Shown: one piece after another, positions 1 to 56,259 of the stretch
Layout of the letters: every line of letters begins with the position of its first letter
Position numbering within the stretch: the first letter of the stretch is position 1
Origin: Pirellulales bacterium
Lineage (GTDB): Bacteria > Planctomycetota > Planctomycetia > Pirellulales > JAIMBC01
DNA: 56,259 nt
Assembly: GCA_023511675.1 (NCBI GenBank)
Contig: JAIMBC010000003.1
Location: forward strand, 1 to 56,259
Direction of reading: 5' to 3'
The notes under the pieces: generated by a model
Database searches by the model: none
What the model saw: only the letters and a program-made list of their open reading frames with translations
What the model was told of the DNA's origin: nothing
Position numbers and translations under genes: made by a program

Positions 1-395
1 ATCCAGCACTGGTCGGTACTGTCCATACAGCACAGCAGTTCGTCCCGGGCGGTCACCTCAATGGCTGTTTTACCATACTCCCTCAGTTCGGACCGCACCA
101 CCACCCCGCCCAGTTGGTGCGCCATCAGATGCATGCCGTAGCAGATCCCCAGGATGGGTATCCCCAGGTCATAAATTGCGGGGTCACAGGAGGGCGCCCC
201 ATCTTCATACACGCTGGACGGTCCCCCGGAAAAAACAATACCCCTGGGATTCTTCGACTTTATTTCCGGCAGGGGTGTGTTAAAAGGGAGCATTTCACAA
301 AAAACCTTCAGCTCCCGGATGCGCCTGGCGATTAACTGGCTGTACTGCCCGCCGAAATCAAGCACTATCACCATTTCCCGTTCAAGATCACTCAT
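1..395 (-). CDS. guaA: GMP synthase (glutamine-hydrolysing), N-terminal glutamine amidotransferase part; runs off the window edge
   Basis: Not in the ORF track. Manual minus-strand translation from ATG at 395: [34 protein letters not shown]...[16 protein letters not shown]...[18 protein letters not shown]. DFGxQY, SGGP and GICYG are GuaA class-I GATase motifs. GGAGGT RBS upstream. Confidence 0.95.
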
Positions 396-411
396 TTCGG
401 GCTACCTCCGT

Positions 412-954
412 TTATCCGTTGGAATACTTACCGGGTTTAAGCACCGCTATTTCCCTGAGATTTCTGTATTGTTCGCCGTAGTCAAGGCCGTACCCCACCA
501 CGAACTTATCGGGTATGGCAAACCCGTTGTAGTCGGGAACCACATCCGTCTTCCGGCGGGACGGCTTGTCCAGCAAGGTACATATTTTAAGGCTGGCCGG
601 CTTCCTGGTGGAAAGGTTATCCAGCATATACTTCAATGTCAGCCCGGAATCCACAATATCCTCCACCAGTAAAACATGCCTGCCCTCTATGCTCTGGTCC
701 AGGTCCTTCAGTATCTTGACCACCCCGGACGATTCGCTGGCCTTGCCGTAGCTGGAAACGGCCATGAAATCTATGGCCAGCGGCACCGTTATGTGCCTGA
801 TCAGATCCGCCATAAAGACGACGGCCCCTTTAAGAATTCCTACCACCAGGATCTCATATCCGCGGTAATCTTCGGAAATTCTCTTGCCAAGCTCATCCAC
901 CTTTTGGGCAATCTGTTCTTCCGTCAGCAGGATTTCCTGTATGTCGGGATGCAA
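412..954 (-). CDS. hpt: Hypoxanthine phosphoribosyltransferase
   Basis: Motifs GILKGA, VLLVEDIVDSGLTL (PRPP-binding), LLDKPSRR and FVVGYGLDY. Likely start is TTG at 954 (MHPDIQEILL), downstream of GGAGGT; the ORF track starts at 966. Confidence 0.95.
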   Translation of the reverse strand: MHPDIQEILLTEEQIAQKVDELGKRISEDYRGYEILVVGILKGAVVFMADLIRHITVPLAIDFMAVSSYGKASESSGVVKILKDLDQSIEGRHVLLVEDIVDSGLTLKYMLDNLSTRKPASLKICTLLDKPSRRKTDVVPDYNGFAIPDKFVVGYGLDYGEQYRNLREIAVLKPGKYSNG

Positions 955-1007
955 TGTAAAAAACACCTCCGGCTTTTTCGTCGATACCTGTCTATTTTAC
1001 AAATCTT

Positions 1008-1036
1008 ATTATATACCACCGCCTGTCAGCTGTCAG
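1008..1036 (-). promoter_or_regulatory. Putative sigma-A promoter of hpt-guaA
   Basis: Minus strand reads CTGACA (1036-1031), 17 nt spacer, TATAAT (1013-1008), about 55 nt upstream of the hpt start. Confidence 0.6.
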
Positions 1037-1056
1037 CCTGCAGCAAACCTATTCCC

Positions 1057-1098
1057 AAAAAAGAAAAAAGAATTGGGGTAATTCATCACTTACCCCAA
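1057..1098 (-). terminator. Intrinsic terminator downstream of the 1112..1834 gene
   Basis: 9-bp stem TTGGGGTAA (1073-1081) / TTACCCCAA (1090-1098), followed on the minus strand by a long T-rich tail (complement of 1057-1072). Confidence 0.8.
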
Positions 1099-1111
1099 AT
1101 TTCCAACTGTT

Positions 1112-1834
1112 TTACTTGCTCTCTATGCTTTTCTCCAGGGGGGGATTGATTTTTATTTTTTCATTGAAATCTCTGAATCGCATTTCCACCGCCAGACCTT
1201 CGGACCCGCCGGGTATGTAGGCCTGCATGGAAGCTTTGCGGATCAGTTTTTTCCCGGGATCTATCCATACCCTGTACTTGAACTCGCTGTATTTATTCTC
1301 CAGGAACGGGTTAACCACGTTGGGCTTTAATTCCAGGACCACGGTCTTTTCCCCGTCCACCTTTTCGCTGCCCAGCTTTTTGATGACGGGGATATCCTTG
1401 AACTTAAACAGGCCCAGCGGGTTAAACTCGGTGATGAACAGTTCGGACTGCGCCAGGGAGTTTCCCTTCAGGGTGAACCACCTGTCGGACCAGGGGTCCT
1501 TCATATAGGTGGTGTCCTCGATCTGGATGAATTCCATCTGGGATTTCTGCATCGCTCCCTTGATATGGACCCTGTCGGGCTCAACCCGCTCCCCTTCAAC
1601 CAGTATAATGGTGTCCTTGCCGCCCTGTTTGACCTCAACGCTGTAGCGGTAGCTGGAACAGGCCAGGGTATTATCCAGGGCTTTATTAAACAAGTCCTTT
1701 TCCGATCCGGTGAAATTGCTCAAAAGCGACGATCCCCACCACAGAACGATCAATAAAACCGCCGCCGCCACGGCAGACGGAAAGATGCGTCTCCTGTTCA
1801 ACACGTACCAGCGCGGCCAAAGCAATAACTTCAC
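1112..1834 (-). CDS. Hypothetical membrane-anchored exported protein, possibly LolA/LppX-like fold
   Basis: 240-aa ORF with an N-terminal hydrophobic anchor (AVAAAVLLIVLWWG). The beta-rich body ends in ...VWIDPGKKLIRK...FRDFNEKIKINPP, a pattern typical of LppX/LolA-like lipoproteins. The fold call is inference. Confidence 0.6.
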   Translation of the reverse strand: MKLLLWPRWYVLNRRRIFPSAVAAAVLLIVLWWGSSLLSNFTGSEKDLFNKALDNTLACSSYRYSVEVKQGGKDTIILVEGERVEPDRVHIKGAMQKSQMEFIQIEDTTYMKDPWSDRWFTLKGNSLAQSELFITEFNPLGLFKFKDIPVIKKLGSEKVDGEKTVVLELKPNVVNPFLENKYSEFKYRVWIDPGKKLIRKASMQAYIPGGSEGLAVEMRFRDFNEKIKINPPLEKSIESK

Positions 1835-1998
1835 CCCCGATCATCCATTACCAAATATATACTTGAAAGTCAGCTTAAATATGTATGTGGTATGATTTAC
1901 CATAAACTAAACATGCTTTTCTAATAAAATATAAAGTGGAATAAGAGCCAAAAAACTGATAAAATTATGTAGCTTGAGTTTTCAACGGGGTGAAATTT

Positions 1999-2322
1999 TT
2001 GGATATCAAGGACATGCAAGCCGATGTGGACCGCTGGATAGGACAGTTTGAAGAGGGTTACTGGCACCCGCTGTCAATGCTGGCCAAGCTTACCGAGGAA
2101 GTAGGGGAACTGGCCAGGGAGGTTAACCACCTGTTTGGCGAAAAGCCCAAAAAGCCGGATGAACCGCCGGGCGACTTGGCTCTGGAGCTGGCCGACATAT
2201 TATTCATTATTATTTGTTATGCCAATTCTTTAAATATTGACCTGGAGGAGGCCTTTAACCGCACCATGGCCAAGTACCGCCAGAGAGACAGTGAAAGGTG
2301 GACGCCCAAAAGCGGGAATTAG
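1999..2322 (+). CDS. ypjD: YpjD-family MazG-like nucleotide pyrophosphohydrolase
   Basis: Motifs GYWHPLSMLAKLTEEVGELAREVNH..GEKPKK and ELADILF (all-alpha NTP-PPase EExxE). Likely start is TTG at 1999 after GGGGTGA; the ORF track starts at 1990. Confidence 0.85.
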   Translation: MDIKDMQADVDRWIGQFEEGYWHPLSMLAKLTEEVGELAREVNHLFGEKPKKPDEPPGDLALELADILFIIICYANSLNIDLEEAFNRTMAKYRQRDSERWTPKSGN

Positions 2323-2371
2323 GAATTGGAAATCAATTCCGGACCCTGAATAACAGCTAAGGAGGATACGA

Positions 2372-2673
2372 ATGGCTACGATTATCCCTTTCAGGGGAAT
2401 CCGGTACAACCCCGATAAAATAAAAAACCTGGCCGACGTGGTAACACCCCCTTACGACGTTATCGATGCAGCCGCCCAGGACCGCTACTACCGGAAGCAT
2501 CCCTACAACATAATCCGCCTGGAATACGGAAAGATCTTTGACGGCGACGGCCCCGGCGACAACCGCTATACCAGGGCGGCGGCCTTCTACCGGGACTGGC
2601 TGAAGGAAAACGTACTGGTGCAGGAAAAGGACCGCGCCCTCTACCTATACGAGCAGGAGTTCACCGCCGGCGG
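2372..2673 (+). CDS. DUF1015-family protein, 5' fragment only (cut at the sequence junction)
   Basis: MATIIPFRGIRYN...VVTPPYDVI...PYNIIRLE...ALYLYEQEF is the DUF1015 N-terminus, with AAGGAGG RBS. After ...EFTAGG the translation becomes low-quality Arg/Gly/Cys-rich text, so the ORF-track end at 3217 is spurious. Confidence 0.85.
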
Positions 2674-2794
2674 CATCTGGGGGAGATGCGGGGGCGGCCT
2701 GGGCAGCAGACAGCTCCTCATTGGCCGTGGCGTGGAGCGTGCCACCGAGTCCCAGAGCGGCCAGCATCAGACAGGCCACCAGCAGCAGCGGCAT
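2674..2794 (-). CDS. N-terminal signal-peptide fragment of an exported planctomycete protein, truncated at the junction; start uncertain
   Basis: MPLLLVACLMLAALGLGGTLHATANEELSAAQAAPASPPD reads as a signal peptide plus linker. It lies on the same strand downstream of DUF1501 and loses coherence at about 2673. Confidence 0.4.
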
Positions 2795-3230
2795 GTCCCA
2801 GCCCTTTGTGCGGCACTCTGGCAGGGACCGCACGCACCGCGCCGCCGGAGACAGCGCTTCCACCGCAGAAGGGCGGCGCAACGCCGCAGCTTTAGAAGCT
2901 GCCGTTACACCTCGTTCGCGGCGCCACGTCACATCCAGTGCGCCATGTGTCCTTGTGGCTGCGTGCATGCTGGTGGTTCCTGTATGGCGAGAAGCAAATG
3001 TCGCTCGGGGGGGCGGCACGCAGCGGCCATGCCCTGCCACACGATCGTGCGATCGCGCTGCGGGACGGCGTGCGCCCTGAGCATGATGGCTAGAACACAG
3101 CAAGGCGGGGAAGGCGTGCAGGCAATCTGTGACAGACGGGCCGCCTTACCGGCCAAGGGCGGCCGCTTCCACGGCAGGCATGTGGGTCATCCAGGCGCGG
3201 GGGGAACATGCAAGTAGCGGGCAGCCCTGT

Positions 3231-4607
3231 CTAGAATAGTTCCTTGATCTCGTGCTTACCCGTATCGACCAGCGGGAATGGCCGCTGCTGGGGACCCGGC
3301 AGCGTCGTCTCCAGATCCAGTCCCAGGCTGTGATAGATGGTGGCCACAACCTCCGCCGGTTCCACAGGCCGCTCGGCGGGCACCGCGCCGATCGGATCGC
3401 TACGGCCCACCACGCGACCTCCCTGCACGCCCCCGCCCGCAAAGTAGACCGTCCAGCATTGCGGCCAGTGGTCCCGGCCTCCCGCTGGATTCACACGCGG
3501 CGTGCGGCCAAACTCGGCCAGATTGCAAACGAGCGTGCTCTCCAGCAGCCCGCGAGCAGCCAGATCTTCCAGCAGCGCCGTGTAGCCCTGATCGTACATC
3601 GGCGCCACGATGTCTCGCATGCCCTCGATCGAGGTGAACGGCTTCGAACCGTGGATATCCCAGGTGATCTCGTCGAATACCGTAATGAACGTGTTGATCG
3701 TCACAAACCGCACCCCGGCCTCGATCAGCCGACGGGCCAGCAGGCAGCACTGGCCGAAGCGCGTCATGCCATACCGCTCGCGCACCTCTTGCGGCTCGCG
3801 CGACAAGTCGAACGCCTCGCGAGCCTGGGTGCTCGTCATCAGCCGAAACGCGGCCTGAAAGTTCTCGTCCAGCAGTTCCGCGCTGTTGCTCGCCTCGAAG
3901 CTCTTGACGGTTTGGTCCACAATCTCACGCAGGCGGCGGCGGCGGTCCAACCGTACTTCCCCGATCTGCGGAGGCGGCAACAAATCCGGCACCTGAAAGT
4001 TGGGCTGAGAGGGGTCGGCCATCAGCACAAAGGGGTCGTACGCCTTGCCCAGGAAGCCTGCGTCCTGGCCGTGGGGCAAGTTGCCGCCCGTGCGGCCCAT
4101 GGGCTCAGGCAAGATCACATGGGGCGGCAAGTCCGACTTGCGGCCGCGCAGATACGCCAGGGCACAGCCGGCGTGCGGGCTGTTAATGCCGCCGGTAAAC
4201 AGCCGGCCGGTCTGCATCATCTGGTGGCCCGTATCATGTACGGCTGCCGCCGTGTGGTAGCAGCTTCGCACCAGGGAATACTTGTCCGCATGCTGGGCCA
4301 TGCGGGGAAAGATTTCCGAGATCTGGATGCCCGGGGCGTTGGTTTGCACGGCCTTGAAGGGGCCGCGGATCTCGACCGGGGCCTCCGGTTTGGGATCCCA
4401 TGTGTCAAGCTGGCTGGGGGCGCCCAGGTTGAAAATCATGATCACCGAGCGGTCGTCATGGCCGTCGGCAACTTTGCCCTGGGCCTTGGCAGCCATCAGG
4501 TCGGTAAGGGTCAGTCCCACGGCGCCCAGGGCACCAGCCTGGAGGAAATCGCGTCGAGAAATACCGTCGCAAGTACGGCCTGAGCCGGCTCCCGTCACGT
4601 GCAACAT
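3231..4607 (-). CDS. DUF1501 domain-containing protein (Tat-like signal)
   Basis: CDGISRRDFLQAG twin-arginine leader; GAPSQLDTWDPKP, YGMTRFGQCCLLARRLIEAGVRFV, WDIHG, EFGRTPRVN..GGRDHWP motifs. AGGAGA RBS. Confidence 0.92.
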   Translation of the reverse strand: MLHVTGAGSGRTCDGISRRDFLQAGALGAVGLTLTDLMAAKAQGKVADGHDDRSVIMIFNLGAPSQLDTWDPKPEAPVEIRGPFKAVQTNAPGIQISEIFPRMAQHADKYSLVRSCYHTAAAVHDTGHQMMQTGRLFTGGINSPHAGCALAYLRGRKSDLPPHVILPEPMGRTGGNLPHGQDAGFLGKAYDPFVLMADPSQPNFQVPDLLPPPQIGEVRLDRRRRLREIVDQTVKSFEASNSAELLDENFQAAFRLMTSTQAREAFDLSREPQEVRERYGMTRFGQCCLLARRLIEAGVRFVTINTFITVFDEITWDIHGSKPFTSIEGMRDIVAPMYDQGYTALLEDLAARGLLESTLVCNLAEFGRTPRVNPAGGRDHWPQCWTVYFAGGGVQGGRVVGRSDPIGAVPAERPVEPAEVVATIYHSLGLDLETTLPGPQQRPFPLVDTGKHEIKELF

Positions 4608-5109
4608 GGCGCACTCTCCTTGTGGCTCGGCAGGCAGCCTCGACCCGCCGGCAATGCTGCTACGATGCTAACGCGCCGGGGGGAGAAGATCAACCGGTCG
4701 CAGGTTCCGCGCGGTGCCAGAACCCCGCCCTGCAACGGCGGGCTGCGCCTTTCTCTGCCGCTCTGGGCCACGGGCTACTCGAACGCTTTGCTGCGACACG
4801 CCGCTGGGATGGCATGGCCCGCCTGCCTGCGTCCGCCGCACTGCGTAGCCCCGCCGCTGGGCAAGGCCGAAGGGCCAGCGAGCAATCGCGGGGCGCTAGT
4901 TCAGCTTGCTCCCCTGCTCCACTCGGCCAGGTAACGGCCGCCAGGCGTCGCCTGCCCGGGTGGGGGTATGTCCGGCTGTTGGTCTATCCTCTTCGTCTCG
5001 TAACCTTGGGGAACTTCTGGCATCTCCATGCGTCAAAATGTACGGTGTGGTAGGCGCACGCTGCTGTGCCTACAGACGGCCCGTTGGACTGCGTGAGGAG
5101 GATCGTGCC

Positions 5110-7257
5110 ATGAACCCTCTAGCGAAACCGAGGTCGACCGAGCATGCTTGCCCACGCCGGAAAGCTTGCCTGGACAGGCCGGCGCGTGCGGGGGGCACAA
5201 CGAGTTGGGGGAGTTGCGTTGCCGCCCAGGTCTTGCTGGCCGCAGGTGTGCTGATACCGGCGGCGACGGCCCTGGCCCAGGACAGCGGTCAGGCCCAGTT
5301 GCCGCTCAGCCGGGTGGTGCTGTTCAGCTCCGGCGTAGGCTTCTTCGAGCATCAGGGAGAGGTCGAAGGTTCGGCCCGCGTCGAGCTGCGGTTCAACGTC
5401 AGCGACGTGAACGACCTGCTCAAGAGCATGGTGCTGATGGACCACGGCGGCGGGCAGATCGGCGCCGTCACGTACGGTTCGAAGGATCCCATCACCAAGA
5501 CGCTCAAGACCTTCGCGGTGGACCTGACGGAGAATCCGACCCTGGCGCAGTTGCTCGCGCAGGTGCGTGGCGAACGGGTGGTGATCGAGGCGGGCTCGCG
5601 GATTGAGGGGACGATTCTAGGTATCGAGGTCCGAAAGCAACCGCTCGGGGAGGCCGTGACCGAGGTAGAAGTGCTCAACCTGCTTACAGATCAGGGGCTG
5701 CGCAGCATCCCGCTGGCGGGCGTGACGACCATCCGCCTGGCAGACGAGCGGCTGAATGCCGAGCTGCGGCAGGCTCTGAGCGTGCTTGCCCTGGGGCACG
5801 CCACGGAGAAAAAGACGGTGGTGCTGAACTTCACCGGCCAGGGCCGGCGCGAGGTACAGGTTGGTTACATCCAGGAGGCTCCCATCTGGAAGACCAGCTA
5901 TCGGTTGGTGCTCGAGGACGATGCCCCGCCGCACCTGCAAGGTTGGGCCATTGTCGAGAATACGACCGAAACAGACTGGAACAATGTGGCGCTCACCTTG
6001 GTGAGCGGCCGGCCGATCTCGTTTGTCATGAACCTGTACGATCCGCTCTACGTACCCAGGCCGGTGGTGGAGCCGGAACTCTTCGCCAGCCTGCGGCCCC
6101 AGAAGTACCAGCAGGATCTGGCCGCGGCCGAGGCGGAGTTCCGCAAACAGGCCGACGGGGCTAATGCCCAACCGGCGGCCCCCGCGGACAAGCTAGCGGC
6201 CGGCCGTGCCTTGCGCCGCAATCGTGCCGCAGAGGCCACAGGCAGGGCCGGTGCTCTCGACCTCCGGCAAGGCGTGCGCTCGCTGGCGGAAGCAACGGAG
6301 GCGGGCGAACTCTTCCAGTACCGCATCGAGGGCGGGGTCACCCTCGCTCGGCAGCAGTCTGCCATGTTGCCCATCGTCAACGAGTCCGTGGAGGGAGAAA
6401 AAGTCTCCATTTTCAACCCGGCCGTGCACCCCAAGCACCCGCTCAACGGCTTGCAGCTTGTCAACTCGACGGAGCTGCACCTGATGCAAGGGCCCATCAC
6501 CGTCTTCGATGGCGGGACCTACGCCGGCGATGCACAAATCGAAGACCTGGCCCCGGGCACACGCCGCCTGATCAGTTACGCCCTGGATCTGGACACGGAG
6601 GTCGTCGCCCAATCGACAGGCAGCAGCGATCTGCTGGTAAGCTGCAAGCTCACCAAGGGCCTGCTGCTCTCCACACGCAAGCTGGCACGCTCGCAGACCT
6701 ACACGGTCAAGAATTCCGGACGGCGGCAGAAGAAGGTGCTCATCGAGCAGCCCTACGACTCTCTCTGGAAGCTCATCGAGCCTCAGCAGCCCGCGGAGCA
6801 GACGCGAGACCTGTACCGCTTTGCGGTTATGGCCCAACCGGGCAAGCCCGTAGAGCTGAAAGTGTCTGAAGAACGCCGGCTCGACGAGCGCGTCGCCCTC
6901 AACAACCTGGACGACAACACCATCAACATCTACCTCAACGCCCCCGTTGTCAGCCAGGCAGTCAAGGACGCCCTGGGGGAGATCATTCGGCGCAAGCGAG
7001 AGATTGCAGAAATCGTCCAGGCCAGACAGAACGCAGAGCAGCAGATTGCCATCGTCGATCAGGAGCAGGCCCGCATCAGGCAGAACATGGCCCAGTTGGA
7101 ACGCAACTCGGAGCTGTATAACCGCTACGTGCAGAAGTTCTCCGAACAGGAGGATCGCGTCGAGCAGCTCCGCCAGCAAATCGCGCGGCTTACCGAGCGC
7201 GAGCAAGCGCTGCGCAAGGCGTTGGACGACTACTTGCTGCGCCTCGAGGTCGAATAG
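5110..7257 (+). CDS. DUF4139-family exported protein with C-terminal coiled coil
   Basis: LPLSRVVLFSSGVGFFEH, VNDLLKS, PIWKTSYRL, LQGWAIVENTT..DW..V.LTLVSGRP. ATG at 5110 follows GAGGAG. Hydrophobic signal VLLAAGVLIPAATALA. Heptad-rich C-terminus. Confidence 0.85.
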   Translation: MNPLAKPRSTEHACPRRKACLDRPARAGGTTSWGSCVAAQVLLAAGVLIPAATALAQDSGQAQLPLSRVVLFSSGVGFFEHQGEVEGSARVELRFNVSDVNDLLKSMVLMDHGGGQIGAVTYGSKDPITKTLKTFAVDLTENPTLAQLLAQVRGERVVIEAGSRIEGTILGIEVRKQPLGEAVTEVEVLNLLTDQGLRSIPLAGVTTIRLADERLNAELRQALSVLALGHATEKKTVVLNFTGQGRREVQVGYIQEAPIWKTSYRLVLEDDAPPHLQGWAIVENTTETDWNNVALTLVSGRPISFVMNLYDPLYVPRPVVEPELFASLRPQKYQQDLAAAEAEFRKQADGANAQPAAPADKLAAGRALRRNRAAEATGRAGALDLRQGVRSLAEATEAGELFQYRIEGGVTLARQQSAMLPIVNESVEGEKVSIFNPAVHPKHPLNGLQLVNSTELHLMQGPITVFDGGTYAGDAQIEDLAPGTRRLISYALDLDTEVVAQSTGSSDLLVSCKLTKGLLLSTRKLARSQTYTVKNSGRRQKKVLIEQPYDSLWKLIEPQQPAEQTRDLYRFAVMAQPGKPVELKVSEERRLDERVALNNLDDNTINIYLNAPVVSQAVKDALGEIIRRKREIAEIVQARQNAEQQIAIVDQEQARIRQNMAQLERNSELYNRYVQKFSEQEDRVEQLRQQIARLTEREQALRKALDDYLLRLEVE

Positions 7258-7465
7258 CGCACCCTCGTGCTTGTATGTCCGCTGGATGCGGTTCCCGTGG
7301 CGCCATCGCCCGGAGCCGCCCCCAGGTCGTGCAGGCATGGTCGCTGGCTTGGGCCGTTGTGCTTTCGCCCCTGCCCCTTCACGGCACCAGCAGAGAGCCT
7401 GAATACCTTGTTACACCTCAAGGGGGTGAAGGTACCTGCGCCAAATCGAAACGCCCTGCCCCTTC

Positions 7466-7921
7466 TCACAGGCCATCCGGCTGCGCAGTCGGCGGGGCCT
7501 GCCCTTGAGCGCCCCTGGCCTCCTGCCTGCGGCGTGCGTCCAGCGCACTGGCAAAGACGCCTCCGGCAAGAGCACAGAGGAGCAGCACGTTGCAATTCAG
7601 CGGAATATACGGCGATGATTCAGGCAGCCGCGTCTTCAACCATTCCGCGAGCGCATAGGGCAACAAGTTTACCCAATCGCTGTAGGAGAGCGTGGGTAGC
7701 AGGTAGTATAACCAACCTACCGAAGCAAATCCGATCCAGAATGCGCGGCTGGACCGAGGCGCAAAGACCACCCCAAGCAAGGCCAGGGAAAGCGCTAGAA
7801 GCAGCAGCGTGTAAACCAGAGACGACCAGATGGGCGTGCGCGAGACGGCCGCGCCGAAACAAAGCCCGCAGTAGGCCATCACGCCCAGCGCGCCGGCCAA
7901 CGACATCTGCGATCGACTCAT
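7466..7921 (-). CDS. Hypothetical multi-pass membrane protein (planctomycete type)
   Basis: About four hydrophobic segments and RAFWIGFASVGWLY. The N-terminus SQMSLAGALGV resembles planctomycete 'QFSLRxLL' leaders. Start at 7921 is inferred. Confidence 0.6.
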   Translation of the reverse strand: MSRSQMSLAGALGVMAYCGLCFGAAVSRTPIWSSLVYTLLLLALSLALLGVVFAPRSSRAFWIGFASVGWLYYLLPTLSYSDWVNLLPYALAEWLKTRLPESSPYIPLNCNVLLLCALAGGVFASALDARRRQEARGAQGQAPPTAQPDGL

Positions 7922-8248
7922 TATCCAACGCGCCTTAGCGTCGACCTGAGTGAGCCGCATCCCATCGCCGGCTTGGTTGCCCGGCGAATTGCAGCGTATC
8001 GAACGCGCGCACCAATGTAAAGCAGCAGATGCATGCACCCGCGGCTGGGGGGCCATGTCCGCCGTCTCGCTGGAGCTGGAGTCCTCGCCGCAACCAACGC
8101 TCATCGAGGCAGGCCACAACCCGCAATCTCGAGCAAGCTGGCGAGCCGTTCGAGCGTGGTGTGGGTGCCGGATGAAGGCGCAGCGTGCGCAGCTACAAGT
8201 TTACGGCGTGCAGTGCATCGACTACACTCCCTGCTGGAGGTACCGACC

Positions 8249-9616
8249 ATGCTTGCGAGACGCACCTGCACCGGTCCGCTGCCGCGGCGCGAGTTTCTGC
8301 GGGCGGGATGTCTGGCACTGGGAGGGATCACGCTGGCAGACGTGCTTGCCGCACGTGCAGCCGCCGGAGAGACCACGCGCGACACATCTGTGATCCTGCT
8401 GTACTTGCATGGCGGTCCCTCCCATCTGGAGACGTACGACCTCAAGCCTGAGGCGCCGCTGGAATATCGCAGCATCTTCCGACCCATCTGCACGAATGTG
8501 CCGGGCATGGACCTCTGCGAGCACTTCCCGCTCCAGGCACGCCTGGCGGACAAGCTGGCGCTGGTTCGTTCTGTGCACCACGAGATGAGCAGCCACAGCG
8601 ACGGCGGGATCGAGGTGCTCACGGGGAAGACTCCCACGCGGCCAGACCCGACGTCAACGTCGCGCAGCGAGCATCCGGACCTGGGGCACGTAGCATCGCG
8701 GCTGCGCGGGCTGCATGCCGACGGGCTGCCGCAGTATGTGGCGCTGCCTCAGAGGCTGTACATGACGCAGCCGGCGTACCTGGGCTTGGCACACAGTGCT
8801 TTTGCGGTGGGAGATCCTTCGAACCCCAGTTACGCGCCTCCCAACTTGCAGCTTGTGGCGGGCGTCGATGGCTCGCGGCTGGACGACCGCCGCGCGTTGC
8901 TGGAGCAGTTCGACCGTTTGCGGCGGGGCCTGGACTTGCAGGGCAGTTTGGAGGCGACGGACCGATTCCGGGCCACGGCCATGCAGATGCTCACCAGTTC
9001 TGCCGCCGCAGCGGCGTTCGACCTGAGTCGCGAGGAGGACGCCCTGCGTGACCGTTATGGGCGTCACCTCTGGGGCCAGGCATGCTTGCTCGCCCGACGG
9101 CTTGCCGAAGCCGGCACCGCCGTGATCACCATCTACATCGATACGCCCAGGACCGGCCAAGAATTCACCAACTGGGATGATCATATTCTGAATGCCGGAC
9201 GGCCGGGGCACTTCGGCCGGTACATGGAAATCCGCTTGCCTTACTTCGACCAGGCCCTGTCGGCACTGGTCGAAGACATCTATGCACGCGGCGTGGATCG
9301 GCAGATCATGGTGGTGGCCCTGGGCGAGTTTGGCCGCACGCCACGCCTTTCTCAGAACAGCCAGGGCGTGGGCCGCGATCACTGGCCACAGGCGCAAAGC
9401 GTGCTCTTTTCCGGCGGCGGCCTCAAAACAGGCCAGGTGGTGGGGGCGACCAATCGGAAGGGAGAGTATCCGACATCTCGCCCGCTCTCTCCCAAGGACG
9501 TACTGGCCACGATCTATCGCCACCTGGGCATCGACCTGCGGCACGAGCTGCACGACTTTTCCGGACGCCCCATAGCCGTTCTGCCCTGGGGCGAGCCGAT
9601 CGCCGAGCTGCTCTAA
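8249..9616 (+). CDS. DUF1501 domain-containing protein (Tat-like signal)
   Basis: CTGPLPRREFLRAG leader; LHGGPSHLETYDLKP, GQACLLARRLAEAG, NWDDH, GEFGRTPRL, GRDHWP. ATG at 8249 follows GGAGG. Confidence 0.92.
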   Translation: MLARRTCTGPLPRREFLRAGCLALGGITLADVLAARAAAGETTRDTSVILLYLHGGPSHLETYDLKPEAPLEYRSIFRPICTNVPGMDLCEHFPLQARLADKLALVRSVHHEMSSHSDGGIEVLTGKTPTRPDPTSTSRSEHPDLGHVASRLRGLHADGLPQYVALPQRLYMTQPAYLGLAHSAFAVGDPSNPSYAPPNLQLVAGVDGSRLDDRRALLEQFDRLRRGLDLQGSLEATDRFRATAMQMLTSSAAAAAFDLSREEDALRDRYGRHLWGQACLLARRLAEAGTAVITIYIDTPRTGQEFTNWDDHILNAGRPGHFGRYMEIRLPYFDQALSALVEDIYARGVDRQIMVVALGEFGRTPRLSQNSQGVGRDHWPQAQSVLFSGGGLKTGQVVGATNRKGEYPTSRPLSPKDVLATIYRHLGIDLRHELHDFSGRPIAVLPWGEPIAELL

Positions 9617-10056
9617 GGGCCTGTCCCCGAACGGATGGCCCAACCCAAACGGGCGGTGCATCTGGCGGCTGCCAGCCTCTGCTTCGACATGCCAAGCAGA
9701 CTCGCCGACCGTCCCCGGCCCACGCCGAAGCGGTCCAGCCGCATCAGGTGACGCCCTGACACGTGCCGGCGAAAGTGTTTCGGGGAAACTGCCGCCGCCA
9801 AAATGCCCATCCTGTTAACGAGTTCTTCGCCACACCTTCCGCCCTGCCTGGATCTCCCAGCTTGAAACATGCCAGAGATCACGAAGGCTCAGCCCTCACC
9901 GCATCTTGCAAATCTGCCCCCTTTTCCCATCCTTCCAGTTCTAAAGGTTTCACCTTACCGGTGGGGCAAACTTTGCCGAAAAAATGAAGAGTACCGAAGC
10001 AGAGGCCGATTCAACGCAGTTGAAGGGCTGTGCTTTTCTGCCCCCAAGGCCGGGCC

Positions 10057-10701
10057 ATGTGGTGTTCTAAGTGCCAGCAAGAGGTACCCGGAGTGCGCAA
10101 CTCTGCCAGCGGCGTCCTGGCCTGCGTGCGCTGTGGCCAGGAGCCGGACCAGGTACCGCCATCTAGCGCCACCGCTACACTCCCCACGCCCGAAGAACGC
10201 GACCAACTGCTGCGGAACCTGGAGCACTGGAGCGATCATCCGCTTCTGGCAGAGCTAGATGACTGGGAACTGGGCGAACAGCTCCGCCACGTCGAGCGAT
10301 TGCTTGCTGTGGATCCGCCGGGTAAGCTGCCCGCCCCGCGCCACTCAGGCTTCTCGCCGGGTGAGAAGTTGCATGAGCGAGAGAACGCCACGTCGCGCCG
10401 GCGCCTGGGCAGCTCTGGCTCAATGGCCCTGCGTGCGGCGCGGCTGCTGGCCTGGCTGGCCATCGCCCTTGGTGTGGCGGCCTTGGTTTGCGGCGCCGTG
10501 TTGCTGGCCCTGGCCCAGCTTCGCGGGCGCAGCGACCTCTGGGGCCTGGGCATACCTTTGTTTGCCGTGGGGCAACTCGGGGTGGTGATCGGCCTGGTTT
10601 GCGAGGCCGACTTTTCCCGCCGCGTCCGCCGCCCCCGCGGCAAGGCTGGCAGGCGTGCGTCCCAGCCTTCCCGCCTCCGCGCCCAAAGACAGACGTGTTA
10701 G
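10057..10701 (+). CDS. Hypothetical zinc-ribbon membrane protein
   Basis: MWCSKCQQEVP...CVRCG (two CxxC pairs), an acidic helical middle (DDWEL), two C-terminal TM helices and a basic tail. Confidence 0.7.
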   Translation: MWCSKCQQEVPGVRNSASGVLACVRCGQEPDQVPPSSATATLPTPEERDQLLRNLEHWSDHPLLAELDDWELGEQLRHVERLLAVDPPGKLPAPRHSGFSPGEKLHERENATSRRRLGSSGSMALRAARLLAWLAIALGVAALVCGAVLLALAQLRGRSDLWGLGIPLFAVGQLGVVIGLVCEADFSRRVRRPRGKAGRRASQPSRLRAQRQTC

Positions 10702-11124
10702 GGCCTGTGCGGCGCGTTTGCTCGAACGAGGTCCGTGCGTCTCGCCGTTTGTTCAAGACGCCGACGTGATGGCCCCGCGCGCCACGTGACGCTGGAGGTG
10801 GGACAGACCCCCCCGGCCGGCCGCGCCGCCATGGCCCCGCAAGCCATCGCACGCCCGGCGAACCGAGCAAGCTATCAGAAAGTGCTTGCACGCATTTGTG
10901 CAGCAGACTGCTAGCCCCTTTGGCAACCGGGCGAAGCGAGGCCGCAACCGCTGTGTCGCTCCGACGGGGAGCTGCGCATCGCCACCAGGCATTGCGGTAG
11001 GCCCGCGCCCATAGGGGTGCTCCGTCCGGGGGAAGGCCGTCGGTTGAGTCGTGCTGGGGAAGGTCCGCGCCCGCACGGGTGGTCGGGAGCGGAGGTAGCC
11101 AGCACGCCGTGGGCTACAAGGTCT

Positions 11125-12438
11125 TCAACTTGCTCGGCACACAATCACGCAGCTTGCCTGGCCCTGGGGCGTAACGCTGAGATTGGCAAAGCTATGGCCC
11201 GGGTCGGCGAGCGTGCCGCACCTCACGGCCGCAATGGGGCACTCAGGGTCTGGCGTGGTGTAGTTGAGAATGGGGAAAAGGTTGCCCTTGGCCATCGCTA
11301 GCACGCCTGCGATGAGTTCCACCAGTCCGCTCGCGGCGCCCAGGTTCCCAAAATAGCTCTTGGCGGCGGTCACAGGAATTCGCTGTGCGGCCGGGCCGAG
11401 CACGCGATGCAGCGCCTGAGACTCTTCGATGTCGCAACTTTGCGTGCCCAGCCCATGTGCCTGAATATGGCCAAGCCGCTCCGGTGCGACCTCTGCTTCG
11501 CGGAGGGCCGCAGAGAGTGCATGGGCCAGAGCGTCACGCCGGCGAGCCACGCCATTGCGTGACGAAACGTGGGAGGCCCCCATCCCCGCAACACGTGCAT
11601 AGATGGTGGCGCCGCGTGCCAAGGCCGCTTGCCGCTCTTCCAGCACCACGGCCGCGGCACCCTCGCCGAGGACCATGCCTTGCCGATGCAGATCAAACGG
11701 CTTGCATGCCGTGGAGGGTTCTGTACCATCTGCCGCCACTTCTTCTTGGATGACGGCGTGCAGGGCACGCATGGGATGCAGCCTGGAGCCGGTGGCGCCG
11801 GCCAGCATGCACTCGGCATGGCCGCGAACGATGGTACGAAACGCTTCGCCCACGGCCAGATTTGCTGAGGCCTCGCGCAGCGTGAGCGAGTTGTTGGGAC
11901 CTCTCAGGTCGTTATAGATTGCCACGTGGCTGGCGGGCATGTTGGGCAGGTACTTCAGCAGCCACAGGGGTGAGAGCTGCGTCATGCCCTGGGTGGCCCA
12001 GCGAGAGAAGTCGAAGCCTTGCTTGGCATCGATGCAGGCCTGGTAGGCAGGCACCAGATCATACTGTTCGCTCAGCATGTAGTCGGCACCGAACACCACC
12101 CCGCACCGCTCGGGCTCATAGATGCCGGGACGCAGGCCCGCGTCGGCCAGAGCGAGCTGCGCCGCTGCAACACCCATCTGGCATTCGCGGCACATCAGCT
12201 TGAGCCCTTTGCGGATGGCCTTTTTCAGCTCGGGCTCCAGTGGGCCGAACTCTTCGATGCTGCCGTTAAACTTGGCTGGGGCACCGAGCTTGCCTGGGGC
12301 GGGAAACCAGTCCTCCATGCGTGCCACGCCGCTGCGGCCGCTGCACAGGGCTTCCCATAAGGCTTGGGTACTATTGCCCAGCGGCGAGACGACGCCCAGA
12401 CCAGTAATCACCACCTGGCGGTCGGCGGGCACCAGCAT
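11125..12438 (-). CDS. Beta-ketoacyl-ACP synthase (FabF/FabB-like) family protein with non-canonical active site
   Basis: VVITGLGVVSPLG, YLPNMPASH, PFDLHRQGMVLGEGAAAVVLE, AHGLGT, KSYFGNLGAASG. The catalytic Cys position reads Glu (TLREAS). Start at 12438 (MLVPADRQVV) is inferred. Confidence 0.85.
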   Translation of the reverse strand: MLVPADRQVVITGLGVVSPLGNSTQALWEALCSGRSGVARMEDWFPAPGKLGAPAKFNGSIEEFGPLEPELKKAIRKGLKLMCRECQMGVAAAQLALADAGLRPGIYEPERCGVVFGADYMLSEQYDLVPAYQACIDAKQGFDFSRWATQGMTQLSPLWLLKYLPNMPASHVAIYNDLRGPNNSLTLREASANLAVGEAFRTIVRGHAECMLAGATGSRLHPMRALHAVIQEEVAADGTEPSTACKPFDLHRQGMVLGEGAAAVVLEERQAALARGATIYARVAGMGASHVSSRNGVARRRDALAHALSAALREAEVAPERLGHIQAHGLGTQSCDIEESQALHRVLGPAAQRIPVTAAKSYFGNLGAASGLVELIAGVLAMAKGNLFPILNYTTPDPECPIAAVRCGTLADPGHSFANLSVTPQGQASCVIVCRAS

Positions 12439-12968
12439 GCGACTCCACATGAAAGATCCGGGAACAGGCCAAGAATTGTAATAGCGTTGCGCGAGGCCGT
12501 CGAGGCCGTCTGGGGAGGTATTGTATTCTTGGGGGCGGGATTCTTGGGGACGGCCCACCTGGCGAGGGGCCTGTGGGGGACGGGATCTTGGGGATGGAAT
12601 AGTTGGGGTTGGGATTCTCTTGAGGACGCCCTGCGGCTGTAGCGGTCTGGCCGTGGGGGCGGCTGCAGCAGGAAGTTTACGGCCGCGGCGGTGTGCTGTT
12701 TACGGCATTGGGCCTTGCAGCCATCGACGTCTGTGCCGGAGCGTCGCGGCACGCGTGCTTGTAGGGTCGCAAGCCCCTTGGCGACGGGCGGGCTACGCAC
12801 GGACCGACCCAGCCGGTGGACGTTGATGCCCCTTCAAGAGCCTCAGATTTCTTGTTGTGGGACGGCGCAAGGAAGGTTGCCCTGCGAGGCGGGGCAGCAT
12901 AGAGTCATAAAGTTGTGGGTGAGTACATCCCGCAGGACGGAGTCAGCGGCGAGCCTTGGAGGTGCACC

Positions 12969-14384
12969 ATGTGGCACAGGCGTGCGTTTTTGAGTTCGGC
13001 CGCGGCGGCGGCAGTGGCGGCCGGTTCGAGCAGGCTGGTGGCGGGGCTGGAAGCGGGGCGGACCCACGCCTCGCCAAAGGACGCCATGGCAGGGCCGCCG
13101 GAAGATGTGGCGTATGTGACCGCGACCTATGCCGGCACAGATGTCGAGCGGCCCGATTACCTGGCGGTGGTCGATGTGTCTCCTCGTTCGCCCACCTACT
13201 CGCAAGTGATTCACCGTTTGGAAATGCCGCATCGTGGCGACGAACTCCACCACTTCGGCTGGAATGCGTGCAGCAGTTGCCACGGCCAGCGCGCACGACG
13301 GTACCTGATCGTGCCCGGGCTGGTCTCCAGCCGGCTGCATGTGGTGGATGTGTCAGATCGCCGGCGGCCGCGGCTGCACCGCGTGATCGCTCCGGAGGAG
13401 GTAACCGCCAAGGCAGGCCTGACAGCACCACATACGGTGCATTGCCTGCCCGATGGGCAGATCATGATCTCGATGCTGGGCAACGATCGGCTGGAAGGCC
13501 CCGGGGGCTTCTTGCTGTTGGACGAGGCGTTTGACGTGCTGGGAAGTTGGGAGGCCACTCGCCAAGGGATGCACTACAACTACGATTTCTGGTACCAGCC
13601 GCGGCACAATGTGATGGTTTCCAGCGAGTGGGCGGCTCCCAGCACGACGCGGCCCGGTTTCAATCCGGACGATGTGCGGCAAGGCAAGTATGGCCGGCGT
13701 CTCCACTTCTGGGACTGGCAGCAGCGGCGCATTGTCCACAGCGCGGACCTGGGCGAAGAGGGGCTGATCCCATTGGAGGTCCGGTTTCAGCACAATCCCG
13801 ACAGCAGTCACGGTTTTGTGGGGGCGGCGCTCTCCAGCAGCATCTGGCACTGGTACCGCGATGCCCAGGAGGATTGGCGTACCGAGAAGGTGGTTCAGGT
13901 GGAGCCGGTCGAGGTTGAGGGCTGGCCCTTCCCCGTGCCGGGACTGATCACCGACCTGGTACTTTCGCTCGACGATCACTGGCTGTACTTCTCCAACTGG
14001 CTGCACGGCGACGTGCGGCAGTACGACGTGAGCGATCCTGCGCATCCGCGGCTGGCAGGGAGGTTGTGGCTGGGCGGCGTGCTTGGCACGCAGCCCAGCC
14101 TGCGTGGCCGACCGCTATGTGGAGGCCCCCAGATGCTGCAACTCAGCCACGATGGGCGCCGCCTGTACGTGACAAATTCCCTGTTCAGTAGTTGGGACAA
14201 CCAGTTCTACCCCTCGATTGCTCGACAGGGATCGTACATGGTGCAGATCGATTGCGACCCTGCCGGCGGCATGCAGGTCAATGAGGCGTTCTTCGTCGAC
14301 TTTGGCAAGGAGCCGCACGGACCGGCGCGTGCCCACGAGATGCGCTTCCCAGATGGGGATTGCACATCCGATATCTGGGTGTAA
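12969..14384 (+). CDS. SBP56 selenium-binding / methanethiol oxidase family protein with Tat signal
   Basis: PDYLAVVDV..SPTYSQVIHRL, DELHHFGWNACSSC, YDFWYQPRHNVMVSSEW, GPQMLQLS.DGRRLYVTNSLFSSWDNQFYP, GDCTSDIW. ATG at 12969 follows GGAGG. Leader is HRRAFLSSAAAAAVAAG. Confidence 0.9.
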   Translation: MWHRRAFLSSAAAAAVAAGSSRLVAGLEAGRTHASPKDAMAGPPEDVAYVTATYAGTDVERPDYLAVVDVSPRSPTYSQVIHRLEMPHRGDELHHFGWNACSSCHGQRARRYLIVPGLVSSRLHVVDVSDRRRPRLHRVIAPEEVTAKAGLTAPHTVHCLPDGQIMISMLGNDRLEGPGGFLLLDEAFDVLGSWEATRQGMHYNYDFWYQPRHNVMVSSEWAAPSTTRPGFNPDDVRQGKYGRRLHFWDWQQRRIVHSADLGEEGLIPLEVRFQHNPDSSHGFVGAALSSSIWHWYRDAQEDWRTEKVVQVEPVEVEGWPFPVPGLITDLVLSLDDHWLYFSNWLHGDVRQYDVSDPAHPRLAGRLWLGGVLGTQPSLRGRPLCGGPQMLQLSHDGRRLYVTNSLFSSWDNQFYPSIARQGSYMVQIDCDPAGGMQVNEAFFVDFGKEPHGPARAHEMRFPDGDCTSDIWV

Positions 14385-14562
14385 GCCGGCCGAGCTGCCA
14401 GGGACGCCGGGACCTCGTTGACCCTCGCCAGCCGCTCATGGGCGAGGCGTCCAAGTTTGCGGGGACGAGGGGGGCACGCGGTTCCGGGCGACAGCGCCCC
14501 GAGGTAGGGCCGCGGGACGCTGCCCGCCCGTACTGTTCACGTGCAGCTGCTTCTTGAGGCGG

Positions 14563-17238
14563 TTAGAAGATCCCCAGTGCCCCGAGGCTATACCGCACGA
14601 CCAGGCCGGCTGCCACCACGCTGACCATGCTCATCAACTTGAGGAGGATGTTCAGGCTGGGTCCGCTGGTGTCCTTGAAGGGATCTCCCACGGTATCGCC
14701 GACGACGGCCGCCTTGTGGGCATCGGTGCCCTTGCCGCCATGAGCGCCGCCCTCGATGAACTTCTTGGCATTGTCCCAGGCACCGCCTGAGTTGGCCATG
14801 AACACGGCCACGCAGAAGCCGGTGGTGAGCGCGCCGACCAGCAGCCCCATGACGCCGCTCACGTCCAGCACCAAGCCCGTGGCGACGGGAATGATCAGCG
14901 CCATCAGCGAGGGCGCGATCATCTCCCGCTGCGCGGCACGGGTACTGATGGCCACGGGCGTGGCATAGTCCGGCTTTTCGGTTCCCTGCATGATGCCCGG
15001 CCTGGTGCGAAACTGGTTGCGGACCTCCTCCACCATCCCCTTGGCAGCCCGGCCCACGGCCTTCATGGTCATGGCGCAGAAAGCGAACACGGCCATCGCG
15101 CCCAGGAACACGCCGACCAGCACCTTGGGATTCATCAGCGAGGCATCGTAGAAGCGCGTAAAGTCCGGCAGCGTGGCACGGTGCACATTGACAAGCTTGG
15201 CTCCGGTGAGTGAGACGGTAACCGTGCGATTCTCTCCGCTGCCGGAGGTCTGGAAAATGCCATCCGGCACTTTCGCGGCTCCCCCGGAAACGTCGAGGTC
15301 GTGCCAGCCCTTGATGCCCGCCACCGCGGCGGGCTCCACCAGCCAGTGATAGCGGATCTGGCCTTCTTTCCAGACGAGGAATTGGCTGGAGACCTTGTAC
15401 AGGCCGTCCGGCGAGCCCTTCACGACGGCGGCGTTCCCCCAGCGCTCAAAGCCGACGCGCACCTCTTCAACGTAGGCGGCCAACAGCGCCAGCGCCGTCA
15501 GGGCTGCGGAGCCAATGGCAAAGCCCTTGCCGGTCGCCGCGGTGGTATTGCCGAGGCTGTCCAGGGCATCGGTCCGCTCGCGGACGACCGGATCCAGACC
15601 AGCCATCTGGGCGTTTCCGCCGGCATTGTCGGCAATGGGGCCGTAGGCGTCCGTGGCCAGCGTGATGCCCAGCGTGCTGAGCATGCCCACCGCCGAGATT
15701 CCCACACCGTACAGCCCTAGTGCAAAGGACGATGCGCTGCCGTAGCTCCAGCCATTGGCAAGGCCAAAGGCCAGCAGCATGCCGATGCCGACCGTGATCA
15801 CGGGAAACCACGTGCTGATCATGCCCTCAGCAACGCCGCCGATGATGACCGTCGCCGGTCCTGTCACGGCCTGGTCTGCCAAAAACCGCGTCGGCTTAAA
15901 TTCATTGCTGGTGGAGTACTCCGTCCACTTGCCGATCAACCAGCCCGCCAGCAACCCCACGATGACGCTTCCAGCCACGCCGGGCACGGCATTGAAGAGC
16001 ATGGTGCCCTGAATGGGGGGCAGGATGTACCACGACAGCAGAATGGCCACGGCCACCACCAAAAACGTGCTGAAATTGATCCCCTTGGCAAGCGCCCGCA
16101 AGAGAGTCTTCTGTGTAGCACTTTCCTCGGTACGCACCAGATAGATGCCGATAATCGAAATCAGAATACCCGCTCCGGCAATGGCGAGCGGCAACAACAT
16201 GGCGCGGAGCTGCGACTCTTCGGCACTCAGCCCTTCGGGCAACGCGCCTCCTGCCGCAAAGGCCGATACGCCCAGCGCGGCCGTGGCCAGGATCGAACCA
16301 CAATACGACTCGTAGAGGTCGGCCCCCATGCCCGCCACGTCCCCCACATTGTCCCCCACGTTGTCGGCAATGGTCGCAGGGTTGCGCGGGTCATCCTCCG
16401 GAATCGAGTGCTCGACCTTGCCCACCAGGTCGGCACCCACGTCCGCCGCCTTGGTGAAAATGCCGCCGCCCACACGTGCAAACAGCGCCTGGCTGCTAGC
16501 GCCCATCCCGAAGCAGAGCATCGTCACGGTGATTTCCACCAGGCTCAAGGGCGGGAAGCCCAACATGGGGACCAGCCAGTACAGGGCGGCGAACCAGAGG
16601 CAAATATCCAGCAACCCCAGGCCGACGACGACCAACCCCATCACCGCCCCGGAGCGAAATGCGACCTGCAAGCCCTGGTTGAGCGATTTTTGCGCCCCCG
16701 CAGCCGTTCGGCTGCTGGCCCAGGTTGCGGTCTTCATCCCGCACCAACCGGCCAACCCGGAAAAGAAACCGCCGGTAAGAAAGGCAAACGGGACCCAGCG
16801 GCTTTGCACATTCAGCCCGAAGGCCGCCAGAGCCAACAGCAAGAAGATCACTACAAAGAACGCCGCCACCACCTTGTACTGCTGCTTGAGATAGGCATTG
16901 GCCCCCTCTCGCACAAACGAGGCGATTTCGACCATCCTGGGCGAACCCTCGTCTGCACGAATCATCCACCGGTAGAACAGCCAGGCCTGAGCCAGTGCCG
17001 CCAAGGCGCCGACCAGCGCCCCAGCCCAGACAATCACCTCTAGCGACACCCCTAGCAGCACCGGTACCCCTAGAACGTTCCCAAACGCCGCCCCCCACAC
17101 GACCGGACTACCCCCCGCCTGCGCTACAGGCCATCCCTGTGTCAAAGGCGCTGCCTGGAAGGCAGGCGCCGCCTGAACTCCGGGGGCCGCCAACATGACG
17201 CCGAGTACACCCACCAGTCCCGCCAACTTGTCCTTCAT
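14563..17238 (-). CDS. hppA: K+-dependent membrane pyrophosphatase, probably Na+,H+-translocating
   Basis: [56 protein letters not shown] (Ala indicates the K+-dependent class), [23 protein letters not shown]. Start at 17238 is inferred. Confidence 0.95.
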
Positions 17239-17439
17239 CACTCCCTCATCAACATACAACCTCGGAGACCGTCTGCTGGACTCCTGCAACACAAACTCGA
17301 ATGTTGAAGAGCGTAGCGAAAGCACGTCCTCCCTGCCAGGGCACTCTGCCCTCGTTCACCCCTGAAGGCCAAGCACGGATCCCTCCCATTGCCCCCGCGG
17401 CAGACTGGCCCCTTGGCAATCGCAAATTAACCCAGCCTG

Positions 17440-17467
17440 ATTATCCCCGCCAAAGCTCGGCACGCAA
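17440..17467 (-). promoter_or_regulatory. Possible sigma-70-type promoter of hppA
   Basis: Minus strand reads TTGCGT (17467-17462), 16 nt spacer, GATAAT (17445-17440), about 200 nt upstream of the start. Confidence 0.3.
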
Positions 17468-17672
17468 GGGCAGCGTGGGGTACAACCCCCATCCCCCGCT
17501 CCTTCCGCCGCGAAGGAGGCGACATCGTCTCCGCAGCAGCTTTCCCTACCAGCCGTTTGCTCTTTTTGGAACGGGCAGACGTACGGCCTCTCAGCCACGC
17601 AGCCTGGCGTGATTGCGCGGGGCTGGGCCATGGTACCAGCCTCCACCGCTTGCCCTGCGCCCCTGAGCTGCG

Positions 17673-20393
17673 TCAGCGAAGCAGTGCCGAGCTGCCAAGC
17701 CCTCCGCGCCTCTCCAGTTGCCGCCTTGCCGCCGGAAATGGCCGCTTTTGGCCCTCGATTCCCAGGCTTTCGACCGCCAGTTCGTCCAGCCAGGCTACGC
17801 CGTAGCCGGTCAGCGCAAAGGTGAGGTACATCTCTCCATTAGCAGGCGCCACGCGGTAGAGCACGAACGGCTGCCAGTCTTCCGCCGCGGCCACACGTTC
17901 GGCCATACCCAGGCCGCCCAGCGAATCGATGATCATCAGCCCATCAATGCTGCCCGTCACCGGCCCTTCCAGCCATACTCGGCCCCGAATGCGCAGCCAT
18001 TCGCCCTTCCTCACAGGTATGGCAGGAGACTCCACCCACACCGGGGCCGTCTCCACCAGATCGGGAGCAGGCACCCCTACCGCACGCTCCACTGCCAGGC
18101 GGACGGGGTGTACGCCATCCTCGGCATGCGCCGCTAGACGTGCTTCGGCCGCTACGCCGGGCAAGGCCACTGTAAAGCTCTGCCAGCCCGCCGCACGCAT
18201 CTCTTCCTCTTGTGCATGTGCTGCGGCCGGCAGCCGGTTGGGGCCCCAGGTACCGCCGGCTCGTGCCGTAACGGCTGCGGCCAGCGGCAGACCCGCGAAC
18301 GAGGCCAAGGCCGCGCTGCTGGCTGGCGTGCCCAACTCTTCCGACAGGGCCTCCCAGTGTGCACGCTCCAGTAGTCTCAACTCCCGCGCCGCAGATGTGG
18401 CAGCATGCAGAGCGGCGGACCAATCGCCTGCCTGCTGCAATGCGGTACACGACTCCAACAGCCGCTGCGCCTGGCCCAGGTGTGCCTCCGAGGCGCGCAG
18501 CCTTCGCCCCTGAGCCGCCAGGCGGCGATCGATGGCCAGGACTCGCTGCTGACGCCAGGCCGCCAGACTGCGGGTTAAATCAGCGCTGCGCCGCCCGAGC
18601 GCGGTAGCGCGGCGATGGAGGGCGCTGAGAATCGTCGCGTCGCTGGTGAGCAGCACCACGCCCGCCACATCGAGTTCTTGCAGCGTTACGTGCACACCGC
18701 CTGCTGCACGTTGCCGCTTCAGCGGCACGACGCCGCTCGGCGTAAGCTGGTAAGCCTCGTACGCCTCCGGCACGCCGGGAATGGTCAAGGTGATGCCCGT
18801 GGCAGAGGCACTGCCGCAGACGCATTGCGCGCCCCGCGCCAGCCACATGGGCAGCACTACCCAGACGCGGTCATTCTGTAACACGGGTGCCAGGATCTCT
18901 TGCTGGTCGCATTGCGCCACGCACGCCAAGCGGCTTCCGATCACCAGCGCCTCGAGCAGCTCTATTCGATGAAGCACCAGTGCCAGGGCGGCCGCCCGCG
19001 CCTGCGCCTCGGGACCCTGGCCATCCAGGCGTGAGTCGGACTGAAAGATCAGCCCCCGCACGCCAGCCGCCAGACAGACATGCACCAGCAACCCGAGCTG
19101 CTCCTCTCCCGGCACAGGCACGGCACTGCCCGGCTCGATGGCGGCCAATTGTTCCTCCAAGCCCGGCGCATAGGCCGTGGGGACATGCGCCCACCATGCG
19201 CTGGCGGCATCAGCCGTCTGGCAGAGCGCCCGCAGCCAGGCCGCCACGTCGCGCAGCTCGCAGGTGCTTCCCAAGATCAGCCGTTGCGCCCTGAGGATCT
19301 GGACGTACCGGCTCAGCTCTCGTGCGCCCGCCAAGGGCTCGGCCACCAACGGCCGTGGTGCGGGTGCATCGGCCTGGCGCAGCCTCCTGGCCTGGCGCGC
19401 CAGGCCGGGGACGTCTTGGGGTAGCAAACCGCCGCCCATCTCCCAGGCAAGCACGGGGCCGTAGTCGGATGTCTGCCCCGTAAACACGGCCTCCTCCAGC
19501 GCAGGCGGGGGACAAACCACCCACATTCCCTCGTGAGCAGCCTGGCGCAGCAGTTGTGCGTCAGGCGGGTCGTGCAGCCAAATGCCGTGAAAGCCCAACT
19601 GCTTGAGAAAGCCCAGAGACTCTCCGTGATACTCCGCTAATCGAGGAATGACCGGCCTGCCCTCTACGAGCAGCATTGTGCCCGCCAGTTCCACGGAGAG
19701 TCTAGGCAGGCTGGTCTTCACGGCTGCCGGCAAGGCGGCCTTGCCGTGCTGCGGCCTCGGCGGCCCGTGCAGCTCCAGATCATCCGTCCATATCGAAAGC
19801 TCCCCTGCCGCGGCCCGTACCAGCAGCACCACGCAGTCGAGATATGATTCCCTCTCGTCGATATTGCGGCGGTGCTCCAACCGCAAGCTGCGTACGCGGC
19901 GGCGGAGCGCCTCCGGCACCTGCTCCAGGCCGAGCTGCTGCCACTCGCCTGGAGTTTGATAACTTGTGCCCTCGATCAGGCAGGTAACGGGCTGGCCCGT
20001 GGCCGGGTCAAGGCTGCGAGGCAGCACGGCACGCACAGCCAGGGTTACCACGGGCTGGTCGCTACGCACCCATAGTGAGAGGCGGAGTTCGTCGACAATA
20101 GGCCACTGCCCCACCGGTAGTTCCAGCCGTAGTTCGCTCTGCTGCTGCCCCACGGACCAACGAAGCTGCTCGCAGCGCAGGCCGTTGTGCGCCAGCGCGA
20201 CGCTGCGAGTCTGGTTGATGAGGCGATAGCCTGCGGTATCTTTCGGCACCTGCCAGGCAGGCTGCTCGGACTCAAACCCCTCTACCCATTGTGCTTGCGC
20301 GGCTGCTGCCAGGGATAGCCCTGCCCAGGCCGCCGCCAGGAGCATCGAGCCGCCCGTCAAGGGGCGTGACGCGGCGCGCCGGTTCCCGCTCAT
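17673..20393 (-). CDS. Large exported hypothetical protein (planctomycete type)
   Basis: Long ORF with signal peptide MSGNRRAASR...LLAAAWAGLSLAAAAQA. N- and C-terminal regions resemble CBM-like beta-sandwiches (GEWQQL..., WQPFVLYR...LTGYGVAWLDEL) around an alpha/beta core. Start and domain calls are tentative. Confidence 0.65.
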   Translation of the reverse strand: MSGNRRAASRPLTGGSMLLAAAWAGLSLAAAAQAQWVEGFESEQPAWQVPKDTAGYRLINQTRSVALAHNGLRCEQLRWSVGQQQSELRLELPVGQWPIVDELRLSLWVRSDQPVVTLAVRAVLPRSLDPATGQPVTCLIEGTSYQTPGEWQQLGLEQVPEALRRRVRSLRLEHRRNIDERESYLDCVVLLVRAAAGELSIWTDDLELHGPPRPQHGKAALPAAVKTSLPRLSVELAGTMLLVEGRPVIPRLAEYHGESLGFLKQLGFHGIWLHDPPDAQLLRQAAHEGMWVVCPPPALEEAVFTGQTSDYGPVLAWEMGGGLLPQDVPGLARQARRLRQADAPAPRPLVAEPLAGARELSRYVQILRAQRLILGSTCELRDVAAWLRALCQTADAASAWWAHVPTAYAPGLEEQLAAIEPGSAVPVPGEEQLGLLVHVCLAAGVRGLIFQSDSRLDGQGPEAQARAAALALVLHRIELLEALVIGSRLACVAQCDQQEILAPVLQNDRVWVVLPMWLARGAQCVCGSASATGITLTIPGVPEAYEAYQLTPSGVVPLKRQRAAGGVHVTLQELDVAGVVLLTSDATILSALHRRATALGRRSADLTRSLAAWRQQRVLAIDRRLAAQGRRLRASEAHLGQAQRLLESCTALQQAGDWSAALHAATSAARELRLLERAHWEALSEELGTPASSAALASFAGLPLAAAVTARAGGTWGPNRLPAAAHAQEEEMRAAGWQSFTVALPGVAAEARLAAHAEDGVHPVRLAVERAVGVPAPDLVETAPVWVESPAIPVRKGEWLRIRGRVWLEGPVTGSIDGLMIIDSLGGLGMAERVAAAEDWQPFVLYRVAPANGEMYLTFALTGYGVAWLDELAVESLGIEGQKRPFPAARRQLERRGGLGSSALLR

Positions 20394-20979
20394 GCGAGAT
20401 CGGACTCGGTTTGAAGCCGCGGCCGCCTCTCCCGCTGCGGCGGGGGCCGCCATGCAGGGGGCAGCCGCATCTGCTGGGCGCACGGCGTGTCGGAGCAATG
20501 CAGCTATGATGGGCATATGCGTCGTTGATGAGGTGCCACCGCGCTGCGCGCGGCCGGGCGCGTGCAGGGCATGCACTACCGGCCGGGCAGACCGGCCCAC
20601 CTGCCCCCAGGAGCGCGGCCGAGGACTGGCTCAGACAGGCCCTGACGCGTCGCACACGGCCCGCGGACCTAGCCGCCGCAAATGGCAGCCAGGGGACCGC
20701 CCGCGGCGTTCTGCCGCGGCAGGGCAGGGGCTGCCGCGCGGCGCGGGTGGCAAGGCGCGCATGGCAAGGCGAGCTTGTATCACGGTTGGCGTTGGCGTTC
20801 CAGAGCGCCTTGTTGCCTGGTGGCAACGTGGCCTGCAAAACGACTGCGAGGGCCATCGGACTCAAGGTATTGGCGGGCAATGGTTTGCGAGACGCCGGCG
20901 GCATCCCGGACGTTTTGGCACTCGGGCTGCTTCCAGGGGCATGCAAGCATGTTGTCCCAGGACCTATTGAGGGCTAACC

Positions 20980-21258
20980 ATGAGTTTTCCGCCACAGGCA
21001 GGTGCTCACGAGCAACAGGAACTTCCACCGGAAGTCGCGGAGCTGGAGCGGGGTGTGTCGGCCTTGCCGCTGGAGTTTCGCGCCCGCTTGTATCCGCTGG
21101 TTTTGCAAGTTGCCGAGAGCACCCGCCGCCGCCGCCGCATTCTTAACCTGGTGCAAGAGGCGCTAGGCCAATTGCGTTTGGACATGAAGTACTTGATCTT
21201 CGACCTCGAGGCCACGCGGCGCGAGCGCGACGAGCTGCTGCGGCGGTTGGAGGGATAA
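20980..21258 (+). CDS. Small coiled-coil hypothetical protein
   Basis: 92 aa with RRRRILNLVQEALGQLRLDMKYLIFDLEATRRERDEL, which I recall as a conserved planctomycete motif. GAGGG RBS. Confidence 0.75.
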   Translation: MSFPPQAGAHEQQELPPEVAELERGVSALPLEFRARLYPLVLQVAESTRRRRRILNLVQEALGQLRLDMKYLIFDLEATRRERDELLRRLEG

Positions 21259-21468
21259 GAGCTGCACGTGGCGCGCCTCTCCTGGGGCAATGCGTGCGAA
21301 CGGCCGCGATCGACGGGCCGCTTCCGCCGGCTTGGGAGGCAACTGCTGCTGCGAGCCGTCCCGCAGGCAGGGCGCGAAGGAAATCGTTGCGAGCCTCGCA
21401 GGCTTCGTCTACGATACGGAAAACGGTAGCACGGGTACCTACGGGCCGCAGGATCCCACAGCGCACGA

Positions 21469-23004
21469 ATGCCGGAACTTACGTCCGAACAGCTCGCCCA
21501 GCGCGCCCTTGATCTGAACCTGCTCGACGACCGCCAGTTGCAGGAGGTGTGGAGCGGTTTCGGCCGCCGCAACGTGCCGGTACAGGAGTTCATCCAGGTG
21601 CTGCTGCGGCGCGAGTTGATGACCAACTTTCAACTCGAGCGCCTGCTCAAGGGGGAGCGTGCCGGCTTCTTTTACGGCGATTACAAGGTGCTCTATCTGG
21701 TGGCGGGGGGAACGTTTGCGCGGGTGTACCGCGCGGCCCATAAGGAAACGGGCGTGGTACGGGCGCTGAAGGTGCTCCGCAAGCGGTACAGCGATGATCC
21801 CCAGCAGACGGAGCACTTTTGCCGGGAGGGCATGGTGGGCATGACGCTGCGCCACCCGAACATCGTGCCCATCTTCGAGGTCTATTCCAAGGGGCTGACC
21901 CACTTTCTGGTGATGGAGTTTGTCGAAGGGCACAACCTCCGCGAGTTCCTGCGCATTCGCAAGCGCATTGCCCCGGCCGAAGCCACCCGTCTAGCATTAG
22001 ACATGGCAGCAGCGCTGAAGCATGCCCTGGACCACGGCGTATGCCACCGCGACATGAAATTGACCAACGTGCTGATCTCCAGCCGCGGGCAGGCCAAGCT
22101 GGTCGATTTTGGCCTGGCGTCCACCGACGCTAACCTTACTGATGAATCGCTGGGAGAGCGGATCAACGCCCGCACCATCGACTACGCCGGGCTGGAGCGT
22201 GCCACGGGTGTTCGCAAGGATGATCTGCGCAGCGACATCTACTTCCTGGGCGTGATGTACTACCACATGCTGGTGGGCCGCTCCCCGCTGGTAGAGACGC
22301 GGGATCGCATCACCCGGCTGTCGCGTTCGCGCTACACGGATGTGGTGCCGATCCACCAGGCCGATCCGACGGTGCCTCGCGTGGTGGCGGCGGTGGTGAA
22401 CAAGGCCATGCACCTGGATCCGGAGCGCCGCTATCAGACGCCCGGGGAGCTGCTCACAGACCTGCATGATGCCTACGAGCGTTTGAGCCGTGGGGAGCAT
22501 GAGGCGGCCTCGCCGGCCGAGTTCGAATCAGGGGTTCCCACGGGATGGGCCCCGGCGCCGGTTCCAGCAGCGGCCAGTTCTCGGTCGGCGCGCTCGGTGA
22601 TGTTTGTGGAGTCGAATCCGAGATTTCAGGACCTGCTGCGTTCTGCTTTCAAGAAGGCAGGCTATCGAGTGCTGGTGACAAGCGACCCGCAGCGGGCGTT
22701 GGCCCGTTTTGAGGAGGAAAAGCTGCCCGCGGCGGCGGTGGTGTTCAGTGCCAGCCAACTGGGCGAGTCGGCGGTGGAGGCATTTCGCGCCTTTGCCACG
22801 GGAGAACGCACGCGAGAGCTTCCGGCCATCCTGTTGGCGGAAGGGGATACCAAGCAGCTTGCCTCGCGGTTGCAGGCGGAGTTGGCGGCACACCGGCAAC
22901 TGCTGTCAATGCCGATCAAGACCACGCACCTGCAACAGGCGCTGGACAAACTGCTGGAGCAGACCGCGCACGCCGCAGTGCCACAGCAGGAGGGGCAGGG
23001 CTAG
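21469..23004 (+). CDS. Hanks-type Ser/Thr protein kinase with C-terminal receiver-like domain
   Basis: ALKVL, HPNIV, HRDMKLTN, DFG and DIYFLG motifs. The C-terminal region VMFVESNP...KKAGYRV...PAILL...MPI has a CheY-like pattern. Confidence 0.9.
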   Translation: MPELTSEQLAQRALDLNLLDDRQLQEVWSGFGRRNVPVQEFIQVLLRRELMTNFQLERLLKGERAGFFYGDYKVLYLVAGGTFARVYRAAHKETGVVRALKVLRKRYSDDPQQTEHFCREGMVGMTLRHPNIVPIFEVYSKGLTHFLVMEFVEGHNLREFLRIRKRIAPAEATRLALDMAAALKHALDHGVCHRDMKLTNVLISSRGQAKLVDFGLASTDANLTDESLGERINARTIDYAGLERATGVRKDDLRSDIYFLGVMYYHMLVGRSPLVETRDRITRLSRSRYTDVVPIHQADPTVPRVVAAVVNKAMHLDPERRYQTPGELLTDLHDAYERLSRGEHEAASPAEFESGVPTGWAPAPVPAAASSRSARSVMFVESNPRFQDLLRSAFKKAGYRVLVTSDPQRALARFEEEKLPAAAVVFSASQLGESAVEAFRAFATGERTRELPAILLAEGDTKQLASRLQAELAAHRQLLSMPIKTTHLQQALDKLLEQTAHAAVPQQEGQG

Positions 23005-23101
23005 CAGCCCTTCTGCCCTGGTCAAGGCCGCCGGCTCTTACGGAGGCTGGCCCGCGCGAGGTACAATTGCGGGGAGCTGGTGCCTGTTGTCTTTGTCCCT
23101 C

Positions 23102-23548
23102 ATGATTGGCATTACCGACCGGCAGATCGACGTAACGCAGTTGCTGTGCGAGGTGCAGTCGCCCGCGGCGGGTGCCGTGGTGCTGTTCCTGGGGACGGCG
23201 CGGGAGCAGACCGGCGGCCGGGCCACGGCCTCGCTGGACTACGAGTGTTACGGCGAGATGGCGGAGAAGAAGCTGCGGGAACTGGCAGAGGAGGCACGTC
23301 GCCGCTGGCCGCTGGTGGGGTGTGCCCTGGTCCACCGCGTGGGCCGCGTAGAACTGGGAGAGGCGAGCGTGGCGGTGGCCGTCAGCAGTCCGCACCGCCA
23401 GGCGGCGTTCGAAGCGGGCCAGTGGCTGATCGAGACATTGAAAGCGGTGGTACCCATCTGGAAGCGCGAGAACTGGGCCGACGGCACCAGCGAATGGGTC
23501 CACCCGGCCGGGCAGTCTGATGCATGGGGTGCGCGGGGTGGTCCATGA
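23102..23548 (+). CDS. moaE: Molybdopterin synthase catalytic subunit
   Basis: GAVVLFLGTAR, LDYECYGEMA, HRVGRVELGEASV.VAVSSPHR, LKAVVPIWKRE. ATG at 23102. Confidence 0.93.
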   Translation: MIGITDRQIDVTQLLCEVQSPAAGAVVLFLGTAREQTGGRATASLDYECYGEMAEKKLRELAEEARRRWPLVGCALVHRVGRVELGEASVAVAVSSPHRQAAFEAGQWLIETLKAVVPIWKRENWADGTSEWVHPAGQSDAWGARGGP

Positions 23549-24579
23549 GCCAGAATGCCGCGCTTGCGCCCCATGCCTCGGTGTGGGAGGGACCCCTGCT
23601 CGACGGCTTTGGCCGCCTGCACACCGATTTGCGGATCAGCGTCACGGACCGCTGTAACATCCGTTGCTTCTACTGCATGCCGGCCGAGAACGTGCAGTTC
23701 AGGCCGCGCGAGGAACTGCTCAGCTTCGAAGAGATCGCGCGGTTTGTATGCGTCGCGGTACGGCTGGGGATCAACAAGTTGCGGCTCACCGGCGGCGAGC
23801 CGCTGGTGCGGCACGATCTCCACAAGCTGGTGGCCCTGCTGGCGGGCATCCCGGGCGTGCGAGATCTGGCTCTGACCACCAACGGCATGCTGCTGGCCGA
23901 ACAGGCCGAGGCACTGCGCCGCGCCGGTCTGCGGCGGCTGAATATCAGCCTCGATACGCTGTCGCCCAGCGCCTTCCGCCAGATCGCGCGGCGAGATGGT
24001 TTGGAGCGGGTGCTGGAGGGCATCGCGGCCGCGCAGCGCGTGGGGTTCGACTCGATCAAGCTGAATGCCATGGCGATCCGCGGCATCACCGAGGCCGAGG
24101 TGGTGCCCTTGGCACGCTTCGCACGGCAGCGCCAGTTGGAGCTGCGGTTTATTGAGTTCATGCCGCTCGATGCCGAAGGTCGTTGGCAATCAGACCAGGT
24201 GCTCTCGGGAGCGGAGATTCTGCAATTGCTCGAAGCAGAGTTCGGGCGGCTGGTCCCCGTACCGCCCAAACAGCCCGGACAGCCGGCCAGCGATTACCGC
24301 TATCAAGATGGCGGCGGACTGGTGGGGTTTATCAACCCCGTGACGCAGCCCTTCTGCCACGATTGCAACCGCCTGCGTTTGACAGCGGAGGGGCAGGTGC
24401 GCAATTGCCTGTTTTCTACAGTCGAGTGGGATGCTCGGGCATTGCTCCGCGGCAACGGCAGCGACGCCGATCTGGCATGGTTGATACGCCAGTGCGTGGC
24501 AGCCAAGAAGGCGGGCCACGGCATCAACAGCGAAGAGTTCGTTCGCCCCCAGCGAGCGATGTATCAGATAGGCGGCTAG
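23545..24579 (+). CDS. moaA: GTP 3',8-cyclase (radical SAM)
   Basis: LRISVTDRCNIRCFYCMP (CxxxCxxC), LTGGEP, C-terminal FCHDCNRLRLT...CL and terminal IGG. ATGA overlap with moaE. Confidence 0.96.
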   Translation: MSQNAALAPHASVWEGPLLDGFGRLHTDLRISVTDRCNIRCFYCMPAENVQFRPREELLSFEEIARFVCVAVRLGINKLRLTGGEPLVRHDLHKLVALLAGIPGVRDLALTTNGMLLAEQAEALRRAGLRRLNISLDTLSPSAFRQIARRDGLERVLEGIAAAQRVGFDSIKLNAMAIRGITEAEVVPLARFARQRQLELRFIEFMPLDAEGRWQSDQVLSGAEILQLLEAEFGRLVPVPPKQPGQPASDYRYQDGGGLVGFINPVTQPFCHDCNRLRLTAEGQVRNCLFSTVEWDARALLRGNGSDADLAWLIRQCVAAKKAGHGINSEEFVRPQRAMYQIGG

Positions 24580-24584
24580 CCGAC

Positions 24585-25760
24585 GTGGCGCGGATCTACC
24601 TTGATAACGCCGCCACCAGTTGGCCCAAGCCACCGGCCGTGTACGAAGCCGTGGAGCACGCGCTGCGCACCGTTGGTGCCGCAGCGGGGCGTGCGGCCTA
24701 TCGAGAGGCCATCGAGGCCGATGCCCTCGTTGCCGACGCACGCCGCCAGATTGCTACCCTGCTGGGCATTGCTCAGCCCCATCAGGTGGTGTTCACCTTC
24801 AATGGCACCGACAGCCTGAACCTGGCCCTGCACGGCCTTTTGGCCCGAGGCGGCCGCGTGGTGACCACCGCCGCCGAACACAACTCTGTACTCCGCCCCT
24901 TGCGCCGGCTGGAAGAGCAGGGCCAGATCTCCGTTGCCCGCGTGCCCGTCAGCAACGCGGGAGTGGTCGATCCCGACGATGTTCGCCGGGCCCTGGCAGA
25001 CGGTGCGCGGCTGCTGGCTGTTACCCATGCCTCCAACGTAACGGGCGCGATTCAACCCGTTGCTGAGCTGGCGCGCCTCGCACACCAGTGCGGCGCCCTG
25101 GTACTGGTAGACGCCGCCCAGACCGCGGGAGAATTGCCGCTGGATGTTACCGCGCTGGATTGCGACCTGCTGGCCGCCCCAGGGCACAAGGGCCTGTTGG
25201 GGCCCCTGGGCACGGGCGTGCTGTACGTTCGGCCGGAGCTGGAGCGCGAGCTGGAAAGCTTCAGGCAGGGGGGAACCGGCAGCGAAAGCTGGCAGGACCG
25301 CCAGCCCGAAACCCTGCCGGACAAGTTCGAAAGCGGCAACCTCAACGTGCCGGGGCTGGCTGGGCTGGGTGCCGCCGCCGGCTGGCTGCTGCGTCGCGGC
25401 GTGGCCAGTATTGTGGAACACGCGCGGCGCCTGAGCCAGCGCCTCTATGAGGGGCTTGCCGGCATCGATGGCATTCGCCTGTTCGGCCCAAGCGATCCGG
25501 CTGCGCGCGTGGGCATTGTCAGCATCGCACTGGATCAACTCGATCCCCAGACCGCGGCGGCGGCACTCGACACGGCTTTTGGAATCCAAACGCGTGCTGG
25601 CCTGCACTGCGCCCCGCTCATGCACGCGGCCTTGGGAACGCTGCACGCTGGCGGCACGCTGCGCTTCAGTGTGGGCCCCTTCAATACCGATGAGGACATT
25701 GCCCTCACCCTCGCTGCCATGGAACAATTGGCCGGCAAGATGCTCAAGGTGGGAACATGA
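24585..25760 (+). CDS. Cysteine desulfurase family protein (class V aminotransferase, group II-like)
   Basis: IYLDNAATSWPKP, EHNSV, DAAQTAG, PGHKGLLGP (PLP Lys) and RAGLHCAP (catalytic Cys). GTG start 5 nt after the moaA stop. Confidence 0.9.
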   Translation: MARIYLDNAATSWPKPPAVYEAVEHALRTVGAAAGRAAYREAIEADALVADARRQIATLLGIAQPHQVVFTFNGTDSLNLALHGLLARGGRVVTTAAEHNSVLRPLRRLEEQGQISVARVPVSNAGVVDPDDVRRALADGARLLAVTHASNVTGAIQPVAELARLAHQCGALVLVDAAQTAGELPLDVTALDCDLLAAPGHKGLLGPLGTGVLYVRPELERELESFRQGGTGSESWQDRQPETLPDKFESGNLNVPGLAGLGAAAGWLLRRGVASIVEHARRLSQRLYEGLAGIDGIRLFGPSDPAARVGIVSIALDQLDPQTAAAALDTAFGIQTRAGLHCAPLMHAALGTLHAGGTLRFSVGPFNTDEDIALTLAAMEQLAGKMLKVGT

Positions 25761-26173
25761 AACAGCCCCTCTGGTTCGCGGACGGCCTGCGTTTCTCGTG
25801 CACGCAGTGCGGCAACTGCTGCACCGGCGCGCCAGGTTATGTGTGGGTCACCGACCAGGAGGTGGCCGCGCTGGCCGCCCGGCTCGGCCTCGGCGTCGGG
25901 GAGTTCGAAGCCCAGTATGTCCGCCTCGTGAACGGACAGAAAAGCCTGATCGAGCTACCCAACGGCGATTGCATCTTCTTCGACAGCCAGACGCGCCTCT
26001 GCACCGTGTACGAAGACCGGCCGCAACAGTGCCGCACCTGGCCCTTCTGGCACTCCAACATCCGCTCGCCGGCGGCCTGGCAATATACGTGCAGCGTTTG
26101 CCCTGGTGCCGGCCGTGGACAGTTGTATTCCGCTGCCGAGGTGCTCGAGCGAGCTGAACGCATCAAACTCTAG
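25757..26173 (+). CDS. YkgJ-family cysteine-cluster (CxxCxxCC) protein
   Basis: FSCTQCGNCC, DCIFF, LCTVYEDRPQQCRTWPFW and CPG. ATGA overlap with the upstream gene. Confidence 0.9.
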   Translation: MKQPLWFADGLRFSCTQCGNCCTGAPGYVWVTDQEVAALAARLGLGVGEFEAQYVRLVNGQKSLIELPNGDCIFFDSQTRLCTVYEDRPQQCRTWPFWHSNIRSPAAWQYTCSVCPGAGRGQLYSAAEVLERAERIKL

Positions 26174-26709
26174 CCGGCCATGACTCGTCGGACAATCGTG
26201 CCACGGCGCGGCGTCTCCTGCTCCAAGACGGCCAGGACTTGCCAGGCAGGGTGGTCGCACCCACGCATTGCATAAGGATGCCGTGCGCCATCCCGACCAC
26301 GCGTGTGCCATCGAGTGAGAATGGCTGAAAGCCCTCTAGCAGGGCTGCCAGGGCCGCTCTCATCTGGCGGATTGCCTCGGGCAGATCTCTGGCACTCTCA
26401 TGGCCGAGCCTCGCAGTCACCTCCGGCTCCGTGGCGTTGAGATTGTCATAGACGGCGGCGAGGGATGCCCCCACTCGGCCACGCGGCGGTCGATCGCTGG
26501 CGTTCATGGACTTGTGGAACCCAAGCGGGAAATGTCCATTAGCCCCCAACCGTAGACAACAGCCACGCCGTGCGAATTGGCGGCTGCCGTATCTGCCGAG
26601 AAGCAGATCGAGACTTGCCTCATCAAACACGCGCTGGAGCACCGCCTTGCACGGGAACCCCAGCAGACGAGGACCGGATAAATTCCGAAACGATCGGTCG
26701 GTAGGGCAT
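26170..26709 (-). pseudogene. Degenerate IS4-family-like transposase remnant (5' part, several frameshifts)
   Basis: AGGAGG then ATG at 26709. Fragments across frames: MPYRPIVSEFIRSS / AVLQRVFDEASLDLL..RYGSRQFAR / LLSTV / GASLAAVYDNLNATEPEVTARL / LEGFQPFSLDG / LPGKS / VLAVLE. These resemble, from memory, the N-terminus of planctomycete IS4 transposases. No C-terminal DDE part is present. Confidence 0.6.
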
Positions 26710-26898
26710 CCTTGCCTCCTCGCTGGCGAACTTTATCTTCCGAGTTCCGTCGGCTTGCGTAGCCGCATATGAACAACACGCTTGCTACCATGGCAGCATT
26801 GCTTGCGCAGCCCCAGCTTCCGCCGTCTGCCGATGGTTGGCCGCGCGACAGGCCCGCATGCTGCCTCGGCAAGGCACGCCCTCCGCGCGCCACCCTCC

Positions 26899-26948
26899 AC
26901 GCGTCAGCCCTTGACGCGCCAGCCCTTGACGCGTCAGCCCTTGACGCG
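26899..26948. repeat. 15-bp tandem repeat ACGCG(T/C)CAGCCCTTG, about 3.3 copies
   Basis: Copies at 26899-26913, 26914-26928 and 26929-26943, then a partial ACGCG. Confidence 0.9.
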
Positions 26949-26956
26949 GCAACTTT

Positions 26957-28033
26957 TTACGCCGCGATACAACGATAGGTAAACCAGCGTCCCTCGCAGG
27001 GCGGGCCGAAACTCAGGTGTAGCAGGCGTGCGGCCGGTTCCGCGATCAGGCAGGAGACGGTTTCCCAGTCCGCCCCGTGCGCGGCATGGCGGCAGATCGG
27101 CTCTGGCCGCGTGGTGTGGTCCGCCAGCAGCTCTTTTATCAGCTCGAGACTGATTGCCCCGCGGCGGTCGGCCAGCGAATGGCTGAGCCAGGCCTGTCGC
27201 TGGGCCGAACCGGGCATGGGCAGAGTGTGCGGCTCATGTGCCGCCAGCTCGGGGCTGAGGCAGTTGTTGGCGTGTGCGAGGAGACCCTGCTGGCAGCTCA
27301 GCACCTGTGTGCCTTCGGGAAGCACTTCCAGGTTGAACACGGCTCCGTCGGCGTCGGCAATCAGATAGTTGCCTGGGGCTGCCGCCGGCAAGGCGGCCAC
27401 GCGCTCCGCAGCTTGCTGAGCCGATTCACACTCGAGAATCAGACGCCGCACCAGAGGGGGCGCCATCCAGGTACGGCCGGAACGGCTCCACAGAGAGTTC
27501 GCAAACACGCAAACCCCGCAACTATTCATGCCCACTCCCCCCAACTCTCCGGCCACACAATGCATGAGCATGGCCGGCCGGCCCTCCGGGCGAAGCAGGC
27601 CCACGAACATGCGGCTGCGATATGCTGGCGCCAGGTCGCGATTCTGTCCCACGAGCAAGCGGCCGTCCGCCGTGGTTTCTGCCAGGGCTGCAAAGGACGT
27701 ACAGCCCCCGACCAACTCGCCGCTGCCCGGCCGCACTTGCAAGGCAGCCGCTTCGGCCAGCGAGATGCCGGCCCCGTGCGCCAGCCCCCGCAGCTCGTCG
27801 ATCCAGTGGGGTGCCATGGCCTCGATCTGGCCAAGTTGGCCCTCGGCCCAGCAACACGCCTCTTGCTGGCTGAGGCCCGAAGCGGCGGCATGGCGCCAGA
27901 TCGCATCGAGCTGCTCGCGAATCAACCGCCGCACCCGCACTCCATGCGCCCGGCCGACATCCCACGCATCGCCGGCAAGCTCCAGGTAGTCAAACTCGAA
28001 CTTGGGTTCAGACGGATAGAGAGGCGGAAGCAT
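26957..28033 (-). CDS. Peptidase C45 / acyl-CoA:6-APA acyltransferase family (Ntn hydrolase)
   Basis: G..HG leader, DELRGLAHGAG, G|CTSF autoprocessing Cys, LVGQNRD, GMNSCGV, NYLIAD, HANN, ICRH. No signal peptide. Confidence 0.88.
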   Translation of the reverse strand: MLPPLYPSEPKFEFDYLELAGDAWDVGRAHGVRVRRLIREQLDAIWRHAAASGLSQQEACCWAEGQLGQIEAMAPHWIDELRGLAHGAGISLAEAAALQVRPGSGELVGGCTSFAALAETTADGRLLVGQNRDLAPAYRSRMFVGLLRPEGRPAMLMHCVAGELGGVGMNSCGVCVFANSLWSRSGRTWMAPPLVRRLILECESAQQAAERVAALPAAAPGNYLIADADGAVFNLEVLPEGTQVLSCQQGLLAHANNCLSPELAAHEPHTLPMPGSAQRQAWLSHSLADRRGAISLELIKELLADHTTRPEPICRHAAHGADWETVSCLIAEPAARLLHLSFGPPCEGRWFTYRCIAA

Positions 28034-28314
28034 GTGTCATGTATACGGAGGAGTAGGTAACCCGCGGAACCAGCACGTCGGCCATGCTCAGGCGTTCCGT
28101 TGGCGCTATGGCTTGAGCACCGGGCGGCCGCTGGGGGCAGCCAGCATCTGCTCCAGTATAGCGACTTTGCGTTTCATCGCCGCTACGCCGGCGGTTCGGC
28201 TGCGTTCATCCAGGCTCGGCGGGGGCAGATCAGCGTCCCGAGCGGCGCATGACCCTCGGGCCCACGGCCTGGCTGCCGCGTCGGGCCGTGAGAGCGCTGA
28301 TATGGCCGCTGCTG

Positions 28315-31300
28315 TTACTGGGCCTCTGCAGGCAGTGGCACGAGATGCACGGCTGCATCGGTGCAAGCCGCCGCCACTCGATCTGCTTGGGGATGATAGG
28401 CGGCGTAATAGGCCACAGCAGGCAGGCGGTGTGAGAACAGCGGCTTGCCCTCGGCGGCATCCCAGACGTGCAGGTGGCCGGCATAGCCGCAGGAGAGCAG
28501 GCGTGTGCCCTGGGGATTGAACACCACACGGTAGATGTGGTCTGTGTGGCCCGTACCGGACCAGCGCAGCTCGCTGGTGGCTACATCCCAGACGCGCACG
28601 GTCTTGTCCAGGCCGCCGGCGGCCAGCAGTCGGCCATCCGGGCTGAAGCAGACGGTGTACACGGGTGCCGCGGGGCCGGGGAGCCGTTTCAGTTCGCTGC
28701 CGGTGGAGGCGTCCCAAATGCGCACCGTGGTATCGGCGCCGCCGGAGGCGAGGAGGGTTCCGTCCGGGCTATAGGCCACAGTATAGACGCTTCCCTGATG
28801 GCCGGTGATCTGCCGCACCTGATTGCCGGTGGAGGTGTCCCAGATGCGGATGGTTTGGTCGGCACTCGCGGAGGCGGCCAGCGGCGATTGGGGCGCAAAG
28901 GCCACGGCATAAACGGGACCGCCGTGCCCTGCAAGCGTGCGTACTGCCTGAGGGCTGGCCTCCAGCCATTCCTTGACGGAGCTGCCGCTGGCAGAGTAAA
29001 GCGTCTTGTTATCGGGAGCGATGGCGACGGCGGCGATAGGTGCAGCATCGGTGAAGTCGTCCAGCAGCCTGCCCTGCTGACTTTGGAAGACGCGGAGATG
29101 GCCATCGTCTCCGCCTGCCAGCAGGCGGCTATTGTCCTGGCTGTAGGCCAGCGTGCGCACGGCCGCTGGCGTCTGGAGCTGCTGGATGAGTTCGCCGCCC
29201 GGGGTCCAGACATAGACCGTGCGGTTCGCGGAGCCGGCGGCAATCTGCTGGCCGTCGGGCCTGGCTGCGAGCGCAAAGAGCGGCCCTTCGGCCCCCTCCA
29301 GCAAACGGTTCTGATTGCCGTTGCCGTCGAAGGAGCGCACACGGCCGTCCTCGCCGGCGGCAGCCAGTGAGCCGTCCGGCAGCCAGGCCACGGCATTCAC
29401 GGGGCCGGGGCCGCAGGCAAGGGCGCGCAGCGCGCAGGTGCGTCTCAACCAGAGCGTGCCGTCTGCGGCGGCTGTTGCCAGCGTCCGGTTGTCATCGGCC
29501 CAGTGCACCGCCAGCGCGCCCATGCTGCCTGCCTCAAACTGCTCAAGGGAAAGGCCCGTTGATGGATCCCAGATCCGCACCAAACCATCGTCCGCGGCTG
29601 TGGCGAGCCGCTGGTTGTCTGGCGAGAATTTCAGTGCCGCTACGTTACCACCATGTGCCAGCCGCAGTGGTTCCGGCGGACCACCCTCGCGGGTCAGCTC
29701 GGCCACGTTCCACACGAGCACCTCCTTGCCCACGGCGACGGCCACACGCCCTCCATCACGCGAGACAGCTACGCGGCCCGGCTGGCCCCCCGCAAGCTGC
29801 ACGGCGGCCAGTACGCTGCCGTCTGCCGCATTCCACATCACCAGCCGACCGTCCTGCCCGGCCGAGACCAGCCGAGAGCCATCCGCAAACCAGGCCACGC
29901 CGCTTGCACCACCCTTGTGGCCAGACAACAGCATGGCGAGCGAGGTGGCAACCAGCCGAGCGCCGCCGTCCGCCGTGCTGGCCAGCAGCCAGCGATTGTC
30001 TGGTGCAAAGGCCACGTTGCGCACCGCCGCCGGAAACTCGAAGCGTTCCAGCAAGCGTGCGTCCTGGCTGGCGTAGAGCCGCAGTTCGCCGTTCTCGCAT
30101 CCGGCGGCAAACTTGTTTCCGTCGGGCGAGTAAGCCAGTGCCGTGATGCCGGCGGAGGCGCTTCGGCGCACAGCCTCCCCCGGCTGGGCCAGATTCCAGC
30201 GGAAGATGGTCCGGCCGCCAGCCGCCGCAAGTTCGGCTCCGCCGGGCCGCACGGCTAACGCGGCCAGCGGCGTATCGCCCGCCTCGAACTGCTGTACGGG
30301 GCTGCCCGCAACGTCGAACAGGCGCACACGGCCGTCGTCCCCCGCCGTGACAAACCTCGTGTCGTCCAGCCAGGCCACGGCCCCGCAGACCGATCGATGC
30401 GCTGCCACTGCCAGCTCGCAGGCCAGAGGCGTCACTGCGGCCGTACGATCCGCGGCAGCAGAGAAGAGCGTATTGCCCACGGCCGCCACGCCCAGCACCG
30501 GACCGCTGTGCCGCCCAACACGCTCCAGCTCGCGCCGCTGCGTCAGACTCCAAACGTGCACGGCACCGTCTTCACACGCAGCTGCAAGACGGTCGGGTTC
30601 GCGGAGTACTGCCAGCCCCTTCACCGGGGCTGGCAGCTCTAGGATCGCCTCCTGCTTGCCGAACGCCGCCGCCTGCGGATCCGCCAAGTTCCAGATGTGC
30701 AGCTTGCTGCCGGCCCCGCACAGCAGACGCTGGCCGTCGTGGCTCCATGCCACGCACGCGGCAGCCTCGCCTGCGTTCAGATTGGCCACTGCCTCCCCCT
30801 GCGCCAGGCTCCACACCCGCACCAAACCATCGGCCCCCGCGCTGGCGAGGCGCGACCCATCAGGCAGGTACGCCACACTCGATGCACCACCCTCATGTGT
30901 GCCAAGCACGGCAAGCAAAGACACCGCCAGCAGCCGGGCTTGATCGGCTCCGCCGGCCAGCACGGTCTTGCCGTCCGGCGCCATGGCAACGGTCATCAAA
31001 GGCGCAGTGCCGGCGCGAAGTTCTTCCAGCAAGTGGCCAGACGGAATCTCGAACACGCGCACCCGGCCATCTGCCAAGGCAGCCGCCAATCGTTCCCCTG
31101 AGGTTTTGAAGGCCAGGCCGACACACACCTGGGGAAGCTGCCAGCGCTGTACGGGTTGGCCTGTGCCTGTGTGCCACACCTGAACCGTCTCTCCGCTGGC
31201 CGCGGCGGCCAGACTGCCCGTCGGGGCAACCGCAACTGCGGCAATGGGACCTTCCAGGCCTTCCAGCGGCGTGCCTGCGGCGGCATCCGGGGGCCAGAGC

Positions 31301-34300
31301 AACACAGGCCCCTCTGCGCCGGCCGACACGATGGCCTCGCTGTCGGGCAGCCACGCGGCACGGGCTGGCCCTTGCTTCAAGGCGAGCACACGTTGAGCCG
31401 TGCGGGGCCAGAGGCGCACGGTACGATCGGCAGATGCTGATGCTACCCAACGGCCGTCGGCAGAGAGTGAGATTCCCAGCACGGCCGCGGCATGGCCCCG
31501 CAGGCGTTCGAGCGGCTGTCCCGTGGCGAGGTCGAAAATGGCGATGGACGCATCATCCAATGGGGCCAGCACCGTGTGGCCGGCGGAATCTACGGCCACA
31601 CCGCGGGGGACGGTATCCAGCGAAAGAGAGACCGGGGGCGTCTGCGGGTGGCTGAGATCCCACGCCAGCAACTGGCGTGCTTCGCTGGCTGCGGCCAGCA
31701 GCTTGCCGTTGTTTGCGGCGGCCAGGCCAGTTACAGTCGCGGAGGCGGTCAACTCAGCGATCGGCTGCGCGGCTGTGCGCGACCAGAGTCGCACTGTGCC
31801 GTCTGCGCCGGCAGTGGCAAGCTGTTGATCATCGAGCCAGGCGAGGCTGGTGGCAGCACCCTGGTGAGCGGAGTAAAGCGCCAGCAACGAGCGGGTGAAG
31901 ATGCGGACATGGCCGTCGGCTCCGCCCACGGCGATGTTGCGGTCGCTAGCAGCCAGGGCGGTGCAGCGCTGGGAGACGTTGGGCGTGGCAAACGTTTCTT
32001 CCAGGCGGCCGTCGCGGGAAACGACGCGCAGCAGGCCATCGGCGCATGCCAGGGCCAAACTGCCCTGGCCGCAGAAGGAGATTCCAGCAATATCAGCCGG
32101 CTGGGGGGGCAGGCTTGCCCCGGCAGCGCCGTCTGCCAGCCGCCACAGACGCACCACGCGATCGGCCCCGGCGGTTGCGGCCATTTCTTCACCGGCTGCC
32201 AGGTTTGTCAGACCGGCTCCATGGGCTGCGTTCCACGCAGGCGTGCCCTGAGCGTCGAACGTGCGCAGGCTGCCATCCGCAAGACCAACCAGCAGCCACT
32301 GTCTCGCGGCATACCTGACTTGGACCACAGGAGCGCCCAGAGCGTCGAGTTTGCGCAGCAAGGTTCCGTCGGCCAGCCGAAACACCGCCGCGGTTCCGTC
32401 GGCTCCACCGGCACAGATCTGATCTGCCGCGAGTGCCAGCGAGGTGAACTCGGCCTCATGTCCCGTACACTGAAGCACCTGCTGGAATGTGGCGGCATCC
32501 CACACACGCACGGTGCGGTCGGTGCTGCAAGTTACGATGCGGGCTGCATCCTGGCTCCAGGCCACGCCGGTTACGGGACCTGCATGGCCGCTCAACGTAC
32601 CGGCGGCCTCTCCCGTGTTGAGATTCCATACCTTCACCATGTGGTCGGCTGAGGCGGTGGCCAATAGCTTCTGATCGGGACTGGCGGCCATGACCAGAAT
32701 GGGCTGGCTATGGCCGGAGAGGAGTTGCGGGGCGACGGGCAGGCTCCACAAGCGCAGCGTGCCGTCTTCTCCCACAGAGGCCAGCACTCCCCCGCGTGGC
32801 GAGAAGGCCAGCGACCGCACCGCGCCTACATGACCAGCGAGGCTATAGCGATCCGCGCCGTCGGCAAGGCTCCACAGCCTGATCATGCCCGTGGCGCTCC
32901 CAGCCGCCAGGAGCGTCTCATCGCCGCTGGCGGCCAGCGACGTCACAGCACCGTTTTGTCCCTCGAACGCGCGCACCTGTTGCCCACTGGCTGCGTCCAG
33001 CAACCGGACCGTCTGATCGAGTCCACCGGAGACGACGTGGGTCCCTCCCCCCAGCACGACCACGGCCGTGGCCTGATCTGCATGGACCTGCCACGACCTC
33101 GCGGCTGCAAGCGGCAGCTCCCAGATGCGCAGGCTGCCGTCGGCCGACGCAGAGAGCAAGCGCGTGCCCGCCCCGTTGTACGACAGGCTATGCACCGCCC
33201 CTGCGGGGCTATGGAACTCTGCCAGCGGCGCGCCTTCGAAGTTCCAGAGGCGAATCTGCCCTGCCTGATCGGCAGTGGCAAGCTGAGGCTGCGCGGGATG
33301 GAACGCTGCTGCCGTGACGCCCTGCCCGTGAGCCTCCCAGGCACGAAGCTGGCTGCCATCGGCCAGCCTCCAAAGTCGCAGCACGCGGTCTGCGCCGGAC
33401 GTGCAGGCCAACTCTCCAGTGGGGCTGATGGCCGCCACCGTCACAGGCTGGGCATGGCCGCTGAGGACGCGCGGCGCGGTGGGGAGCTGCCACAGACGAA
33501 CGGTGCCATCGTCCGCCGCGGTCGCTAGGCCCTGGCCTTGCGGATGAAACGCCAGTCCCCGAACGGACGCGCCCCAGGCAAGCTGGAGCCGATCTGCCCC
33601 GTCGCCCGCGTTCCAGAACTGTATCACGCCATTGCTGCCGGCAGCGGCAAGCAAGCCGCCGTCTGGACTCACCGCCACCGCCCCTACGGCGCCTGGGACG
33701 TTATTGTACTGTCGCAGAGGCTGACCACTCGCAGCGTCGAAGGCGCGCACCGTCTGGTCCAAACTGCCTGTGTATGCCACCTGGCCCCCAGGCGCAGCAG
33801 CCACACAGGTCACCTGATCGGTGTGCCCAGACAAGCTGCGCGGCACGCTCTGGGGCAGGCGCCATAGCCGCACGGTTCCATCCCCGCTGGCGGAGACAAG
33901 TTGCTGCGAGTTGCCATGCCACGCTAACGACGTAACAGCCCCCCCTGCTGCGGTGAAGGCATGGAGCACGGCACCATCCTGGGTCTGAAGCAGGCGAATA
34001 TTGCCGGCTGCATCGCCACTGGCCACCAAGGCATTGTCTCGTCGAAAGGCCAGCGCCGTGATGGGCTGCGCTTGTGGAGTCAGTTCTCGCACGATCTGGC
34101 CATTGGCGGCATTCCAGAGCCGCAGCTTGCCATCCGCCGTGCCGGTGACAGCCCACTGGCCGTCCGCACTGAGACAGGCCCTGGCTTCTGCCGCGTCATG
34201 CCCTGCCAGCTCTCGCGGAGCTTGCGGCAGTTGCCAGATGCGCACAAAGCCATCCGCACCCGTGGTGGCAAGCTGCTGGTTGTTGGGGTGGATGGCCACG

Positions 34301-35352
34301 TCCGTGACCGCGCCGAGATGCGCCGCGAGCATCTGACGGTCGCTGCCGTCTGCCGCATTCCAAAGCTTGACATGCCCCGTTTGGCTCCCAGACGCCAACA
34401 ACCCGCCATCAGATGACACGGCCAGCACAGCCGGCTGGCCGGGCTGGCCCGCATAGCTGCGCGTGATCTGACCCGAGCTGTCCGTGGCGCGCACCTCTCC
34501 CGCGGCCGTGGCCGTGTACACCGCCTGCCCGTTCGGGGCGAAAGCCATGGCACGCAACTCGCCCGCGTGCACGGGAAGTTGTGTGGGAGGCATCTGCGGT
34601 AGCTGCCAGATCCGCGCCGCGCCGTCGCTACCGGCCGATGCCAACAGCGCGTTGTTCGGGCCATATGCCAGACTGGAGACCCTTCCGCCGGGGCTGAACA
34701 ATGCTGCCATCTGCCGGCCGTCGGCGGGGTTCCATACCTGGATGCGGCCTGTCGCATCTGCCGAGGCCACCTCGGCACCATCGCGGCGGTAGGCGGCGGC
34801 GGTAACTGCAGCACTGTGCCCCTCGTACAGCAGCAGGGTGCTTCCCTCTGCACGCTGCCAGAGACGCAACGTGTGGTCGGCACTGCCGGTGACGGCGAGG
34901 GAGCCGTCTGGGCTGAGTGCCAGGCAGGTGATGGTCTGCTGGTGCCCCTGCCAGACGGCCAGGGGGTGGGGCACCAACATGTCCCACAGCCGCAGCGTGT
35001 TGTCTCGAGAGCCGGTGAGCAGCCGCGTTCCGTCGCTGGAAAGCGCCAGGCAAAGGACCTGGCCCTGATGGCCTTCCAGCGTGCGCAGGGTGGCGCCGGT
35101 GGCGACATCGAAGATGCGGACCGTGTTGTCGAAGCTGCCGCTGACCAGCAGTTCGCCGCTGGCAGCGAACTCGGCGGCGCTCACGCTGCTGGAGTGGCCC
35201 ACGTACTTCTCGGGCGGCTGACCGCCCGCCGGTTGGGCCAGCAAGGCAGGGGCCGCCGCCAGCAGCGTGCCAAACAGGGCTGCCACCGTGTGCAGAGGCC
35301 GTGCGCCTCGACGATCGTATGGGAGCAAGCAGGGAGGATGTGCAGGGGTCAT
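28315..35352 (-). CDS. Giant exported WD40-repeat protein (2345 aa, 56 blades by manual count)
   Basis: Signal peptide (VAALFGTLLAAAPALLA-Q) followed by uninterrupted GH...SPDG..L.SGS.D.TVR.WD repeats to the C-terminus. Confidence 0.93.
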   Translation of the reverse strand: MTPAHPPCLLPYDRRGARPLHTVAALFGTLLAAAPALLAQPAGGQPPEKYVGHSSSVSAAEFAASGELLVSGSFDNTVRIFDVATGATLRTLEGHQGQVLCLALSSDGTRLLTGSRDNTLRLWDMLVPHPLAVWQGHQQTITCLALSPDGSLAVTGSADHTLRLWQRAEGSTLLLYEGHSAAVTAAAYRRDGAEVASADATGRIQVWNPADGRQMAALFSPGGRVSSLAYGPNNALLASAGSDGAARIWQLPQMPPTQLPVHAGELRAMAFAPNGQAVYTATAAGEVRATDSSGQITRSYAGQPGQPAVLAVSSDGGLLASGSQTGHVKLWNAADGSDRQMLAAHLGAVTDVAIHPNNQQLATTGADGFVRIWQLPQAPRELAGHDAAEARACLSADGQWAVTGTADGKLRLWNAANGQIVRELTPQAQPITALAFRRDNALVASGDAAGNIRLLQTQDGAVLHAFTAAGGAVTSLAWHGNSQQLVSASGDGTVRLWRLPQSVPRSLSGHTDQVTCVAAAPGGQVAYTGSLDQTVRAFDAASGQPLRQYNNVPGAVGAVAVSPDGGLLAAAGSNGVIQFWNAGDGADRLQLAWGASVRGLAFHPQGQGLATAADDGTVRLWQLPTAPRVLSGHAQPVTVAAISPTGELACTSGADRVLRLWRLADGSQLRAWEAHGQGVTAAAFHPAQPQLATADQAGQIRLWNFEGAPLAEFHSPAGAVHSLSYNGAGTRLLSASADGSLRIWELPLAAARSWQVHADQATAVVVLGGGTHVVSGGLDQTVRLLDAASGQQVRAFEGQNGAVTSLAASGDETLLAAGSATGMIRLWSLADGADRYSLAGHVGAVRSLAFSPRGGVLASVGEDGTLRLWSLPVAPQLLSGHSQPILVMAASPDQKLLATASADHMVKVWNLNTGEAAGTLSGHAGPVTGVAWSQDAARIVTCSTDRTVRVWDAATFQQVLQCTGHEAEFTSLALAADQICAGGADGTAAVFRLADGTLLRKLDALGAPVVQVRYAARQWLLVGLADGSLRTFDAQGTPAWNAAHGAGLTNLAAGEEMAATAGADRVVRLWRLADGAAGASLPPQPADIAGISFCGQGSLALACADGLLRVVSRDGRLEETFATPNVSQRCTALAASDRNIAVGGADGHVRIFTRSLLALYSAHQGAATSLAWLDDQQLATAGADGTVRLWSRTAAQPIAELTASATVTGLAAANNGKLLAAASEARQLLAWDLSHPQTPPVSLSLDTVPRGVAVDSAGHTVLAPLDDASIAIFDLATGQPLERLRGHAAAVLGISLSADGRWVASASADRTVRLWPRTAQRVLALKQGPARAAWLPDSEAIVSAGAEGPVLLWPPDAAAGTPLEGLEGPIAAVAVAPTGSLAAAASGETVQVWHTGTGQPVQRWQLPQVCVGLAFKTSGERLAAALADGRVRVFEIPSGHLLEELRAGTAPLMTVAMAPDGKTVLAGGADQARLLAVSLLAVLGTHEGGASSVAYLPDGSRLASAGADGLVRVWSLAQGEAVANLNAGEAAACVAWSHDGQRLLCGAGSKLHIWNLADPQAAAFGKQEAILELPAPVKGLAVLREPDRLAAACEDGAVHVWSLTQRRELERVGRHSGPVLGVAAVGNTLFSAAADRTAAVTPLACELAVAAHRSVCGAVAWLDDTRFVTAGDDGRVRLFDVAGSPVQQFEAGDTPLAALAVRPGGAELAAAGGRTIFRWNLAQPGEAVRRSASAGITALAYSPDGNKFAAGCENGELRLYASQDARLLERFEFPAAVRNVAFAPDNRWLLASTADGGARLVATSLAMLLSGHKGGASGVAWFADGSRLVSAGQDGRLVMWNAADGSVLAAVQLAGGQPGRVAVSRDGGRVAVAVGKEVLVWNVAELTREGGPPEPLRLAHGGNVAALKFSPDNQRLATAADDGLVRIWDPSTGLSLEQFEAGSMGALAVHWADDNRTLATAAADGTLWLRRTCALRALACGPGPVNAVAWLPDGSLAAAGEDGRVRSFDGNGNQNRLLEGAEGPLFALAARPDGQQIAAGSANRTVYVWTPGGELIQQLQTPAAVRTLAYSQDNSRLLAGGDDGHLRVFQSQQGRLLDDFTDAAPIAAVAIAPDNKTLYSASGSSVKEWLEASPQAVRTLAGHGGPVYAVAFAPQSPLAASASADQTIRIWDTSTGNQVRQITGHQGSVYTVAYSPDGTLLASGGADTTVRIWDASTGSELKRLPGPAAPVYTVCFSPDGRLLAAGGLDKTVRVWDVATSELRWSGTGHTDHIYRVVFNPQGTRLLSCGYAGHLHVWDAAEGKPLFSHRLPAVAYYAAYHPQADRVAAACTDAAVHLVPLPAEAQ

Positions 35353-35517
35353 GGCAAGGTGCCTGCGAGGGGTCCGATCAAAGGTAGCATGGGTCGGGCA
35401 GACAAGTGTCTCGGCGGGTAGTTGCTGGCGGCGTTGGGGCCCGGCATCGGCCGACTAGCAGCCGCCAGCCGGGGAAAGATGGGTTGGTGTCTGGGGCGGG
35501 CGTGGCATGCGAGGTGC

Positions 35518-38500
35518 TCAGGGCGGGACGGTCTCGCTCTGCTGGACGTCTTGCGTGTCTGGCGGCAGCAGATGCACAAGTTGGCCGCTTTCGAAATGCC
35601 AGATGCGCAGGCTGCCGGAGTGTTCGATCGCTGCCAGCAATTGGGCATTGGCGGTGAGGTCGAGGGCGTTGACATAATCGGCCGCCTCCCAGGTGCGCAG
35701 CAGATTGCCGCCGTCGATTTCGTGCTGGCGGAGCAGCTTGTCTCCGCAGCCGGAGATGACGGTGGAGCTGCCGGGCAGGAATCGCAGTGCGGTGACCGGC
35801 TTGGCAAAGCCTTCGATGGCCAGCAGGGGCTCGCCGGCGAGAGGATTCCAGATGCGGACGACCCCCTCTGCGCCGGCGGAGGCGAGGCGTTCCCCATCGC
35901 TGCGCCAGGCCACGGCCAGTACATGGTGTGCGTGTCCCTCAAATCGTTGGAGTTCGCGCAGTTCCGGTACGCTAAACACCTTCACCAGCCGGTCCGCCCC
36001 TCCCGTAGCGAGATAGCGGCCATCCGGCGAAAACGCGGCTGCGAGCACGGTATCGCTGTGCGCCTGCGGCAGGTGGGCGATCAGCCGGCCGCTGGCCGCT
36101 TCCCAGAGCATCAGTTCCCCCGAGCGAGACGGATCTCCGCCTGCTGCGGCCAGCAGTGTGCCGTCGGGGCTGAACTCGAGGGCCAGCACGCGGTCTGCGG
36201 GCACATCCGCCTCTTCCCCCCCCAGTACACGGTGCAAGGGCCAGGCAGGCTCCAGCTCCCACGCGGCCGCGGTTAGCCCGCCCATGCTCGCCACGCCGCC
36301 AGCAACAAAGGCCAGGACGTGCACGGGCAGCGTGCCCGCTTCGATCACGTCGGCCGGCCGGCCCGTATCGTCTTGCCACAGGTAGATGGCGCCGCTCTCA
36401 CCTGTGGTGGCGACCACGCCCGGTGGTAAGAAGGCCGCGGCCGTGACGGTCCGCAGCGAGGTCTGAAACTCGGCCTCCAGGCTCTGCTGCCGCGTACGGA
36501 CCTCCTCGAGCGACTGCTGCAACATGCTCTTGATTGCCAGGCCGTTTTCGAGCTGGGTCTGGGCCTGGCGGTAAGCGGCCTGGGCATCTTCAGCCAGGCG
36601 GCGCGCTTCGCGCATGGCCTCCATGGCCTGCTGGGCGGCTTGCTGGGCTTGATCGGCTTCTGCCGCAAGCGCTGCGGCACGGGCCTGGGCCTCTGCCGCC
36701 ATGGGGGCCAGGGTGGCGGCGCGCTCTTCGGCTGCTGCGAGCGATTCGCGGGCTTGGTTCAGACGCTCGGCGGCGCGTTGGGAGTCGTGCTCGGCAGCTT
36801 CGGCTGCCTGGGCCAGCTTTTCGTCGTCACGCTTGGCAGCGGCGGCGCTGCGAGCTTGCTCGGCGCGCTGCGCGGCGCGCGCGGCAGCCTGTTCCAGCCG
36901 GGTGACTTGCTGCATAGCATCAGCCAGGGCGCGTTGCGCCTGGCGTGCCTGACGCGTGGCGGCAAAGGCGGCGGCCTGTGCCTGTTGCCACGCGTCCATG
37001 GCGCTTCGGAGCGTTGCCATCCGCTGGGCGTGGTCCCGTTCGGCAGCCGCGAAGGCGGTTTGTCTCGACTCGGCCTCGCTGGCACGCGGCTGGGCATCGT
37101 TCTGGGCTTGCGCCAGCAGTTCTTCATGTGCCGACAGGCGCAACTGAAGGCTCTCGGCTTGTCGCGCCAGCTTGGCGGCCTCTGCGGCCAGTCTGAAGTC
37201 TCCTTGCAACTCGCCGAGGAGCTGGCCGTCTTCAAGATTCCACAACCGGGCCGCGCCGTTTTCTCCGCCCGCAATCAGGCGTGCGCCGTCCGGCCGCACG
37301 GCAAGGGCGCGCACCGCGGCGCCCAACTCAAGCTGGCGCACAAGCTGGGCCTCAGCATTCCACTCTCGGACACGCCCTGCTGCATCTGCGGTGAACAGCC
37401 GGCCGTCGCCCACGGCCTCCATGGCCGTGAGGGGGTCATCGTGCGCCCGGATCCGGCGAGTTGCCAGCAGCGCATGGCGTCGTATCGTGCCGTCGCTGCT
37501 GCACGAGATGACACGCAGCGGGGCATCCTGCTGCTGGCTATCGACCACATCGATCCCCACTCCCGTGACCGCCGCGGTGTGCGAGGCGTACGCCTGTACG
37601 CAGCGGCCCTCTTGCACCTCGAACAGGCGCACCTGGCCCGCCGCATCTCCGCCGGCGGCAAAGCGGCCGTCCGAGGAGAAGGCAACACACGTGACAGGCG
37701 CGGTGAACCCCGTCAGCTCGCGCGCAGGACTACCGTTCTGCTCGAGCAGACGGATGCGTCCATCGTCGCACGCGGCGGCCAGCACATTGCCGGTGGGACT
37801 GACGGCAACGTCCCACCCCGCACTGCCCAGCTCCGCTGCGAATGCGGGCCGCAACTCCCCGTCCCACACGAGAAGCCGGCCATCCTCACCCGCCGAGACG
37901 ATGCGGCTGCCATCAGCACTCCAGGCCACGCTCCCCCTGCCTGCATGCGCGGCCGCCACTCTGGCCACGGGCAAGGCCGTACGCAACACGCTCCCCTCTG
38001 CTGCCACACACAGCACCTGGGAACCGGGCTGCCAGAACAAGGCATTGCACGGCGGGACATCCAGGGCAGACAACAACAGCCCTTGCGGGACATCCCAGGC
38101 ATGGACGCCGTTGGCATCCGCTGCCGCCACAAGAGTACCCTGAGAGTCAAGAGCCAACGCGTGCGGCGGCGTGCCCTGGCCGTCTGTGGCCGTCGTGATG
38201 GTCTGGATCACGCGCAGCGTCTCCAGGTCGATCACCTGGATGCCGGCGCGGTCGGTGAACTGGTGGCCTGCTTCCTCTTGCCGGTTCTGCCCAGTGGCAG
38301 CCTCTGCCGGCGCCGCGGGATCGGCGGCGGGTGGCTGGGGCGCAAATCGCACCGCCACGGCCGCTCGCGACGCCCCCGATGCCATGGCGAGTGCCACGGC
38401 CGGTCCGGCGAGCGGGACCGTGCGTGCCGATCCGAGATCGCTCAACGGCGCCGTGCGCAGCACGCCATCGCTGCCCACGGTAATCACATTCGACTGATGG

Positions 38501-40497
38501 AGGGCCATCCCCGTAACGCTCCCCTGATGCGCCGCCACGGTAAGCGGCGATGCAAGCTGATGCATGTTCCAAAGGCAGACGCGTCCGTCGGCCTCCGCAG
38601 TCAACAGAGTTTGCTGGTCCACGAAGCACACGGCCGTGGCTTGCTGATCGTGGGCCGGCCAGTGCGCCAGCTCCGGCATGCGCCGATCTGCCAGGTCCCA
38701 AACGCGCACCGTGCCGTCGTCGGCGGCCGTGGCCAAACGCTGTGCATCGGGAGAAAAGGCCAGAGCGCGAATCTGCTTGGTGTGGCCCAACAAGAGATGC
38801 GTGGTTGCTCCCTGTTCGAGATCCCGGACCACGGCCGCCGGCCGCCCGTCGATTTCCTCCGCCGTGGCAAGCCAGCGGCCGTCGTAACTGAGGGCGGCAG
38901 CCGTGGGCCGTGCCTCGTTCTGGCAAAGGGCGGCCGCCTCCGCATCCAACTGCCAGAGCCTCAGCGCACCATCGTCCGTCGCAACGACCACCCGACGGCC
39001 CTCGGGATGCACGGCCAGATCGGCCACGCGAGCCTGCCCGAGCCGCAAAGTCTGCAAGATCTCATTTGCATCGAGCGAAGCGACCTCCACCCTGCCCACA
39101 GCCGGAGCGAACGCGGCCCGGCTGCCGTCTGGCCACAACGCCACACGCTCCAGATGACCGGCTTCTCCGCGGGCAACCGTGCTGATCCTGAGATCTTCGA
39201 GAGTCAAACGGCGGAGGCGGCCATCCTGCCCGCTCACCAGCGCGCTTCGTGCAGGGGATACGACCAACGACGTGGCCGGAGCAGACAACCGCGCAATGCG
39301 CTGAGAGGCCGGCTGCTGGAGTGCCCAGTACTGCACGTAGCCGTCGCCGCTGCTGGTGGCGATGTGCGTCTCGTCCACAAGGGCAAGGTGGCGCACGGGA
39401 GCCGGCGTGATCAGCCGCCGCAACTGCCGGCTACTCTCCACGCTCCACACGCGTACGGTTCCGTCCAGCCAGGCGGCGTACAGCACTTGGCCATCGGCAG
39501 AGAACCGAACCTGCGATATGCCCGCGGCGTGGCCCCGCAACACGCCTTCCAGGCGGCCATCGACTGCGGCCAGCAGATGGATCTGTGCGTCTCCCACCAC
39601 CACCGCCACCAGACGGCCATCAGGGCTGGCAGCCAGAACGCCCGCCGACGGTCGCGCCGCGCCGCCATCCGCCATGCCCTCCTGCTGGGGCTCCGCCCCA
39701 CTCCATTGCCAGCGGCGGACGTCCCTGGGACGACGCCAAACTCGTATTGTCTTGTACCCGCCCGCGGCCAGCAGTTCGCCGGTCGGATCGAAGGCGATGG
39801 CACGCACGCCGTCTCGATCGGCCTGCCCGCTCGCCAGGGCTGGGTCGGCAAGCTGTGCTACCAACCGTCCCGTCTGAGTCTGATACACAAACAACTGCGT
39901 CCCTCGGCTGAAGGCCACCAGGGCATCATCGCTGCTGAAGCGCACGGCCCAACCGGGCTTCCAGGCAGCAGGCGGCTGGCGCCAGCGCACCGCGGCACGC
40001 CGCGATGAGACGCTGCCCGAGGCACCCTCTTCGATCCAGCGACGCAATACCTCGAGTTCTGCGTCGCCAAGCGGCTCTGCTCCCACCTGATTGTCAGGCG
40101 GAGGCATGGCCGGCTCGGTGCGGCCGCTGGTTAGGGCCAGGAGCAGGCTGTCCACGGGATTGCCGGGTACCACGGCGGGGCCGCGGGAGCCGCCGGAGCG
40201 GATGGCCTCGGGCGTCTCCAGTACCAAGCCACCTTCGCTGCGAGACGCGCTATGGCACGCCAGGCAATGCGCTTGCAGAATGGGCAGCACATGCTCTTCA
40301 AAACGAACCTTGTCTGCCGCTGGCGTGCCGGGCTGCGGAGGTTGCCCCAGCACCGCCGGATTGCAGGCAACCATGCTCATGGCAAGCCCTGCACAGCAGA
40401 GGCCTGCCCAGACGCGAGACCAGTTCGGTGGGAAAGGCAGTTCGTGGGTAAAGCGAGTCGGCATCATTGCCAGTACATCAGGGGCTGTGCTTGCCAT
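35518..40497 (-). CDS. Planctomycete cytochrome c (PSCyt1-like) + WD40 repeats (28 blades) with inserted coiled coil
   Basis: Signal-like hydrophobic segment, then VRFEEHVLPILQAHCLACH...GGLVL...AVVPG.P..SLL...MPP...WIEEGA (CxxCH at 40252-40266), WD40 blades, and an Ala/Gln/Glu helical insert at about 36455-37200. Start is 40497 or 40467. Confidence 0.9.
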   Translation of the reverse strand: MASTAPDVLAMMPTRFTHELPFPPNWSRVWAGLCCAGLAMSMVACNPAVLGQPPQPGTPAADKVRFEEHVLPILQAHCLACHSASRSEGGLVLETPEAIRSGGSRGPAVVPGNPVDSLLLALTSGRTEPAMPPPDNQVGAEPLGDAELEVLRRWIEEGASGSVSSRRAAVRWRQPPAAWKPGWAVRFSSDDALVAFSRGTQLFVYQTQTGRLVAQLADPALASGQADRDGVRAIAFDPTGELLAAGGYKTIRVWRRPRDVRRWQWSGAEPQQEGMADGGAARPSAGVLAASPDGRLVAVVVGDAQIHLLAAVDGRLEGVLRGHAAGISQVRFSADGQVLYAAWLDGTVRVWSVESSRQLRRLITPAPVRHLALVDETHIATSSGDGYVQYWALQQPASQRIARLSAPATSLVVSPARSALVSGQDGRLRRLTLEDLRISTVARGEAGHLERVALWPDGSRAAFAPAVGRVEVASLDANEILQTLRLGQARVADLAVHPEGRRVVVATDDGALRLWQLDAEAAALCQNEARPTAAALSYDGRWLATAEEIDGRPAAVVRDLEQGATTHLLLGHTKQIRALAFSPDAQRLATAADDGTVRVWDLADRRMPELAHWPAHDQQATAVCFVDQQTLLTAEADGRVCLWNMHQLASPLTVAAHQGSVTGMALHQSNVITVGSDGVLRTAPLSDLGSARTVPLAGPAVALAMASGASRAAVAVRFAPQPPAADPAAPAEAATGQNRQEEAGHQFTDRAGIQVIDLETLRVIQTITTATDGQGTPPHALALDSQGTLVAAADANGVHAWDVPQGLLLSALDVPPCNALFWQPGSQVLCVAAEGSVLRTALPVARVAAAHAGRGSVAWSADGSRIVSAGEDGRLLVWDGELRPAFAAELGSAGWDVAVSPTGNVLAAACDDGRIRLLEQNGSPARELTGFTAPVTCVAFSSDGRFAAGGDAAGQVRLFEVQEGRCVQAYASHTAAVTGVGIDVVDSQQQDAPLRVISCSSDGTIRRHALLATRRIRAHDDPLTAMEAVGDGRLFTADAAGRVREWNAEAQLVRQLELGAAVRALAVRPDGARLIAGGENGAARLWNLEDGQLLGELQGDFRLAAEAAKLARQAESLQLRLSAHEELLAQAQNDAQPRASEAESRQTAFAAAERDHAQRMATLRSAMDAWQQAQAAAFAATRQARQAQRALADAMQQVTRLEQAAARAAQRAEQARSAAAAKRDDEKLAQAAEAAEHDSQRAAERLNQARESLAAAEERAATLAPMAAEAQARAAALAAEADQAQQAAQQAMEAMREARRLAEDAQAAYRQAQTQLENGLAIKSMLQQSLEEVRTRQQSLEAEFQTSLRTVTAAAFLPPGVVATTGESGAIYLWQDDTGRPADVIEAGTLPVHVLAFVAGGVASMGGLTAAAWELEPAWPLHRVLGGEEADVPADRVLALEFSPDGTLLAAAGGDPSRSGELMLWEAASGRLIAHLPQAHSDTVLAAAFSPDGRYLATGGADRLVKVFSVPELRELQRFEGHAHHVLAVAWRSDGERLASAGAEGVVRIWNPLAGEPLLAIEGFAKPVTALRFLPGSSTVISGCGDKLLRQHEIDGGNLLRTWEAADYVNALDLTANAQLLAAIEHSGSLRIWHFESGQLVHLLPPDTQDVQQSETVPP

Positions 40498-43400
40498 CGA
40501 GATCCTCCCCTGGCGCGGCCGCGGGCGCGATCCACACCCGGAGGGGCCGCAGCACCTCGACTCCCTGGCCGTTGAAGCCGAGCGAGAGCCGCAACACGGC
40601 CTGGTGCGTGCCGAGTGCCGCATCCGGGGCTGCTTCCACCCGCAAGGCGCCCGCGGTCTGCTGCGGCTCGAGATACAGGCCTGAGGCACCAAGGCCCGCG
40701 GCGCCCTCGGGCAGCCCTAGTTCGACGGAAACCCCCTCTTCAAAGCCGAACAGGCGTACGATCGAGATGGGCAGCTCGACGCTTGTACCCGGGGCAACGG
40801 TCAATTCAGCGGGCACCGTCAGCTCGAGAGGGGCTTCGGCCACATCGATGGTCACCGAAGTCGACGGATAGGCCGCGGCATAGCCACGCGTCGCGGCTGC
40901 TTCGGCCAGCTCCGCTGCCAGGCGTTCGAGTTCGGCAAACCACTCCGCGGCCTCTGCCGCGGCGCGCTCAGCGTGAGAAAGGGTCTGTTGGGCCTGGTCG
41001 AATTCAGCTACAGCGCGTTCGAGCGCTAGCCGGCGGTGTGCCAGTTCTTCTTGAATGCGCGTGAGCTGGCTAAGGGCAGCGTCTCGTCGTTCTTGGGCAT
41101 CCCTGGAGCGTGCAGCCGCTTGTTGTAGCTGCTCGGCCAGAGCGGGGTCTGCGGGGGCTTCCTTGGCGGCGCGGCGAGCGGCCTCGAGTTGCTCGGCGGT
41201 CTGGGCCGCTTGCGCATCGGCTTCCGCACGTGCCTGTTCTGCGGCATCGAGTTCGATGCGGCCGTCTTCAACCTGGCTGCGTGCTTGCGCCAGGTTCTGC
41301 TCCGCCGCTGCGAAGGCCTCGGCGGCACGGTTGGCCGCCGCCTGCACCTCGGGCAGGGCCGCTTCCACAGCCGCCTTGCGTGCCGCGGCTGCTGCCGCGG
41401 CCTCGGGATTGCGGGCATACGGCACCTCGGCCACTCCCATCAGAGAGAACGTGTAGCGGCCTGTTGGGCAGTCTCCAGGCAGAATGAGTTCTAACGTGCC
41501 CGACGAGGCGGAACCTTCCAGATTCAGTTCATTGATCTGCTGCAAGCCGGGCGGACCGCCGCGCAGTGCAAAAGAGACGCTGCCCGCAAACCCCCCGCGC
41601 CGTACCACCTGTACGGGTATGGAAAGGCGGGCGCCGCGGCAGGTAGACAAGGCGGGCTGTTGCGTCTCCCCCAGTCGCGCGGTGAAAGGGGCCGCCTCTG
41701 CCAGAACGTGCAGCGGCAGCGCTGCACTCACCCGTGCGCGGGGCAAAGGAGGCCGCCGCGGATCGTAGGGCACCGTGCCGGCCAGCGCCGTGCGTTCCAC
41801 CACGCGGCCGCCTAAGGTGGCCCTCGCCACCACGCGCAGGTATGCCAGCGCCGGCTCCACTGCTTCATCCGCCACCAGCGTCACACTTCCGGCAGACAAC
41901 CCCGGCCCCAGCACGGCCGGCTCCGCGCTCACGCCCGGCGGCAGGCCTTCGATTTGCACCTCGACCTCTCCCGCAAAGCCCTGAATGCGATACAGAACCA
42001 GGTCGATGGTCTCCACGCCGCCAGCGCGCAGCACCAAGGGCCAGACAGCCGGCGAGCGATCGTTGGGATCCTCTCCCACTCCAGCGGTACGCGGCAGGGC
42101 AACCAGCGAGAAGTCTGGCTCGGCCTGGCGGATCAGCAGACAATACGCATGGCGCGGGTCGGCGGCTGGATTTCCGGTGAGATCCCGCAGCATCAGGCGG
42201 TATCGGCCGTCTGCCGGTGCCACAAAGAGCAGGGCGGGGTCTTTGGACTCGCAGTAGTCGGCCTGGTCGGGATGTGCGTCCAGGTCGTCGACGGCGGCCA
42301 GCTCGAGGGCTTGCTCGTTCCCCTCGTCGTCGCGCACAACCTGGTGGATCACCAGCAACGGGTCGGTCGGCAAGCCGAGACGGTGAGAGAGGACTTCGAT
42401 CCACAACGCCTCACCGCCGTTTGCATCAAAGGCGTACCAATCTCGATCGGCGCGCGAGAAGGTGCCCACCAGCTCACAGGGTACTTGCAAGGGCTGCGGC
42501 CGAGCGGGCTGGTTGTTGGGCTCACGTTCCTGTGCCAGAGGCGCAGCGGCGAAGAATAGCCGTACCGGATTGGCCGTTCCGTGCTGCGAGCGAAACAAGA
42601 GGTCGATCCCATCGAGCGCCTGGGGCGCCAGCTCCAGGGGCAGGCCAGCATGTTCTCCCCACGCCAGGACGCCGCCCATGTCCGCCGCTGTTGGAAGCGA
42701 GAAGCCTGCCACATCCTGCGAGTCCATATCGGGCGCAGCCGGAACCGGCCCCTCCGTTGCGCTGTCTGGGTGGGGGGGCTGACCGGCCGCGCCGGCAGGG
42801 GGCAGTTCCGGCGAAGCAGAGGAGCGGACCGTGCCTGGCCGTGCAGGCGATGAATTTTCCGCTGCCGGCTCGGACGCCCGGGCCGCAGCCGTGGCACCTT
42901 CCAGCACGGCCTGAAGGAAGCGTACCGAGGCGTCGGGAAGAGACAGCTCTAGGGAAAGCTCTTCCAGCTCATGGTTTCCGATGCGCACTCCCTTGGCCCG
43001 CTTGCCCCCGATATTGCGGCCGTACAGGGTGATGCGGCTGCTTTGTCCGGCGGGGATGGCCGGCGGAAACACCATATCGATGTACGGCCCCGTCGTGGCA
43101 TGCAGGCGGTACACATAGCCGAGCATGCCGTCTCCGCCGTACGCCGCGTCATGCACGGCCACATGGTAGATCGCGGGCCGCGCGGGAGTCACATCCAGGA
43201 TGGCACGCCCGTACACGCCGCTCGTAGCCGTGGCAAGCTGGGCTCCCTGCTCGTCATGCAGCACGAGCGTGGGGGCAGCACGTGAGTCGATCTGCCTTGC
43301 CTCGCACACGATCAGCGTCCGTGCCGCCCCTAAGGCCAGGCGGTACACGTCCACGTCTCCTTCTCCCTCCAGCACGCCATTGGCCACCGCCTCCAGCGTC

Positions 43401-43834
43401 AGCTCCGTGGCTGCATCGCACTGGTTGTTCGGTTCCGTTTCACGCACTTCAGGCCGGCTGCCCACCATGAATGGCCGCGGATTGGAAAGACCGTACCTTC
43501 CCTGGACGCGCAGTTCATACGTGCCGGCAGCAACCTCCGCCCCGATTGAAACGATGAAGCGATTGGCCGCCACTTGCGGTTCGCTCTCCGTCAACCTGGG
43601 GGGGCGCATCAGCGGTTCGGCCGCAATGCCCGGATGAGAGGCGATCAGCCGTGCGGGCTCTGCCGCCGCCCCATCCAGGTCCGCGCCGGCTACCTCCACT
43701 TCCACACGGGTACCCGCCTGTCCTCCAGCGGGGAACAGGCCATACAGCCGCGCTATGGGCAACTGTGCCTCCGCAGCGCGCAGCACAAGCAGGAGCCACA
43801 AGCAAAGGCAGCCGCACGGTACTTTAGGCCGCAT
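40478..43834 (-). CDS. Exported PPC (pre-peptidase C-terminal)/Ig-like repeat protein with inserted coiled coil
   Basis: Signal peptide, LFPAGGQAGT.VEV.V.G.DL, two E.EPNN motifs, DVDVY/DRDWY, DP.L.F.APADG.Y and PDFSL, plus a helical insert at about 40885-41420. No protease catalytic motif seen. Confidence 0.85.
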   Translation of the reverse strand: MRPKVPCGCLCLWLLLVLRAAEAQLPIARLYGLFPAGGQAGTRVEVEVAGADLDGAAAEPARLIASHPGIAAEPLMRPPRLTESEPQVAANRFIVSIGAEVAAGTYELRVQGRYGLSNPRPFMVGSRPEVRETEPNNQCDAATELTLEAVANGVLEGEGDVDVYRLALGAARTLIVCEARQIDSRAAPTLVLHDEQGAQLATATSGVYGRAILDVTPARPAIYHVAVHDAAYGGDGMLGYVYRLHATTGPYIDMVFPPAIPAGQSSRITLYGRNIGGKRAKGVRIGNHELEELSLELSLPDASVRFLQAVLEGATAAARASEPAAENSSPARPGTVRSSASPELPPAGAAGQPPHPDSATEGPVPAAPDMDSQDVAGFSLPTAADMGGVLAWGEHAGLPLELAPQALDGIDLLFRSQHGTANPVRLFFAAAPLAQEREPNNQPARPQPLQVPCELVGTFSRADRDWYAFDANGGEALWIEVLSHRLGLPTDPLLVIHQVVRDDEGNEQALELAAVDDLDAHPDQADYCESKDPALLFVAPADGRYRLMLRDLTGNPAADPRHAYCLLIRQAEPDFSLVALPRTAGVGEDPNDRSPAVWPLVLRAGGVETIDLVLYRIQGFAGEVEVQIEGLPPGVSAEPAVLGPGLSAGSVTLVADEAVEPALAYLRVVARATLGGRVVERTALAGTVPYDPRRPPLPRARVSAALPLHVLAEAAPFTARLGETQQPALSTCRGARLSIPVQVVRRGGFAGSVSFALRGGPPGLQQINELNLEGSASSGTLELILPGDCPTGRYTFSLMGVAEVPYARNPEAAAAAAARKAAVEAALPEVQAAANRAAEAFAAAEQNLAQARSQVEDGRIELDAAEQARAEADAQAAQTAEQLEAARRAAKEAPADPALAEQLQQAAARSRDAQERRDAALSQLTRIQEELAHRRLALERAVAEFDQAQQTLSHAERAAAEAAEWFAELERLAAELAEAAATRGYAAAYPSTSVTIDVAEAPLELTVPAELTVAPGTSVELPISIVRLFGFEEGVSVELGLPEGAAGLGASGLYLEPQQTAGALRVEAAPDAALGTHQAVLRLSLGFNGQGVEVLRPLRVWIAPAAAPGEDLDGKHSP

Positions 43835-43851
43835 GAGCCATTGCCCTAGGT

Positions 43852-46557
43852 CTAGTGGTTGAACTGAAATTCCTTGGTGTTCACCAGGGCCCAGAGAATG
43901 TCTTCCAGGGCCTGGCGCTTGTCTTCAGCCCGCTGGAGGTGGCCGAGGGTGAGCTGCAACTCTTCCGCCGTGGGACGCCTGGCAAACGCCCAGGCATAGA
44001 TTTCTTCGACGCGCTGGGTGTCGGTGAGCGACTCGTCCGCGGCGAGCCGAGCCGCCCGCCCCCCCTCCGCGGCGAGCCGAAGCTGGACCTCTTCCGAGTT
44101 CAGCAGGTGCAGGCTCTGCGCCAGGTTCGCCTCGCTGGAGCGTTCGCACTCGCAGGCACTGGTCCCCTCGGGCCGGCCGAAGATCTGCAAGAAGTAATTG
44201 CTAATGCTGCTATCGGGAAGCTGCACGGCTCGCGTTCCAGCAGGCAAGCCGGAGAATTCGGGTACCGTGCCGGTAAGCTGATGCAAGGCGTCATACAACA
44301 CCTCGGCTTGCAGCCGCCTGGGATAATAGTGAGAGAAGTTGCGGCGATCGAACTGATTGAGCCCGCTCGGCTCGGAGGCGAGCTGATAGGTTTGAGAGCG
44401 GCAAATGGTGCGGATCAGCTCCTTGAGATCGAAGCCGCTGCGCACAAAATGCTGGGCCAGCGCCTGCAACAACTCCGGATGGGAGGGAGGATTGGTCACC
44501 CGCATGTCGTCTTCGGGATCGACAATGCCGCGGCCGAAGAAGTGCTTCCAGTAGCGATTCACCAGCGCCGCGGCAAAGTAGGGATTCTCCGCAGAGGCCA
44601 TCCAGTCGACGAGCGCCTGCCGCGGATCGTCGTCGGGGTCGATCGTCAGGGGCGTGCCTCCCAGCACGGCCGGGGGTAGCGTCTCCCCGGTGCGGGGATT
44701 CACCGCGCCGGCCTGGCCGCGGTCGTGGAACACGGCCGGCTCGTCATTGCCAAGCCCCCCAGAACCTGGCTTGATCCCCACCCGAGAAAAGAATGCCGCC
44801 AGCGAGTAATAGTCGTGCTGGCTCCAACGCTCGAAGGGATGATGATGGCAGCGTGCGCACTGGATGCGCAGCCCGAGGAATAATTGCGCGGTATCCTCCA
44901 CCTGCAATTCCATGGTGTTTACCATGCGATACCACGCCACCGGCGGATGCTCCAGAAGCTCGCCCGTGGCCGCCAGAATGCTGCGCACAAACTCGTCGTA
45001 CGGCATGTTCTCGTATATCGCCTGGCGAATCCAGCCGTGGAAAGCGTATGTGCCTCGCGCCGCGTTATCGTTCGTGCGGCGGTTGCGCAGAATGGCATTC
45101 CACTTGGCGGCGAAAAAGTCGGCATATTCCGGCGAGGCCAGCAGCCGCTCGATCAGCCGCTCACGCTTGGCCGCGTCCCGCTCAGCCTCGAAGGCGCGCA
45201 ACTCTTCCGCTGTAGGCAGCCGGCCGGCGATGTCGAGCGTGGCGCGGCGCAAGAACGTGGCATCATCGCACGGGGGAGAAGCGGGCAAGCCCAACGCTTG
45301 CAGGCGGGCGAACACCAGCTCGTCGATGAAGTTGCGTGGCTGCGGCATGGCGGGCGGAGGCCCATCTGCCGGCAGCGTGGCCCGAAACACGGCCACCTCC
45401 CCTTGATAGCGCGCCATGACTGCCACGTCTCCTATCCCGTCCAGCGCGCGCACCAGGCCGTTGCGCTTCACCTCAGCCATCTCTGCGTCGTTCGACTCGA
45501 ACTGCGCCAGCGCCGTGACGTCTTGCTGCGTGCCGTCGCTGAAGCTGGCCAGCACCACAAGCTGCTGCTCGCCGCCCTGCCTCATCGTCCGTTGTGCGGG
45601 GTAGACATCCAGCCCCGCAATCACCGGATCCTCGGGCGTGCCGTAGCGCAGGCCCTGCTCCATCCAGCGCACGAGAAGCTGATACTCGGGCCCATCCGCC
45701 TCCACACGCCGCCCCCCTCCGTGGGCCAGCGTGCCGGTCGCCTTCAGCAACAGCAAGCTCCGCTCGGGAGCCGCGGGAAACACCCTTCGCCCACGCGCCT
45801 CCTTGGTCAAATACTCATAGTCCTCGTCGGGATAAAACCCCAGCAGCGATAGCTTGAACCCGTTCTGCCCGCTCGACTTGCCGTGGCAGGCCCCCGCGTT
45901 GCACCCGTGCTTGGTGAAGATGGGCACAACCTGATTCACAAAGTTGATCGGCGGCGGGTCGGCCAACTGCGCCACCTGAAGCTCGATCCGCGCCCGCAGC
46001 TTGCCCGGCCCCCGCGCCGTCACGCGCACTCTGCCCTCGGCAATCGGCTTGACCAGCCCAGCCGCATCGACCTCCACCACGCCCGCCGGAAGCGCCTCGT
46101 AGTGCACGCGCCGCGTCAGGTCCACCAGTCGGCCGTCAGCAAGGCGGCCGGTCACCAGGAGCTGCTTGCGGGCATCGGCACCGTGCAATTCGTTTGGCCC
46201 GTGCTGTTCGAACAGGATTTCGACGACTTCGGCGGACGTGCCGGTGCCTTGCTTTGCCTGTGGATCGCTCTGACACGGGTCGCTCCACGCCAATGCCAGG
46301 GCGAAGCCCAGGACGGCGGCCGCCCCCGCGCAGCCAAACCGAGATCTGGTCTCGAGCGCAGTGCCTCCGCCACGCCCTGCCCTACGGGACGCTTCCTCAC
46401 GCTGGCCGCCCGCAGATGGGCCGAGGGGGCCTTGCCCCGTACGGCCCCCCAACCGCGGTGGGCTCCAAAACAGGCTCTTCGGGGGCTTGCCGGGGTAAGA
46501 GCGTCCGCTCGAACATGCAACCCGCTCATCCCCGTGGGAAGATGCTCGTATCCGCAT
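43852..46557 (-). CDS. DUF1549 + DUF1553 (PSD1) protein with N-terminal Ig-like domains; start uncertain
   Basis: NFVNQVVPIFTKHGCNAGACHG..GQNGFKLSLLG, NFIDELV..L..LG, FLRRATLDIAGRLPT, FLGLRIQCARCHHHPFERW, NPYFA..VNRYW..FGRGIV.P.DD, RRLQAEVL.D, CECER, EDILWALVNTKEFQFNH. Confidence 0.92.
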   Translation of the reverse strand: MRIRASSHGDERVACSSGRSYPGKPPKSLFWSPPRLGGRTGQGPLGPSAGGQREEASRRAGRGGGTALETRSRFGCAGAAAVLGFALALAWSDPCQSDPQAKQGTGTSAEVVEILFEQHGPNELHGADARKQLLVTGRLADGRLVDLTRRVHYEALPAGVVEVDAAGLVKPIAEGRVRVTARGPGKLRARIELQVAQLADPPPINFVNQVVPIFTKHGCNAGACHGKSSGQNGFKLSLLGFYPDEDYEYLTKEARGRRVFPAAPERSLLLLKATGTLAHGGGRRVEADGPEYQLLVRWMEQGLRYGTPEDPVIAGLDVYPAQRTMRQGGEQQLVVLASFSDGTQQDVTALAQFESNDAEMAEVKRNGLVRALDGIGDVAVMARYQGEVAVFRATLPADGPPPAMPQPRNFIDELVFARLQALGLPASPPCDDATFLRRATLDIAGRLPTAEELRAFEAERDAAKRERLIERLLASPEYADFFAAKWNAILRNRRTNDNAARGTYAFHGWIRQAIYENMPYDEFVRSILAATGELLEHPPVAWYRMVNTMELQVEDTAQLFLGLRIQCARCHHHPFERWSQHDYYSLAAFFSRVGIKPGSGGLGNDEPAVFHDRGQAGAVNPRTGETLPPAVLGGTPLTIDPDDDPRQALVDWMASAENPYFAAALVNRYWKHFFGRGIVDPEDDMRVTNPPSHPELLQALAQHFVRSGFDLKELIRTICRSQTYQLASEPSGLNQFDRRNFSHYYPRRLQAEVLYDALHQLTGTVPEFSGLPAGTRAVQLPDSSISNYFLQIFGRPEGTSACECERSSEANLAQSLHLLNSEEVQLRLAAEGGRAARLAADESLTDTQRVEEIYAWAFARRPTAEELQLTLGHLQRAEDKRQALEDILWALVNTKEFQFNH

Positions 46558-46972
46558 GGGAACTACTCCTCGGCCAGAACCATCTGCGGTACGGCGGCTC
46601 ACCGCGGCACGTGCCAGCTTCGGGCGGCGCTGTGGTGGCAACCGCCACCAATGCGGGCCGCCAGGCAGCTCCCTCACCGCATGGCAGGTCCACATACCGT
46701 CCTGTACCGGAGGGACCACGGGCACATCCCTTCGCTAGGCCTAACGGGCAGGCAGCCACACGGGCCGCCTGGGCCTGGCGGCTCGAGGCATGCGCGGTCC
46801 TTTGCAACAACTTGACTGGTGCGGCTCGTTGGTTTCGTTATTCTCGCCGGCATGAGCCACGATGCAACCCACGGCCCCGGAGCAAGCTCCATTGAGACCA
46901 TGCCCGCGGGGAAGCAAGCCAAGTTTGGCCCGCCGCGGGCGATGACACCACCCTCGTGACGGCAGCGGCAGC

Positions 46973-47246
46973 TTACTGCCGCCCCGCAGCCTTGTGGCGC
47001 TCGTAGAGCGAGGTGAAAAAGCAGATCAGCACGGCACCAATCGCCAGCCCCGCCAAGGCCCCCTGGGTGGCCCCTGCGTCTAACCCAAACTCAAGAGGTT
47101 GGAACGAAGGTGCCTCTCCACCGCGGACGATGGCACGATAGTAGCCTGGGGCAAAAGTGCCCACGCCCCAGCCAATCAGGGCGCCCAGCAGAGATCCGCC
47201 CCCCCACGCTCGCCAACTAGACTCCCAAGGCACGCCACTCAGTCAT
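46973..47246 (-). pseudogene. Small membrane protein gene, apparently disrupted (in-frame TAG plus frameshift in a G7 run)
   Basis: GAGGAG RBS and ATG at 47246 give MTEWRALGV* (TAG at 47219-47217), then LASVGG. Removing one G from the G7 run joins this to GSLLGALIGWGVGTFAPGYYR...GALAGLAIGAVLICFF. Confidence 0.5.
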
Positions 47247-47423
47247 ATGATTGCTCCTCATTCGCCTCGGCCCAGCGCGGCGCGGCAAATCGCCTTCACG
47301 GCCAAACAACCGGGGCCGCCGTGGCCGGCACTCGTGCCGCGGCCATGTTCCTGGCGTACGCCGCGCTGGCCACTTCCACACATTGTACATATTCCGGCGG
47401 CGCCAACTGCCGTGGGGCGGCTC

Positions 47424-47514
47424 ACCTGGCCCGCTTGAGAGGCGGGCTCAGCGTGCAATTTCCAAAGCGCGGCGGACCTGCTCGTACCTGGCCCGCTCGA
47501 GAGGCGGGCTCGGC
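47424..47514. repeat. Two 29-bp hairpin-forming direct repeats separated by 33 bp
   Basis: ACCTGGCCCGCTTGAGAGGCGGGCTCAGC (47424-47452) and ACCTGGCCCGCTCGAGAGGCGGGCTCGGC (47486-47514), 2 mismatches, each with a GCCCGC/GCGGGC stem. Confidence 0.85.
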
Positions 47515-47533
47515 ACCGCCCCCGCTGCCCGAG

Positions 47534-47623
47534 CCGCTGGAGGAACGTGCGCTGCACGCGATAACTGGTTCGACACCGCGAACGTCGGTCACCCAGCCTC
47601 CGCTCCCGCGGGAGGAACGTGCG
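47534..47623. repeat. Second direct-repeat pair CCGC(T/G)GGAGGAACGTGCG
   Basis: Copies at 47534-47551 and 47606-47623, with similarity extending into (G)CTG(G)CAC. Confidence 0.75.
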
Positions 47624-47721
47624 GCTGGCACCTATTCCGCGCCCAGACCCCAGATTAGAATCATCAGCGGGATACGCATTTCCACGGTCGCCTACCGCGT
47701 CACCTGGCGCAACCACCAATT

Positions 47722-49053
47722 ATGCAAGAGCACTCCGGCACCTGGGACAACTGCCTGGAGTACGTAGACATCACCGACGTGGGGTTGCGCCGCGCCAACA
47801 ACCAGGACTCGTTGGCTTGCCGGCTGGCCAGCGATCGTGAGGAACTCCAACGGCGTGGCCACCTGTTCATGGTGGCTGACGGCATGGGCGCTCATGCCGC
47901 TGGCGAGAAGGCCAGCAAAATGGCGGTGGACGCCGTGCAGCATGCCTACTACAAGCTCCCGGAGGAGTCGCCCGAAGCGGCGGTGGTCAAGGCCATCGAA
48001 GATGCCAATCGCCAGATTCACAACTGGGGGCAGGCGAACCTCGACTTTCGCGGCATGGGTACCACCGCCAGCGTGTTGGTCTTGCTCCCGGAACGCGCGC
48101 TGGTGGCTCACGTCGGAGACAGCCGGGTGTACCGCCTGCGTGGCAACCAACTCGATCAGCTCACGTTCGACCACAGCCTGGTGTGGGAGCTGAAAGCGGC
48201 CCGCCAGATCCCAGACAACGAGGTTCCCAATTACATCCCCAAGAACATCATCACGCGCTCGCTGGGGCCTTCCGAGGCCGTGGAGGTGGACGTCGAAGGT
48301 CCCTTCCCCTTGTTGCCGGGCGACACCTTCCTGATTTGTAGCGATGGCCTCACGGGGCAGGTGGCAGATGACGAGATCGGCATGATCCTCAAGCATCTGC
48401 CCCTGGCAGAAGCCGCACGCGTGCTGGTGGACATTGCCCTGCTGCGCGGCGGGCCCGATAACATCAGCATCGTATTGGTACGCGTCAAAGGGGGGCAGCT
48501 CGCCAGCGGTGCCGCTGAGGGGAGCAGCGTGATGAGGGTGGTACGCGGCCCTCGCCGCCAGATTCCTGTCAGCATCTGGGTCTTGTTGGGACTTGCCCTG
48601 TTGGGGACGCTGTTGCTGGGCCTCGGCTCGCAATGGACGTATGCCTTGCTGCCGCTGGGCGCCTTTGTCGTGATCCTGATCGCCGCGCTTCTCTTCCGCC
48701 GCGGCCCGGCGCCGGCGGGCCGGCCGGCCGGAGGTTTGCACGGCCGGGCCCCGCATCGCAGCTATGTTTGCAAGCTGGATAGCGCCTATGTCGAAAAGCT
48801 GAGCAGCCTGGTCCAGCAGCTTGAAGAGGCAGCCCACAACGGCCGTCCAGACGGCACCCCATATACGATCGACTGGACCGCATACCGTCGTCACCGCGAT
48901 GCAGGTCTACAGGCCTTCGCCCGCAAGGACCTGAGCACGGCCACCGTCGAGTTGTGCCGCGCACTGAGCTGCCTGATGCAACAACTCCGCTCCCAAAGCG
49001 CTCACGATGTCATTGCGCCCGCACCGCCGGTTGCCGATTCCGAGGGGCACTGA
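47722..49053 (+). CDS. PP2C/Stp1-family Ser/Thr phosphatase with C-terminal TM hairpin
   Basis: TDVGLRRANNQD, VADGMG.HAAGE.AS, GMGTT, AHVGDSRVY, DHS, ITRSLG, CSDGL and GGPDNI motifs, then two TM helices. Confidence 0.93.
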   Translation: MQEHSGTWDNCLEYVDITDVGLRRANNQDSLACRLASDREELQRRGHLFMVADGMGAHAAGEKASKMAVDAVQHAYYKLPEESPEAAVVKAIEDANRQIHNWGQANLDFRGMGTTASVLVLLPERALVAHVGDSRVYRLRGNQLDQLTFDHSLVWELKAARQIPDNEVPNYIPKNIITRSLGPSEAVEVDVEGPFPLLPGDTFLICSDGLTGQVADDEIGMILKHLPLAEAARVLVDIALLRGGPDNISIVLVRVKGGQLASGAAEGSSVMRVVRGPRRQIPVSIWVLLGLALLGTLLLGLGSQWTYALLPLGAFVVILIAALLFRRGPAPAGRPAGGLHGRAPHRSYVCKLDSAYVEKLSSLVQQLEEAAHNGRPDGTPYTIDWTAYRRHRDAGLQAFARKDLSTATVELCRALSCLMQQLRSQSAHDVIAPAPPVADSEGH

Positions 49054-49170
49054 CGCGGCCAGGCCGGCTCGCGGCAACTTCCGGCAGAAGCCGTTTGTGC
49101 AGCGATACCCTTCCGTGCAGGCCCATCGGGCGGCAACACGCAGGCCGGGTCTCAGCCATTACGTCCACGG

Positions 49171-50505
49171 CTAACGCTGCCGAGCGCGGTCGGCTTGTGC
49201 ATGCAACGCCTTCCTTCCCGGGGGCGGCAGCAACGTGCTGGGTCGGCAGAACTCGGCGTGGGCTTCAAACCAGCGGCGCGCTGCTTGCCGCGCCTGATTC
49301 CACACCTGTGCCGCATGATCTGACGTGCCGGAGAGCAGGTTGCGGTCCAGGATGCAAGACAGTCGTGCCACCGCCGTGTTGCAATAGCGAAGCTGCGGGG
49401 TGCGGGCAGCCAGGTGTGGCGTTTCGAGTTCCAGCAGCGGCCGGAGAAAAGCCACGCGATTGGGCGTGTAGCGATTGGTCAGGCCCTGCACCACATGCTC
49501 GAAGCGCTCGTGCGAGGCCTGACGGTAGCCCGGTTTGTACAAAAGCGCAAGGAACTGCTCTTGCTGCTGCGGCGTGCCAAAATCTGCCGTTAGCGCAGCC
49601 GCGGCATGGTACGTGCCAGGGGGCAGGCCCAGGCGAGCCAGACATGCGGATGCGTGCTGCGCTGCCAGGGCGGCCAATGGATCGCCAGGGTCATCCACCA
49701 CACGATAGGCCAGCGGCAGGCTAAAGGCTCCCCCTTGCTCGAGATAGGCGGCAAAGGCCTTGCGAAGCGGCCCTTGGGGCCCCTCGGCCCTTAGCCGCCG
49801 CACCAGCTCGTCGTAGTCTGCGGGAGGCGGCCCGAGTGACCGCGGCCACCAAGTCAACAGCGACTTCCATTCCTCGCCGCTAGGCCGCGGCCGCGGCCAG
49901 TAGGTGCGCAGATTGTATTCCTGAATGGTAACGGGCACGCCGAAGTCGAAGGCATACATTTCCGCCAGGGCACGCTCGGCCGGCCAGCGGTCGTATTCCA
50001 TGCGGAACAAGGCGGCCAGCGTACCTGTACGATGGCGTCCCCCCTGGCAGTGCACCGCCACAGGCCAGTTGGCAGGATCGTCCATCATCCGAAAGAACTG
50101 CTCATACTGCCAGGGACTGACCCACGGCCAGCAGGCCTCTTCTCCCATCGGCCATTGCACCGGCCGAGCACCCAGCCCCGCCACGTAGTGCGACTCAAGG
50201 GCCCCGCCTTCCTCCCCTAAATCGATCAGTCCCGCATGCAGGCGCATATCCTCAAGCTGCAATGAGACCACGGTCTTGACGCCATAGCACTTGACCAGCA
50301 CCTGCAAGCCCAGTTCGCTGGGCTGTGCCGAGCGATAAAACACACCCGGCCGCACCGCCTGAAAACGCTTGAGGTGCCCCTGCCAGAAGCCGAGCCATGC
50401 CAGGCCGCACAGCCCCAGGCTCGCGGCCAAGACGGCTAACCATAACCGGAGCCTCCGGCGAGGCAATTTCCCCTCTCCACCCAGCACGCTAGCACTCTCA
50501 TCCAT
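49171..50505 (-). CDS. Membrane-anchored CX5R (tyrosine/dual-specificity) phosphatase family protein with helical C-terminal extension
   Basis: N-terminal TM, FQAVRPGVFYRSAQP, GVKTVVSL, PVAVHCQGGRHRTG (P-loop) and ALAEM. Start at 50505 is inferred. Confidence 0.85.
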   Translation of the reverse strand: MDESASVLGGEGKLPRRRLRLWLAVLAASLGLCGLAWLGFWQGHLKRFQAVRPGVFYRSAQPSELGLQVLVKCYGVKTVVSLQLEDMRLHAGLIDLGEEGGALESHYVAGLGARPVQWPMGEEACWPWVSPWQYEQFFRMMDDPANWPVAVHCQGGRHRTGTLAALFRMEYDRWPAERALAEMYAFDFGVPVTIQEYNLRTYWPRPRPSGEEWKSLLTWWPRSLGPPPADYDELVRRLRAEGPQGPLRKAFAAYLEQGGAFSLPLAYRVVDDPGDPLAALAAQHASACLARLGLPPGTYHAAAALTADFGTPQQQEQFLALLYKPGYRQASHERFEHVVQGLTNRYTPNRVAFLRPLLELETPHLAARTPQLRYCNTAVARLSCILDRNLLSGTSDHAAQVWNQARQAARRWFEAHAEFCRPSTLLPPPGRKALHAQADRARQR

Positions 50506-50933
50506 CGTGGCGGGGACCGTAACACAACCCGCGCTGGGCCGCAACGGCGATCTTGGCCGGTACGGCGCAGGCATTCTCACAACCCCGCTGCTGCTCTCGC
50601 CTGCGCTGGCTCACAAACCATCACCAAGCTGTGGACCTGCGGCGGCCTGCCTCTTGTGCCGGCCCGCTGGTGTGAGACGGTCCGCTGAGCTGGTGCACCG
50701 GCCGCATCTCTGCCCTGGCCTGCGACTCTTTGCCCACTCATGCGGCAAGGTCGGCCCCTGTGCCGGCCGTGTGAGGCACCGCGCAACGCTGGCCCGTTGA
50801 CAACTCCCCCACGTTGGCCCACTGTGGTCCCCCCTTTCCGCGGCAAGCCGCCACTCCCCTCTACCCAGCGGCATGGCTGCCGCCGAGAATGAACCAGGGC
50901 ATTTTGTGTTGCCGACGCTACGCCCCCCCTGCC

Positions 50934-52109
50934 ATGCCGCGACCCGTGTACCTCGATTACCATGCCACCACGCCGGTCGATCCGCGCGTGCTGGCACACA
51001 TGGAACCTTACTTCACCGAGCGGTTCGGCAACCCAGGCAGTGTAGGGCATGCCTATGGTTGGGAAGCCCGAGATGCCGTCGAGGCTGCACGGGCACAACT
51101 CGCCCAGCTCATTGGCGCCGCGCCACGAGAAATCGTCTTCACCAGCGGCGCCACCGAGAGCAATAACCTGGCCTTGCGCGGCACGGCCGAGCGAACGCGC
51201 GGCCGGCACATCGTGAGCGTGAAAACCGAACACCGCTCGGTCTTGGATCCCCTGGCCCGCCTGCAACGCCGCGGTTTCGATGTCACGCTGCTGGACGTCA
51301 TCCAGGCCCCCCACCCCGTGGCCGGTTTGCTCGACCTCGATCGGCTCCGCCATGCCTTGCGGCCAGACACATTTCTCGTCTCGGTGATGCTGGCCAACAA
51401 CGAGATCGGCGCGATCCAGCCGCTCGCAGAACTGGCCCGCATCTGCCACGATCGCGGCATCCTCGTTCACTGCGACGCCACCCAGGCCGTCGGCAAGCTG
51501 CCCGTGCATGTGGACGACCTGGGCGTGGATCTGATGAGCTTTACAGCTCACAAGATCTACGGCCCCAAAGGGATTGGCGCCCTCTACGTGCGGCACAGGC
51601 CGCCTGTGCCGCTGCAACCGCAGATCGACGGCGGCGGCCAGGAACGGGGACGACGCAGTGGCACGCTCAATGTGCCGGGCATCGTCGGCTTCGCCCGGGC
51701 GCTGGAGCTGTGTCTGGAGGAGCTGCCCGCGGAGGCCCCCAGGCTGGCTACACTCCGAAATCGCCTCTTCGATCGGCTGGCGGCAGCCCTGCCGGAGACG
51801 CAGTTGAACGGTCCCGCGCTGGACCAGCCGGCAGTGCGACTTGCGGGCAATCTCAATGTCAGCATCCCCCGCGTGGAGGGCGATGCGTTGCTGGCAGCTC
51901 TGCGAGACGTTGCCGTAAGTTCCGGCAGTGCATGCACATCTGCCGACCCGGAGCCCAGCCATGTGCTGCGGGCCCTGGGCGTGCAAGAGGCCTGGGTACG
52001 TGCCAGCCTGCGTTTTGGGCTGGGACGCTTCACGACCGAAGCGGATGTCGACTTTGCCGCCGCCTACGTGGCCGAGCAGGTCGAGCGGCTGAGGGCGCAT
52101 GCGCTCTGA
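50934..52109 (+). CDS. iscS: Cysteine desulfurase (IscS/NifS, group I)
   Basis: VYLDYHATTP, FGNPGS, FTSGATESNN, TAHKIYGPKGIG, GGGQERG.RSGT and SSGSACTS. Confidence 0.92.
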   Translation: MPRPVYLDYHATTPVDPRVLAHMEPYFTERFGNPGSVGHAYGWEARDAVEAARAQLAQLIGAAPREIVFTSGATESNNLALRGTAERTRGRHIVSVKTEHRSVLDPLARLQRRGFDVTLLDVIQAPHPVAGLLDLDRLRHALRPDTFLVSVMLANNEIGAIQPLAELARICHDRGILVHCDATQAVGKLPVHVDDLGVDLMSFTAHKIYGPKGIGALYVRHRPPVPLQPQIDGGGQERGRRSGTLNVPGIVGFARALELCLEELPAEAPRLATLRNRLFDRLAAALPETQLNGPALDQPAVRLAGNLNVSIPRVEGDALLAALRDVAVSSGSACTSADPEPSHVLRALGVQEAWVRASLRFGLGRFTTEADVDFAAAYVAEQVERLRAHAL

Positions 52110-52199
52110 TGGCTGGATACGTCTTTTCTTTTTCCGGCGGAGCGTATAATTTACGCAGCATAACCTGCGAAAATCCTGGGAAAGGAGTGTTCTTCAATC

Positions 52200-52544
52200 A
52201 TGGCCGTAACTTTGACCGAGAAAGCCGCAAACGCTGTCAAGCAGATCATGGAACGCGAGATCCAGGCGGGCCGCCTGGAGCCAGGCGCGTTCCTGCGCGT
52301 GGGCGTGACCGGCGGTGGTTGCAGCGGCTTCACCTACAGCCTCGGCTTCGACAAGACGCTGGATGAGAAGCTCGACTCCCGGTACGAGTGCCATGGCGTG
52401 CCCGTGGTGGTGGACAAGAAGAGCGCCCTGTACCTCGACGGCACCACCGTCGATTACTACGACGGGATCGAGAAGCAGGGTTTCACGTTCGACAACCCCA
52501 ATGCCGTGCGCTCCTGCGGCTGCGGCAGCTCCTTCTCCGCCTAG
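52200..52544 (+). CDS. iscA: A-type Fe-S carrier (HesB/IscA/ErpA family)
   Basis: [23 protein letters not shown] and [24 protein letters not shown]. Confidence 0.9.
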
Positions 52545-53526
52545 TCCGTCTGCGCAGTTCGTCACTGGGCACGCGCGGGGGAAGGCGTTTGCTGCGCGCG
52601 GGCAGCCGTTACCATACAGCCGCTCAACACGGCGCACGCGCGCTCACGTGGCGAGAGACGTAGCCGTACACAACGACCATTTTTGACGGGGATGGCAGCC
52701 TGCATGCCGGGCGGGGAGAGTACGAGTGCACGCACGCGAGATGGAGCATGCCAAGGCCGATTGCTGGAGAGAACCGGCGGTTGTGGGCGGCGAGGTTGCG
52801 GCCGTTCGAGCATAGCGGCTTGACGGGGGCCGAGTGGTGCCGCCCGGGAGCGCGGGCGTCCCGCCCGCTCCGATCCGGCAACACCTCCCTCCGTACCTGT
52901 GGCCCCCTGCCGTAGCATACAGCAGGGGTGCTTGCCCGCCCCCTCTATAACAGGGCAGTCCGCCTGATTCTGCGGGCGCGCAACGGCGCGCACGTCGAAT
53001 GCCGGCGTTCGTAGTGACCGCATTCATGCGGTCCGTCGTGGCTCGTCGGACGCCATTCCCTCGTCGCGGGCGACCGCTACGAGCCGGGCGACTCCTGGAG
53101 CGGCGCCTGCAAGGGAGCGCCAGAACCCTCGCGCCGCTAGCGTTGACCAACCGGTGTACCACCAGGCATGTGTGGCCCTTGTGGTCGCCACAGGCGCCGC
53201 CAACGCGAGCAGGCCCACGAACCACCAGGCCAACAACCCCCCCCCAAACCGACGCCGGCCTGCAACCACGAGGCGGCGGCCTATTGCCTTCCCCTGTATC
53301 AAGCCGCGCTCAGCCTGGCAGAAACCTTCCATCTCCAGCTCCAGCCCAACAGAGAAGAGGCAACCCGTAACCCTAAACCGACCAACAGTTAACCACCCTC
53401 CGCAACCCGGGCGTCATCACACCCGACGCCACTTGACTGCCACCGGTACATCTCTCTCGCCCATGTTCGCCCACCCGGCGCGATGGTGCCGGTGTATGGT
53501 TACGTGCCAGATGCCCGCAGACATGC

Positions 53527-55050
53527 TCACGGCCCGGACCCCGGGCCTGGCAGCAGGTCCAAGACAAGATGGTCGTGTGGTTCGAGGTTCTGTATACCGC
53601 GATCGAGTCGCTCGGCCTCGTCCATGTCTGGCTCGAGCTGCAGGCGAGCGTGCAGGTACACCAGGCGTTCGGCCTGTTCGGCCGAGATCTGCTTGGGAGA
53701 AAGTTGCGCGCGGTGCCGCTGGGCCAGGACGTGTGCCGGGATGGGCTGATCCAGGGCATCGAGCGAGGCCACTGCGTGCTCGACGCGCCATTCTAATCCG
53801 TGTGACGTCCAGCAGAATTCCAGGGAGTTGGCGGGCAGCGTGGGCACGACCACGTGTGCAGGAGAGGCCGGCCGGACGACCAGCCGGTCGGCCATGAGCA
53901 CCAGGCGTTTTAGTTGATGGCCGTTGGCCCAGATCAGGGCCTGCGTGCCGAGCTGGGCCTCCAGGACTACCGTGCCGCTATCCTGCACAGGCTGAGTGAA
54001 TTGCCAGGCGCAATTGCCATCGCCAAACAGAATCGTATCGCGGGGGCGCAGGCGGGCCGGCGCATCCAGCTTGCGGCCATTGATGATCACGGGGCAGAGG
54101 CGATTCTTTTTGTCTCGGCAAGGGTTGAGGTGCCAGCCCGTGGCGTCTCGATAGAGCAGGGCATGGCGGGCGTGCAGTTTACCCAGTATGGGAACCTGCA
54201 CTTCGGGATCGCGGGTGGTACCTACCACCGCCTGGCTTGCACTGAGGACCAACGCCCAGTTGCCGAGCAGCCAGGTCTGGCTGCGGTTTGTGACGGCCAG
54301 GGGAGGCTGCTGGTGCTGGATGCCTGAAGCCGATCTTTGGGAGGCGGCCTGGGCGAGCTGGTTCTCTAGCTCTTGCACCGCGCGGTGCGTGGGATACAGT
54401 TTGCGACATTCTTCCCAGTGGCGGCGTGCCGCAGCGATCTGTTGCTGTTCGAGGGCTGCCCGGCAGTGCTGCACGTGACGTTCGAAGTGTCGCAGGCGGC
54501 GCGTGCATTCCTCGCGCAACTCGGCGGCCTGCGGCGACCGTTCCAGCAGGTCCGCATCGACCTCGCTCGTAGGCACGGCGGCGATGACCTCCAGGGCGGT
54601 GTCGAGCCGGCCCACTGCCAGGTATTCCTGGGCTTTGGTCAGGCGACGGTGGAGACGTTGCTGTGCGTCGCGGTGCTGCTGCTGTGCCTCCGCGATCCGT
54701 TGTTGGATTGCCAGGCCATCCTGGTTGAGTGCGGCACACCGTGCGGCCAGCTCGAGCGTGCGTGCAGCCGCTTCGAGCCGGGGCAGGTCCCAGCGGGCAA
54801 CCGGTTGGGCAGCGTTGGTCTGGGCAGCGTTGGTCTGGGCAGCGTTGGTCTGGGCAGCGTTGGTCTGGGCAGCGGCGAATTCTTCACGGGCGTGCCGTAT
54901 CAGTTTGGCAGAAATCTCGGTCAAGAGCTGTCGCACGCGGCGGTGGCCTTGGTGGGGACAGGCCAGCAGTACGCTCGCGGCCTCGACCAGGTTACCGCGT
55001 TCGAGGGCATCCTGGGCAGCAGTGCATTCCGGAGGATCGAGCCAGCGCAT
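53527..55050 (-). CDS. Helical (TPR-like) N-terminus + degenerate FHA-like domain protein
   Basis: The helical repeat-like N-terminal half is followed by VVGT...VPILGKLHARHALLYRD..GW.L...VIINGRKL....LRPRDTILFG, an FHA strand pattern. Confidence 0.65.
   Translation of the reverse strand: MRWLDPPECTAAQDALERGNLVEAASVLLACPHQGHRRVRQLLTEISAKLIRHAREEFAAAQTNAAQTNAAQTNAAQTNAAQPVARWDLPRLEAAARTLELAARCAALNQDGLAIQQRIAEAQQQHRDAQQRLHRRLTKAQEYLAVGRLDTALEVIAAVPTSEVDADLLERSPQAAELREECTRRLRHFERHVQHCRAALEQQQIAAARRHWEECRKLYPTHRAVQELENQLAQAASQRSASGIQHQQPPLAVTNRSQTWLLGNWALVLSASQAVVGTTRDPEVQVPILGKLHARHALLYRDATGWHLNPCRDKKNRLCPVIINGRKLDAPARLRPRDTILFGDGNCAWQFTQPVQDSGTVVLEAQLGTQALIWANGHQLKRLVLMADRLVVRPASPAHVVVPTLPANSLEFCWTSHGLEWRVEHAVASLDALDQPIPAHVLAQRHRAQLSPKQISAEQAERLVYLHARLQLEPDMDEAERLDRGIQNLEPHDHLVLDLLPGPGSGP
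54806..54874. repeat. Perfect coding 15-bp tandem repeat TGGGCAGCGTTGGTC x4.6, encoding (AAQTN)4
   Basis: Copies start at 54806, 54821, 54836 and 54851, with a partial copy at 54866-54874. Confidence 0.95.
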
Positions 55051-55451
55051 GGCGAGCGAGGCAGCGGGTGGGTTCTGGGATTGTTAGGTGCGGGGGACAC
55101 ATCCAGCACAGTCCCCATTGTATAGGGCGAAGCAGCAGGGCGGATCTTGCGGTGGTGGAGAAAAAACTGTCGATCGGGGGCATCTGGCCGCACGGTGGAG
55201 CGTACCAGGGCCGCCGCGTATGGCGGCGACAGCGGAGGATGGTTGGAGCGTGGCAGGGCACAGGGCGACCACGATTCTCAGGTTCAGTCCTGGCGGCGCG
55301 GCGTACGAGGGTGGCGGGGCACAGGGAGCACCAGCCCTACGCCACCCGGCGCGCCACCGCGGCGTTCGAGAGCGCCGTGGCACAGGGGCGCTGGAGGCAG
55401 CGGGCATGTTGCCCTGGCCTAAAGCCAGTGCGGGCTTTGGCCGGCGGGCGG

Positions 55452-56259
55452 TTATAGAGCAGAGGATGCGGCGGCCTCGGCGGGTTCGACCCGTTCGAAG
55501 GTGAACTCGCCGTGCTGGCAGTCGACGCGAATACCGCTGCCAGGGGGGAACTGGCCGCGCAGCAGCTCGCTTGCCAGGGGGTTCTGGATGCGTTGCTGGA
55601 TGACCCGCTTCAGCGGCCGAGCGCCAAAGGTGGGATCGTAGCCGGTGCGGGCGATTTCGTCGAGCGCTTCCGGCGTGACCTCGAGTGTGATGTCCTGGGC
55701 CGCGAGTTGCTTCTTGAGGCGCTCGATTTGCAGCTCGACGATGCGCCGGAGGTGTTTCTTTTCCAGGGGGTGGAAGATGATCACCTCATCGATGCGGTTG
55801 AGGAACTCGGGAAGGAAGCGTGCCTGGAGCGCCTCCTTGACGGCGGCACGCATCTCGGCCTCGGAGCCGCCTTCGCGGGCAATCTCCTGGATGGCCTGGC
55901 TGCCGAGGTTGGAGGTCATCACCACGATGGTGTTGGTGAAGTCCACGGTGCGGCCGTGGCCGTCGGTAAGGCGGCCGTCGTCGAGCACCTGCAAGAGGAT
56001 GTTGAACACGTCGCGGTGGGCCTTTTCAATTTCGTCCAGCAGCACGACGGAGTAGGGACGGCGCCGCACGGCCTCGGTGAGCTTGCCGCCTTCCTCGTAG
56101 CCGATATATCCGGGCGGCGCGCCGATCAGCCGGCTGACGGTGTGGCGCTCCATGAACTCGCTCATGTCCAGCCGGACCATGGCGTTCTCGTCGTCGAACA
56201 GCACCTCCGCTAGTGCCTTGCACAGCTCGGTCTTGCCCACGCCGGTGGGGCCCAGGAAC
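55452..56259 (-). CDS. clpB: ATP-dependent chaperone ClpB, C-terminal AAA+ (NBD2) part; 5' end outside the window
   Basis: [61 protein letters not shown] and [14 protein letters not shown]. ClpB rather than ClpC is judged from C-terminal style only. Confidence 0.88.

Follow-up and report, generated by a model that had tools for sequence, protein, structure and literature searches.

Four long genes for predicted exported proteins lie side by side in the genome of a Pirellulales bacterium, and the locus raises the question of whether they constitute one functional system, whether a system of this type has been described before, and what it might do. We analyzed the window, i.e. the whole stretch of DNA (56,259 nucleotides), with gene-level, structural and comparative genomics approaches. 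The initial annotation had proposed an undescribed four-gene exported assembly that positions redox centers and possibly DUF1501 enzymes.

Gene layout and predicted architecture

Reading of the ORFs in the window gave four long genes on the minus strand, all in the same orientation and in the order A-B-C-D. The genes and the upstream boundary are as follows:

43852..46557, minus strand: gene A, 901 aa from ATG 46557 or 866 aa from TTG 46452
40478..43834, minus strand: gene B, 1118 aa
35518..40497, minus strand: gene C, 1659 aa from 40497, start uncertain
28315..35352, minus strand: gene D, 2345 aa
46558..47721, no strand: upstream boundary, ~1.1 kb separating A from a divergent PP2C phosphatase gene (47722-49050, plus strand)

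The open frame of gene A spans 43852-46725, with ATG 46557 and TTG 46452 as the candidate starts, and that of gene C spans 35518-40692, with plausible starts at ATG 40497 and ATG 40467; the public gene call for C (1620 aa) begins within the hydrophobic segment. The A-B and C-D spacers are 17 and 165 nt long, and at the B-C junction the genes either overlap by 20 nt or lie 10 nt apart, as set by the C start chosen. The four products sum to 901 + 1118 + 1659 + 2345 = 6023 aa. The spacer upstream of A contains an 86-aa ORF (46973-47233, minus strand) that has, by eye, the look of a two-segment membrane protein. Two further minus-strand ORFs (47692-48894 and 50577-52100) were rejected as operon members, being antisense to the PP2C gene and to an aminotransferase gene, respectively. 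Scans of the minus strand for consensus promoters and terminators found nothing, the RNA folding of the C-D spacer was no better than that of shuffled sequences, and Rfam and tRNA scans gave no useful result.

Classical signal-like hydrophobic N-terminal segments are present in B and D. In C, such a segment is present only if translation starts at 40497 or 40467, and in A it is displaced from the N-terminus (see below). Outside this genome, nearly all orthologs of A, B and C possess an N-terminal hydrophobic segment, which together with the segments in the window supports the proposed export of these proteins. The candidate assignment of C as a lipoprotein was rejected, since the Cys following the hydrophobic segment varies among orthologs.

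Gene A encodes a predicted exported protein of the PSCyt1-like/Big_2/PSCyt2 (DUF1549)/PSD1 (DUF1553) architecture:

46285..46332, minus strand: signal-like hydrophobic segment, 40 to 75 residues past the candidate starts, which are the only start codons on offer
45970-46227 and 45367-45627, minus strand: Big_2 domains flanking the N-domain, matching LigA (8gyr, Z 14.5)
45640..45951, minus strand: cytochrome-c-like N-domain, CX4CH codons 45883-45903, homologous to the PSCyt1 domain of C
44779..45327, minus strand: PSCyt2 (DUF1549), CXXCH codons 44845-44859, from Pfam and the genome scan
43948..44622, minus strand: PSD1 (DUF1553), Pfam E 3.5e-48

PSCyt2 and Big_2 were likewise detected by Pfam (E 4.4e-52 and 1.6e-07, respectively), and the AF2 model of A has a pLDDT of 90.2 and a pTM of 0.88. 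The Pfam PSCyt1 model gave no score on the N-domain of A; the relationship was found by hhalign against the PSCyt1 domain of C (probability 95.6%, E 1.3e-08), and residues 168-271 adopt a cytochrome-like fold in the model, matching the diheme cytochrome FoxE (5mab, Z 8.5, VIA). Both putative heme sites are invariant in 75 A-type sequences, namely C184, C189 and H190 of the CX4CH motif and C532, C535 and H536 of the CXXCH motif in PSCyt2. Fold searches with the whole model (Foldseek, VIA) returned lists filled by Big_2/Ig matches that left the core residues 365-866 effectively uncovered, and sequence and profile searches of the PDB gave Big_2 matches only. Among A-type paralogs, Laminin_G_3 or F5/8 type C modules are found.

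The predicted exported product of gene B strings together beta-sandwich and PPC domains and includes a helical hairpin (AF2 model, pLDDT 83.7, pTM 0.77):

42941..43750, minus strand: first Ig-like/PPC/Ig-like module, residues 29-298, PPC at about 128-248
42662..42925, minus strand: Pro/Ala/Ser-rich disordered insert, residues 304-391, pLDDT below 50
41417..42610, minus strand: second PPC module (PPC at about 438-571) and further beta-sandwiches to residue 806, from DSSP of the model
40895..41407, minus strand: two-helix hairpin arm, helices 810-892 and 897-980 with a break at P-A-D-P, from AF2 DSSP
40529..40888, minus strand: C-terminal beta-sandwich, residues 983-1102, from AF2

Homologs of B number 71 at E <= 1e-10, most of them with a precomputed PF04151 assignment. 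In B itself the Pfam PPC matches are sub-threshold (E 0.0013 to 0.0047), and the assignment is carried by structure: the modeled residues 128-248 superpose on the collagen-binding (PPC) domain of ColG (1nqd) with a Z of 17.2 and an rmsd of 1.7 A over 109 residues, and on ColH (3jqw) with a Z of 16.3. The second PPC has a Pfam match at 463-549 (E 0.0013), and the ColG tandem (5iku) aligns over 130-570; the first module also has a profile match to collagenase 5iku (E 3.8e-4). A search of the ESM Atlas returned PPC clusters only. The disordered insert is missing in relatives of 65-68% identity. The hairpin (residues 808-985) shows a 3.5-residue hydrophobic periodicity with z 8.3 against shuffles, and it matches the antiparallel hairpins of PrgA (6z9l, Z 14.5) and colicin E1 (7nna, Z 13.8), Z values that may be generic for helical structures. 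The C-terminal domain is similar to a sialidase linker domain (1eut, Z 11.2).

Gene C encodes a predicted exported protein in which a PSCyt1 heme domain is followed by about three propellers, a helical arm and a C-terminal propeller:

40093..40266, minus strand: PSCyt1, CXXCH and an invariant Met-Pro-Pro
37222..39957, minus strand: N-terminal propellers, 19 blades by the blade HMM
36448..37215, minus strand: helical arm, residues 1095-1350
35581..36447, minus strand: C-terminal propeller; no other part of C is as well conserved, and its Pro-Ser-Arg and His-rich motifs are invariant

Pfam recognizes WD40 (E 1.2e-100) and PSCyt1 (E 5.6e-15), and the CXXCH and MPP motifs are invariant in an alignment of 19 orthologs. 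The invariant columns of the C-terminal propeller extend from G1444 to W1540, and this part is 36-44% identical by tblastn. The N-terminal propellers are variable in number: orthologs of ~1000 aa have only the first one, and the propeller insert of C is shared in the 19-ortholog alignment by the window and three other loci (L014, L017, L054), being partial in a fourth (L027). Residues 1095-1360 have a 3.5-residue periodicity with z 9.8 against shuffles and a central dip, and the arm gives an NCBIfam SMC coiled-coil match that is far under the cut-off.

Gene D encodes a predicted exported WD40 protein with 56 blades at residues 53-2337 (Pfam and the blade HMM). The blade HMM detects 25 blades in C, 19 before and six after the arm. 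Closure at seven blades would give about eight propellers in D and about four in C. Homologs of D are either full-length and 73-76% identical or belong to a family of 2350-2530 aa at 31-36% identity. A recent repeat expansion was rejected as the origin of D, as its DNA is free of tandem repeats.

The architecture described in the initial annotation is thus borne out. Four co-oriented genes with the gaps given there and roughly 6000 aa agree with the ORF coordinates; the putative heme sites are present as motifs in A and C; PPC and Ig-like domains were recovered in B and Big_2 domains in A; the two coiled-coil arms have heptad periodicity; and the two propeller rods appear as blades in C and D. 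The signal-like N-termini attributed to all four products are classical in B and D, start-dependent in C, and in A replaced by a segment lying well inside the frame.

Conservation of the A-B-C core

The synteny set consisted of loci around the best B homologs in 20 genomes of the same order. Co-oriented A-B-C genes were found in 15 of these loci; the remaining five comprise three with A-B only (in one of them the contig breaks off), one with a B-C pair and one with a solitary B. A-B-C is also present in two of four loci from another order of the same class, and each genome has one to three copies of the variant. The complete genomes G025 and G110 are among its carriers. Locus searches with B in genome and metagenome contigs returned nothing, and a search with a three-row alignment returned just two distant loci. 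Within the same-order set, the C-terminal domain of B is conserved in 13/20 loci by tblastn. Arm-like segments are nearly universal: 20 of the 21 frames for B have one, as do 16 of the 17 for C. The arms differ in length between orthologs through large insertions and deletions. A heteromeric coiled-coil pairing of B with C was dropped from consideration, given that arm lengths do not covary across 16 B/C pairs. A complex prediction for B 930-1118 with C 1290-1649, run on separate alignments and without controls, gave a score of 0.00 against a mark of 0.32, an outcome that counts neither for nor against binding.

Natural fusions link the same protein types: P0066 joins a PSCyt1-WD40 protein to a B-like protein, and in five of 12 longer A-type representatives examined a PSCyt1-WD40 protein is fused to an A-like one. 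These fusions argue for A-B-C as one functional unit. They also bear on the simplest alternative, that the four genes encode independent exported proteins that are adjacent by chance. The loci with A-B, B-C or B only and the solitary D-like genes elsewhere are compatible with mere adjacency; the order and orientation of A-B-C kept in most same-order loci and in another order, the fusions, and related clusters in two other phyla that group the same three types all speak against it, and we consider it most improbable. The synteny survey, which the initial annotation had suggested as a check, thus shows co-conservation of A-B-C. On comparative grounds, the interpretation of the A-B-C core as a conserved three-gene operon forming one unit is well supported.

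Gene D is not part of this core. A D-like gene adjoins C in none of the 16 other loci having C, and in genome G013 a D-like gene stands alone amid unrelated genes. A D-type linkage in close relatives is suggested by equal contig sizes (P0002/P0073, 74,339 bp; P0345/P0075, 55,328 bp), and an NCBI homolog of C (P0344) lies on a different contig of 27,649 bp. D is a giant eight-propeller protein in its own right, with wide conservation, and apparently goes with the cluster in none but the closest relatives; the originally proposed four-gene unit is not supported, and the core consists of three genes.

A quick tree was built from 31 A-type proteins; its 21 rows of the ABC type group in one clade (SH-aLRT 99), in which a single other row is nested. 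The genome has 50 matches to PSCyt2, 38 to PSCyt1 and 73 to DUF1501, as well as a weak ResB-family match. No DUF1501 gene was found among the genes flanking A-D; the nearest matches in the window (3234-4451 and 8384-9610) are located ~34 kb from A and are without a PSCyt2 partner. Among 14 orthologous loci checked, DUF1501 is directly upstream of A in two, and 12 are without an adjacent copy. This distribution does not support the earlier suggestion that the assembly positions DUF1501 enzymes. The complex could still serve an unlinked DUF1501 enzyme (sulfatase-like, often Tat-exported) acting on glycans or other polymers in the way presumed for the DUF1501-linked clusters, only the linkage having been lost. 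The excess of DUF1501 over PSCyt2 matches implies that unpaired DUF1501 genes exist, two of them in the window; rows C388 and L057, placed as sister to the A clade or nested in it, have a linked DUF1501; in two of the 14 loci DUF1501 is directly upstream of A; and loci in Acidobacteria and Verrucomicrobiia retain the arrangement C'-B'-A'-DUF1501. We nevertheless regard such a role as unlikely in view of the 12 loci without an adjacent copy. With ~70 DUF1501 copies per genome, one would by our estimate fall within 10 kb by chance in about one of eight loci, and the new domains gained by the variant suggest a changed role.

Proposed role

In line with the initial annotation, no catalytic domain was recognized in A-D by Pfam or NCBIfam. 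We tentatively propose, with somewhat less than even confidence, that A-B-C is an exported heme c complex that transfers electrons and recognizes a ligand. All products would be exported by Sec and would assemble in the periplasm as one complex around A. The PSCyt1 heme of C, with ligands of the His/Met type, would exchange electrons with the two hemes of A, one bound at CX4CH, where a conserved His takes the place of the Met in C, and the other at the CXXCH of PSCyt2. The PSCyt2-PSD1 core of A may be the active or ligand-binding part. The two PPC modules and Ig domains of B, together with the propellers, might hold a macromolecular ligand or partner proteins, and the helical arms could be rigid spacers or docking arms.

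A mainly structural role is quite unlikely in our judgment. According to this alternative, which is the idea of the initial annotation, A-B-C, with or without D, would be a periplasmic scaffold or spacer whose hemes are structural or redox-sensing only. Such a role is consistent with the ~12 propellers, the many beta-sandwich domains, the lack of a recognized catalytic domain, and the rigid hairpin in B with a longer arm in C, and a previous study reports a 0.852 correlation of such clusters with internal membranes (PMC3542564). On the other hand, A, a non-repetitive predicted heme protein, is by far the best conserved component (55-67% identity in PSD1 of its orthologs versus 33-45% for B), as would be expected of an active core rather than of a strut. 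The variation of arm lengths by large indels would be odd for a fixed spacer. Furthermore, the view of planctomycete internal membranes that underlies the correlation has since been revised, which also counts against the structural reading.

A more far-reaching version of the electron-transfer proposal, which we rate as very unlikely, is that A-B-C (with D in this lineage) is an envelope-spanning, heme-wired assembly particular to Planctomycetia. Its hairpins (~12 nm in B, and up to ~19 nm in C if folded back) would reach from a heme core near the inner membrane to outer-membrane components, by likeness to the hairpins of adaptor proteins and colicins that dock on TolC or BtuB. If true, it would provide these bacteria with a conduit made of protein across their unusually wide periplasm, either to carry electrons or to capture a macromolecule.

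The PSCyt, PSD and DUF1501 families are among the most expanded ones in Planctomycetes and Verrucomicrobia, and no assigned function for these genes was found in the searchable literature. The A-B-C variant offers a clean biochemical entry point, having one to three copies per genome, strong conservation, no linked DUF1501, and confident models of A and B. The questions to ask of it are whether A and C bind heme, whether A, B and C co-purify, and what the PPC modules of B bind. The answers are likely to extend to hundreds of paralogous clusters.

Comparison with known systems

The sequence features of c-type cytochromes, namely the heme-binding motif, the axial ligand and the export signal, are present in both A and C. 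An analogy for how the cluster may work comes from cytochrome domains that supply electrons to extracytoplasmic enzymes, such as CjX183 of Cellvibrio Cbp2D, which lies beside a DUF1587/PSD-type domain (PMC8981238). Common to both is a single c-type heme domain set within a multidomain exported protein that has binding modules. Cbp2D is from a different PSD/PSCyt group, and the locus contains no gene for an LPMO or other acceptor enzyme.

The PPC fold of B is that of ColG (1nqd) and ColH (3jqw), with an rmsd of 1.7-2.3 A at about 20% identity and a second copy at ~438-571. In contrast to the clostridial collagenases, no peptidase domain is attached to it, and its Pfam score is under the family cut-off. 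The hairpin of B (807-981) superposes with Z 10-14.5 on PrgA, on the receptor arms of colicins E1/E2/E9, on HlyD/MacA/AcrA and on SMC arms, a similarity of shape only; unlike these proteins, B and C have no adaptor, colicin or SMC domains. Members of the membrane-coat-like family of the PVC bacteria are cytoplasmic or coat membranes, and have an alpha-solenoid after a propeller. B and C fall outside it, as their helices are heptad arms, forming a hairpin in B, and as they have export signals.

Gene A belongs to a very large family (40,709 representatives at E <= 0.001). Pairs of PSCyt2/PSD1 and DUF1501 genes have been described in Planctomycetes and Verrucomicrobia (PMC2754498 and PMC5615132, which cite Studholme et al. 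2004), and A is one of the 50 PSCyt2 matches of this genome. It differs from these pairs in forming a distinct subclade, in having no DUF1501 neighbor, and in its N-terminal PSCyt1-like domain, which has CX4CH instead of CXXCH and is located between two Big_2 domains.

The closest known system is the PVC gene cluster of Kamneva et al. 2012 (PMC3542564), in which a DUF1501 gene is combined with genes for a PPC protein, a PSCyt1/Big_2/PSCyt2/PSD1 protein and a PSCyt1/WD40 protein. The paper gives the function as unknown and suggests cytochromes whose electrons go to proteins or sugars as acceptors. The cluster type is therefore not undescribed, contrary to the initial annotation, whose background statement that DUF1549/DUF1553, PPC and PSCyt-WD40 genes recur together, usually with DUF1501, and have no known function matches this account. 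A, B and C correspond to its three non-DUF1501 architectures, all with signal peptides. The classical form was seen in an Acidobacteria MAG (L049) and a Verrucomicrobiia MAG (L050), where C' and B' are ~440 and ~780 aa long as estimated from match spans. Compared with it, the window has no linked DUF1501 and the order A-B-C instead of C'-B'-A'-DUF1501, although the supplementary figures of that paper may already show a DUF1501-less form. The additions to B are the two-helix hairpin of ~12 nm and the beta-sandwich at the end of the protein; C has acquired a longer helical arm together with a second, highly conserved propeller, bears two further inserted propellers, and is followed by the giant WD40 gene. 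That A-B-C is a derived form of this PVC PSCyt/PSD cluster is well supported. What is new is the variant itself, which extends across Planctomycetia: the A-B-C order, the unlinking of DUF1501, the arms and C-terminal domains of B and C, and the clade of A.

Layout and export signals of the four-gene cluster

The cluster consists of four co-oriented genes, named A to D in the order of transcription: A (PSCyt1-like/Big_2/PSCyt2/PSD1), B (a PPC/beta-sandwich chain), C (PSCyt1/WD40) and D (a giant WD40 protein).

Long ORFs of the cluster and its upstream boundary
43852-46725, minus strand, long ORF of gene A
40478-43834, minus strand, long ORF of gene B
35518-40692, minus strand, long ORF of gene C
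28315-35352, minus strand, long ORF of gene D
47722-49050, plus strand, divergent PP2C phosphatase gene bounding the cluster upstream

A peptidase-C45/AAT-like gene follows the cluster 281 nt downstream. With usable start codons, A and B are 17 nt apart, B and C either overlap by 20 nt or are separated by 10 nt, and C and D are 165 nt apart; the products together comprise ~6000 aa, so that the ORF and start-codon check agrees with the orientation, gaps and total size proposed in the initial annotation. Its further claims, that each product carries a signal-like N-terminal segment and that A-D contain no recognizable catalytic domain, were upheld as well, the latter by Pfam and NCBIfam. Classical signal peptides are located at the start of B and D. 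In C, a hydrophobic segment is present with the candidate start at 40497 or 40467 (the public 1620-aa gene call starts inside this segment), and in A it is displaced, lying 40 to 75 residues past the only in-frame start codons. Because nearly all A, B and C orthologues possess an N-terminal hydrophobic segment, export of these three proteins is a sensible reading of the sequences.

Several other features were observed in the window. The 1.1-kb spacer upstream of A contains an 86-aa ORF (46973-47233, minus strand) with two hydrophobic segments recognized by eye and without a Pfam match. Two minus-strand ORFs upstream of the cluster, 47692-48894 (400 aa) and 50577-52100 (507 aa), were rejected as antisense artefacts of the PP2C phosphatase and a class-V aminotransferase gene, respectively; a 1122-aa ORF (36640-40008, plus strand) is likewise antisense to C. 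The great length of these ORFs is explained by the high G+C content, and the 40% tblastn match of one of them in another genome by conservation of the sense gene there. A 975-aa ORF (17673-20600, minus strand) without Pfam or NCBIfam matches adjoins a membrane H+-pyrophosphatase gene (14563-17325). Positions 1-2000 have a G+C content of 0.495, versus 0.62-0.70 elsewhere in the window; tRNA and Rfam matches were not found there, nor was a Pfam family for the ORF 1115-1834 (minus strand), and this end of the contig may consist of foreign or non-coding DNA.

Domain architecture of A, B and C

Protein A matches PSCyt2 (DUF1549; E 4.4e-52), PSD1 (DUF1553; E 3.5e-48) and Big_2 in Pfam. Two haem motifs, CX4CH in the N-terminal domain and CXXCH in PSCyt2, are invariant in an alignment of 75 representative sequences. 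By profile-profile comparison, the N-terminal domain is homologous to PSCyt1 of C (probability 95.6%, E 1.3e-08), and its conserved His occupies the position of the invariant Met-Pro-Pro of C. The confident AF2 model (pLDDT 90.2, pTM 0.88) contains, in order, a Big_2 domain, a small helical cytochrome-like domain, another Big_2 domain and a mainly helical core of ~500 residues, for which sequence searches found no solved relative. In structure searches the Big_2 domains match LigA (Z 14.5), and residues 168-271 match the dihaem cytochrome FoxE (Z 8.5).

Protein B is modelled (pLDDT 83.7, pTM 0.77) as a chain of beta-sandwich domains including two PPC modules; the ColG collagen-binding domain fits residues 128-248 with Z 17.2 and an rmsd of 1.7 A, 109 of 111 residues being aligned. 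An 88-residue Pro/Ala/Ser-rich insert, residues 304-391 (42662-42925, minus strand), is predicted to be disordered and is missing in the closest relatives, which are 65-68% identical. Two helices, 810-892 and 897-980, with strong heptad periodicity (z 8.3) and a P-A-D-P linker, are modelled as a hairpin of ~12 nm, after which the chain ends in a beta-sandwich.

Protein C combines PSCyt1 (E 5.6e-15) with ~3 propellers, only the first of which is present in the 1000-aa orthologues, followed by a helical arm (residues 1095-1360) with strong heptad periodicity (z 9.8). The C-terminal propeller (35581-36447, minus strand) is the best-conserved part of the protein. Its Pro-Ser-Arg and His-rich motifs are invariant in all 19 orthologues and may, judging from this conservation, form a metal, haem or partner site.

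Conservation of A-B-C and position of D

The assembly that contains the window (5.9 Mb, 422 contigs) has no same-family genome in the compared collection. Matches to B (E <= 0.001) were identified in 36 of 41 genomes, namely the window's own and 40 of the same order. We took 20 kb around the best B match from 20 genomes, with 6-10 kb more upstream for 16. Co-oriented A-B-C genes in the same order occur in 15 of these 20 loci (the C frame being interrupted in one), A-B only in three (one truncated by the contig end), B-C in one and B alone in one. Compared with the window, these loci are 55-67% identical in the PSD1 domain of A, 33-45% in B and 36-49% in the conserved parts of C. Among 151 genomes sampled evenly across the phylum, only the window's genome and six genomes from one family of another order in the same class gave strong matches to B (E <= 1e-40); because the initial screen was stricter here, this count is a floor. 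The four loci from that family comprise two A-B-C, one B-C and one A-B'-DUF1501 arrangement, B' being a counterpart of B. The window's genome has further copies on contigs C84, C56, C96 and C270, broken at contig ends, including at least two of the ABC type. Their A proteins group with orthologues of different genomes and not with one another, which points to an old duplication or transfer.

The 56 blades of D (residues 53 to 2337) suffice for eight seven-bladed propellers; DNA-level repeats were not found. Full-length homologues of D are 73-76% identical to it, and a large family of 2350-2530-aa proteins matches 98-100% of its length at 31-36% identity. The four genes had been proposed to form a single unit; D, however, is not a core member, as a second WD40 gene beside C was found in 0/16 other C-bearing loci. 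In one compared genome (G013), the D-like gene (2390-aa frame) lies on a different contig from A-B-C, among unrelated genes for a TIM-barrel protein, FliG and an HDOD protein. The B and D homologues from NCBI each lie on a 74,339-bp contig, and, as a second pair, one C and one D homologue each lie on a 55,328-bp contig; the matching sizes within these two pairs suggest that the nearest relatives keep D close to the cluster. In G043, a genome from another order, a large WD40-only gene (locus L054, contig C14, 14663-18259) immediately precedes A in the same orientation. Here a giant propeller gene is associated with the cluster for a second time, independently, and such genes may therefore join it repeatedly.

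Functional reading and relation to described clusters

The protein types also occur as natural fusions: in P0066 a B-like chain follows PSCyt1-WD40, and PSCyt1-WD40 precedes an A-like protein in five of the 12 longer A-type representatives examined. The remaining seven comprise two with carbohydrate-binding-type modules (Laminin_G_3, F5/8 type C), two that weakly match hyaluronate-lyase N-beta, one with only Big_2 and two with no further module. Together with synteny, the fusions argue for one functional unit, and it is highly unlikely that the genes are mere neighbours. Our tentative reading, which we rate at somewhat short of an even chance, is that A, B and C would assemble as a periplasmic complex, in which the His/Met-type haem of C would trade electrons with the two haems of A, the PSCyt2-PSD1 core of A would be the working part, and B and the propellers would hold a macromolecule or partners. 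Consistent with it, the proteins bear export signals, haem motifs that are invariant, binding domains of the PPC, Ig and propeller types, and helical arms, and A is strongly constrained. Binding domains and arms of this kind also bear on the idea that A-B-C is chiefly a structural scaffold; in view of the constraint on A, we consider this distinctly unlikely. The boldest reading, an envelope-spanning, haem-wired assembly with hairpins docking on outer-membrane components as those of adaptor proteins and colicins do, is very unlikely; the hairpin of B is like theirs in shape only.

The system had been put forward as undescribed. A cluster of the A, B and C kind was in fact reported among DUF1501-centred PVC loci (Kamneva et al. 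2012, PMC3542564), comprising DUF1501, a protein with a signal peptide and weak PPC domains, PSCyt1/Big_2/PSCyt2/PSD1 and PSCyt1/WD40; proteins or sugars were suggested as electron acceptors of its cytochromes, and its function was called unclear. PMC5615132 states that nothing is known of PSCyt gene function, and PMC2754498 and PMC5587647 add counts and neighbourhoods. A literature search, with most subscription journals outside it, found no functional study.

The nearest DUF1501 genes in the window are ~34 kb from the cluster, and DUF1501 is directly upstream of A in two of 14 orthologous loci with upstream sequence. We regard it as unlikely that the complex does the same job with a DUF1501 enzyme encoded elsewhere. 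The window contains unpaired DUF1501 genes at 3231-4607 (minus strand) and 8033-9613 (plus strand), with no PSCyt2/PSD1 partner nearby; between them lies a 783-aa gene (4906-7254, plus strand) with a sub-threshold DUF4139 match.

When 31 A-type proteins were placed in a quick maximum-likelihood tree, rooted at the midpoint only, all 21 ABC-type rows fall into one clade (SH-aLRT 99), with one DUF1501-linked row nested inside it on a long branch and a DUF1501-linked paralogue as its sister. The literature, DUF1501 linkage and tree therefore identify A-B-C as a distinct variant of a known, uncharacterized kind of cluster. The classical form, found in one Acidobacteria and one Verrucomicrobiia MAG, is arranged as C'-B'-A'-DUF1501, both B' and C' being short, whereas the window cluster has the order A-B-C and no linked DUF1501 gene.

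Follow-up and report, generated by a model that had tools for sequence, protein, structure and literature searches.

A 56-blade planctomycete WD40 protein predicted to fold as a hairpin of nested seven-bladed propellers

Results

A protein of 56 WD40 repeats with a probable signal peptide

The window analysed here is a 56,259-nucleotide stretch of a Pirellulales bacterium genome (contig JAIMBC010000003.1). On its reverse strand, to which all coordinates below refer, an open reading frame with an ATG start (28315..35352, stop codon at 28315-28317) encodes P0001, a putatively secreted WD40 protein of 56 repeats and 2345 residues. A basic n-region, a hydrophobic stretch and an A-L-L-A/Q site indicate that residues 1–39 (35236..35352) are a probable Sec signal peptide; in the AF2 model of the homologue P0147, an N-terminal helix is predicted at residues 4–29.

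A Pfam profile search with PF00400 scored 1018 bits against P0001 over 26 stretches (cut-off 27), and the 25 listed of the 72 Pfam families matched by the protein were all WD40 or β-propeller models. With tandem units of ~40 residues above the curated PF00400 cut-off, P0001 belongs to the WD40 repeat family. A repeat HMM made from P0001 itself detected 55 repeats, leaving a sole gap at residues 1233–1276, which is the site of the 56th repeat; a second HMM, made from all blades, recovered 56/56, in agreement with the blade count given in an initial annotation of the window. The best PDB sequence match to P0001 was 2ymu_A, with an E-value of 7.8e-112.

Special junctions divide the repeats into blocks

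Special junctions, located at strand C-to-D connections, divide P0001 into the pattern 2+6x3+7+6x4+5 = 56, and their positions bear out the block arithmetic of the initial annotation, 2+(3x6)+7+(4x6)+5. Blades 1-2 (residues 41–124, 34981..35232) are, from the repeat parse and by analogy with P0147, the putative outbound part of a base propeller, with blades 52-56 as predicted partners. They are followed by six outbound blocks of three blades (blades 3-20, residues 125–870, 32743..34980), delineated by the junction parse, the alignment and AF2 modelling with VIA-align, each block being closed by a W-x-L-P junction after repeats 5, 8, 11, 14, 17 and 20. The corresponding strings (WQLPQMPP, WQLPQAPR, WRLPQSVPR, WQLPTAPR, WELPLAAAR and WSLPVAPQ) were found exactly where they had been claimed, and in alignment A1 the motif's Pro (P2, P125) shows little or no variation.

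Next in the chain is an uninterrupted run of seven blades, 21-27 (residues 871–1153, 31894..32742), which the VIA alignments and the tip boundary of relatives mark as a contiguous tip propeller. The initial annotation had recognised this run, placing it about 25 nt off, at 31870-32716. In a refined reading of the pattern, these central seven blades are a seventh three-blade block joined directly to the first four-blade block.

Blades 28-51 (residues 1154–2130, 28963..31893) make up six returning four-blade units according to the junction parse, AF2 and VIA-align; short Gly-less junctions separate the units, and the D strands that come next are hydrophobic. These junctions come after repeats 27, 31, 35, 39, 43 and 47 (FTRSLLALYS, WPRTAQRVLA, LAVSLLAVLG, TPLACELAVA, VATSLAMLLS and RRTCALRALA) and after repeat 51 (WLEASPQAVR), bounding the six blocks as had been proposed. 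The last five blades, 52-56 (residues 2131–2345, 28318..28962), are the most canonical WD repeats of P0001 and, from the repeat parse and by analogy with P0147, would supply the return side of the base propeller. The C-terminus of the protein, ...V-P-L-P-x4, resembles the outbound junction motif.

Blade-to-blade comparison showed that self-similarity among blades 3-20 is strongest at lag 6 (82.6, versus 59.7 at lag 3), and that among blades 28-51 at lag 8 (56.0, versus 42.8 at lag 4). The blocks thus come in two alternating types.

Homologues follow a common block rule

P0001 is a member of a planctomycete 2+3m+4m+5 WD40 family, defined here, in which the number of blades is N = 7(m+1), with N=56 and m=7 for P0001. 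Members carry Gly-less x-h-P junctions after blades 2, 5, ... 2+3(m-1) on the outbound side, an ordinary hairpin at 2+3m, and short Gly-less junctions at 2+3m+4j on the return. In P0001, 12 of the 14 special junctions lie at the predicted positions. The initial annotation had predicted that homologues would obey 2+3n+7+4n+5 with equal numbers of three- and four-blade blocks, and they do, for n = 1 to 8, giving classes of N = 21, 28, 35, 42, 49, 56, 63 and 70, across which the switch point from three- to four-blade blocks scales as 2+3m. P0068 exemplifies the 42-blade class, and the cultivable Lignipirellula cremea encodes two members, of 2429 and 1788 aa.

From 241 proteins parsed, 72 passed a completeness filter and 65 of these had at least three special junctions. 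In these 65 homologues, 500 of 611 special junctions were found at predicted positions, against 159 expected, and the remaining 111 lay elsewhere; the counted relatives are kin, and the statistics therefore overstate their independence. When all (a,b) satisfying 2+3a+4b+5 = N were compared, a = b was the unique best solution in 49/65 proteins, shared the top score in 14 and was outscored in two, P0023 and P0027, for which a = 11, b = 4 scores one junction better. Long insertions upset the blade count in the ~2500-aa class of these two proteins. Gap placements were unstable in the blade-level dynamic programming that compared blocks between size classes.

Among 68 relatives, junctions of the 3-series were short and Gly-less in 90% of cases (n=298) and those of the 4-series in 86% (n=255), compared to only 5% of other junctions (n=2128), a recurrence at predicted positions that speaks against chance. 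The 3|4 boundary within the tip propeller was short and Gly-less in 2% (n=63 relatives), marking it as an ordinary hairpin. D strands following return junctions were hydrophobic, with a mean Kyte-Doolittle value of 0.93 (n=255) versus 0.01 for others (n=2248).

Predicted structures are nested

AF2 modelling, as proposed in the initial annotation, was performed on a construct of P0001 blades 15-35, which could form three complete propellers either sequentially or nested, and on the full-length, 28-blade homologue P0147. Both came out nested, the topology being read from the ranges aligned to solved chains and not from coordinates or PAE. The blades 15-35 model had a pLDDT of 92.8 and a pTM of 0.84, with all five models at 91.5-92.8. 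In VIA-align comparisons, solved seven-bladed propellers matched model residues 251..531, the contiguous blades 21-27 (~280 residues, rmsd 1.7, Z 39-40), supporting the contiguous propeller that had been postulated at the tip. Other seven-bladed matches extended over model residues 120..694 while aligning only 286-299 of them (rmsd 1.9-2.4, Z ~39); these 575 residues correspond to blades 18-20 plus 28-31 with the middle propeller skipped, as expected if each propeller is built from an outbound and a returning segment. The top match in a Foldseek-independent search, 5m23_A, covered 127..695 of the same model (287 aligned, rmsd 2.0, Z 39.4). Among the structure matches listed, none covered the outermost layer (blades 15-17 plus 32-35, model 1..854), and support for this predicted layer comes from the high pLDDT and from P0147.

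P0147 (pLDDT 90.1, pTM 0.71) aligned as four nested layers, at 364..651, 231..815 / 236..817, 113..987 (4aez_A, 289 aligned, rmsd 2.0, Z 36.8) and 33..1197 (3smr_A, 290 aligned, rmsd 1.8, Z 41.8). The last of these is the base propeller, formed in the model by blades 1-2 and 24-28, and both termini therefore sit in the base propeller. By analogy with P0147, and consistent with the junction pattern, the base of P0001 would be closed by blades 1-2 with 52-56.

Across both models, the predicted layers align to the seven-bladed folds of WDR5, Gβ, RACK1 and 5yzv over 280-295 residues (rmsd 1.6-2.1 Å, Z 37-43). Only the tip is contiguous in the manner of 2ymu, the other layers spanning 575-1165 model residues with ~290 aligned. 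The two-propeller chains 3mkq_A, 2ynp_A (β'-COP) and 2ymu_B covered two layers only at rmsd 8-17 Å, and among the PDB matches listed no solved inter-propeller arrangement was matched by the models.

Discussion

We propose, with a probability of roughly 80%, that the 56 blades of the presumably exported protein P0001 form eight seven-bladed propellers arranged as a hairpin, as predicted by the models. The outbound arm would consist of two blades and seven three-blade blocks. At the tip, the last three-blade block and the first four-blade block, joined by an ordinary hairpin, would form the only contiguous propeller. Further four-blade blocks on the return arm would complete the outbound three-blade blocks, the final five blades completing the first two. 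Because every inter-propeller crossing sits at a C-to-D connection, a placement that follows from the phase of the WD repeat (strand D, then A, B and C) and the aligned ranges, adjacent blades of neighbouring propellers probably swap their outer D strands. Outbound crossings would be made by x-h-P linkers of ~5-6 residues, and return crossings by ~2-residue linkers leading into hydrophobic, probably buried, D strands. Each propeller other than the tip would then have two velcro-like closures and could not close without both arms, folding would begin at the tip and proceed zipper-like toward the termini, and the product would be a doubly connected, stiff array with its length set in whole propellers. 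Judging from the strand topology, neighbouring propellers would more likely share edges, with outer strands swapped, than stack coaxially.

Propellers in tandem are as a rule sequential, and 2ymu_A, the closest PDB chain by sequence, carries the title 'a highly repetitive propeller structure' and reportedly folds as two sequential propellers. Eight ordinary propellers, each taking consecutive blades (1-7, 8-14, etc.), with the periodicity and odd linkers left as relics of duplication, would fit these precedents, and PMC6805158 describes blades as 'almost always arranged sequentially'. The higher-order repeats at lags 6 and 8 likewise look like duplication units. However, the blades 15-35 construct was free to form 15-21, 22-28 and 29-35, yet its high-confidence model was nested. 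In a sequential arrangement, the structural position of the special junctions would also vary from one propeller to the next, although these junctions are conserved throughout the 21- to 70-blade classes; nor would such an arrangement require equal numbers of three- and four-blade blocks or explain the scaling of the switch point, and we regard it as quite unlikely. As lags 6 and 8 give the top self-similarities, blades 3-20 could alternatively be three six-bladed propellers and blades 28-51 three eight-bladed ones, with the other 14 blades in two seven-bladed propellers, and the eight-bladed WD40-like designs Tako8 and Ika8 are indeed among the PDB sequence matches. This division is hardly credible given that the 49- and 63-blade members have 15 and 21 outbound and 20 and 28 returning block-blades, indivisible by 6 and 8, and that each layer found aligns to seven-bladed propellers (~285-295 residues, rmsd ~2 Å). 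The AF2 nesting, the seven-bladed alignments and the family block counts led us to reject both of these readings.

Three-blade blocks might instead pair with the four-blade blocks of a second chain, so that an antiparallel domain-swapped dimer or a filament would form in place of an intramolecular hairpin. Matching block numbers and special junctions would be explained equally well, and propellers are able to assemble from fragments of several chains, according to PMC6805158. Closure within one chain is nevertheless favoured by the contiguous tip propeller, which links both arms directly, and in the monomer models closure is intramolecular and of high confidence, extending to the termini in full-length P0147, making pairing between chains unlikely.

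β-Propellers are textbook domains of consecutive repeats. The canonical seven-bladed WD40 propellers (WDR5, Gβ, RACK1 and PkwA 5yzv) have the same repeat family and ring as the predicted layers of P0001 and P0147, and the tip propeller of P0001 would close canonically, its first D strand pairing with its last C strand. The canonical ring takes up a single contiguous stretch of chain and is closed once. In P0001, by contrast, seven of the eight rings are predicted to combine two stretches separated by up to ~2000 residues, with two closures per ring. Sec13-type blade insertion is said to complete a ring with non-contiguous blades, and in nested tandem propellers of the Utp4/Aip1 type one strand from the N-terminus finishes the final blade of the C-terminal propeller, both propellers being contiguous otherwise. 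As described in PMC5456268, Utp4 has a continuous propeller 1 (38-381), whereas its extreme N-terminus supplies the missing strand of blade 14 in propeller 2. One propeller thus lies topologically inside another, as in the hairpin predicted for P0001, but the nesting in Utp4 has one level and involves one strand. Junctions and aligned ranges indicate that the outbound arm of P0001 contributes two or three whole blades rather than a single N-terminal strand, at seven levels (two to nine in relatives). Like P0001, 2ymu from Nostoc is bacterial and built of many near-identical WD repeats; each of its single-layer alignments to the models covers 279-283 residues, and forcing it over two propellers gave an rmsd of 13.9 Å, and hence its inter-propeller arrangement differs from that of the models. 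The oligomeric, in-trans propellers (PMC6805158) likewise have a ring completed by non-contiguous blades; like the Sec13-type insertions, they are intermolecular and single-ring, in contrast to the intramolecular, ordered and repeated closure with a fixed 3+4 split predicted for P0001. No comparable deeply nested propeller topology was found in the literature searched.

If the hairpin is correct, rings split 3+4 between antiparallel arms would add a new principle to the architecture of repeat proteins, with nesting that reaches as many as nine levels and one domain shared by termini ~2300 residues apart in sequence. Domain parsers and repeat annotators, which assume contiguity, are not suited to such an arrangement. 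It would pose a folding question, namely extreme contact order and obligatory tip-first closure in a protein exported N-to-C, and an evolutionary one, as the numbers of three- and four-blade blocks have changed in step across the 21- to 70-blade classes. The super-periods at lags 6 and 8 point to duplications coordinated between two arms that lie far apart, for which we know of no simple mechanism, and this is a point against nesting. A rigid rod of programmable length could also be of use in protein design.

As to function, we suggest with low confidence an extracytoplasmic scaffold or spacer presenting a row of propeller faces. More speculatively, the family may represent a length-programmable 'propeller ladder', a rigid extracytoplasmic rod with D-strand-swapping blade pairs as rungs, which would fold obligately from the tip and zip back as the return arm leaves the Sec channel. 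With a length of 3 to 10 propellers, it would act in the planctomycete envelope as a molecular ruler or scaffold. Such a ladder, if real, would to our knowledge be the deepest nesting of discontinuous domains.

WD40 proteins are enriched in Planctomycetes according to a prokaryotic WD40 survey (PMC5587647), in the available part of which neither 'nested' nor 'discontinuous' occurs. The two relatives whose surroundings were examined share no conserved operon, and the neighbourhood therefore gives no functional hint: a 2359-aa relative (genome G013) lies beside HDOD, FliG and MCH, and a 1779-aa relative (G005) beside MFS, GcvP and a helicase. A single-protein scan of genome contigs yielded one related locus among 40 pattern matches.

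Repeat count and junction pattern of the 56-blade protein

The WD40 protein P0001 is encoded in a single open frame with an ATG start (28315..35352, minus strand; 2345 aa), in a window of ~65% G+C. Its repeat family and fold are those of ordinary WD40 proteins, from which it is predicted to differ in topology: WD40/beta-propeller models account for 25/25 of the Pfam families listed (the best 25 of 72 matched), PF00400 reaches 1018 bits across 26 stretches, and the closest solved structure by sequence is 2ymu_A, a repetitive Nostoc WD40 protein (E 7.8e-112). The N-terminus reads as a putative Sec-type signal peptide, with a basic n-region, a hydrophobic core and a site between A-L-L-A and Q.

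Trained on the protein itself, a repeat HMM detected 55 repeats, and the lone gap (residues 1233–1276) contains a divergent 56th; with an HMM rebuilt from all blades, 56/56 were recovered. Each junction was taken to run from the 'W' that ends strand C up to the 'GH' of the repeat after it. The W-x-L-P strings reported in the initial annotation indeed follow repeats 5, 8, 11, 14, 17 and 20, and the short turn-less linkers follow repeats 27, 31, 35, 39, 43 and 47, where the junctions have no Gly, are 3–4 residues under normal length and run into hydrophobic strands; the linker WLEASPQAVR was found after repeat 51. Together with the count of 56, these positions establish the arithmetic 2+6x3+7+6x4+5 as correct.

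Similarity between blades is maximal at lag 6 in blades 3–20 (82.6 vs 59.7 at lag 3) and at lag 8 in blades 28–51 (56.0 vs 42.8 at lag 4), and the blocks (28963–34980, minus strand) are therefore of two alternating types. This alternation implies growth by two propellers at once, on two distant arms, for which a simple duplication mechanism is not evident. Under nested pairing, even outbound blocks are matched with even returning blocks.

Predicted nesting of the propellers

The initial annotation had proposed that the chain runs out in 3-blade blocks and returns in 4-blade blocks, each propeller combining one segment of either arm around a contiguous propeller at the tip. For structure prediction, we chose P0001 blades 15–35 (residues 623–1476, window 30925–33486), because three complete rings are possible whether the fold is sequential (15–21, 22–28, 29–35) or nested. 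AlphaFold2, run on a 39-sequence alignment of checked register, gave a mean pLDDT of 92.8 and a pTM of 0.84 (five models at 91.5–92.8; model residue r is P0001 residue r+622), and the topology was derived from structural alignments to PDB chains. The 7-bladed 5yzv, WDR5 and RACK1 align to model 251..531 (~280 residues, rmsd 1.7, Z 39–40), which corresponds to contiguous blades 21–27. Other alignments of 7-bladed chains (G-beta, WDR5, RACK1) span model 120..694, with 286–299 residues at rmsd 1.9–2.4 and Z ~39. Since a ring of ~290 residues is here spread over 575 and omits exactly the 283 of the middle ring, the second ring of the model can only be blades 18–20 (model 124–248) plus 28–31 (model 532–694), as the nested fold predicts. 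A Foldseek-independent structure search agrees with this predicted ring, its top match being 5m23_A (model 127..695, 287 aligned, rmsd 2.0, Z 39.4). The outermost layer, blades 15–17 plus 32–35, was not found among the alignments listed and is suggested by high pLDDT only.

To place the termini, the complete 28-blade relative P0147 (1200 aa) was folded with 15 co-linear sequences (pLDDT 90.1, pTM 0.71, N-terminal helix 4–29). Alignments to solved chains detected all four nested layers in the model: the tip (364..651, blades 9–15), a second layer (231..815 / 236..817, blades 6–8 and 16–19), a third (113..987, blades 3–5 and 20–23; 4aez_A, 289 aligned, rmsd 2.0, Z 36.8) and the base (33..1197, blades 1–2 and 24–28; 3smr_A, 290 aligned, rmsd 1.8, Z 41.8), to which 2co0_A, 8g3e_A, 1tbg_A and 5cxb_A also align. 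In this family, the two chain ends are thus predicted to lie in one and the same propeller at the base, in line with the earlier proposal for P0001.

A scaling rule across relatives

With the whole of P0001 as query, 3070 of the 8000 proteins scored were significant matches. The matches listed, the best 120 of these 3070, include many full-length co-linear relatives at 30–36% identity from Planctomycetota (Pirellulaceae, Lignipirellula cremea); shorter proteins were added by searching again with blades 15–35. Blade-HMM parsing resolved discrete classes of 21, 28, 35, 42, 49, 56, 63 and 70 blades, every one of which has Gly-less x-h-P junctions after blades 2, 5, 8 and onward, then short Gly-less junctions at 4-blade spacing, and 5 blades beyond the last. 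With m blocks of each type, the total N = 2+3m+4m+5 = 7(m+1) fits all hand-checked relatives: P0147 (28 blades; P-type junctions after 2, 5, 8, short ones after 15, 19, 23), P0068 (42; 5, 8, 11, 14 and 21, 25, 29, 33, 37), P0040 (49; 2...20 and 24...44) and P0007 (63; 2...26 and 30...58). Homologues of 21–70 blades thus scale by the block rule first put forward for P0001, and the 'central seven' of that proposal consists of the final 3-block followed directly by the initial 4-block.

For a broader count, 241 proteins were parsed. A completeness filter (first GH no more than 90 residues from the start, tail <=15 residues, N a multiple of 7 and >=21) left 72, and in 65 of these >=3 special junctions were present. 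Such junctions fell at predicted positions in 500/611 cases vs 159 expected, the 65 proteins being kin and p-values nominal only. When N = 2+3a+4b+5 was fitted, a = b was the sole best solution in 49/65 proteins, tied in 14 and outscored by one junction in 2 (P0023, P0027). Among the proteins dropped were partial ORFs, unrelated WD40 proteins whose N-termini are of kinase, STAND or M56 type, and much of a ~2500-aa class (e.g. P0018, P0019, P0024–P0026) that was counted at 57–58 blades because of long insertions; the special junctions of this class (8, 11, 14, 17, 20 and 31, 39, 43, 47), left out of the counts, agree with the 56-blade rule positions.

Across 68 proteins, junctions were short and Gly-less in 90% of cases between outbound blocks (n=298; 82% with x-x-h-P) and in 86% between returning blocks (n=255), compared to 5% of all others (n=2128). 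At the boundary of 3- and 4-blade blocks inside the tip propeller the figure was 2% (n=63), as the hairpin predicts, because this is the sole boundary at which no propeller is left.

Proposed strand exchange and comparison with known propellers

In sequence, a WD repeat opens with the D strand of one blade and continues with the A, B and C strands of the blade after it. Every special junction lies at a C-to-D connection, and the aligned ranges begin with the D strand that opens an outbound block and end with the C strand that closes the returning block paired with it, which together point to a reciprocal exchange of outer strands at each crossing, between two blades of neighbouring propellers. 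The C strand of the outbound block would lead into the D strand completing a blade of the next propeller. In exchange, the returning block of that propeller would pass from its C strand, through ~2 residues, to the D strand by which the blade of the outbound block is completed (DSSP strands). The D strands that follow a return junction are far more hydrophobic (mean Kyte-Doolittle 0.93, n=255) than ordinary D strands (0.01, n=2248), which fits burial at an inter-propeller contact. Every non-tip ring would have two closures and require both arms; folding would start at the tip and zip back, notable in a protein exported N-to-C, and would yield a doubly connected array whose length is set in whole propellers. 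Known two-propeller chains aligned over two layers of the models at rmsd 8–17 Å only.

The C-termini of P0001 (28318–28350, minus strand), P0007, P0040, P0068, P0147 and P0233 lie a few residues past an h-x-h-P motif resembling the outbound junction, which may be a general signal to leave the blade after strand C.

Sec13-type rings are completed in trans. Trans completion of propeller rings is known (PMC6805158, accessible text), and the nearest described cases appear to be nested one level deep, such as Utp4, in which the first propeller is continuous and blade 14, in the second, is completed by the N-terminal strand (PMC5456268, accessible text). The accessible text of a prokaryotic WD40 survey (PMC5587647) does not mention such a nested layout, and we found no description of a nested or split propeller layout in the full-text literature searched, subscription-only papers being outside the scope. 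The topology of P0001, a predicted structure throughout, would be new in a repeat family and fold already known.

Other relatives and genomic context

Six relatives (P0173, P0184, P0190, P0211, P0212, P0214) carry 21-blade WD40 arrays C-terminal to a Peptidase_M56/BlaR1-like domain (PF05569, precomputed), with a short Gly-less junction after blade 12 and, in two of the six, also after blade 8. Both are positions predicted for m = 2, and the nested module may have a further use, as the sensing portion of signal transducers in the membrane. Another relative, P0119 (1375 aa, on a 169-kb contig), starts exactly at an outbound x-h-P junction and is without the first ~11 blades present in the 42-blade P0022 (1883 aa); its gene may be naturally split, the two products assembling in trans, or the short form may be an artefact of a frameshift or of the start call.

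The P0001 gene comes after three same-strand genes for large secreted proteins and ends this run of four, which is headed by a gene for a PSCyt2 (DUF1549), PSD1 (DUF1553) and Big_2 protein (43852–46725, minus strand). P0123 (40478–43834, minus strand; 1118 aa) has a signal-peptide-like start, two 'EPNNQ' motifs and a long coiled-coil-like segment, and matched no Pfam family at E <= 1e-5. The upstream neighbour P0122 (35518–40692, minus strand) is a large WD40 protein of a different kind, with a CxxCH motif near the N-terminus, WD40 repeats, a very long Ala/Glu/Gln-rich coiled-coil-like stretch and a C-terminal WD40 propeller. Its CxxCH region looks like a putative planctomycete cytochrome-c domain, for which no Pfam row was returned. 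With the TTG listed as its start, P0122 would overlap the ORF upstream of it, and translation therefore probably begins at an internal Met.

The genes that flank the two relatives examined in other genomes are unrelated, and 6 of a sample of 61 genomes of the order, counting that of the window, contain a match at E <= 1e-60. Our best guess, at low confidence, is that P0001 is a candidate extracytoplasmic scaffold or spacer. Elsewhere in the window, no Rfam family reached its gathering score within 1–3000, and G+C in 1–2000 is 0.495 vs 0.62–0.70 in the rest.

Follow-up and report, generated by a model that had tools for sequence, protein, structure and literature searches.

The window analysed here is a 56,259-nucleotide stretch from a Pirellulales bacterium, and the gene of interest lies on its minus strand. 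The reading frame is open from a TTG start at 40692 (1724 aa), and an ATG at 40497 gives a product of 1659 aa. There is a GGAGG sequence about 7 nucleotides 5' of this ATG, and thus the coordinates of the original prediction (35518..40497) match a real gene. The seven motif strings which that prediction quoted are each found exactly once in the translation: CLACH at aa 78, WRRP at 254, WALQQP at 391, WQLD at 515, TALPVARV at 840, HALLATRR at 1008 and WELEPAWPL at 1413. The protein matches the Pfam WD40 family (PF00400, E 1.2e-100, 326 bits against a cut-off of 27), and a search of NCBIfam gave sub-threshold matches only.

The N-terminal signal region includes the hydrophobic stretch VWAGLCCAGLAMSMVA followed by Cys45, as judged by reading the sequence, and it is the least conserved part of the protein. 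It is followed by the haem c domain that had been proposed around the CLACH motif, which is borne out by a PSCyt1 match at aa 78-135 (PF07635, E 4.3e-15, 56.5 bits against a cut-off of 22). Residues C78, C81, H82 and M131 are invariant in 21 orthologues, and M131 of the invariant M131-P132-P133 is a candidate for the axial methionine. A sequence search for solved relatives of this domain found none, the best match being SoxY at chance level (E 0.45). These features suggest that the product is a Sec-exported periplasmic c-type haem protein.

Two further genes precede it on the same strand (Table 1). The nearer one overlaps the start of the target gene by 20 nucleotides and has a weak PPC match (Pfam, E 0.0047). 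The next one matches PSCyt2 (5e-52), PSD1 (4e-48) and Big_2 (2e-07) and carries CARCH at aa 623. Genes resembling the latter at 52-60% identity are located upstream of homologues of the target, and the 1118-aa protein is likewise kept upstream. Both adjoin the homologues in 38 of 78 loci, and they are upstream in 37 of these 38. This arrangement matches the four-gene cluster of DUF1501, PPC-like, PSCyt2-PSD1 and PSCyt1-WD40 genes described for the PVC bacteria by Kamneva et al. 2012 (PMC3542564), except for an adjacent DUF1501 gene. DUF1501 is absent beside the target, where the nearest examples in the window (3231-4607 and 8033-9616) are more than 25 kb away, and it is absent beside the homologues in the two related loci inspected.

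Table 1. Positions of the gene, its neighbours and the predicted parts of its product in the window (aa, amino acid position)
Feature	Position	Strand	Basis
Whole gene: exported PSCyt1 haem c / 28-blade WD40 protein, 1659 aa	35518..40497	-	ORF, Pfam WD40
N-terminal signal peptide region, aa 1-45	40363..40497	-	read from sequence
PSCyt1 haem c domain, aa 61-165	40003..40317	-	PF07635
CLACH haem motif, aa 78-82	40252-40266	-	sequence
Predicted ring 1, N-part: blades 1-2, aa 172-257, crossover motif WRRPRDV at end	39727..39984	-	HMM, contacts, homology
Predicted ring 2, N-part: crossover strand and blades 3-5, aa 258-396	39310..39726	-	DSSP, homology to inner ring of model 2 (homologue)
Predicted ring 3, N-part: blades 6-8, aa 397-526	38920..39309	-	VIA ranges start at model 126-128 = aa 395-397
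Predicted ring 4, contiguous innermost propeller: blades 9-15, aa 527-849	37951..38919	-	28 DSSP strands, contiguous matches
Predicted ring 3, C-part: blades 16-19, aa 850-1011	37465..37950	-	VIA ranges end at model 740-744 = aa 1009-1013
Predicted ring 2, C-part 1: blades 20-21, aa 1012-1099	37201..37464	-	orthology, DSSP
Predicted antiparallel helical hairpin, aa 1100-1348	36454..37200	-	AlphaFold2 DSSP; same feature in homologue
Predicted ring 2, C-part 2: blades 22-23, aa 1349-1415	36253..36453	-	DSSP, orthology to short-form blades 8-9
Predicted ring 1, C-part: conserved linker PAWPLHRVLG and blades 24-28, aa 1416-1636	35590..36252	-	predicted contacts with blades 1-2
Exported protein, 1118 aa, weak PPC match, ~160-aa helix-like segment	40478..43834	-	Pfam
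PSCyt2 / PSD1 / Big_2 protein, 957 aa as listed	43852..46725	-	Pfam

There are 28 WD40 blades in a manual reading of the translation, as originally proposed. A blade HMM gives 31 matches, which reduce to 28 blades: two matches (1206-1229 and 1267-1284) score negatively and lie within the helical segment, and two others (967-980 and 995-1011) are halves of one blade with an insertion between them. This HMM was seeded from the manual list and rebuilt three times with matches from the target and from a 2345-aa neighbour, and therefore its count is not fully independent of the manual one. DSSP analysis of an AlphaFold2 model of aa 270-1425 yields 83 strands, corresponding to the 21 blades from 3 to 23 with the last strand lost at the end of the construct. 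Members of the family carry 14, 21 or 28 blades, always multiples of seven, which argues that the count is not due to chance.

The helical segment foreseen at 37200-36455 (aa 1100-1348) does interrupt the second four-blade block in its middle, between blades 21 and 22 by DSSP. It is modelled as two helices (aa 1101-1221 and 1226-1347), and models of both the target and a homologue support the proposed hairpin projecting from ring 2. Each arm would comprise about 120 residues and would extend about 18 nm from this ring if straight (1.5 A per residue). No Pfam family matched the hairpin. Its length does not covary with that of the helix-like segment of the 1118-aa neighbour by a crude composition-based measure (Spearman rho -0.12, n=38).

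Evidence on how the blades are arranged comes from two AlphaFold2 models and one complex prediction. The model of aa 270-1425 (pLDDT 86.7, pTM 0.68) was compared with solved structures, and ring membership was read from the first and last aligned residues together with the aligned length. All 50 solved seven-bladed chains listed align some 273-320 residues over a split span of about 600-690 residues, running from model 53-128 to model 731-744. The top example is 5yzv_B (Z 40.2, rmsd 1.8 A, 283 of 288 residues), which covers model 128..740, or aa 397..1009. Solved propellers superpose at 1.8-2.0 A on one ring composed of two separate stretches of the target model, aa ~396-526 and aa ~850-1011. 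In a second comparison, 48 of the 50 listed matches fall on this same split ring 3. The other two cover a contiguous ring from aa 507/514 to aa 843/845 (7ad3_F, Z 31.7; 6cvz_A, Z 29.6), and thus blades 9-15 are modelled as a separate ring looped out of ring 3. A low-confidence loop is found in blade 13 (aa 732-746). These spans coincide with the boundaries originally placed at WALQQP and HALLATRR for the ring of three plus four blades, and at WQLD and TALPVARV for the central seven.

The second model is that of a natural 14-blade homologue (L050), which was folded at its full length of 1037 aa from a 50-row alignment (pLDDT 87.1, pTM 0.74). Among the 50 matches listed, 16 span 199-214..1013-1027 (for example 7bie_A, Z 43.6, rmsd 1.4 A, 283 aligned) and 34 span 225-288..791-795 (for example 3ow8_A, Z 39.3, rmsd 1.7 A, 284 aligned). 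None of the 50 indicates a contiguous 7+7 fold, though that fold was available to the model. The homologue is therefore predicted to close blades 1-2 and 10-14 into an outer ring and blades 3-7, the hairpin and blades 8-9 into an inner one, which are the 2+5 ring and the ring of 3+2, hairpin and 2 that had been anticipated.

The outermost ring of the target was addressed with ESMFold2, wherein aa 166-262 were predicted as a complex with aa 1412-1659. The two fragments join with a score of 0.93 (runs 0.94, 0.93, 0.93), and the best of three controls scores 0.03, in agreement with the proposed closure of blades 1-2 on blades 24-28. Of 157 solved complexes, 116 reach the score mark for this test, as do 2 of 215 mismatched pairs; these figures are only a rough guide here because the alignment was our own. 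At least 87% of contacts recur across the runs, and the pLDDT of the partner is 80 or higher. Contacts between 180-198 and 1610-1632 place blade 1 beside blade 28, and those between 229-257 and 1416-1451 bring blade 2 next to the linker and blade 24. Because unrelated proteins, and not other WD40 fragments, served as controls, generic blade complementarity could pass the test. Split propellers also resemble solved structures, which is a caveat on the test.

Ring 2 has the least direct view in the target's own model, for which none of the 50 matches listed in each of two comparisons covers the expected span (~14..1146). It is predicted from homology to the model of the 14-blade relative and from its strand count, with 27 strands in the construct and one just outside. 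The closed seven-bladed rings predicted in the models superpose on solved chains over 273-290 residues (Z 38-44, rmsd 1.3-2.1 A). A sequential tandem layout was rejected as a description of these predictions, in which ring 4 alone is contiguous and the roughly 285 aligned residues of each of rings 1-3 are spread over 500-830.

Taken together, the predictions reproduce the 2+3+3+7+4+4+5 partition and its nested pairing boundary for boundary. They cause us to favour, with a probability of roughly 0.7, an exported haem c protein whose 28 blades form four nested seven-bladed propellers, with ring 1 and the haem domain as its working core. All structural support for nesting comes from prediction. 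The outward chain would lay down two, three and three blades of rings 1, 2 and 3, next build the complete and contiguous ring 4 from blades 9-15, and on its return supply the four, four and five missing blades of rings 3, 2 and 1. Where the chain crosses between neighbouring rings, a pair of short antiparallel connectors would link them. By our own strand bookkeeping, each connector would serve as the outer (D) strand of a blade in the ring that it enters, and therefore every pair of rings would be tied twice. Ring 1 would hold both chain termini, together with the haem domain and the most conserved blades.

Conservation follows the same predicted plan. In a comparison with 18 distant orthologues, identity decreases symmetrically from either terminus towards the centre: 0.49 for the haem domain, 0.42 and 0.42 for the two parts of ring 1, 0.31 and 0.37/0.28 for ring 2, 0.22 and 0.26 for ring 3 and 0.26 for ring 4. 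The most conserved WD40 region is that of blades 24-28. The crossover linkers of ring 1 are also conserved (W254, R255, P257 and V260; W1413, P1417, W1419, L1421 and G1426), and these linkers, at 2/3 and 23/24, are the most conserved of all. The 14 blades of the short form correspond to blades 1-5 and 20-28 of the target, with blades 20-21 orthologous to short-form blades 6-7. Against this 14-blade background, blades 6-19 represent two rings inserted between blades 5 and 6 of the ancestral inner ring. Per-blade orthology found no placement for the extra seven blades of L017, a 21-blade relative that therefore does not bear on the insertion point.

Ring 1 and the haem may form the redox-sensing or electron-relay, partner-binding module of the cluster, and the extra rings and hairpin may provide a rigid periplasmic spacer and docking arm. 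An unlikely alternative, though the most probable of those considered, is that ring 1 and the haem constitute a catalytic redox site rather than a scaffold or sensor, with the active site of the propeller coupled to the haem c as in cytochrome cd1 nitrite reductase or the quinohaemoprotein dehydrogenases. The high conservation of these two parts would fit such a site, as would the invariant loop in blade 24 (G1454, P1456, S1457, R1458 and G1460), which is accompanied by H1480, D1482 and E1520-G1521-H1522. Moreover, hydrazine synthase beta (5c2v_B) is among the ring matches (Z 34.9 and 32.0), and the pairing of haem c with a propeller recurs in periplasmic redox enzymes such as cytochrome cd1 nitrite reductase, quinohaemoprotein dehydrogenases and hydrazine synthase. 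However, the ring matches are generic WD40 propellers, which are typically binding platforms. In addition, no cofactor-binding family was detected in Pfam or NCBIfam, and conserved substrate-related genes are absent next to the cluster in the loci inspected.

A second alternative concerns the topology itself. The blades might form consecutive propellers (1-7, 8-14, 15-21 and, after a coiled-coil linker, 22-28), with the nesting being an artefact of predictors confronted with near-equivalent blades. The family rule is exactly what a simple sequential layout gives, since the coiled coil always comes after blade 7, 14 or 21 (21 in the target) and is followed by exactly seven blades, whereas nesting needs 2+3+2 to equal seven. 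Short-form ORFs score exactly 7+7 in 24 of 38 cases, with the remaining 14 lacking one or two weak blades, and L017 has 14+7 blades. The solved tandem propellers 2ymu_A and 3mkq_A are also built from consecutive blades. Nevertheless, we consider this layout improbable. Sequential propellers, the outcome that the original prediction had named as contrary to it, are absent among the matches listed for either model: the corresponding spans (aa 486-803 or 812-1088 of the target; 200-515 or 725-1025 of the homologue) account for 0 of 50 in each comparison, and neither boundary set of the target model suits rings 8-14 or 15-21. Both models are confident (pLDDT ~87, pTM 0.68-0.74), and a second predictor also closes blades 1-2 on 24-28. 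Furthermore, the conserved 2/3 and 23/24 linkers would have no special role in a sequential fold, and the conservation profile is palindromic.

A mixed arrangement, in which a sequential 14-blade scaffold (1-5 plus 20-21, coiled coil, 22-28) holds blades 6-19 alone in a nested 3+7+4 order, would account for the rule of seven before and seven after and for blades 6-19 being the insertion relative to the short form, and rings 3 and 4 are the only rings directly visible in the target's own AlphaFold2 model, but it is very improbable given that the full-length 14-blade homologue is predicted to be nested in both rings, that blades 28 and 24 of the target flank blades 1-2 in the complex prediction, and that the 2/3 and 23/24 linkers are the most conserved of all.

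If the four-ring nested architecture is correct, a more tentative and rather doubtful extension is that ring-in-ring insertion is a general route by which exported PVC WD40 proteins grow. After a tandem duplication of seven blades, every closure register would keep native blade-blade interfaces, and we propose that a shifted register can therefore be fixed. Such a register would produce doubly tethered, rigid chains of propellers with 14, 21 or 28 blades, and perhaps 56 in a neighbouring gene. How far the haem-bearing ring 1 module reaches across the periplasm would depend, in this family, on the number of nested rings and on the 15-18 nm hairpin. The protein would fold from its innermost ring outwards as it leaves the Sec channel, and the functional ring 1 would close only after export of the last blades.

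The usual picture of a WD40 protein with several propellers is one of beads on a string. If true, three-level nesting with double connectors would amount to an architectural principle of its own among repeat proteins. It would bear on how propellers evolve by duplication and which closure register becomes fixed, on how repeat counts are turned into domain boundaries for genome annotation and construct design, and on the folding of very large exported proteins. It would also provide a concrete structural handle, with contacts that can be tested, on a conserved, functionally uncharacterised gene cluster of the Planctomycetota and Verrucomicrobiota. Should the prediction prove wrong, this family would still serve as a demanding test case for structure predictors.

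Among the solved structures (48,161 representative chains) and the literature searched, we found no chain or paper with a nested propeller topology. None of the structural matches listed superposes both rings of the 14-blade homologue, and double-propeller chains align 474-504 residues of its model only at 15-23 A rmsd, a length range (above 400 residues) in which the aligner is less reliable. The literature search, whose coverage excludes subscription journals, returned nothing relevant on nested or inserted propellers. Near likenesses include the tandem WD40 double propellers (Nostoc 2ymu_A, yeast beta'-COP 3mkq_A/2ynp_A and Utp21 4nsx_A), which like the target have several seven-bladed rings per chain and whose individual rings superpose on the models at 1.3-2.7 A. 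However, the rings of these chains superpose only singly, and 284 of the 577 residues of 2ymu_A align. Every ring of the target except the innermost is predicted to combine an N-terminal and a C-terminal run of blades, whereas the rings of the solved tandem chains consist of consecutive blades.

A second likeness is the integrin alpha I domain, a whole domain looped out between adjacent blades of a closed propeller. In the target, however, the inserted domain would itself be a propeller, and insertion would go three levels deep with a helical hairpin added in ring 2. The cytochrome cd1, quinohaemoprotein dehydrogenase and hydrazine synthase proteins share an N-terminal haem c, a propeller and export with the target, but their propellers are non-WD40 and hold a cofactor or active site, none of which was detected here.

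Another close system is the PVC cluster of Kamneva et al. 2012 (PMC3542564). Its PSCyt1/WD40 member has the same pair of PSCyt1 haem c motif and WD40 domain, its other genes encode, among others, a PSCyt2/PSD1/Big_2 protein and a weakly supported PPC protein with a signal peptide, and it occurs in the same phyla, Planctomycetota and Verrucomicrobiota. The passages of that paper on the cluster describe domain architecture rather than three-dimensional topology. Fourteen blades are common in the PSCyt1/WD40 family, in contrast to the 28 of the target. Thus, the target belongs to an already known family, of which its predicted nested structure is a new structural variant.

The gene for the PSCyt1 haem c/WD40 protein reads open on the minus strand from position 40692, and its ATG start codon is preceded about 7 nucleotides upstream by GGAGG, yielding a product of 1659 amino acids. 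The start overlaps the stop of an upstream gene for an 1118-amino acid protein by 20 nucleotides, and 17 nucleotides lie between that gene and a PSCyt2/PSD1/Big_2 gene. A gene for a 2345-amino acid WD40 protein sits 165 nucleotides downstream. At the N-terminus a basic residue precedes a hydrophobic stretch, and the signal peptide ends in S-M-V-A-C (residues 40-45), which we take to fit the lipobox pattern; its Cys is not conserved among orthologues. The stored gene call P0002 (1620 amino acids) begins at Met40, with which the signal peptide would be lost. The PSCyt1 match spans residues 78-135 (E 4.3e-15), and C78, C81, H82 and M131-P132-P133 are invariant among the 21 aligned orthologues. 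No solved relative of this haem domain was found by sequence search.

The original prediction described 28 WD40 blades interrupted by a helical segment of about 245 residues, and this observation is confirmed. Each of the seven motif strings quoted occurs once and in the order stated. The count by eye is 28, and a blade HMM, which took the by-eye list as its seed and went through three rounds of rebuilding on this protein and the 2345-amino acid neighbour, also gives 28 after pruning of 31 hits (two are negative-scoring and lie inside the helical segment, and two are halves of one blade). DSSP lists 83 strands in an AlphaFold2 model of residues 270-1425, equal to 21 blades less one strand lost at the construct end, and two long helices (residues 1101-1221 and 1226-1347) occupy the predicted helical segment.

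These blades probably form four nested rings (probability roughly 0.7-0.8), wherein ring 1 comprises blades 1-2 plus 24-28, ring 2 blades 3-5 plus 20-23, ring 3 blades 6-8 plus 16-19, and ring 4 blades 9-15. The main alternative is four consecutive propellers (1-7, 8-14, 15-21 and 22-28), a layout suggested by the position of the coiled coil directly behind blade 21. The construct of residues 270-1425 was chosen because both layouts should get a fair chance, and it includes whole sequential rings (8-14, 15-21) as well as whole nested ones (6-8 plus 16-19, 9-15). Its model, built with a 21-row orthologue alignment, has a pLDDT of 86.7 and a pTM of 0.68. Ring membership was inferred from structural alignments of models to solved seven-blade propellers. 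All 50 listed chains align over 273-320 residues, and on the model these alignments begin at 53-128 and end at 731-744. The strongest match among them, 5yzv_B (Z 40.2, rmsd 1.8 Å, 283/288 residues), covers model positions 128 to 740, or residues 397 to 1009. About 285 aligned residues over a span of about 613 thus point to a ring made from residues ~397-526 and ~850-1011, with ~320 residues looped out.

A Foldseek-independent search agrees, in that 48 of its 50 listed matches fall on the split ring 6-8 plus 16-19. The other two fall on a contiguous ring running from residue 507 or 514 to 843 or 845 (7ad3_F, Z 31.7, rmsd 3.0; 6cvz_A, Z 29.6, rmsd 2.8). These spans recover the predicted boundaries WALQQP, WQLD, TALPVARV and HALLATRR and not those of consecutive propellers. 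The DSSP strands amount to 28 for ring 4, 28 (13+15) for ring 3, and 27 (11+9+7) for ring 2 plus one just before the construct start, where individual strands at the junctions are allotted by inference. Ring 2 is absent from the matches listed in either structural search of this model, which is a point against nesting.

A family census recovered 64 candidate ORFs from 78 related loci. There are 38 short forms (948-1171 amino acids) composed of the haem domain, ~7 blades, a gap of 153-384 residues and ~7 more blades; 24 of these score exactly 7+7 and the other 14 lack one or two weak blades. The 14 long forms (1572-1767 amino acids) have 14-20 above-zero blades before the gap and 21-27 in all. 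A 21-blade member, L017 (1384 amino acids; 14 blades, a 295-residue gap, 7 blades), would be well suited to examining the insertion of a single ring; per-blade orthology gave no placement for its extra seven blades. The short-form profile aligns blades 1-5 of the long protein with short blades 1-5, blades 20-21 with 6-7, and blades 22-28 with 8-14, and blades 6-19 are therefore a 14-blade insertion.

The 14-blade homologue L050 (1037 amino acids) was folded whole with a 50-row alignment (pLDDT 87.1, pTM 0.74), and could have adopted a plain fold of seven blades, hairpin and seven blades. Among the 50 matches listed, 16 span 199-214 to 1013-1027, corresponding to blades 1-2 plus 10-14 (e.g. 7bie_A, Z 43.6, rmsd 1.4 Å, 283 aligned), and 34 span 225-288 to 791-795, corresponding to blades 3-7 and 8-9 with the hairpin between them (model helices 518-617 and 622-721; e.g. 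3ow8_A, Z 39.3, rmsd 1.7 Å, 284 aligned). None is a contiguous span of ~300 residues, which counts against consecutive propellers.

Closure of ring 1 was addressed with a different predictor, ESMFold2, by supplying residues 166-262 and 1412-1659 as two chains. The score is 0.93 (runs of 0.94, 0.93 and 0.93), and the best of three controls reaches 0.03. Of 157 solved complexes, 116 attain the ESMFold2 mark, as do 2 of 215 mismatched pairs; with the custom alignment used here, these counts are only rough. At least 87% of contacts recur across the runs, with partner pLDDT of at least 80, and the contacts place blade 1 (180-198) on blade 28 (1610-1632) and blade 2 (229-257) on the linker and blade 24 (1416-1451). 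Because the controls were unrelated proteins rather than other WD40 pieces, and split propellers resemble solved structures, this result indicates likeness and compatibility and not proof.

Identity to 18 distant orthologues is symmetric around the chain centre: 0.49 for the haem domain, 0.42 for both parts of ring 1, 0.31 (N-part) and 0.37 and 0.28 (C-part) for ring 2, 0.22 and 0.26 for ring 3, and 0.26 for the contiguous ring 4. This profile is supportive rather than decisive, since conserved ends with a variable middle would give the same. Strong conservation is seen in the linkers at the predicted crossings between rings 1 and 2, both after blade 2 (K-L-W-R-R-P-R-D-V) and after blade 23 (V-W-x-L-x-P-x-W-x-L-E-R-x-I-G).

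Nested pairing is thus favoured by the split rings in both models and by the predicted closure of blades 1-2 on 24-28. Four consecutive propellers would have the family's rule of seven blades before and seven after the gap as a natural outcome, and the structural case for nesting is wholly predicted. However, that layout fits poorly with the ring spans and gives no special role to the conserved linker positions, and consecutive propellers, named in the original prediction as contrary evidence, are absent from the matches listed for either model. We consider it unlikely. A hybrid, wherein a sequential 14-blade scaffold would carry nested blades 6-19, is highly improbable.

The PSCyt2/PSD1 and 1118-amino acid genes both adjoin homologues in 38 of the 78 loci, 37 of which have them upstream with their order unchanged, and 13 further loci have one of them; many of the remainder end too near the gene to judge neighbours. 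The cluster is that described by Kamneva et al. 2012 (PMC3542564): DUF1501, a signal-peptide protein with weak PPC, a PSCyt1/Big_2/PSCyt2/PSD1 protein and a PSCyt1/WD40 protein. Neither Kamneva et al. nor PMC5615132 gives a function for the domains, and PMC5615132 says outright that nothing is known of them. DUF1501 is noted beside planctomycete WD40 genes in PMC5587647, and is not adjacent here or in two related loci inspected. In some short-form loci (L026, L050 and L068), PSCyt2/PSD1 lies directly upstream of PSCyt1/WD40 with no 1118-amino acid homologue detected between, so that the cluster is not uniform. Every Atlas look-alike is a PSCyt1+WD40 cluster, the source phyla being Verrucomicrobiota and Planctomycetota.

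The haem domain and ring 1 may form the conserved core of an exported haem-bearing module, which the less conserved rings, as a rigid, doubly tethered stack, would extend together with an 18-nm hairpin. Cluster partners might then use the protein as a platform for binding or redox relay. The main functional rival, in which ring 1 and the haem would act catalytically, seems doubtful. Length co-variation gives no support for pairing of the hairpin with the helix-like segment of the upstream 1118-amino acid protein.

Features of the window and of related loci
Feature	Position	Strand	Remarks
Haem c/WD40 gene	35518-40497	-	
Lipobox-like S-M-V-A-C	40363-40380	-	
Helical segment	37200-36455	-	residues 1100-1348
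1118-aa protein	40478-43834	-	clear signal peptide; weak PPC match only (E 0.0047); helix-like segment of ~160 aa (829-988) with sub-threshold SMC-like hit
PSCyt2/PSD1/Big_2 gene	43852-46725		
2345-aa WD40 protein	28315-35352	-	exported; signal-peptide-like N-terminus; no CxxCH; 56 blades by HMM (57 hits, one negative-scoring), eight sets of seven; not conserved beside homologues in two related loci inspected
DUF1501 gene	3231-4607	-	far from cluster
DUF1501 gene	8033-9616	+	far from cluster
SBP56 selenium-binding protein	12915-14384		
H+-pyrophosphatase	14563-17325		
Ser/Thr kinase	21469-23004		
MoaA-like radical SAM	23524-24579		
PP2C	47722-49053		
ClpB fragment	window end		
Low-GC region	1-2000		GC 0.495 (0.62-0.70 elsewhere in window)
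L017, 21-blade member	9887-14041	+	related locus
L079, second PSCyt1/WD40 paralogue	~5159-9934	-	own genome, contig C84; open frame 1613 aa, CxxCH; 28 blades as 21 + gap + 7; 37-43% identity to the window copy; preceded by 1118-aa gene homologue; fits family profile better than window copy

The family and gene cluster are already known and annotated only generically. Nested propellers were not found in the searched literature available without subscription, or among the matches listed from 48,161 representative solved chains, a comparison in which alignments longer than 400 residues are less dependable. At the level of prediction, the nested finding bears on repeat-protein architecture. Solved double propellers, among the matches listed, superpose on the family model on one ring only or at 15-23 Å rmsd, and the nested topology would represent a new structural variant within a known family.
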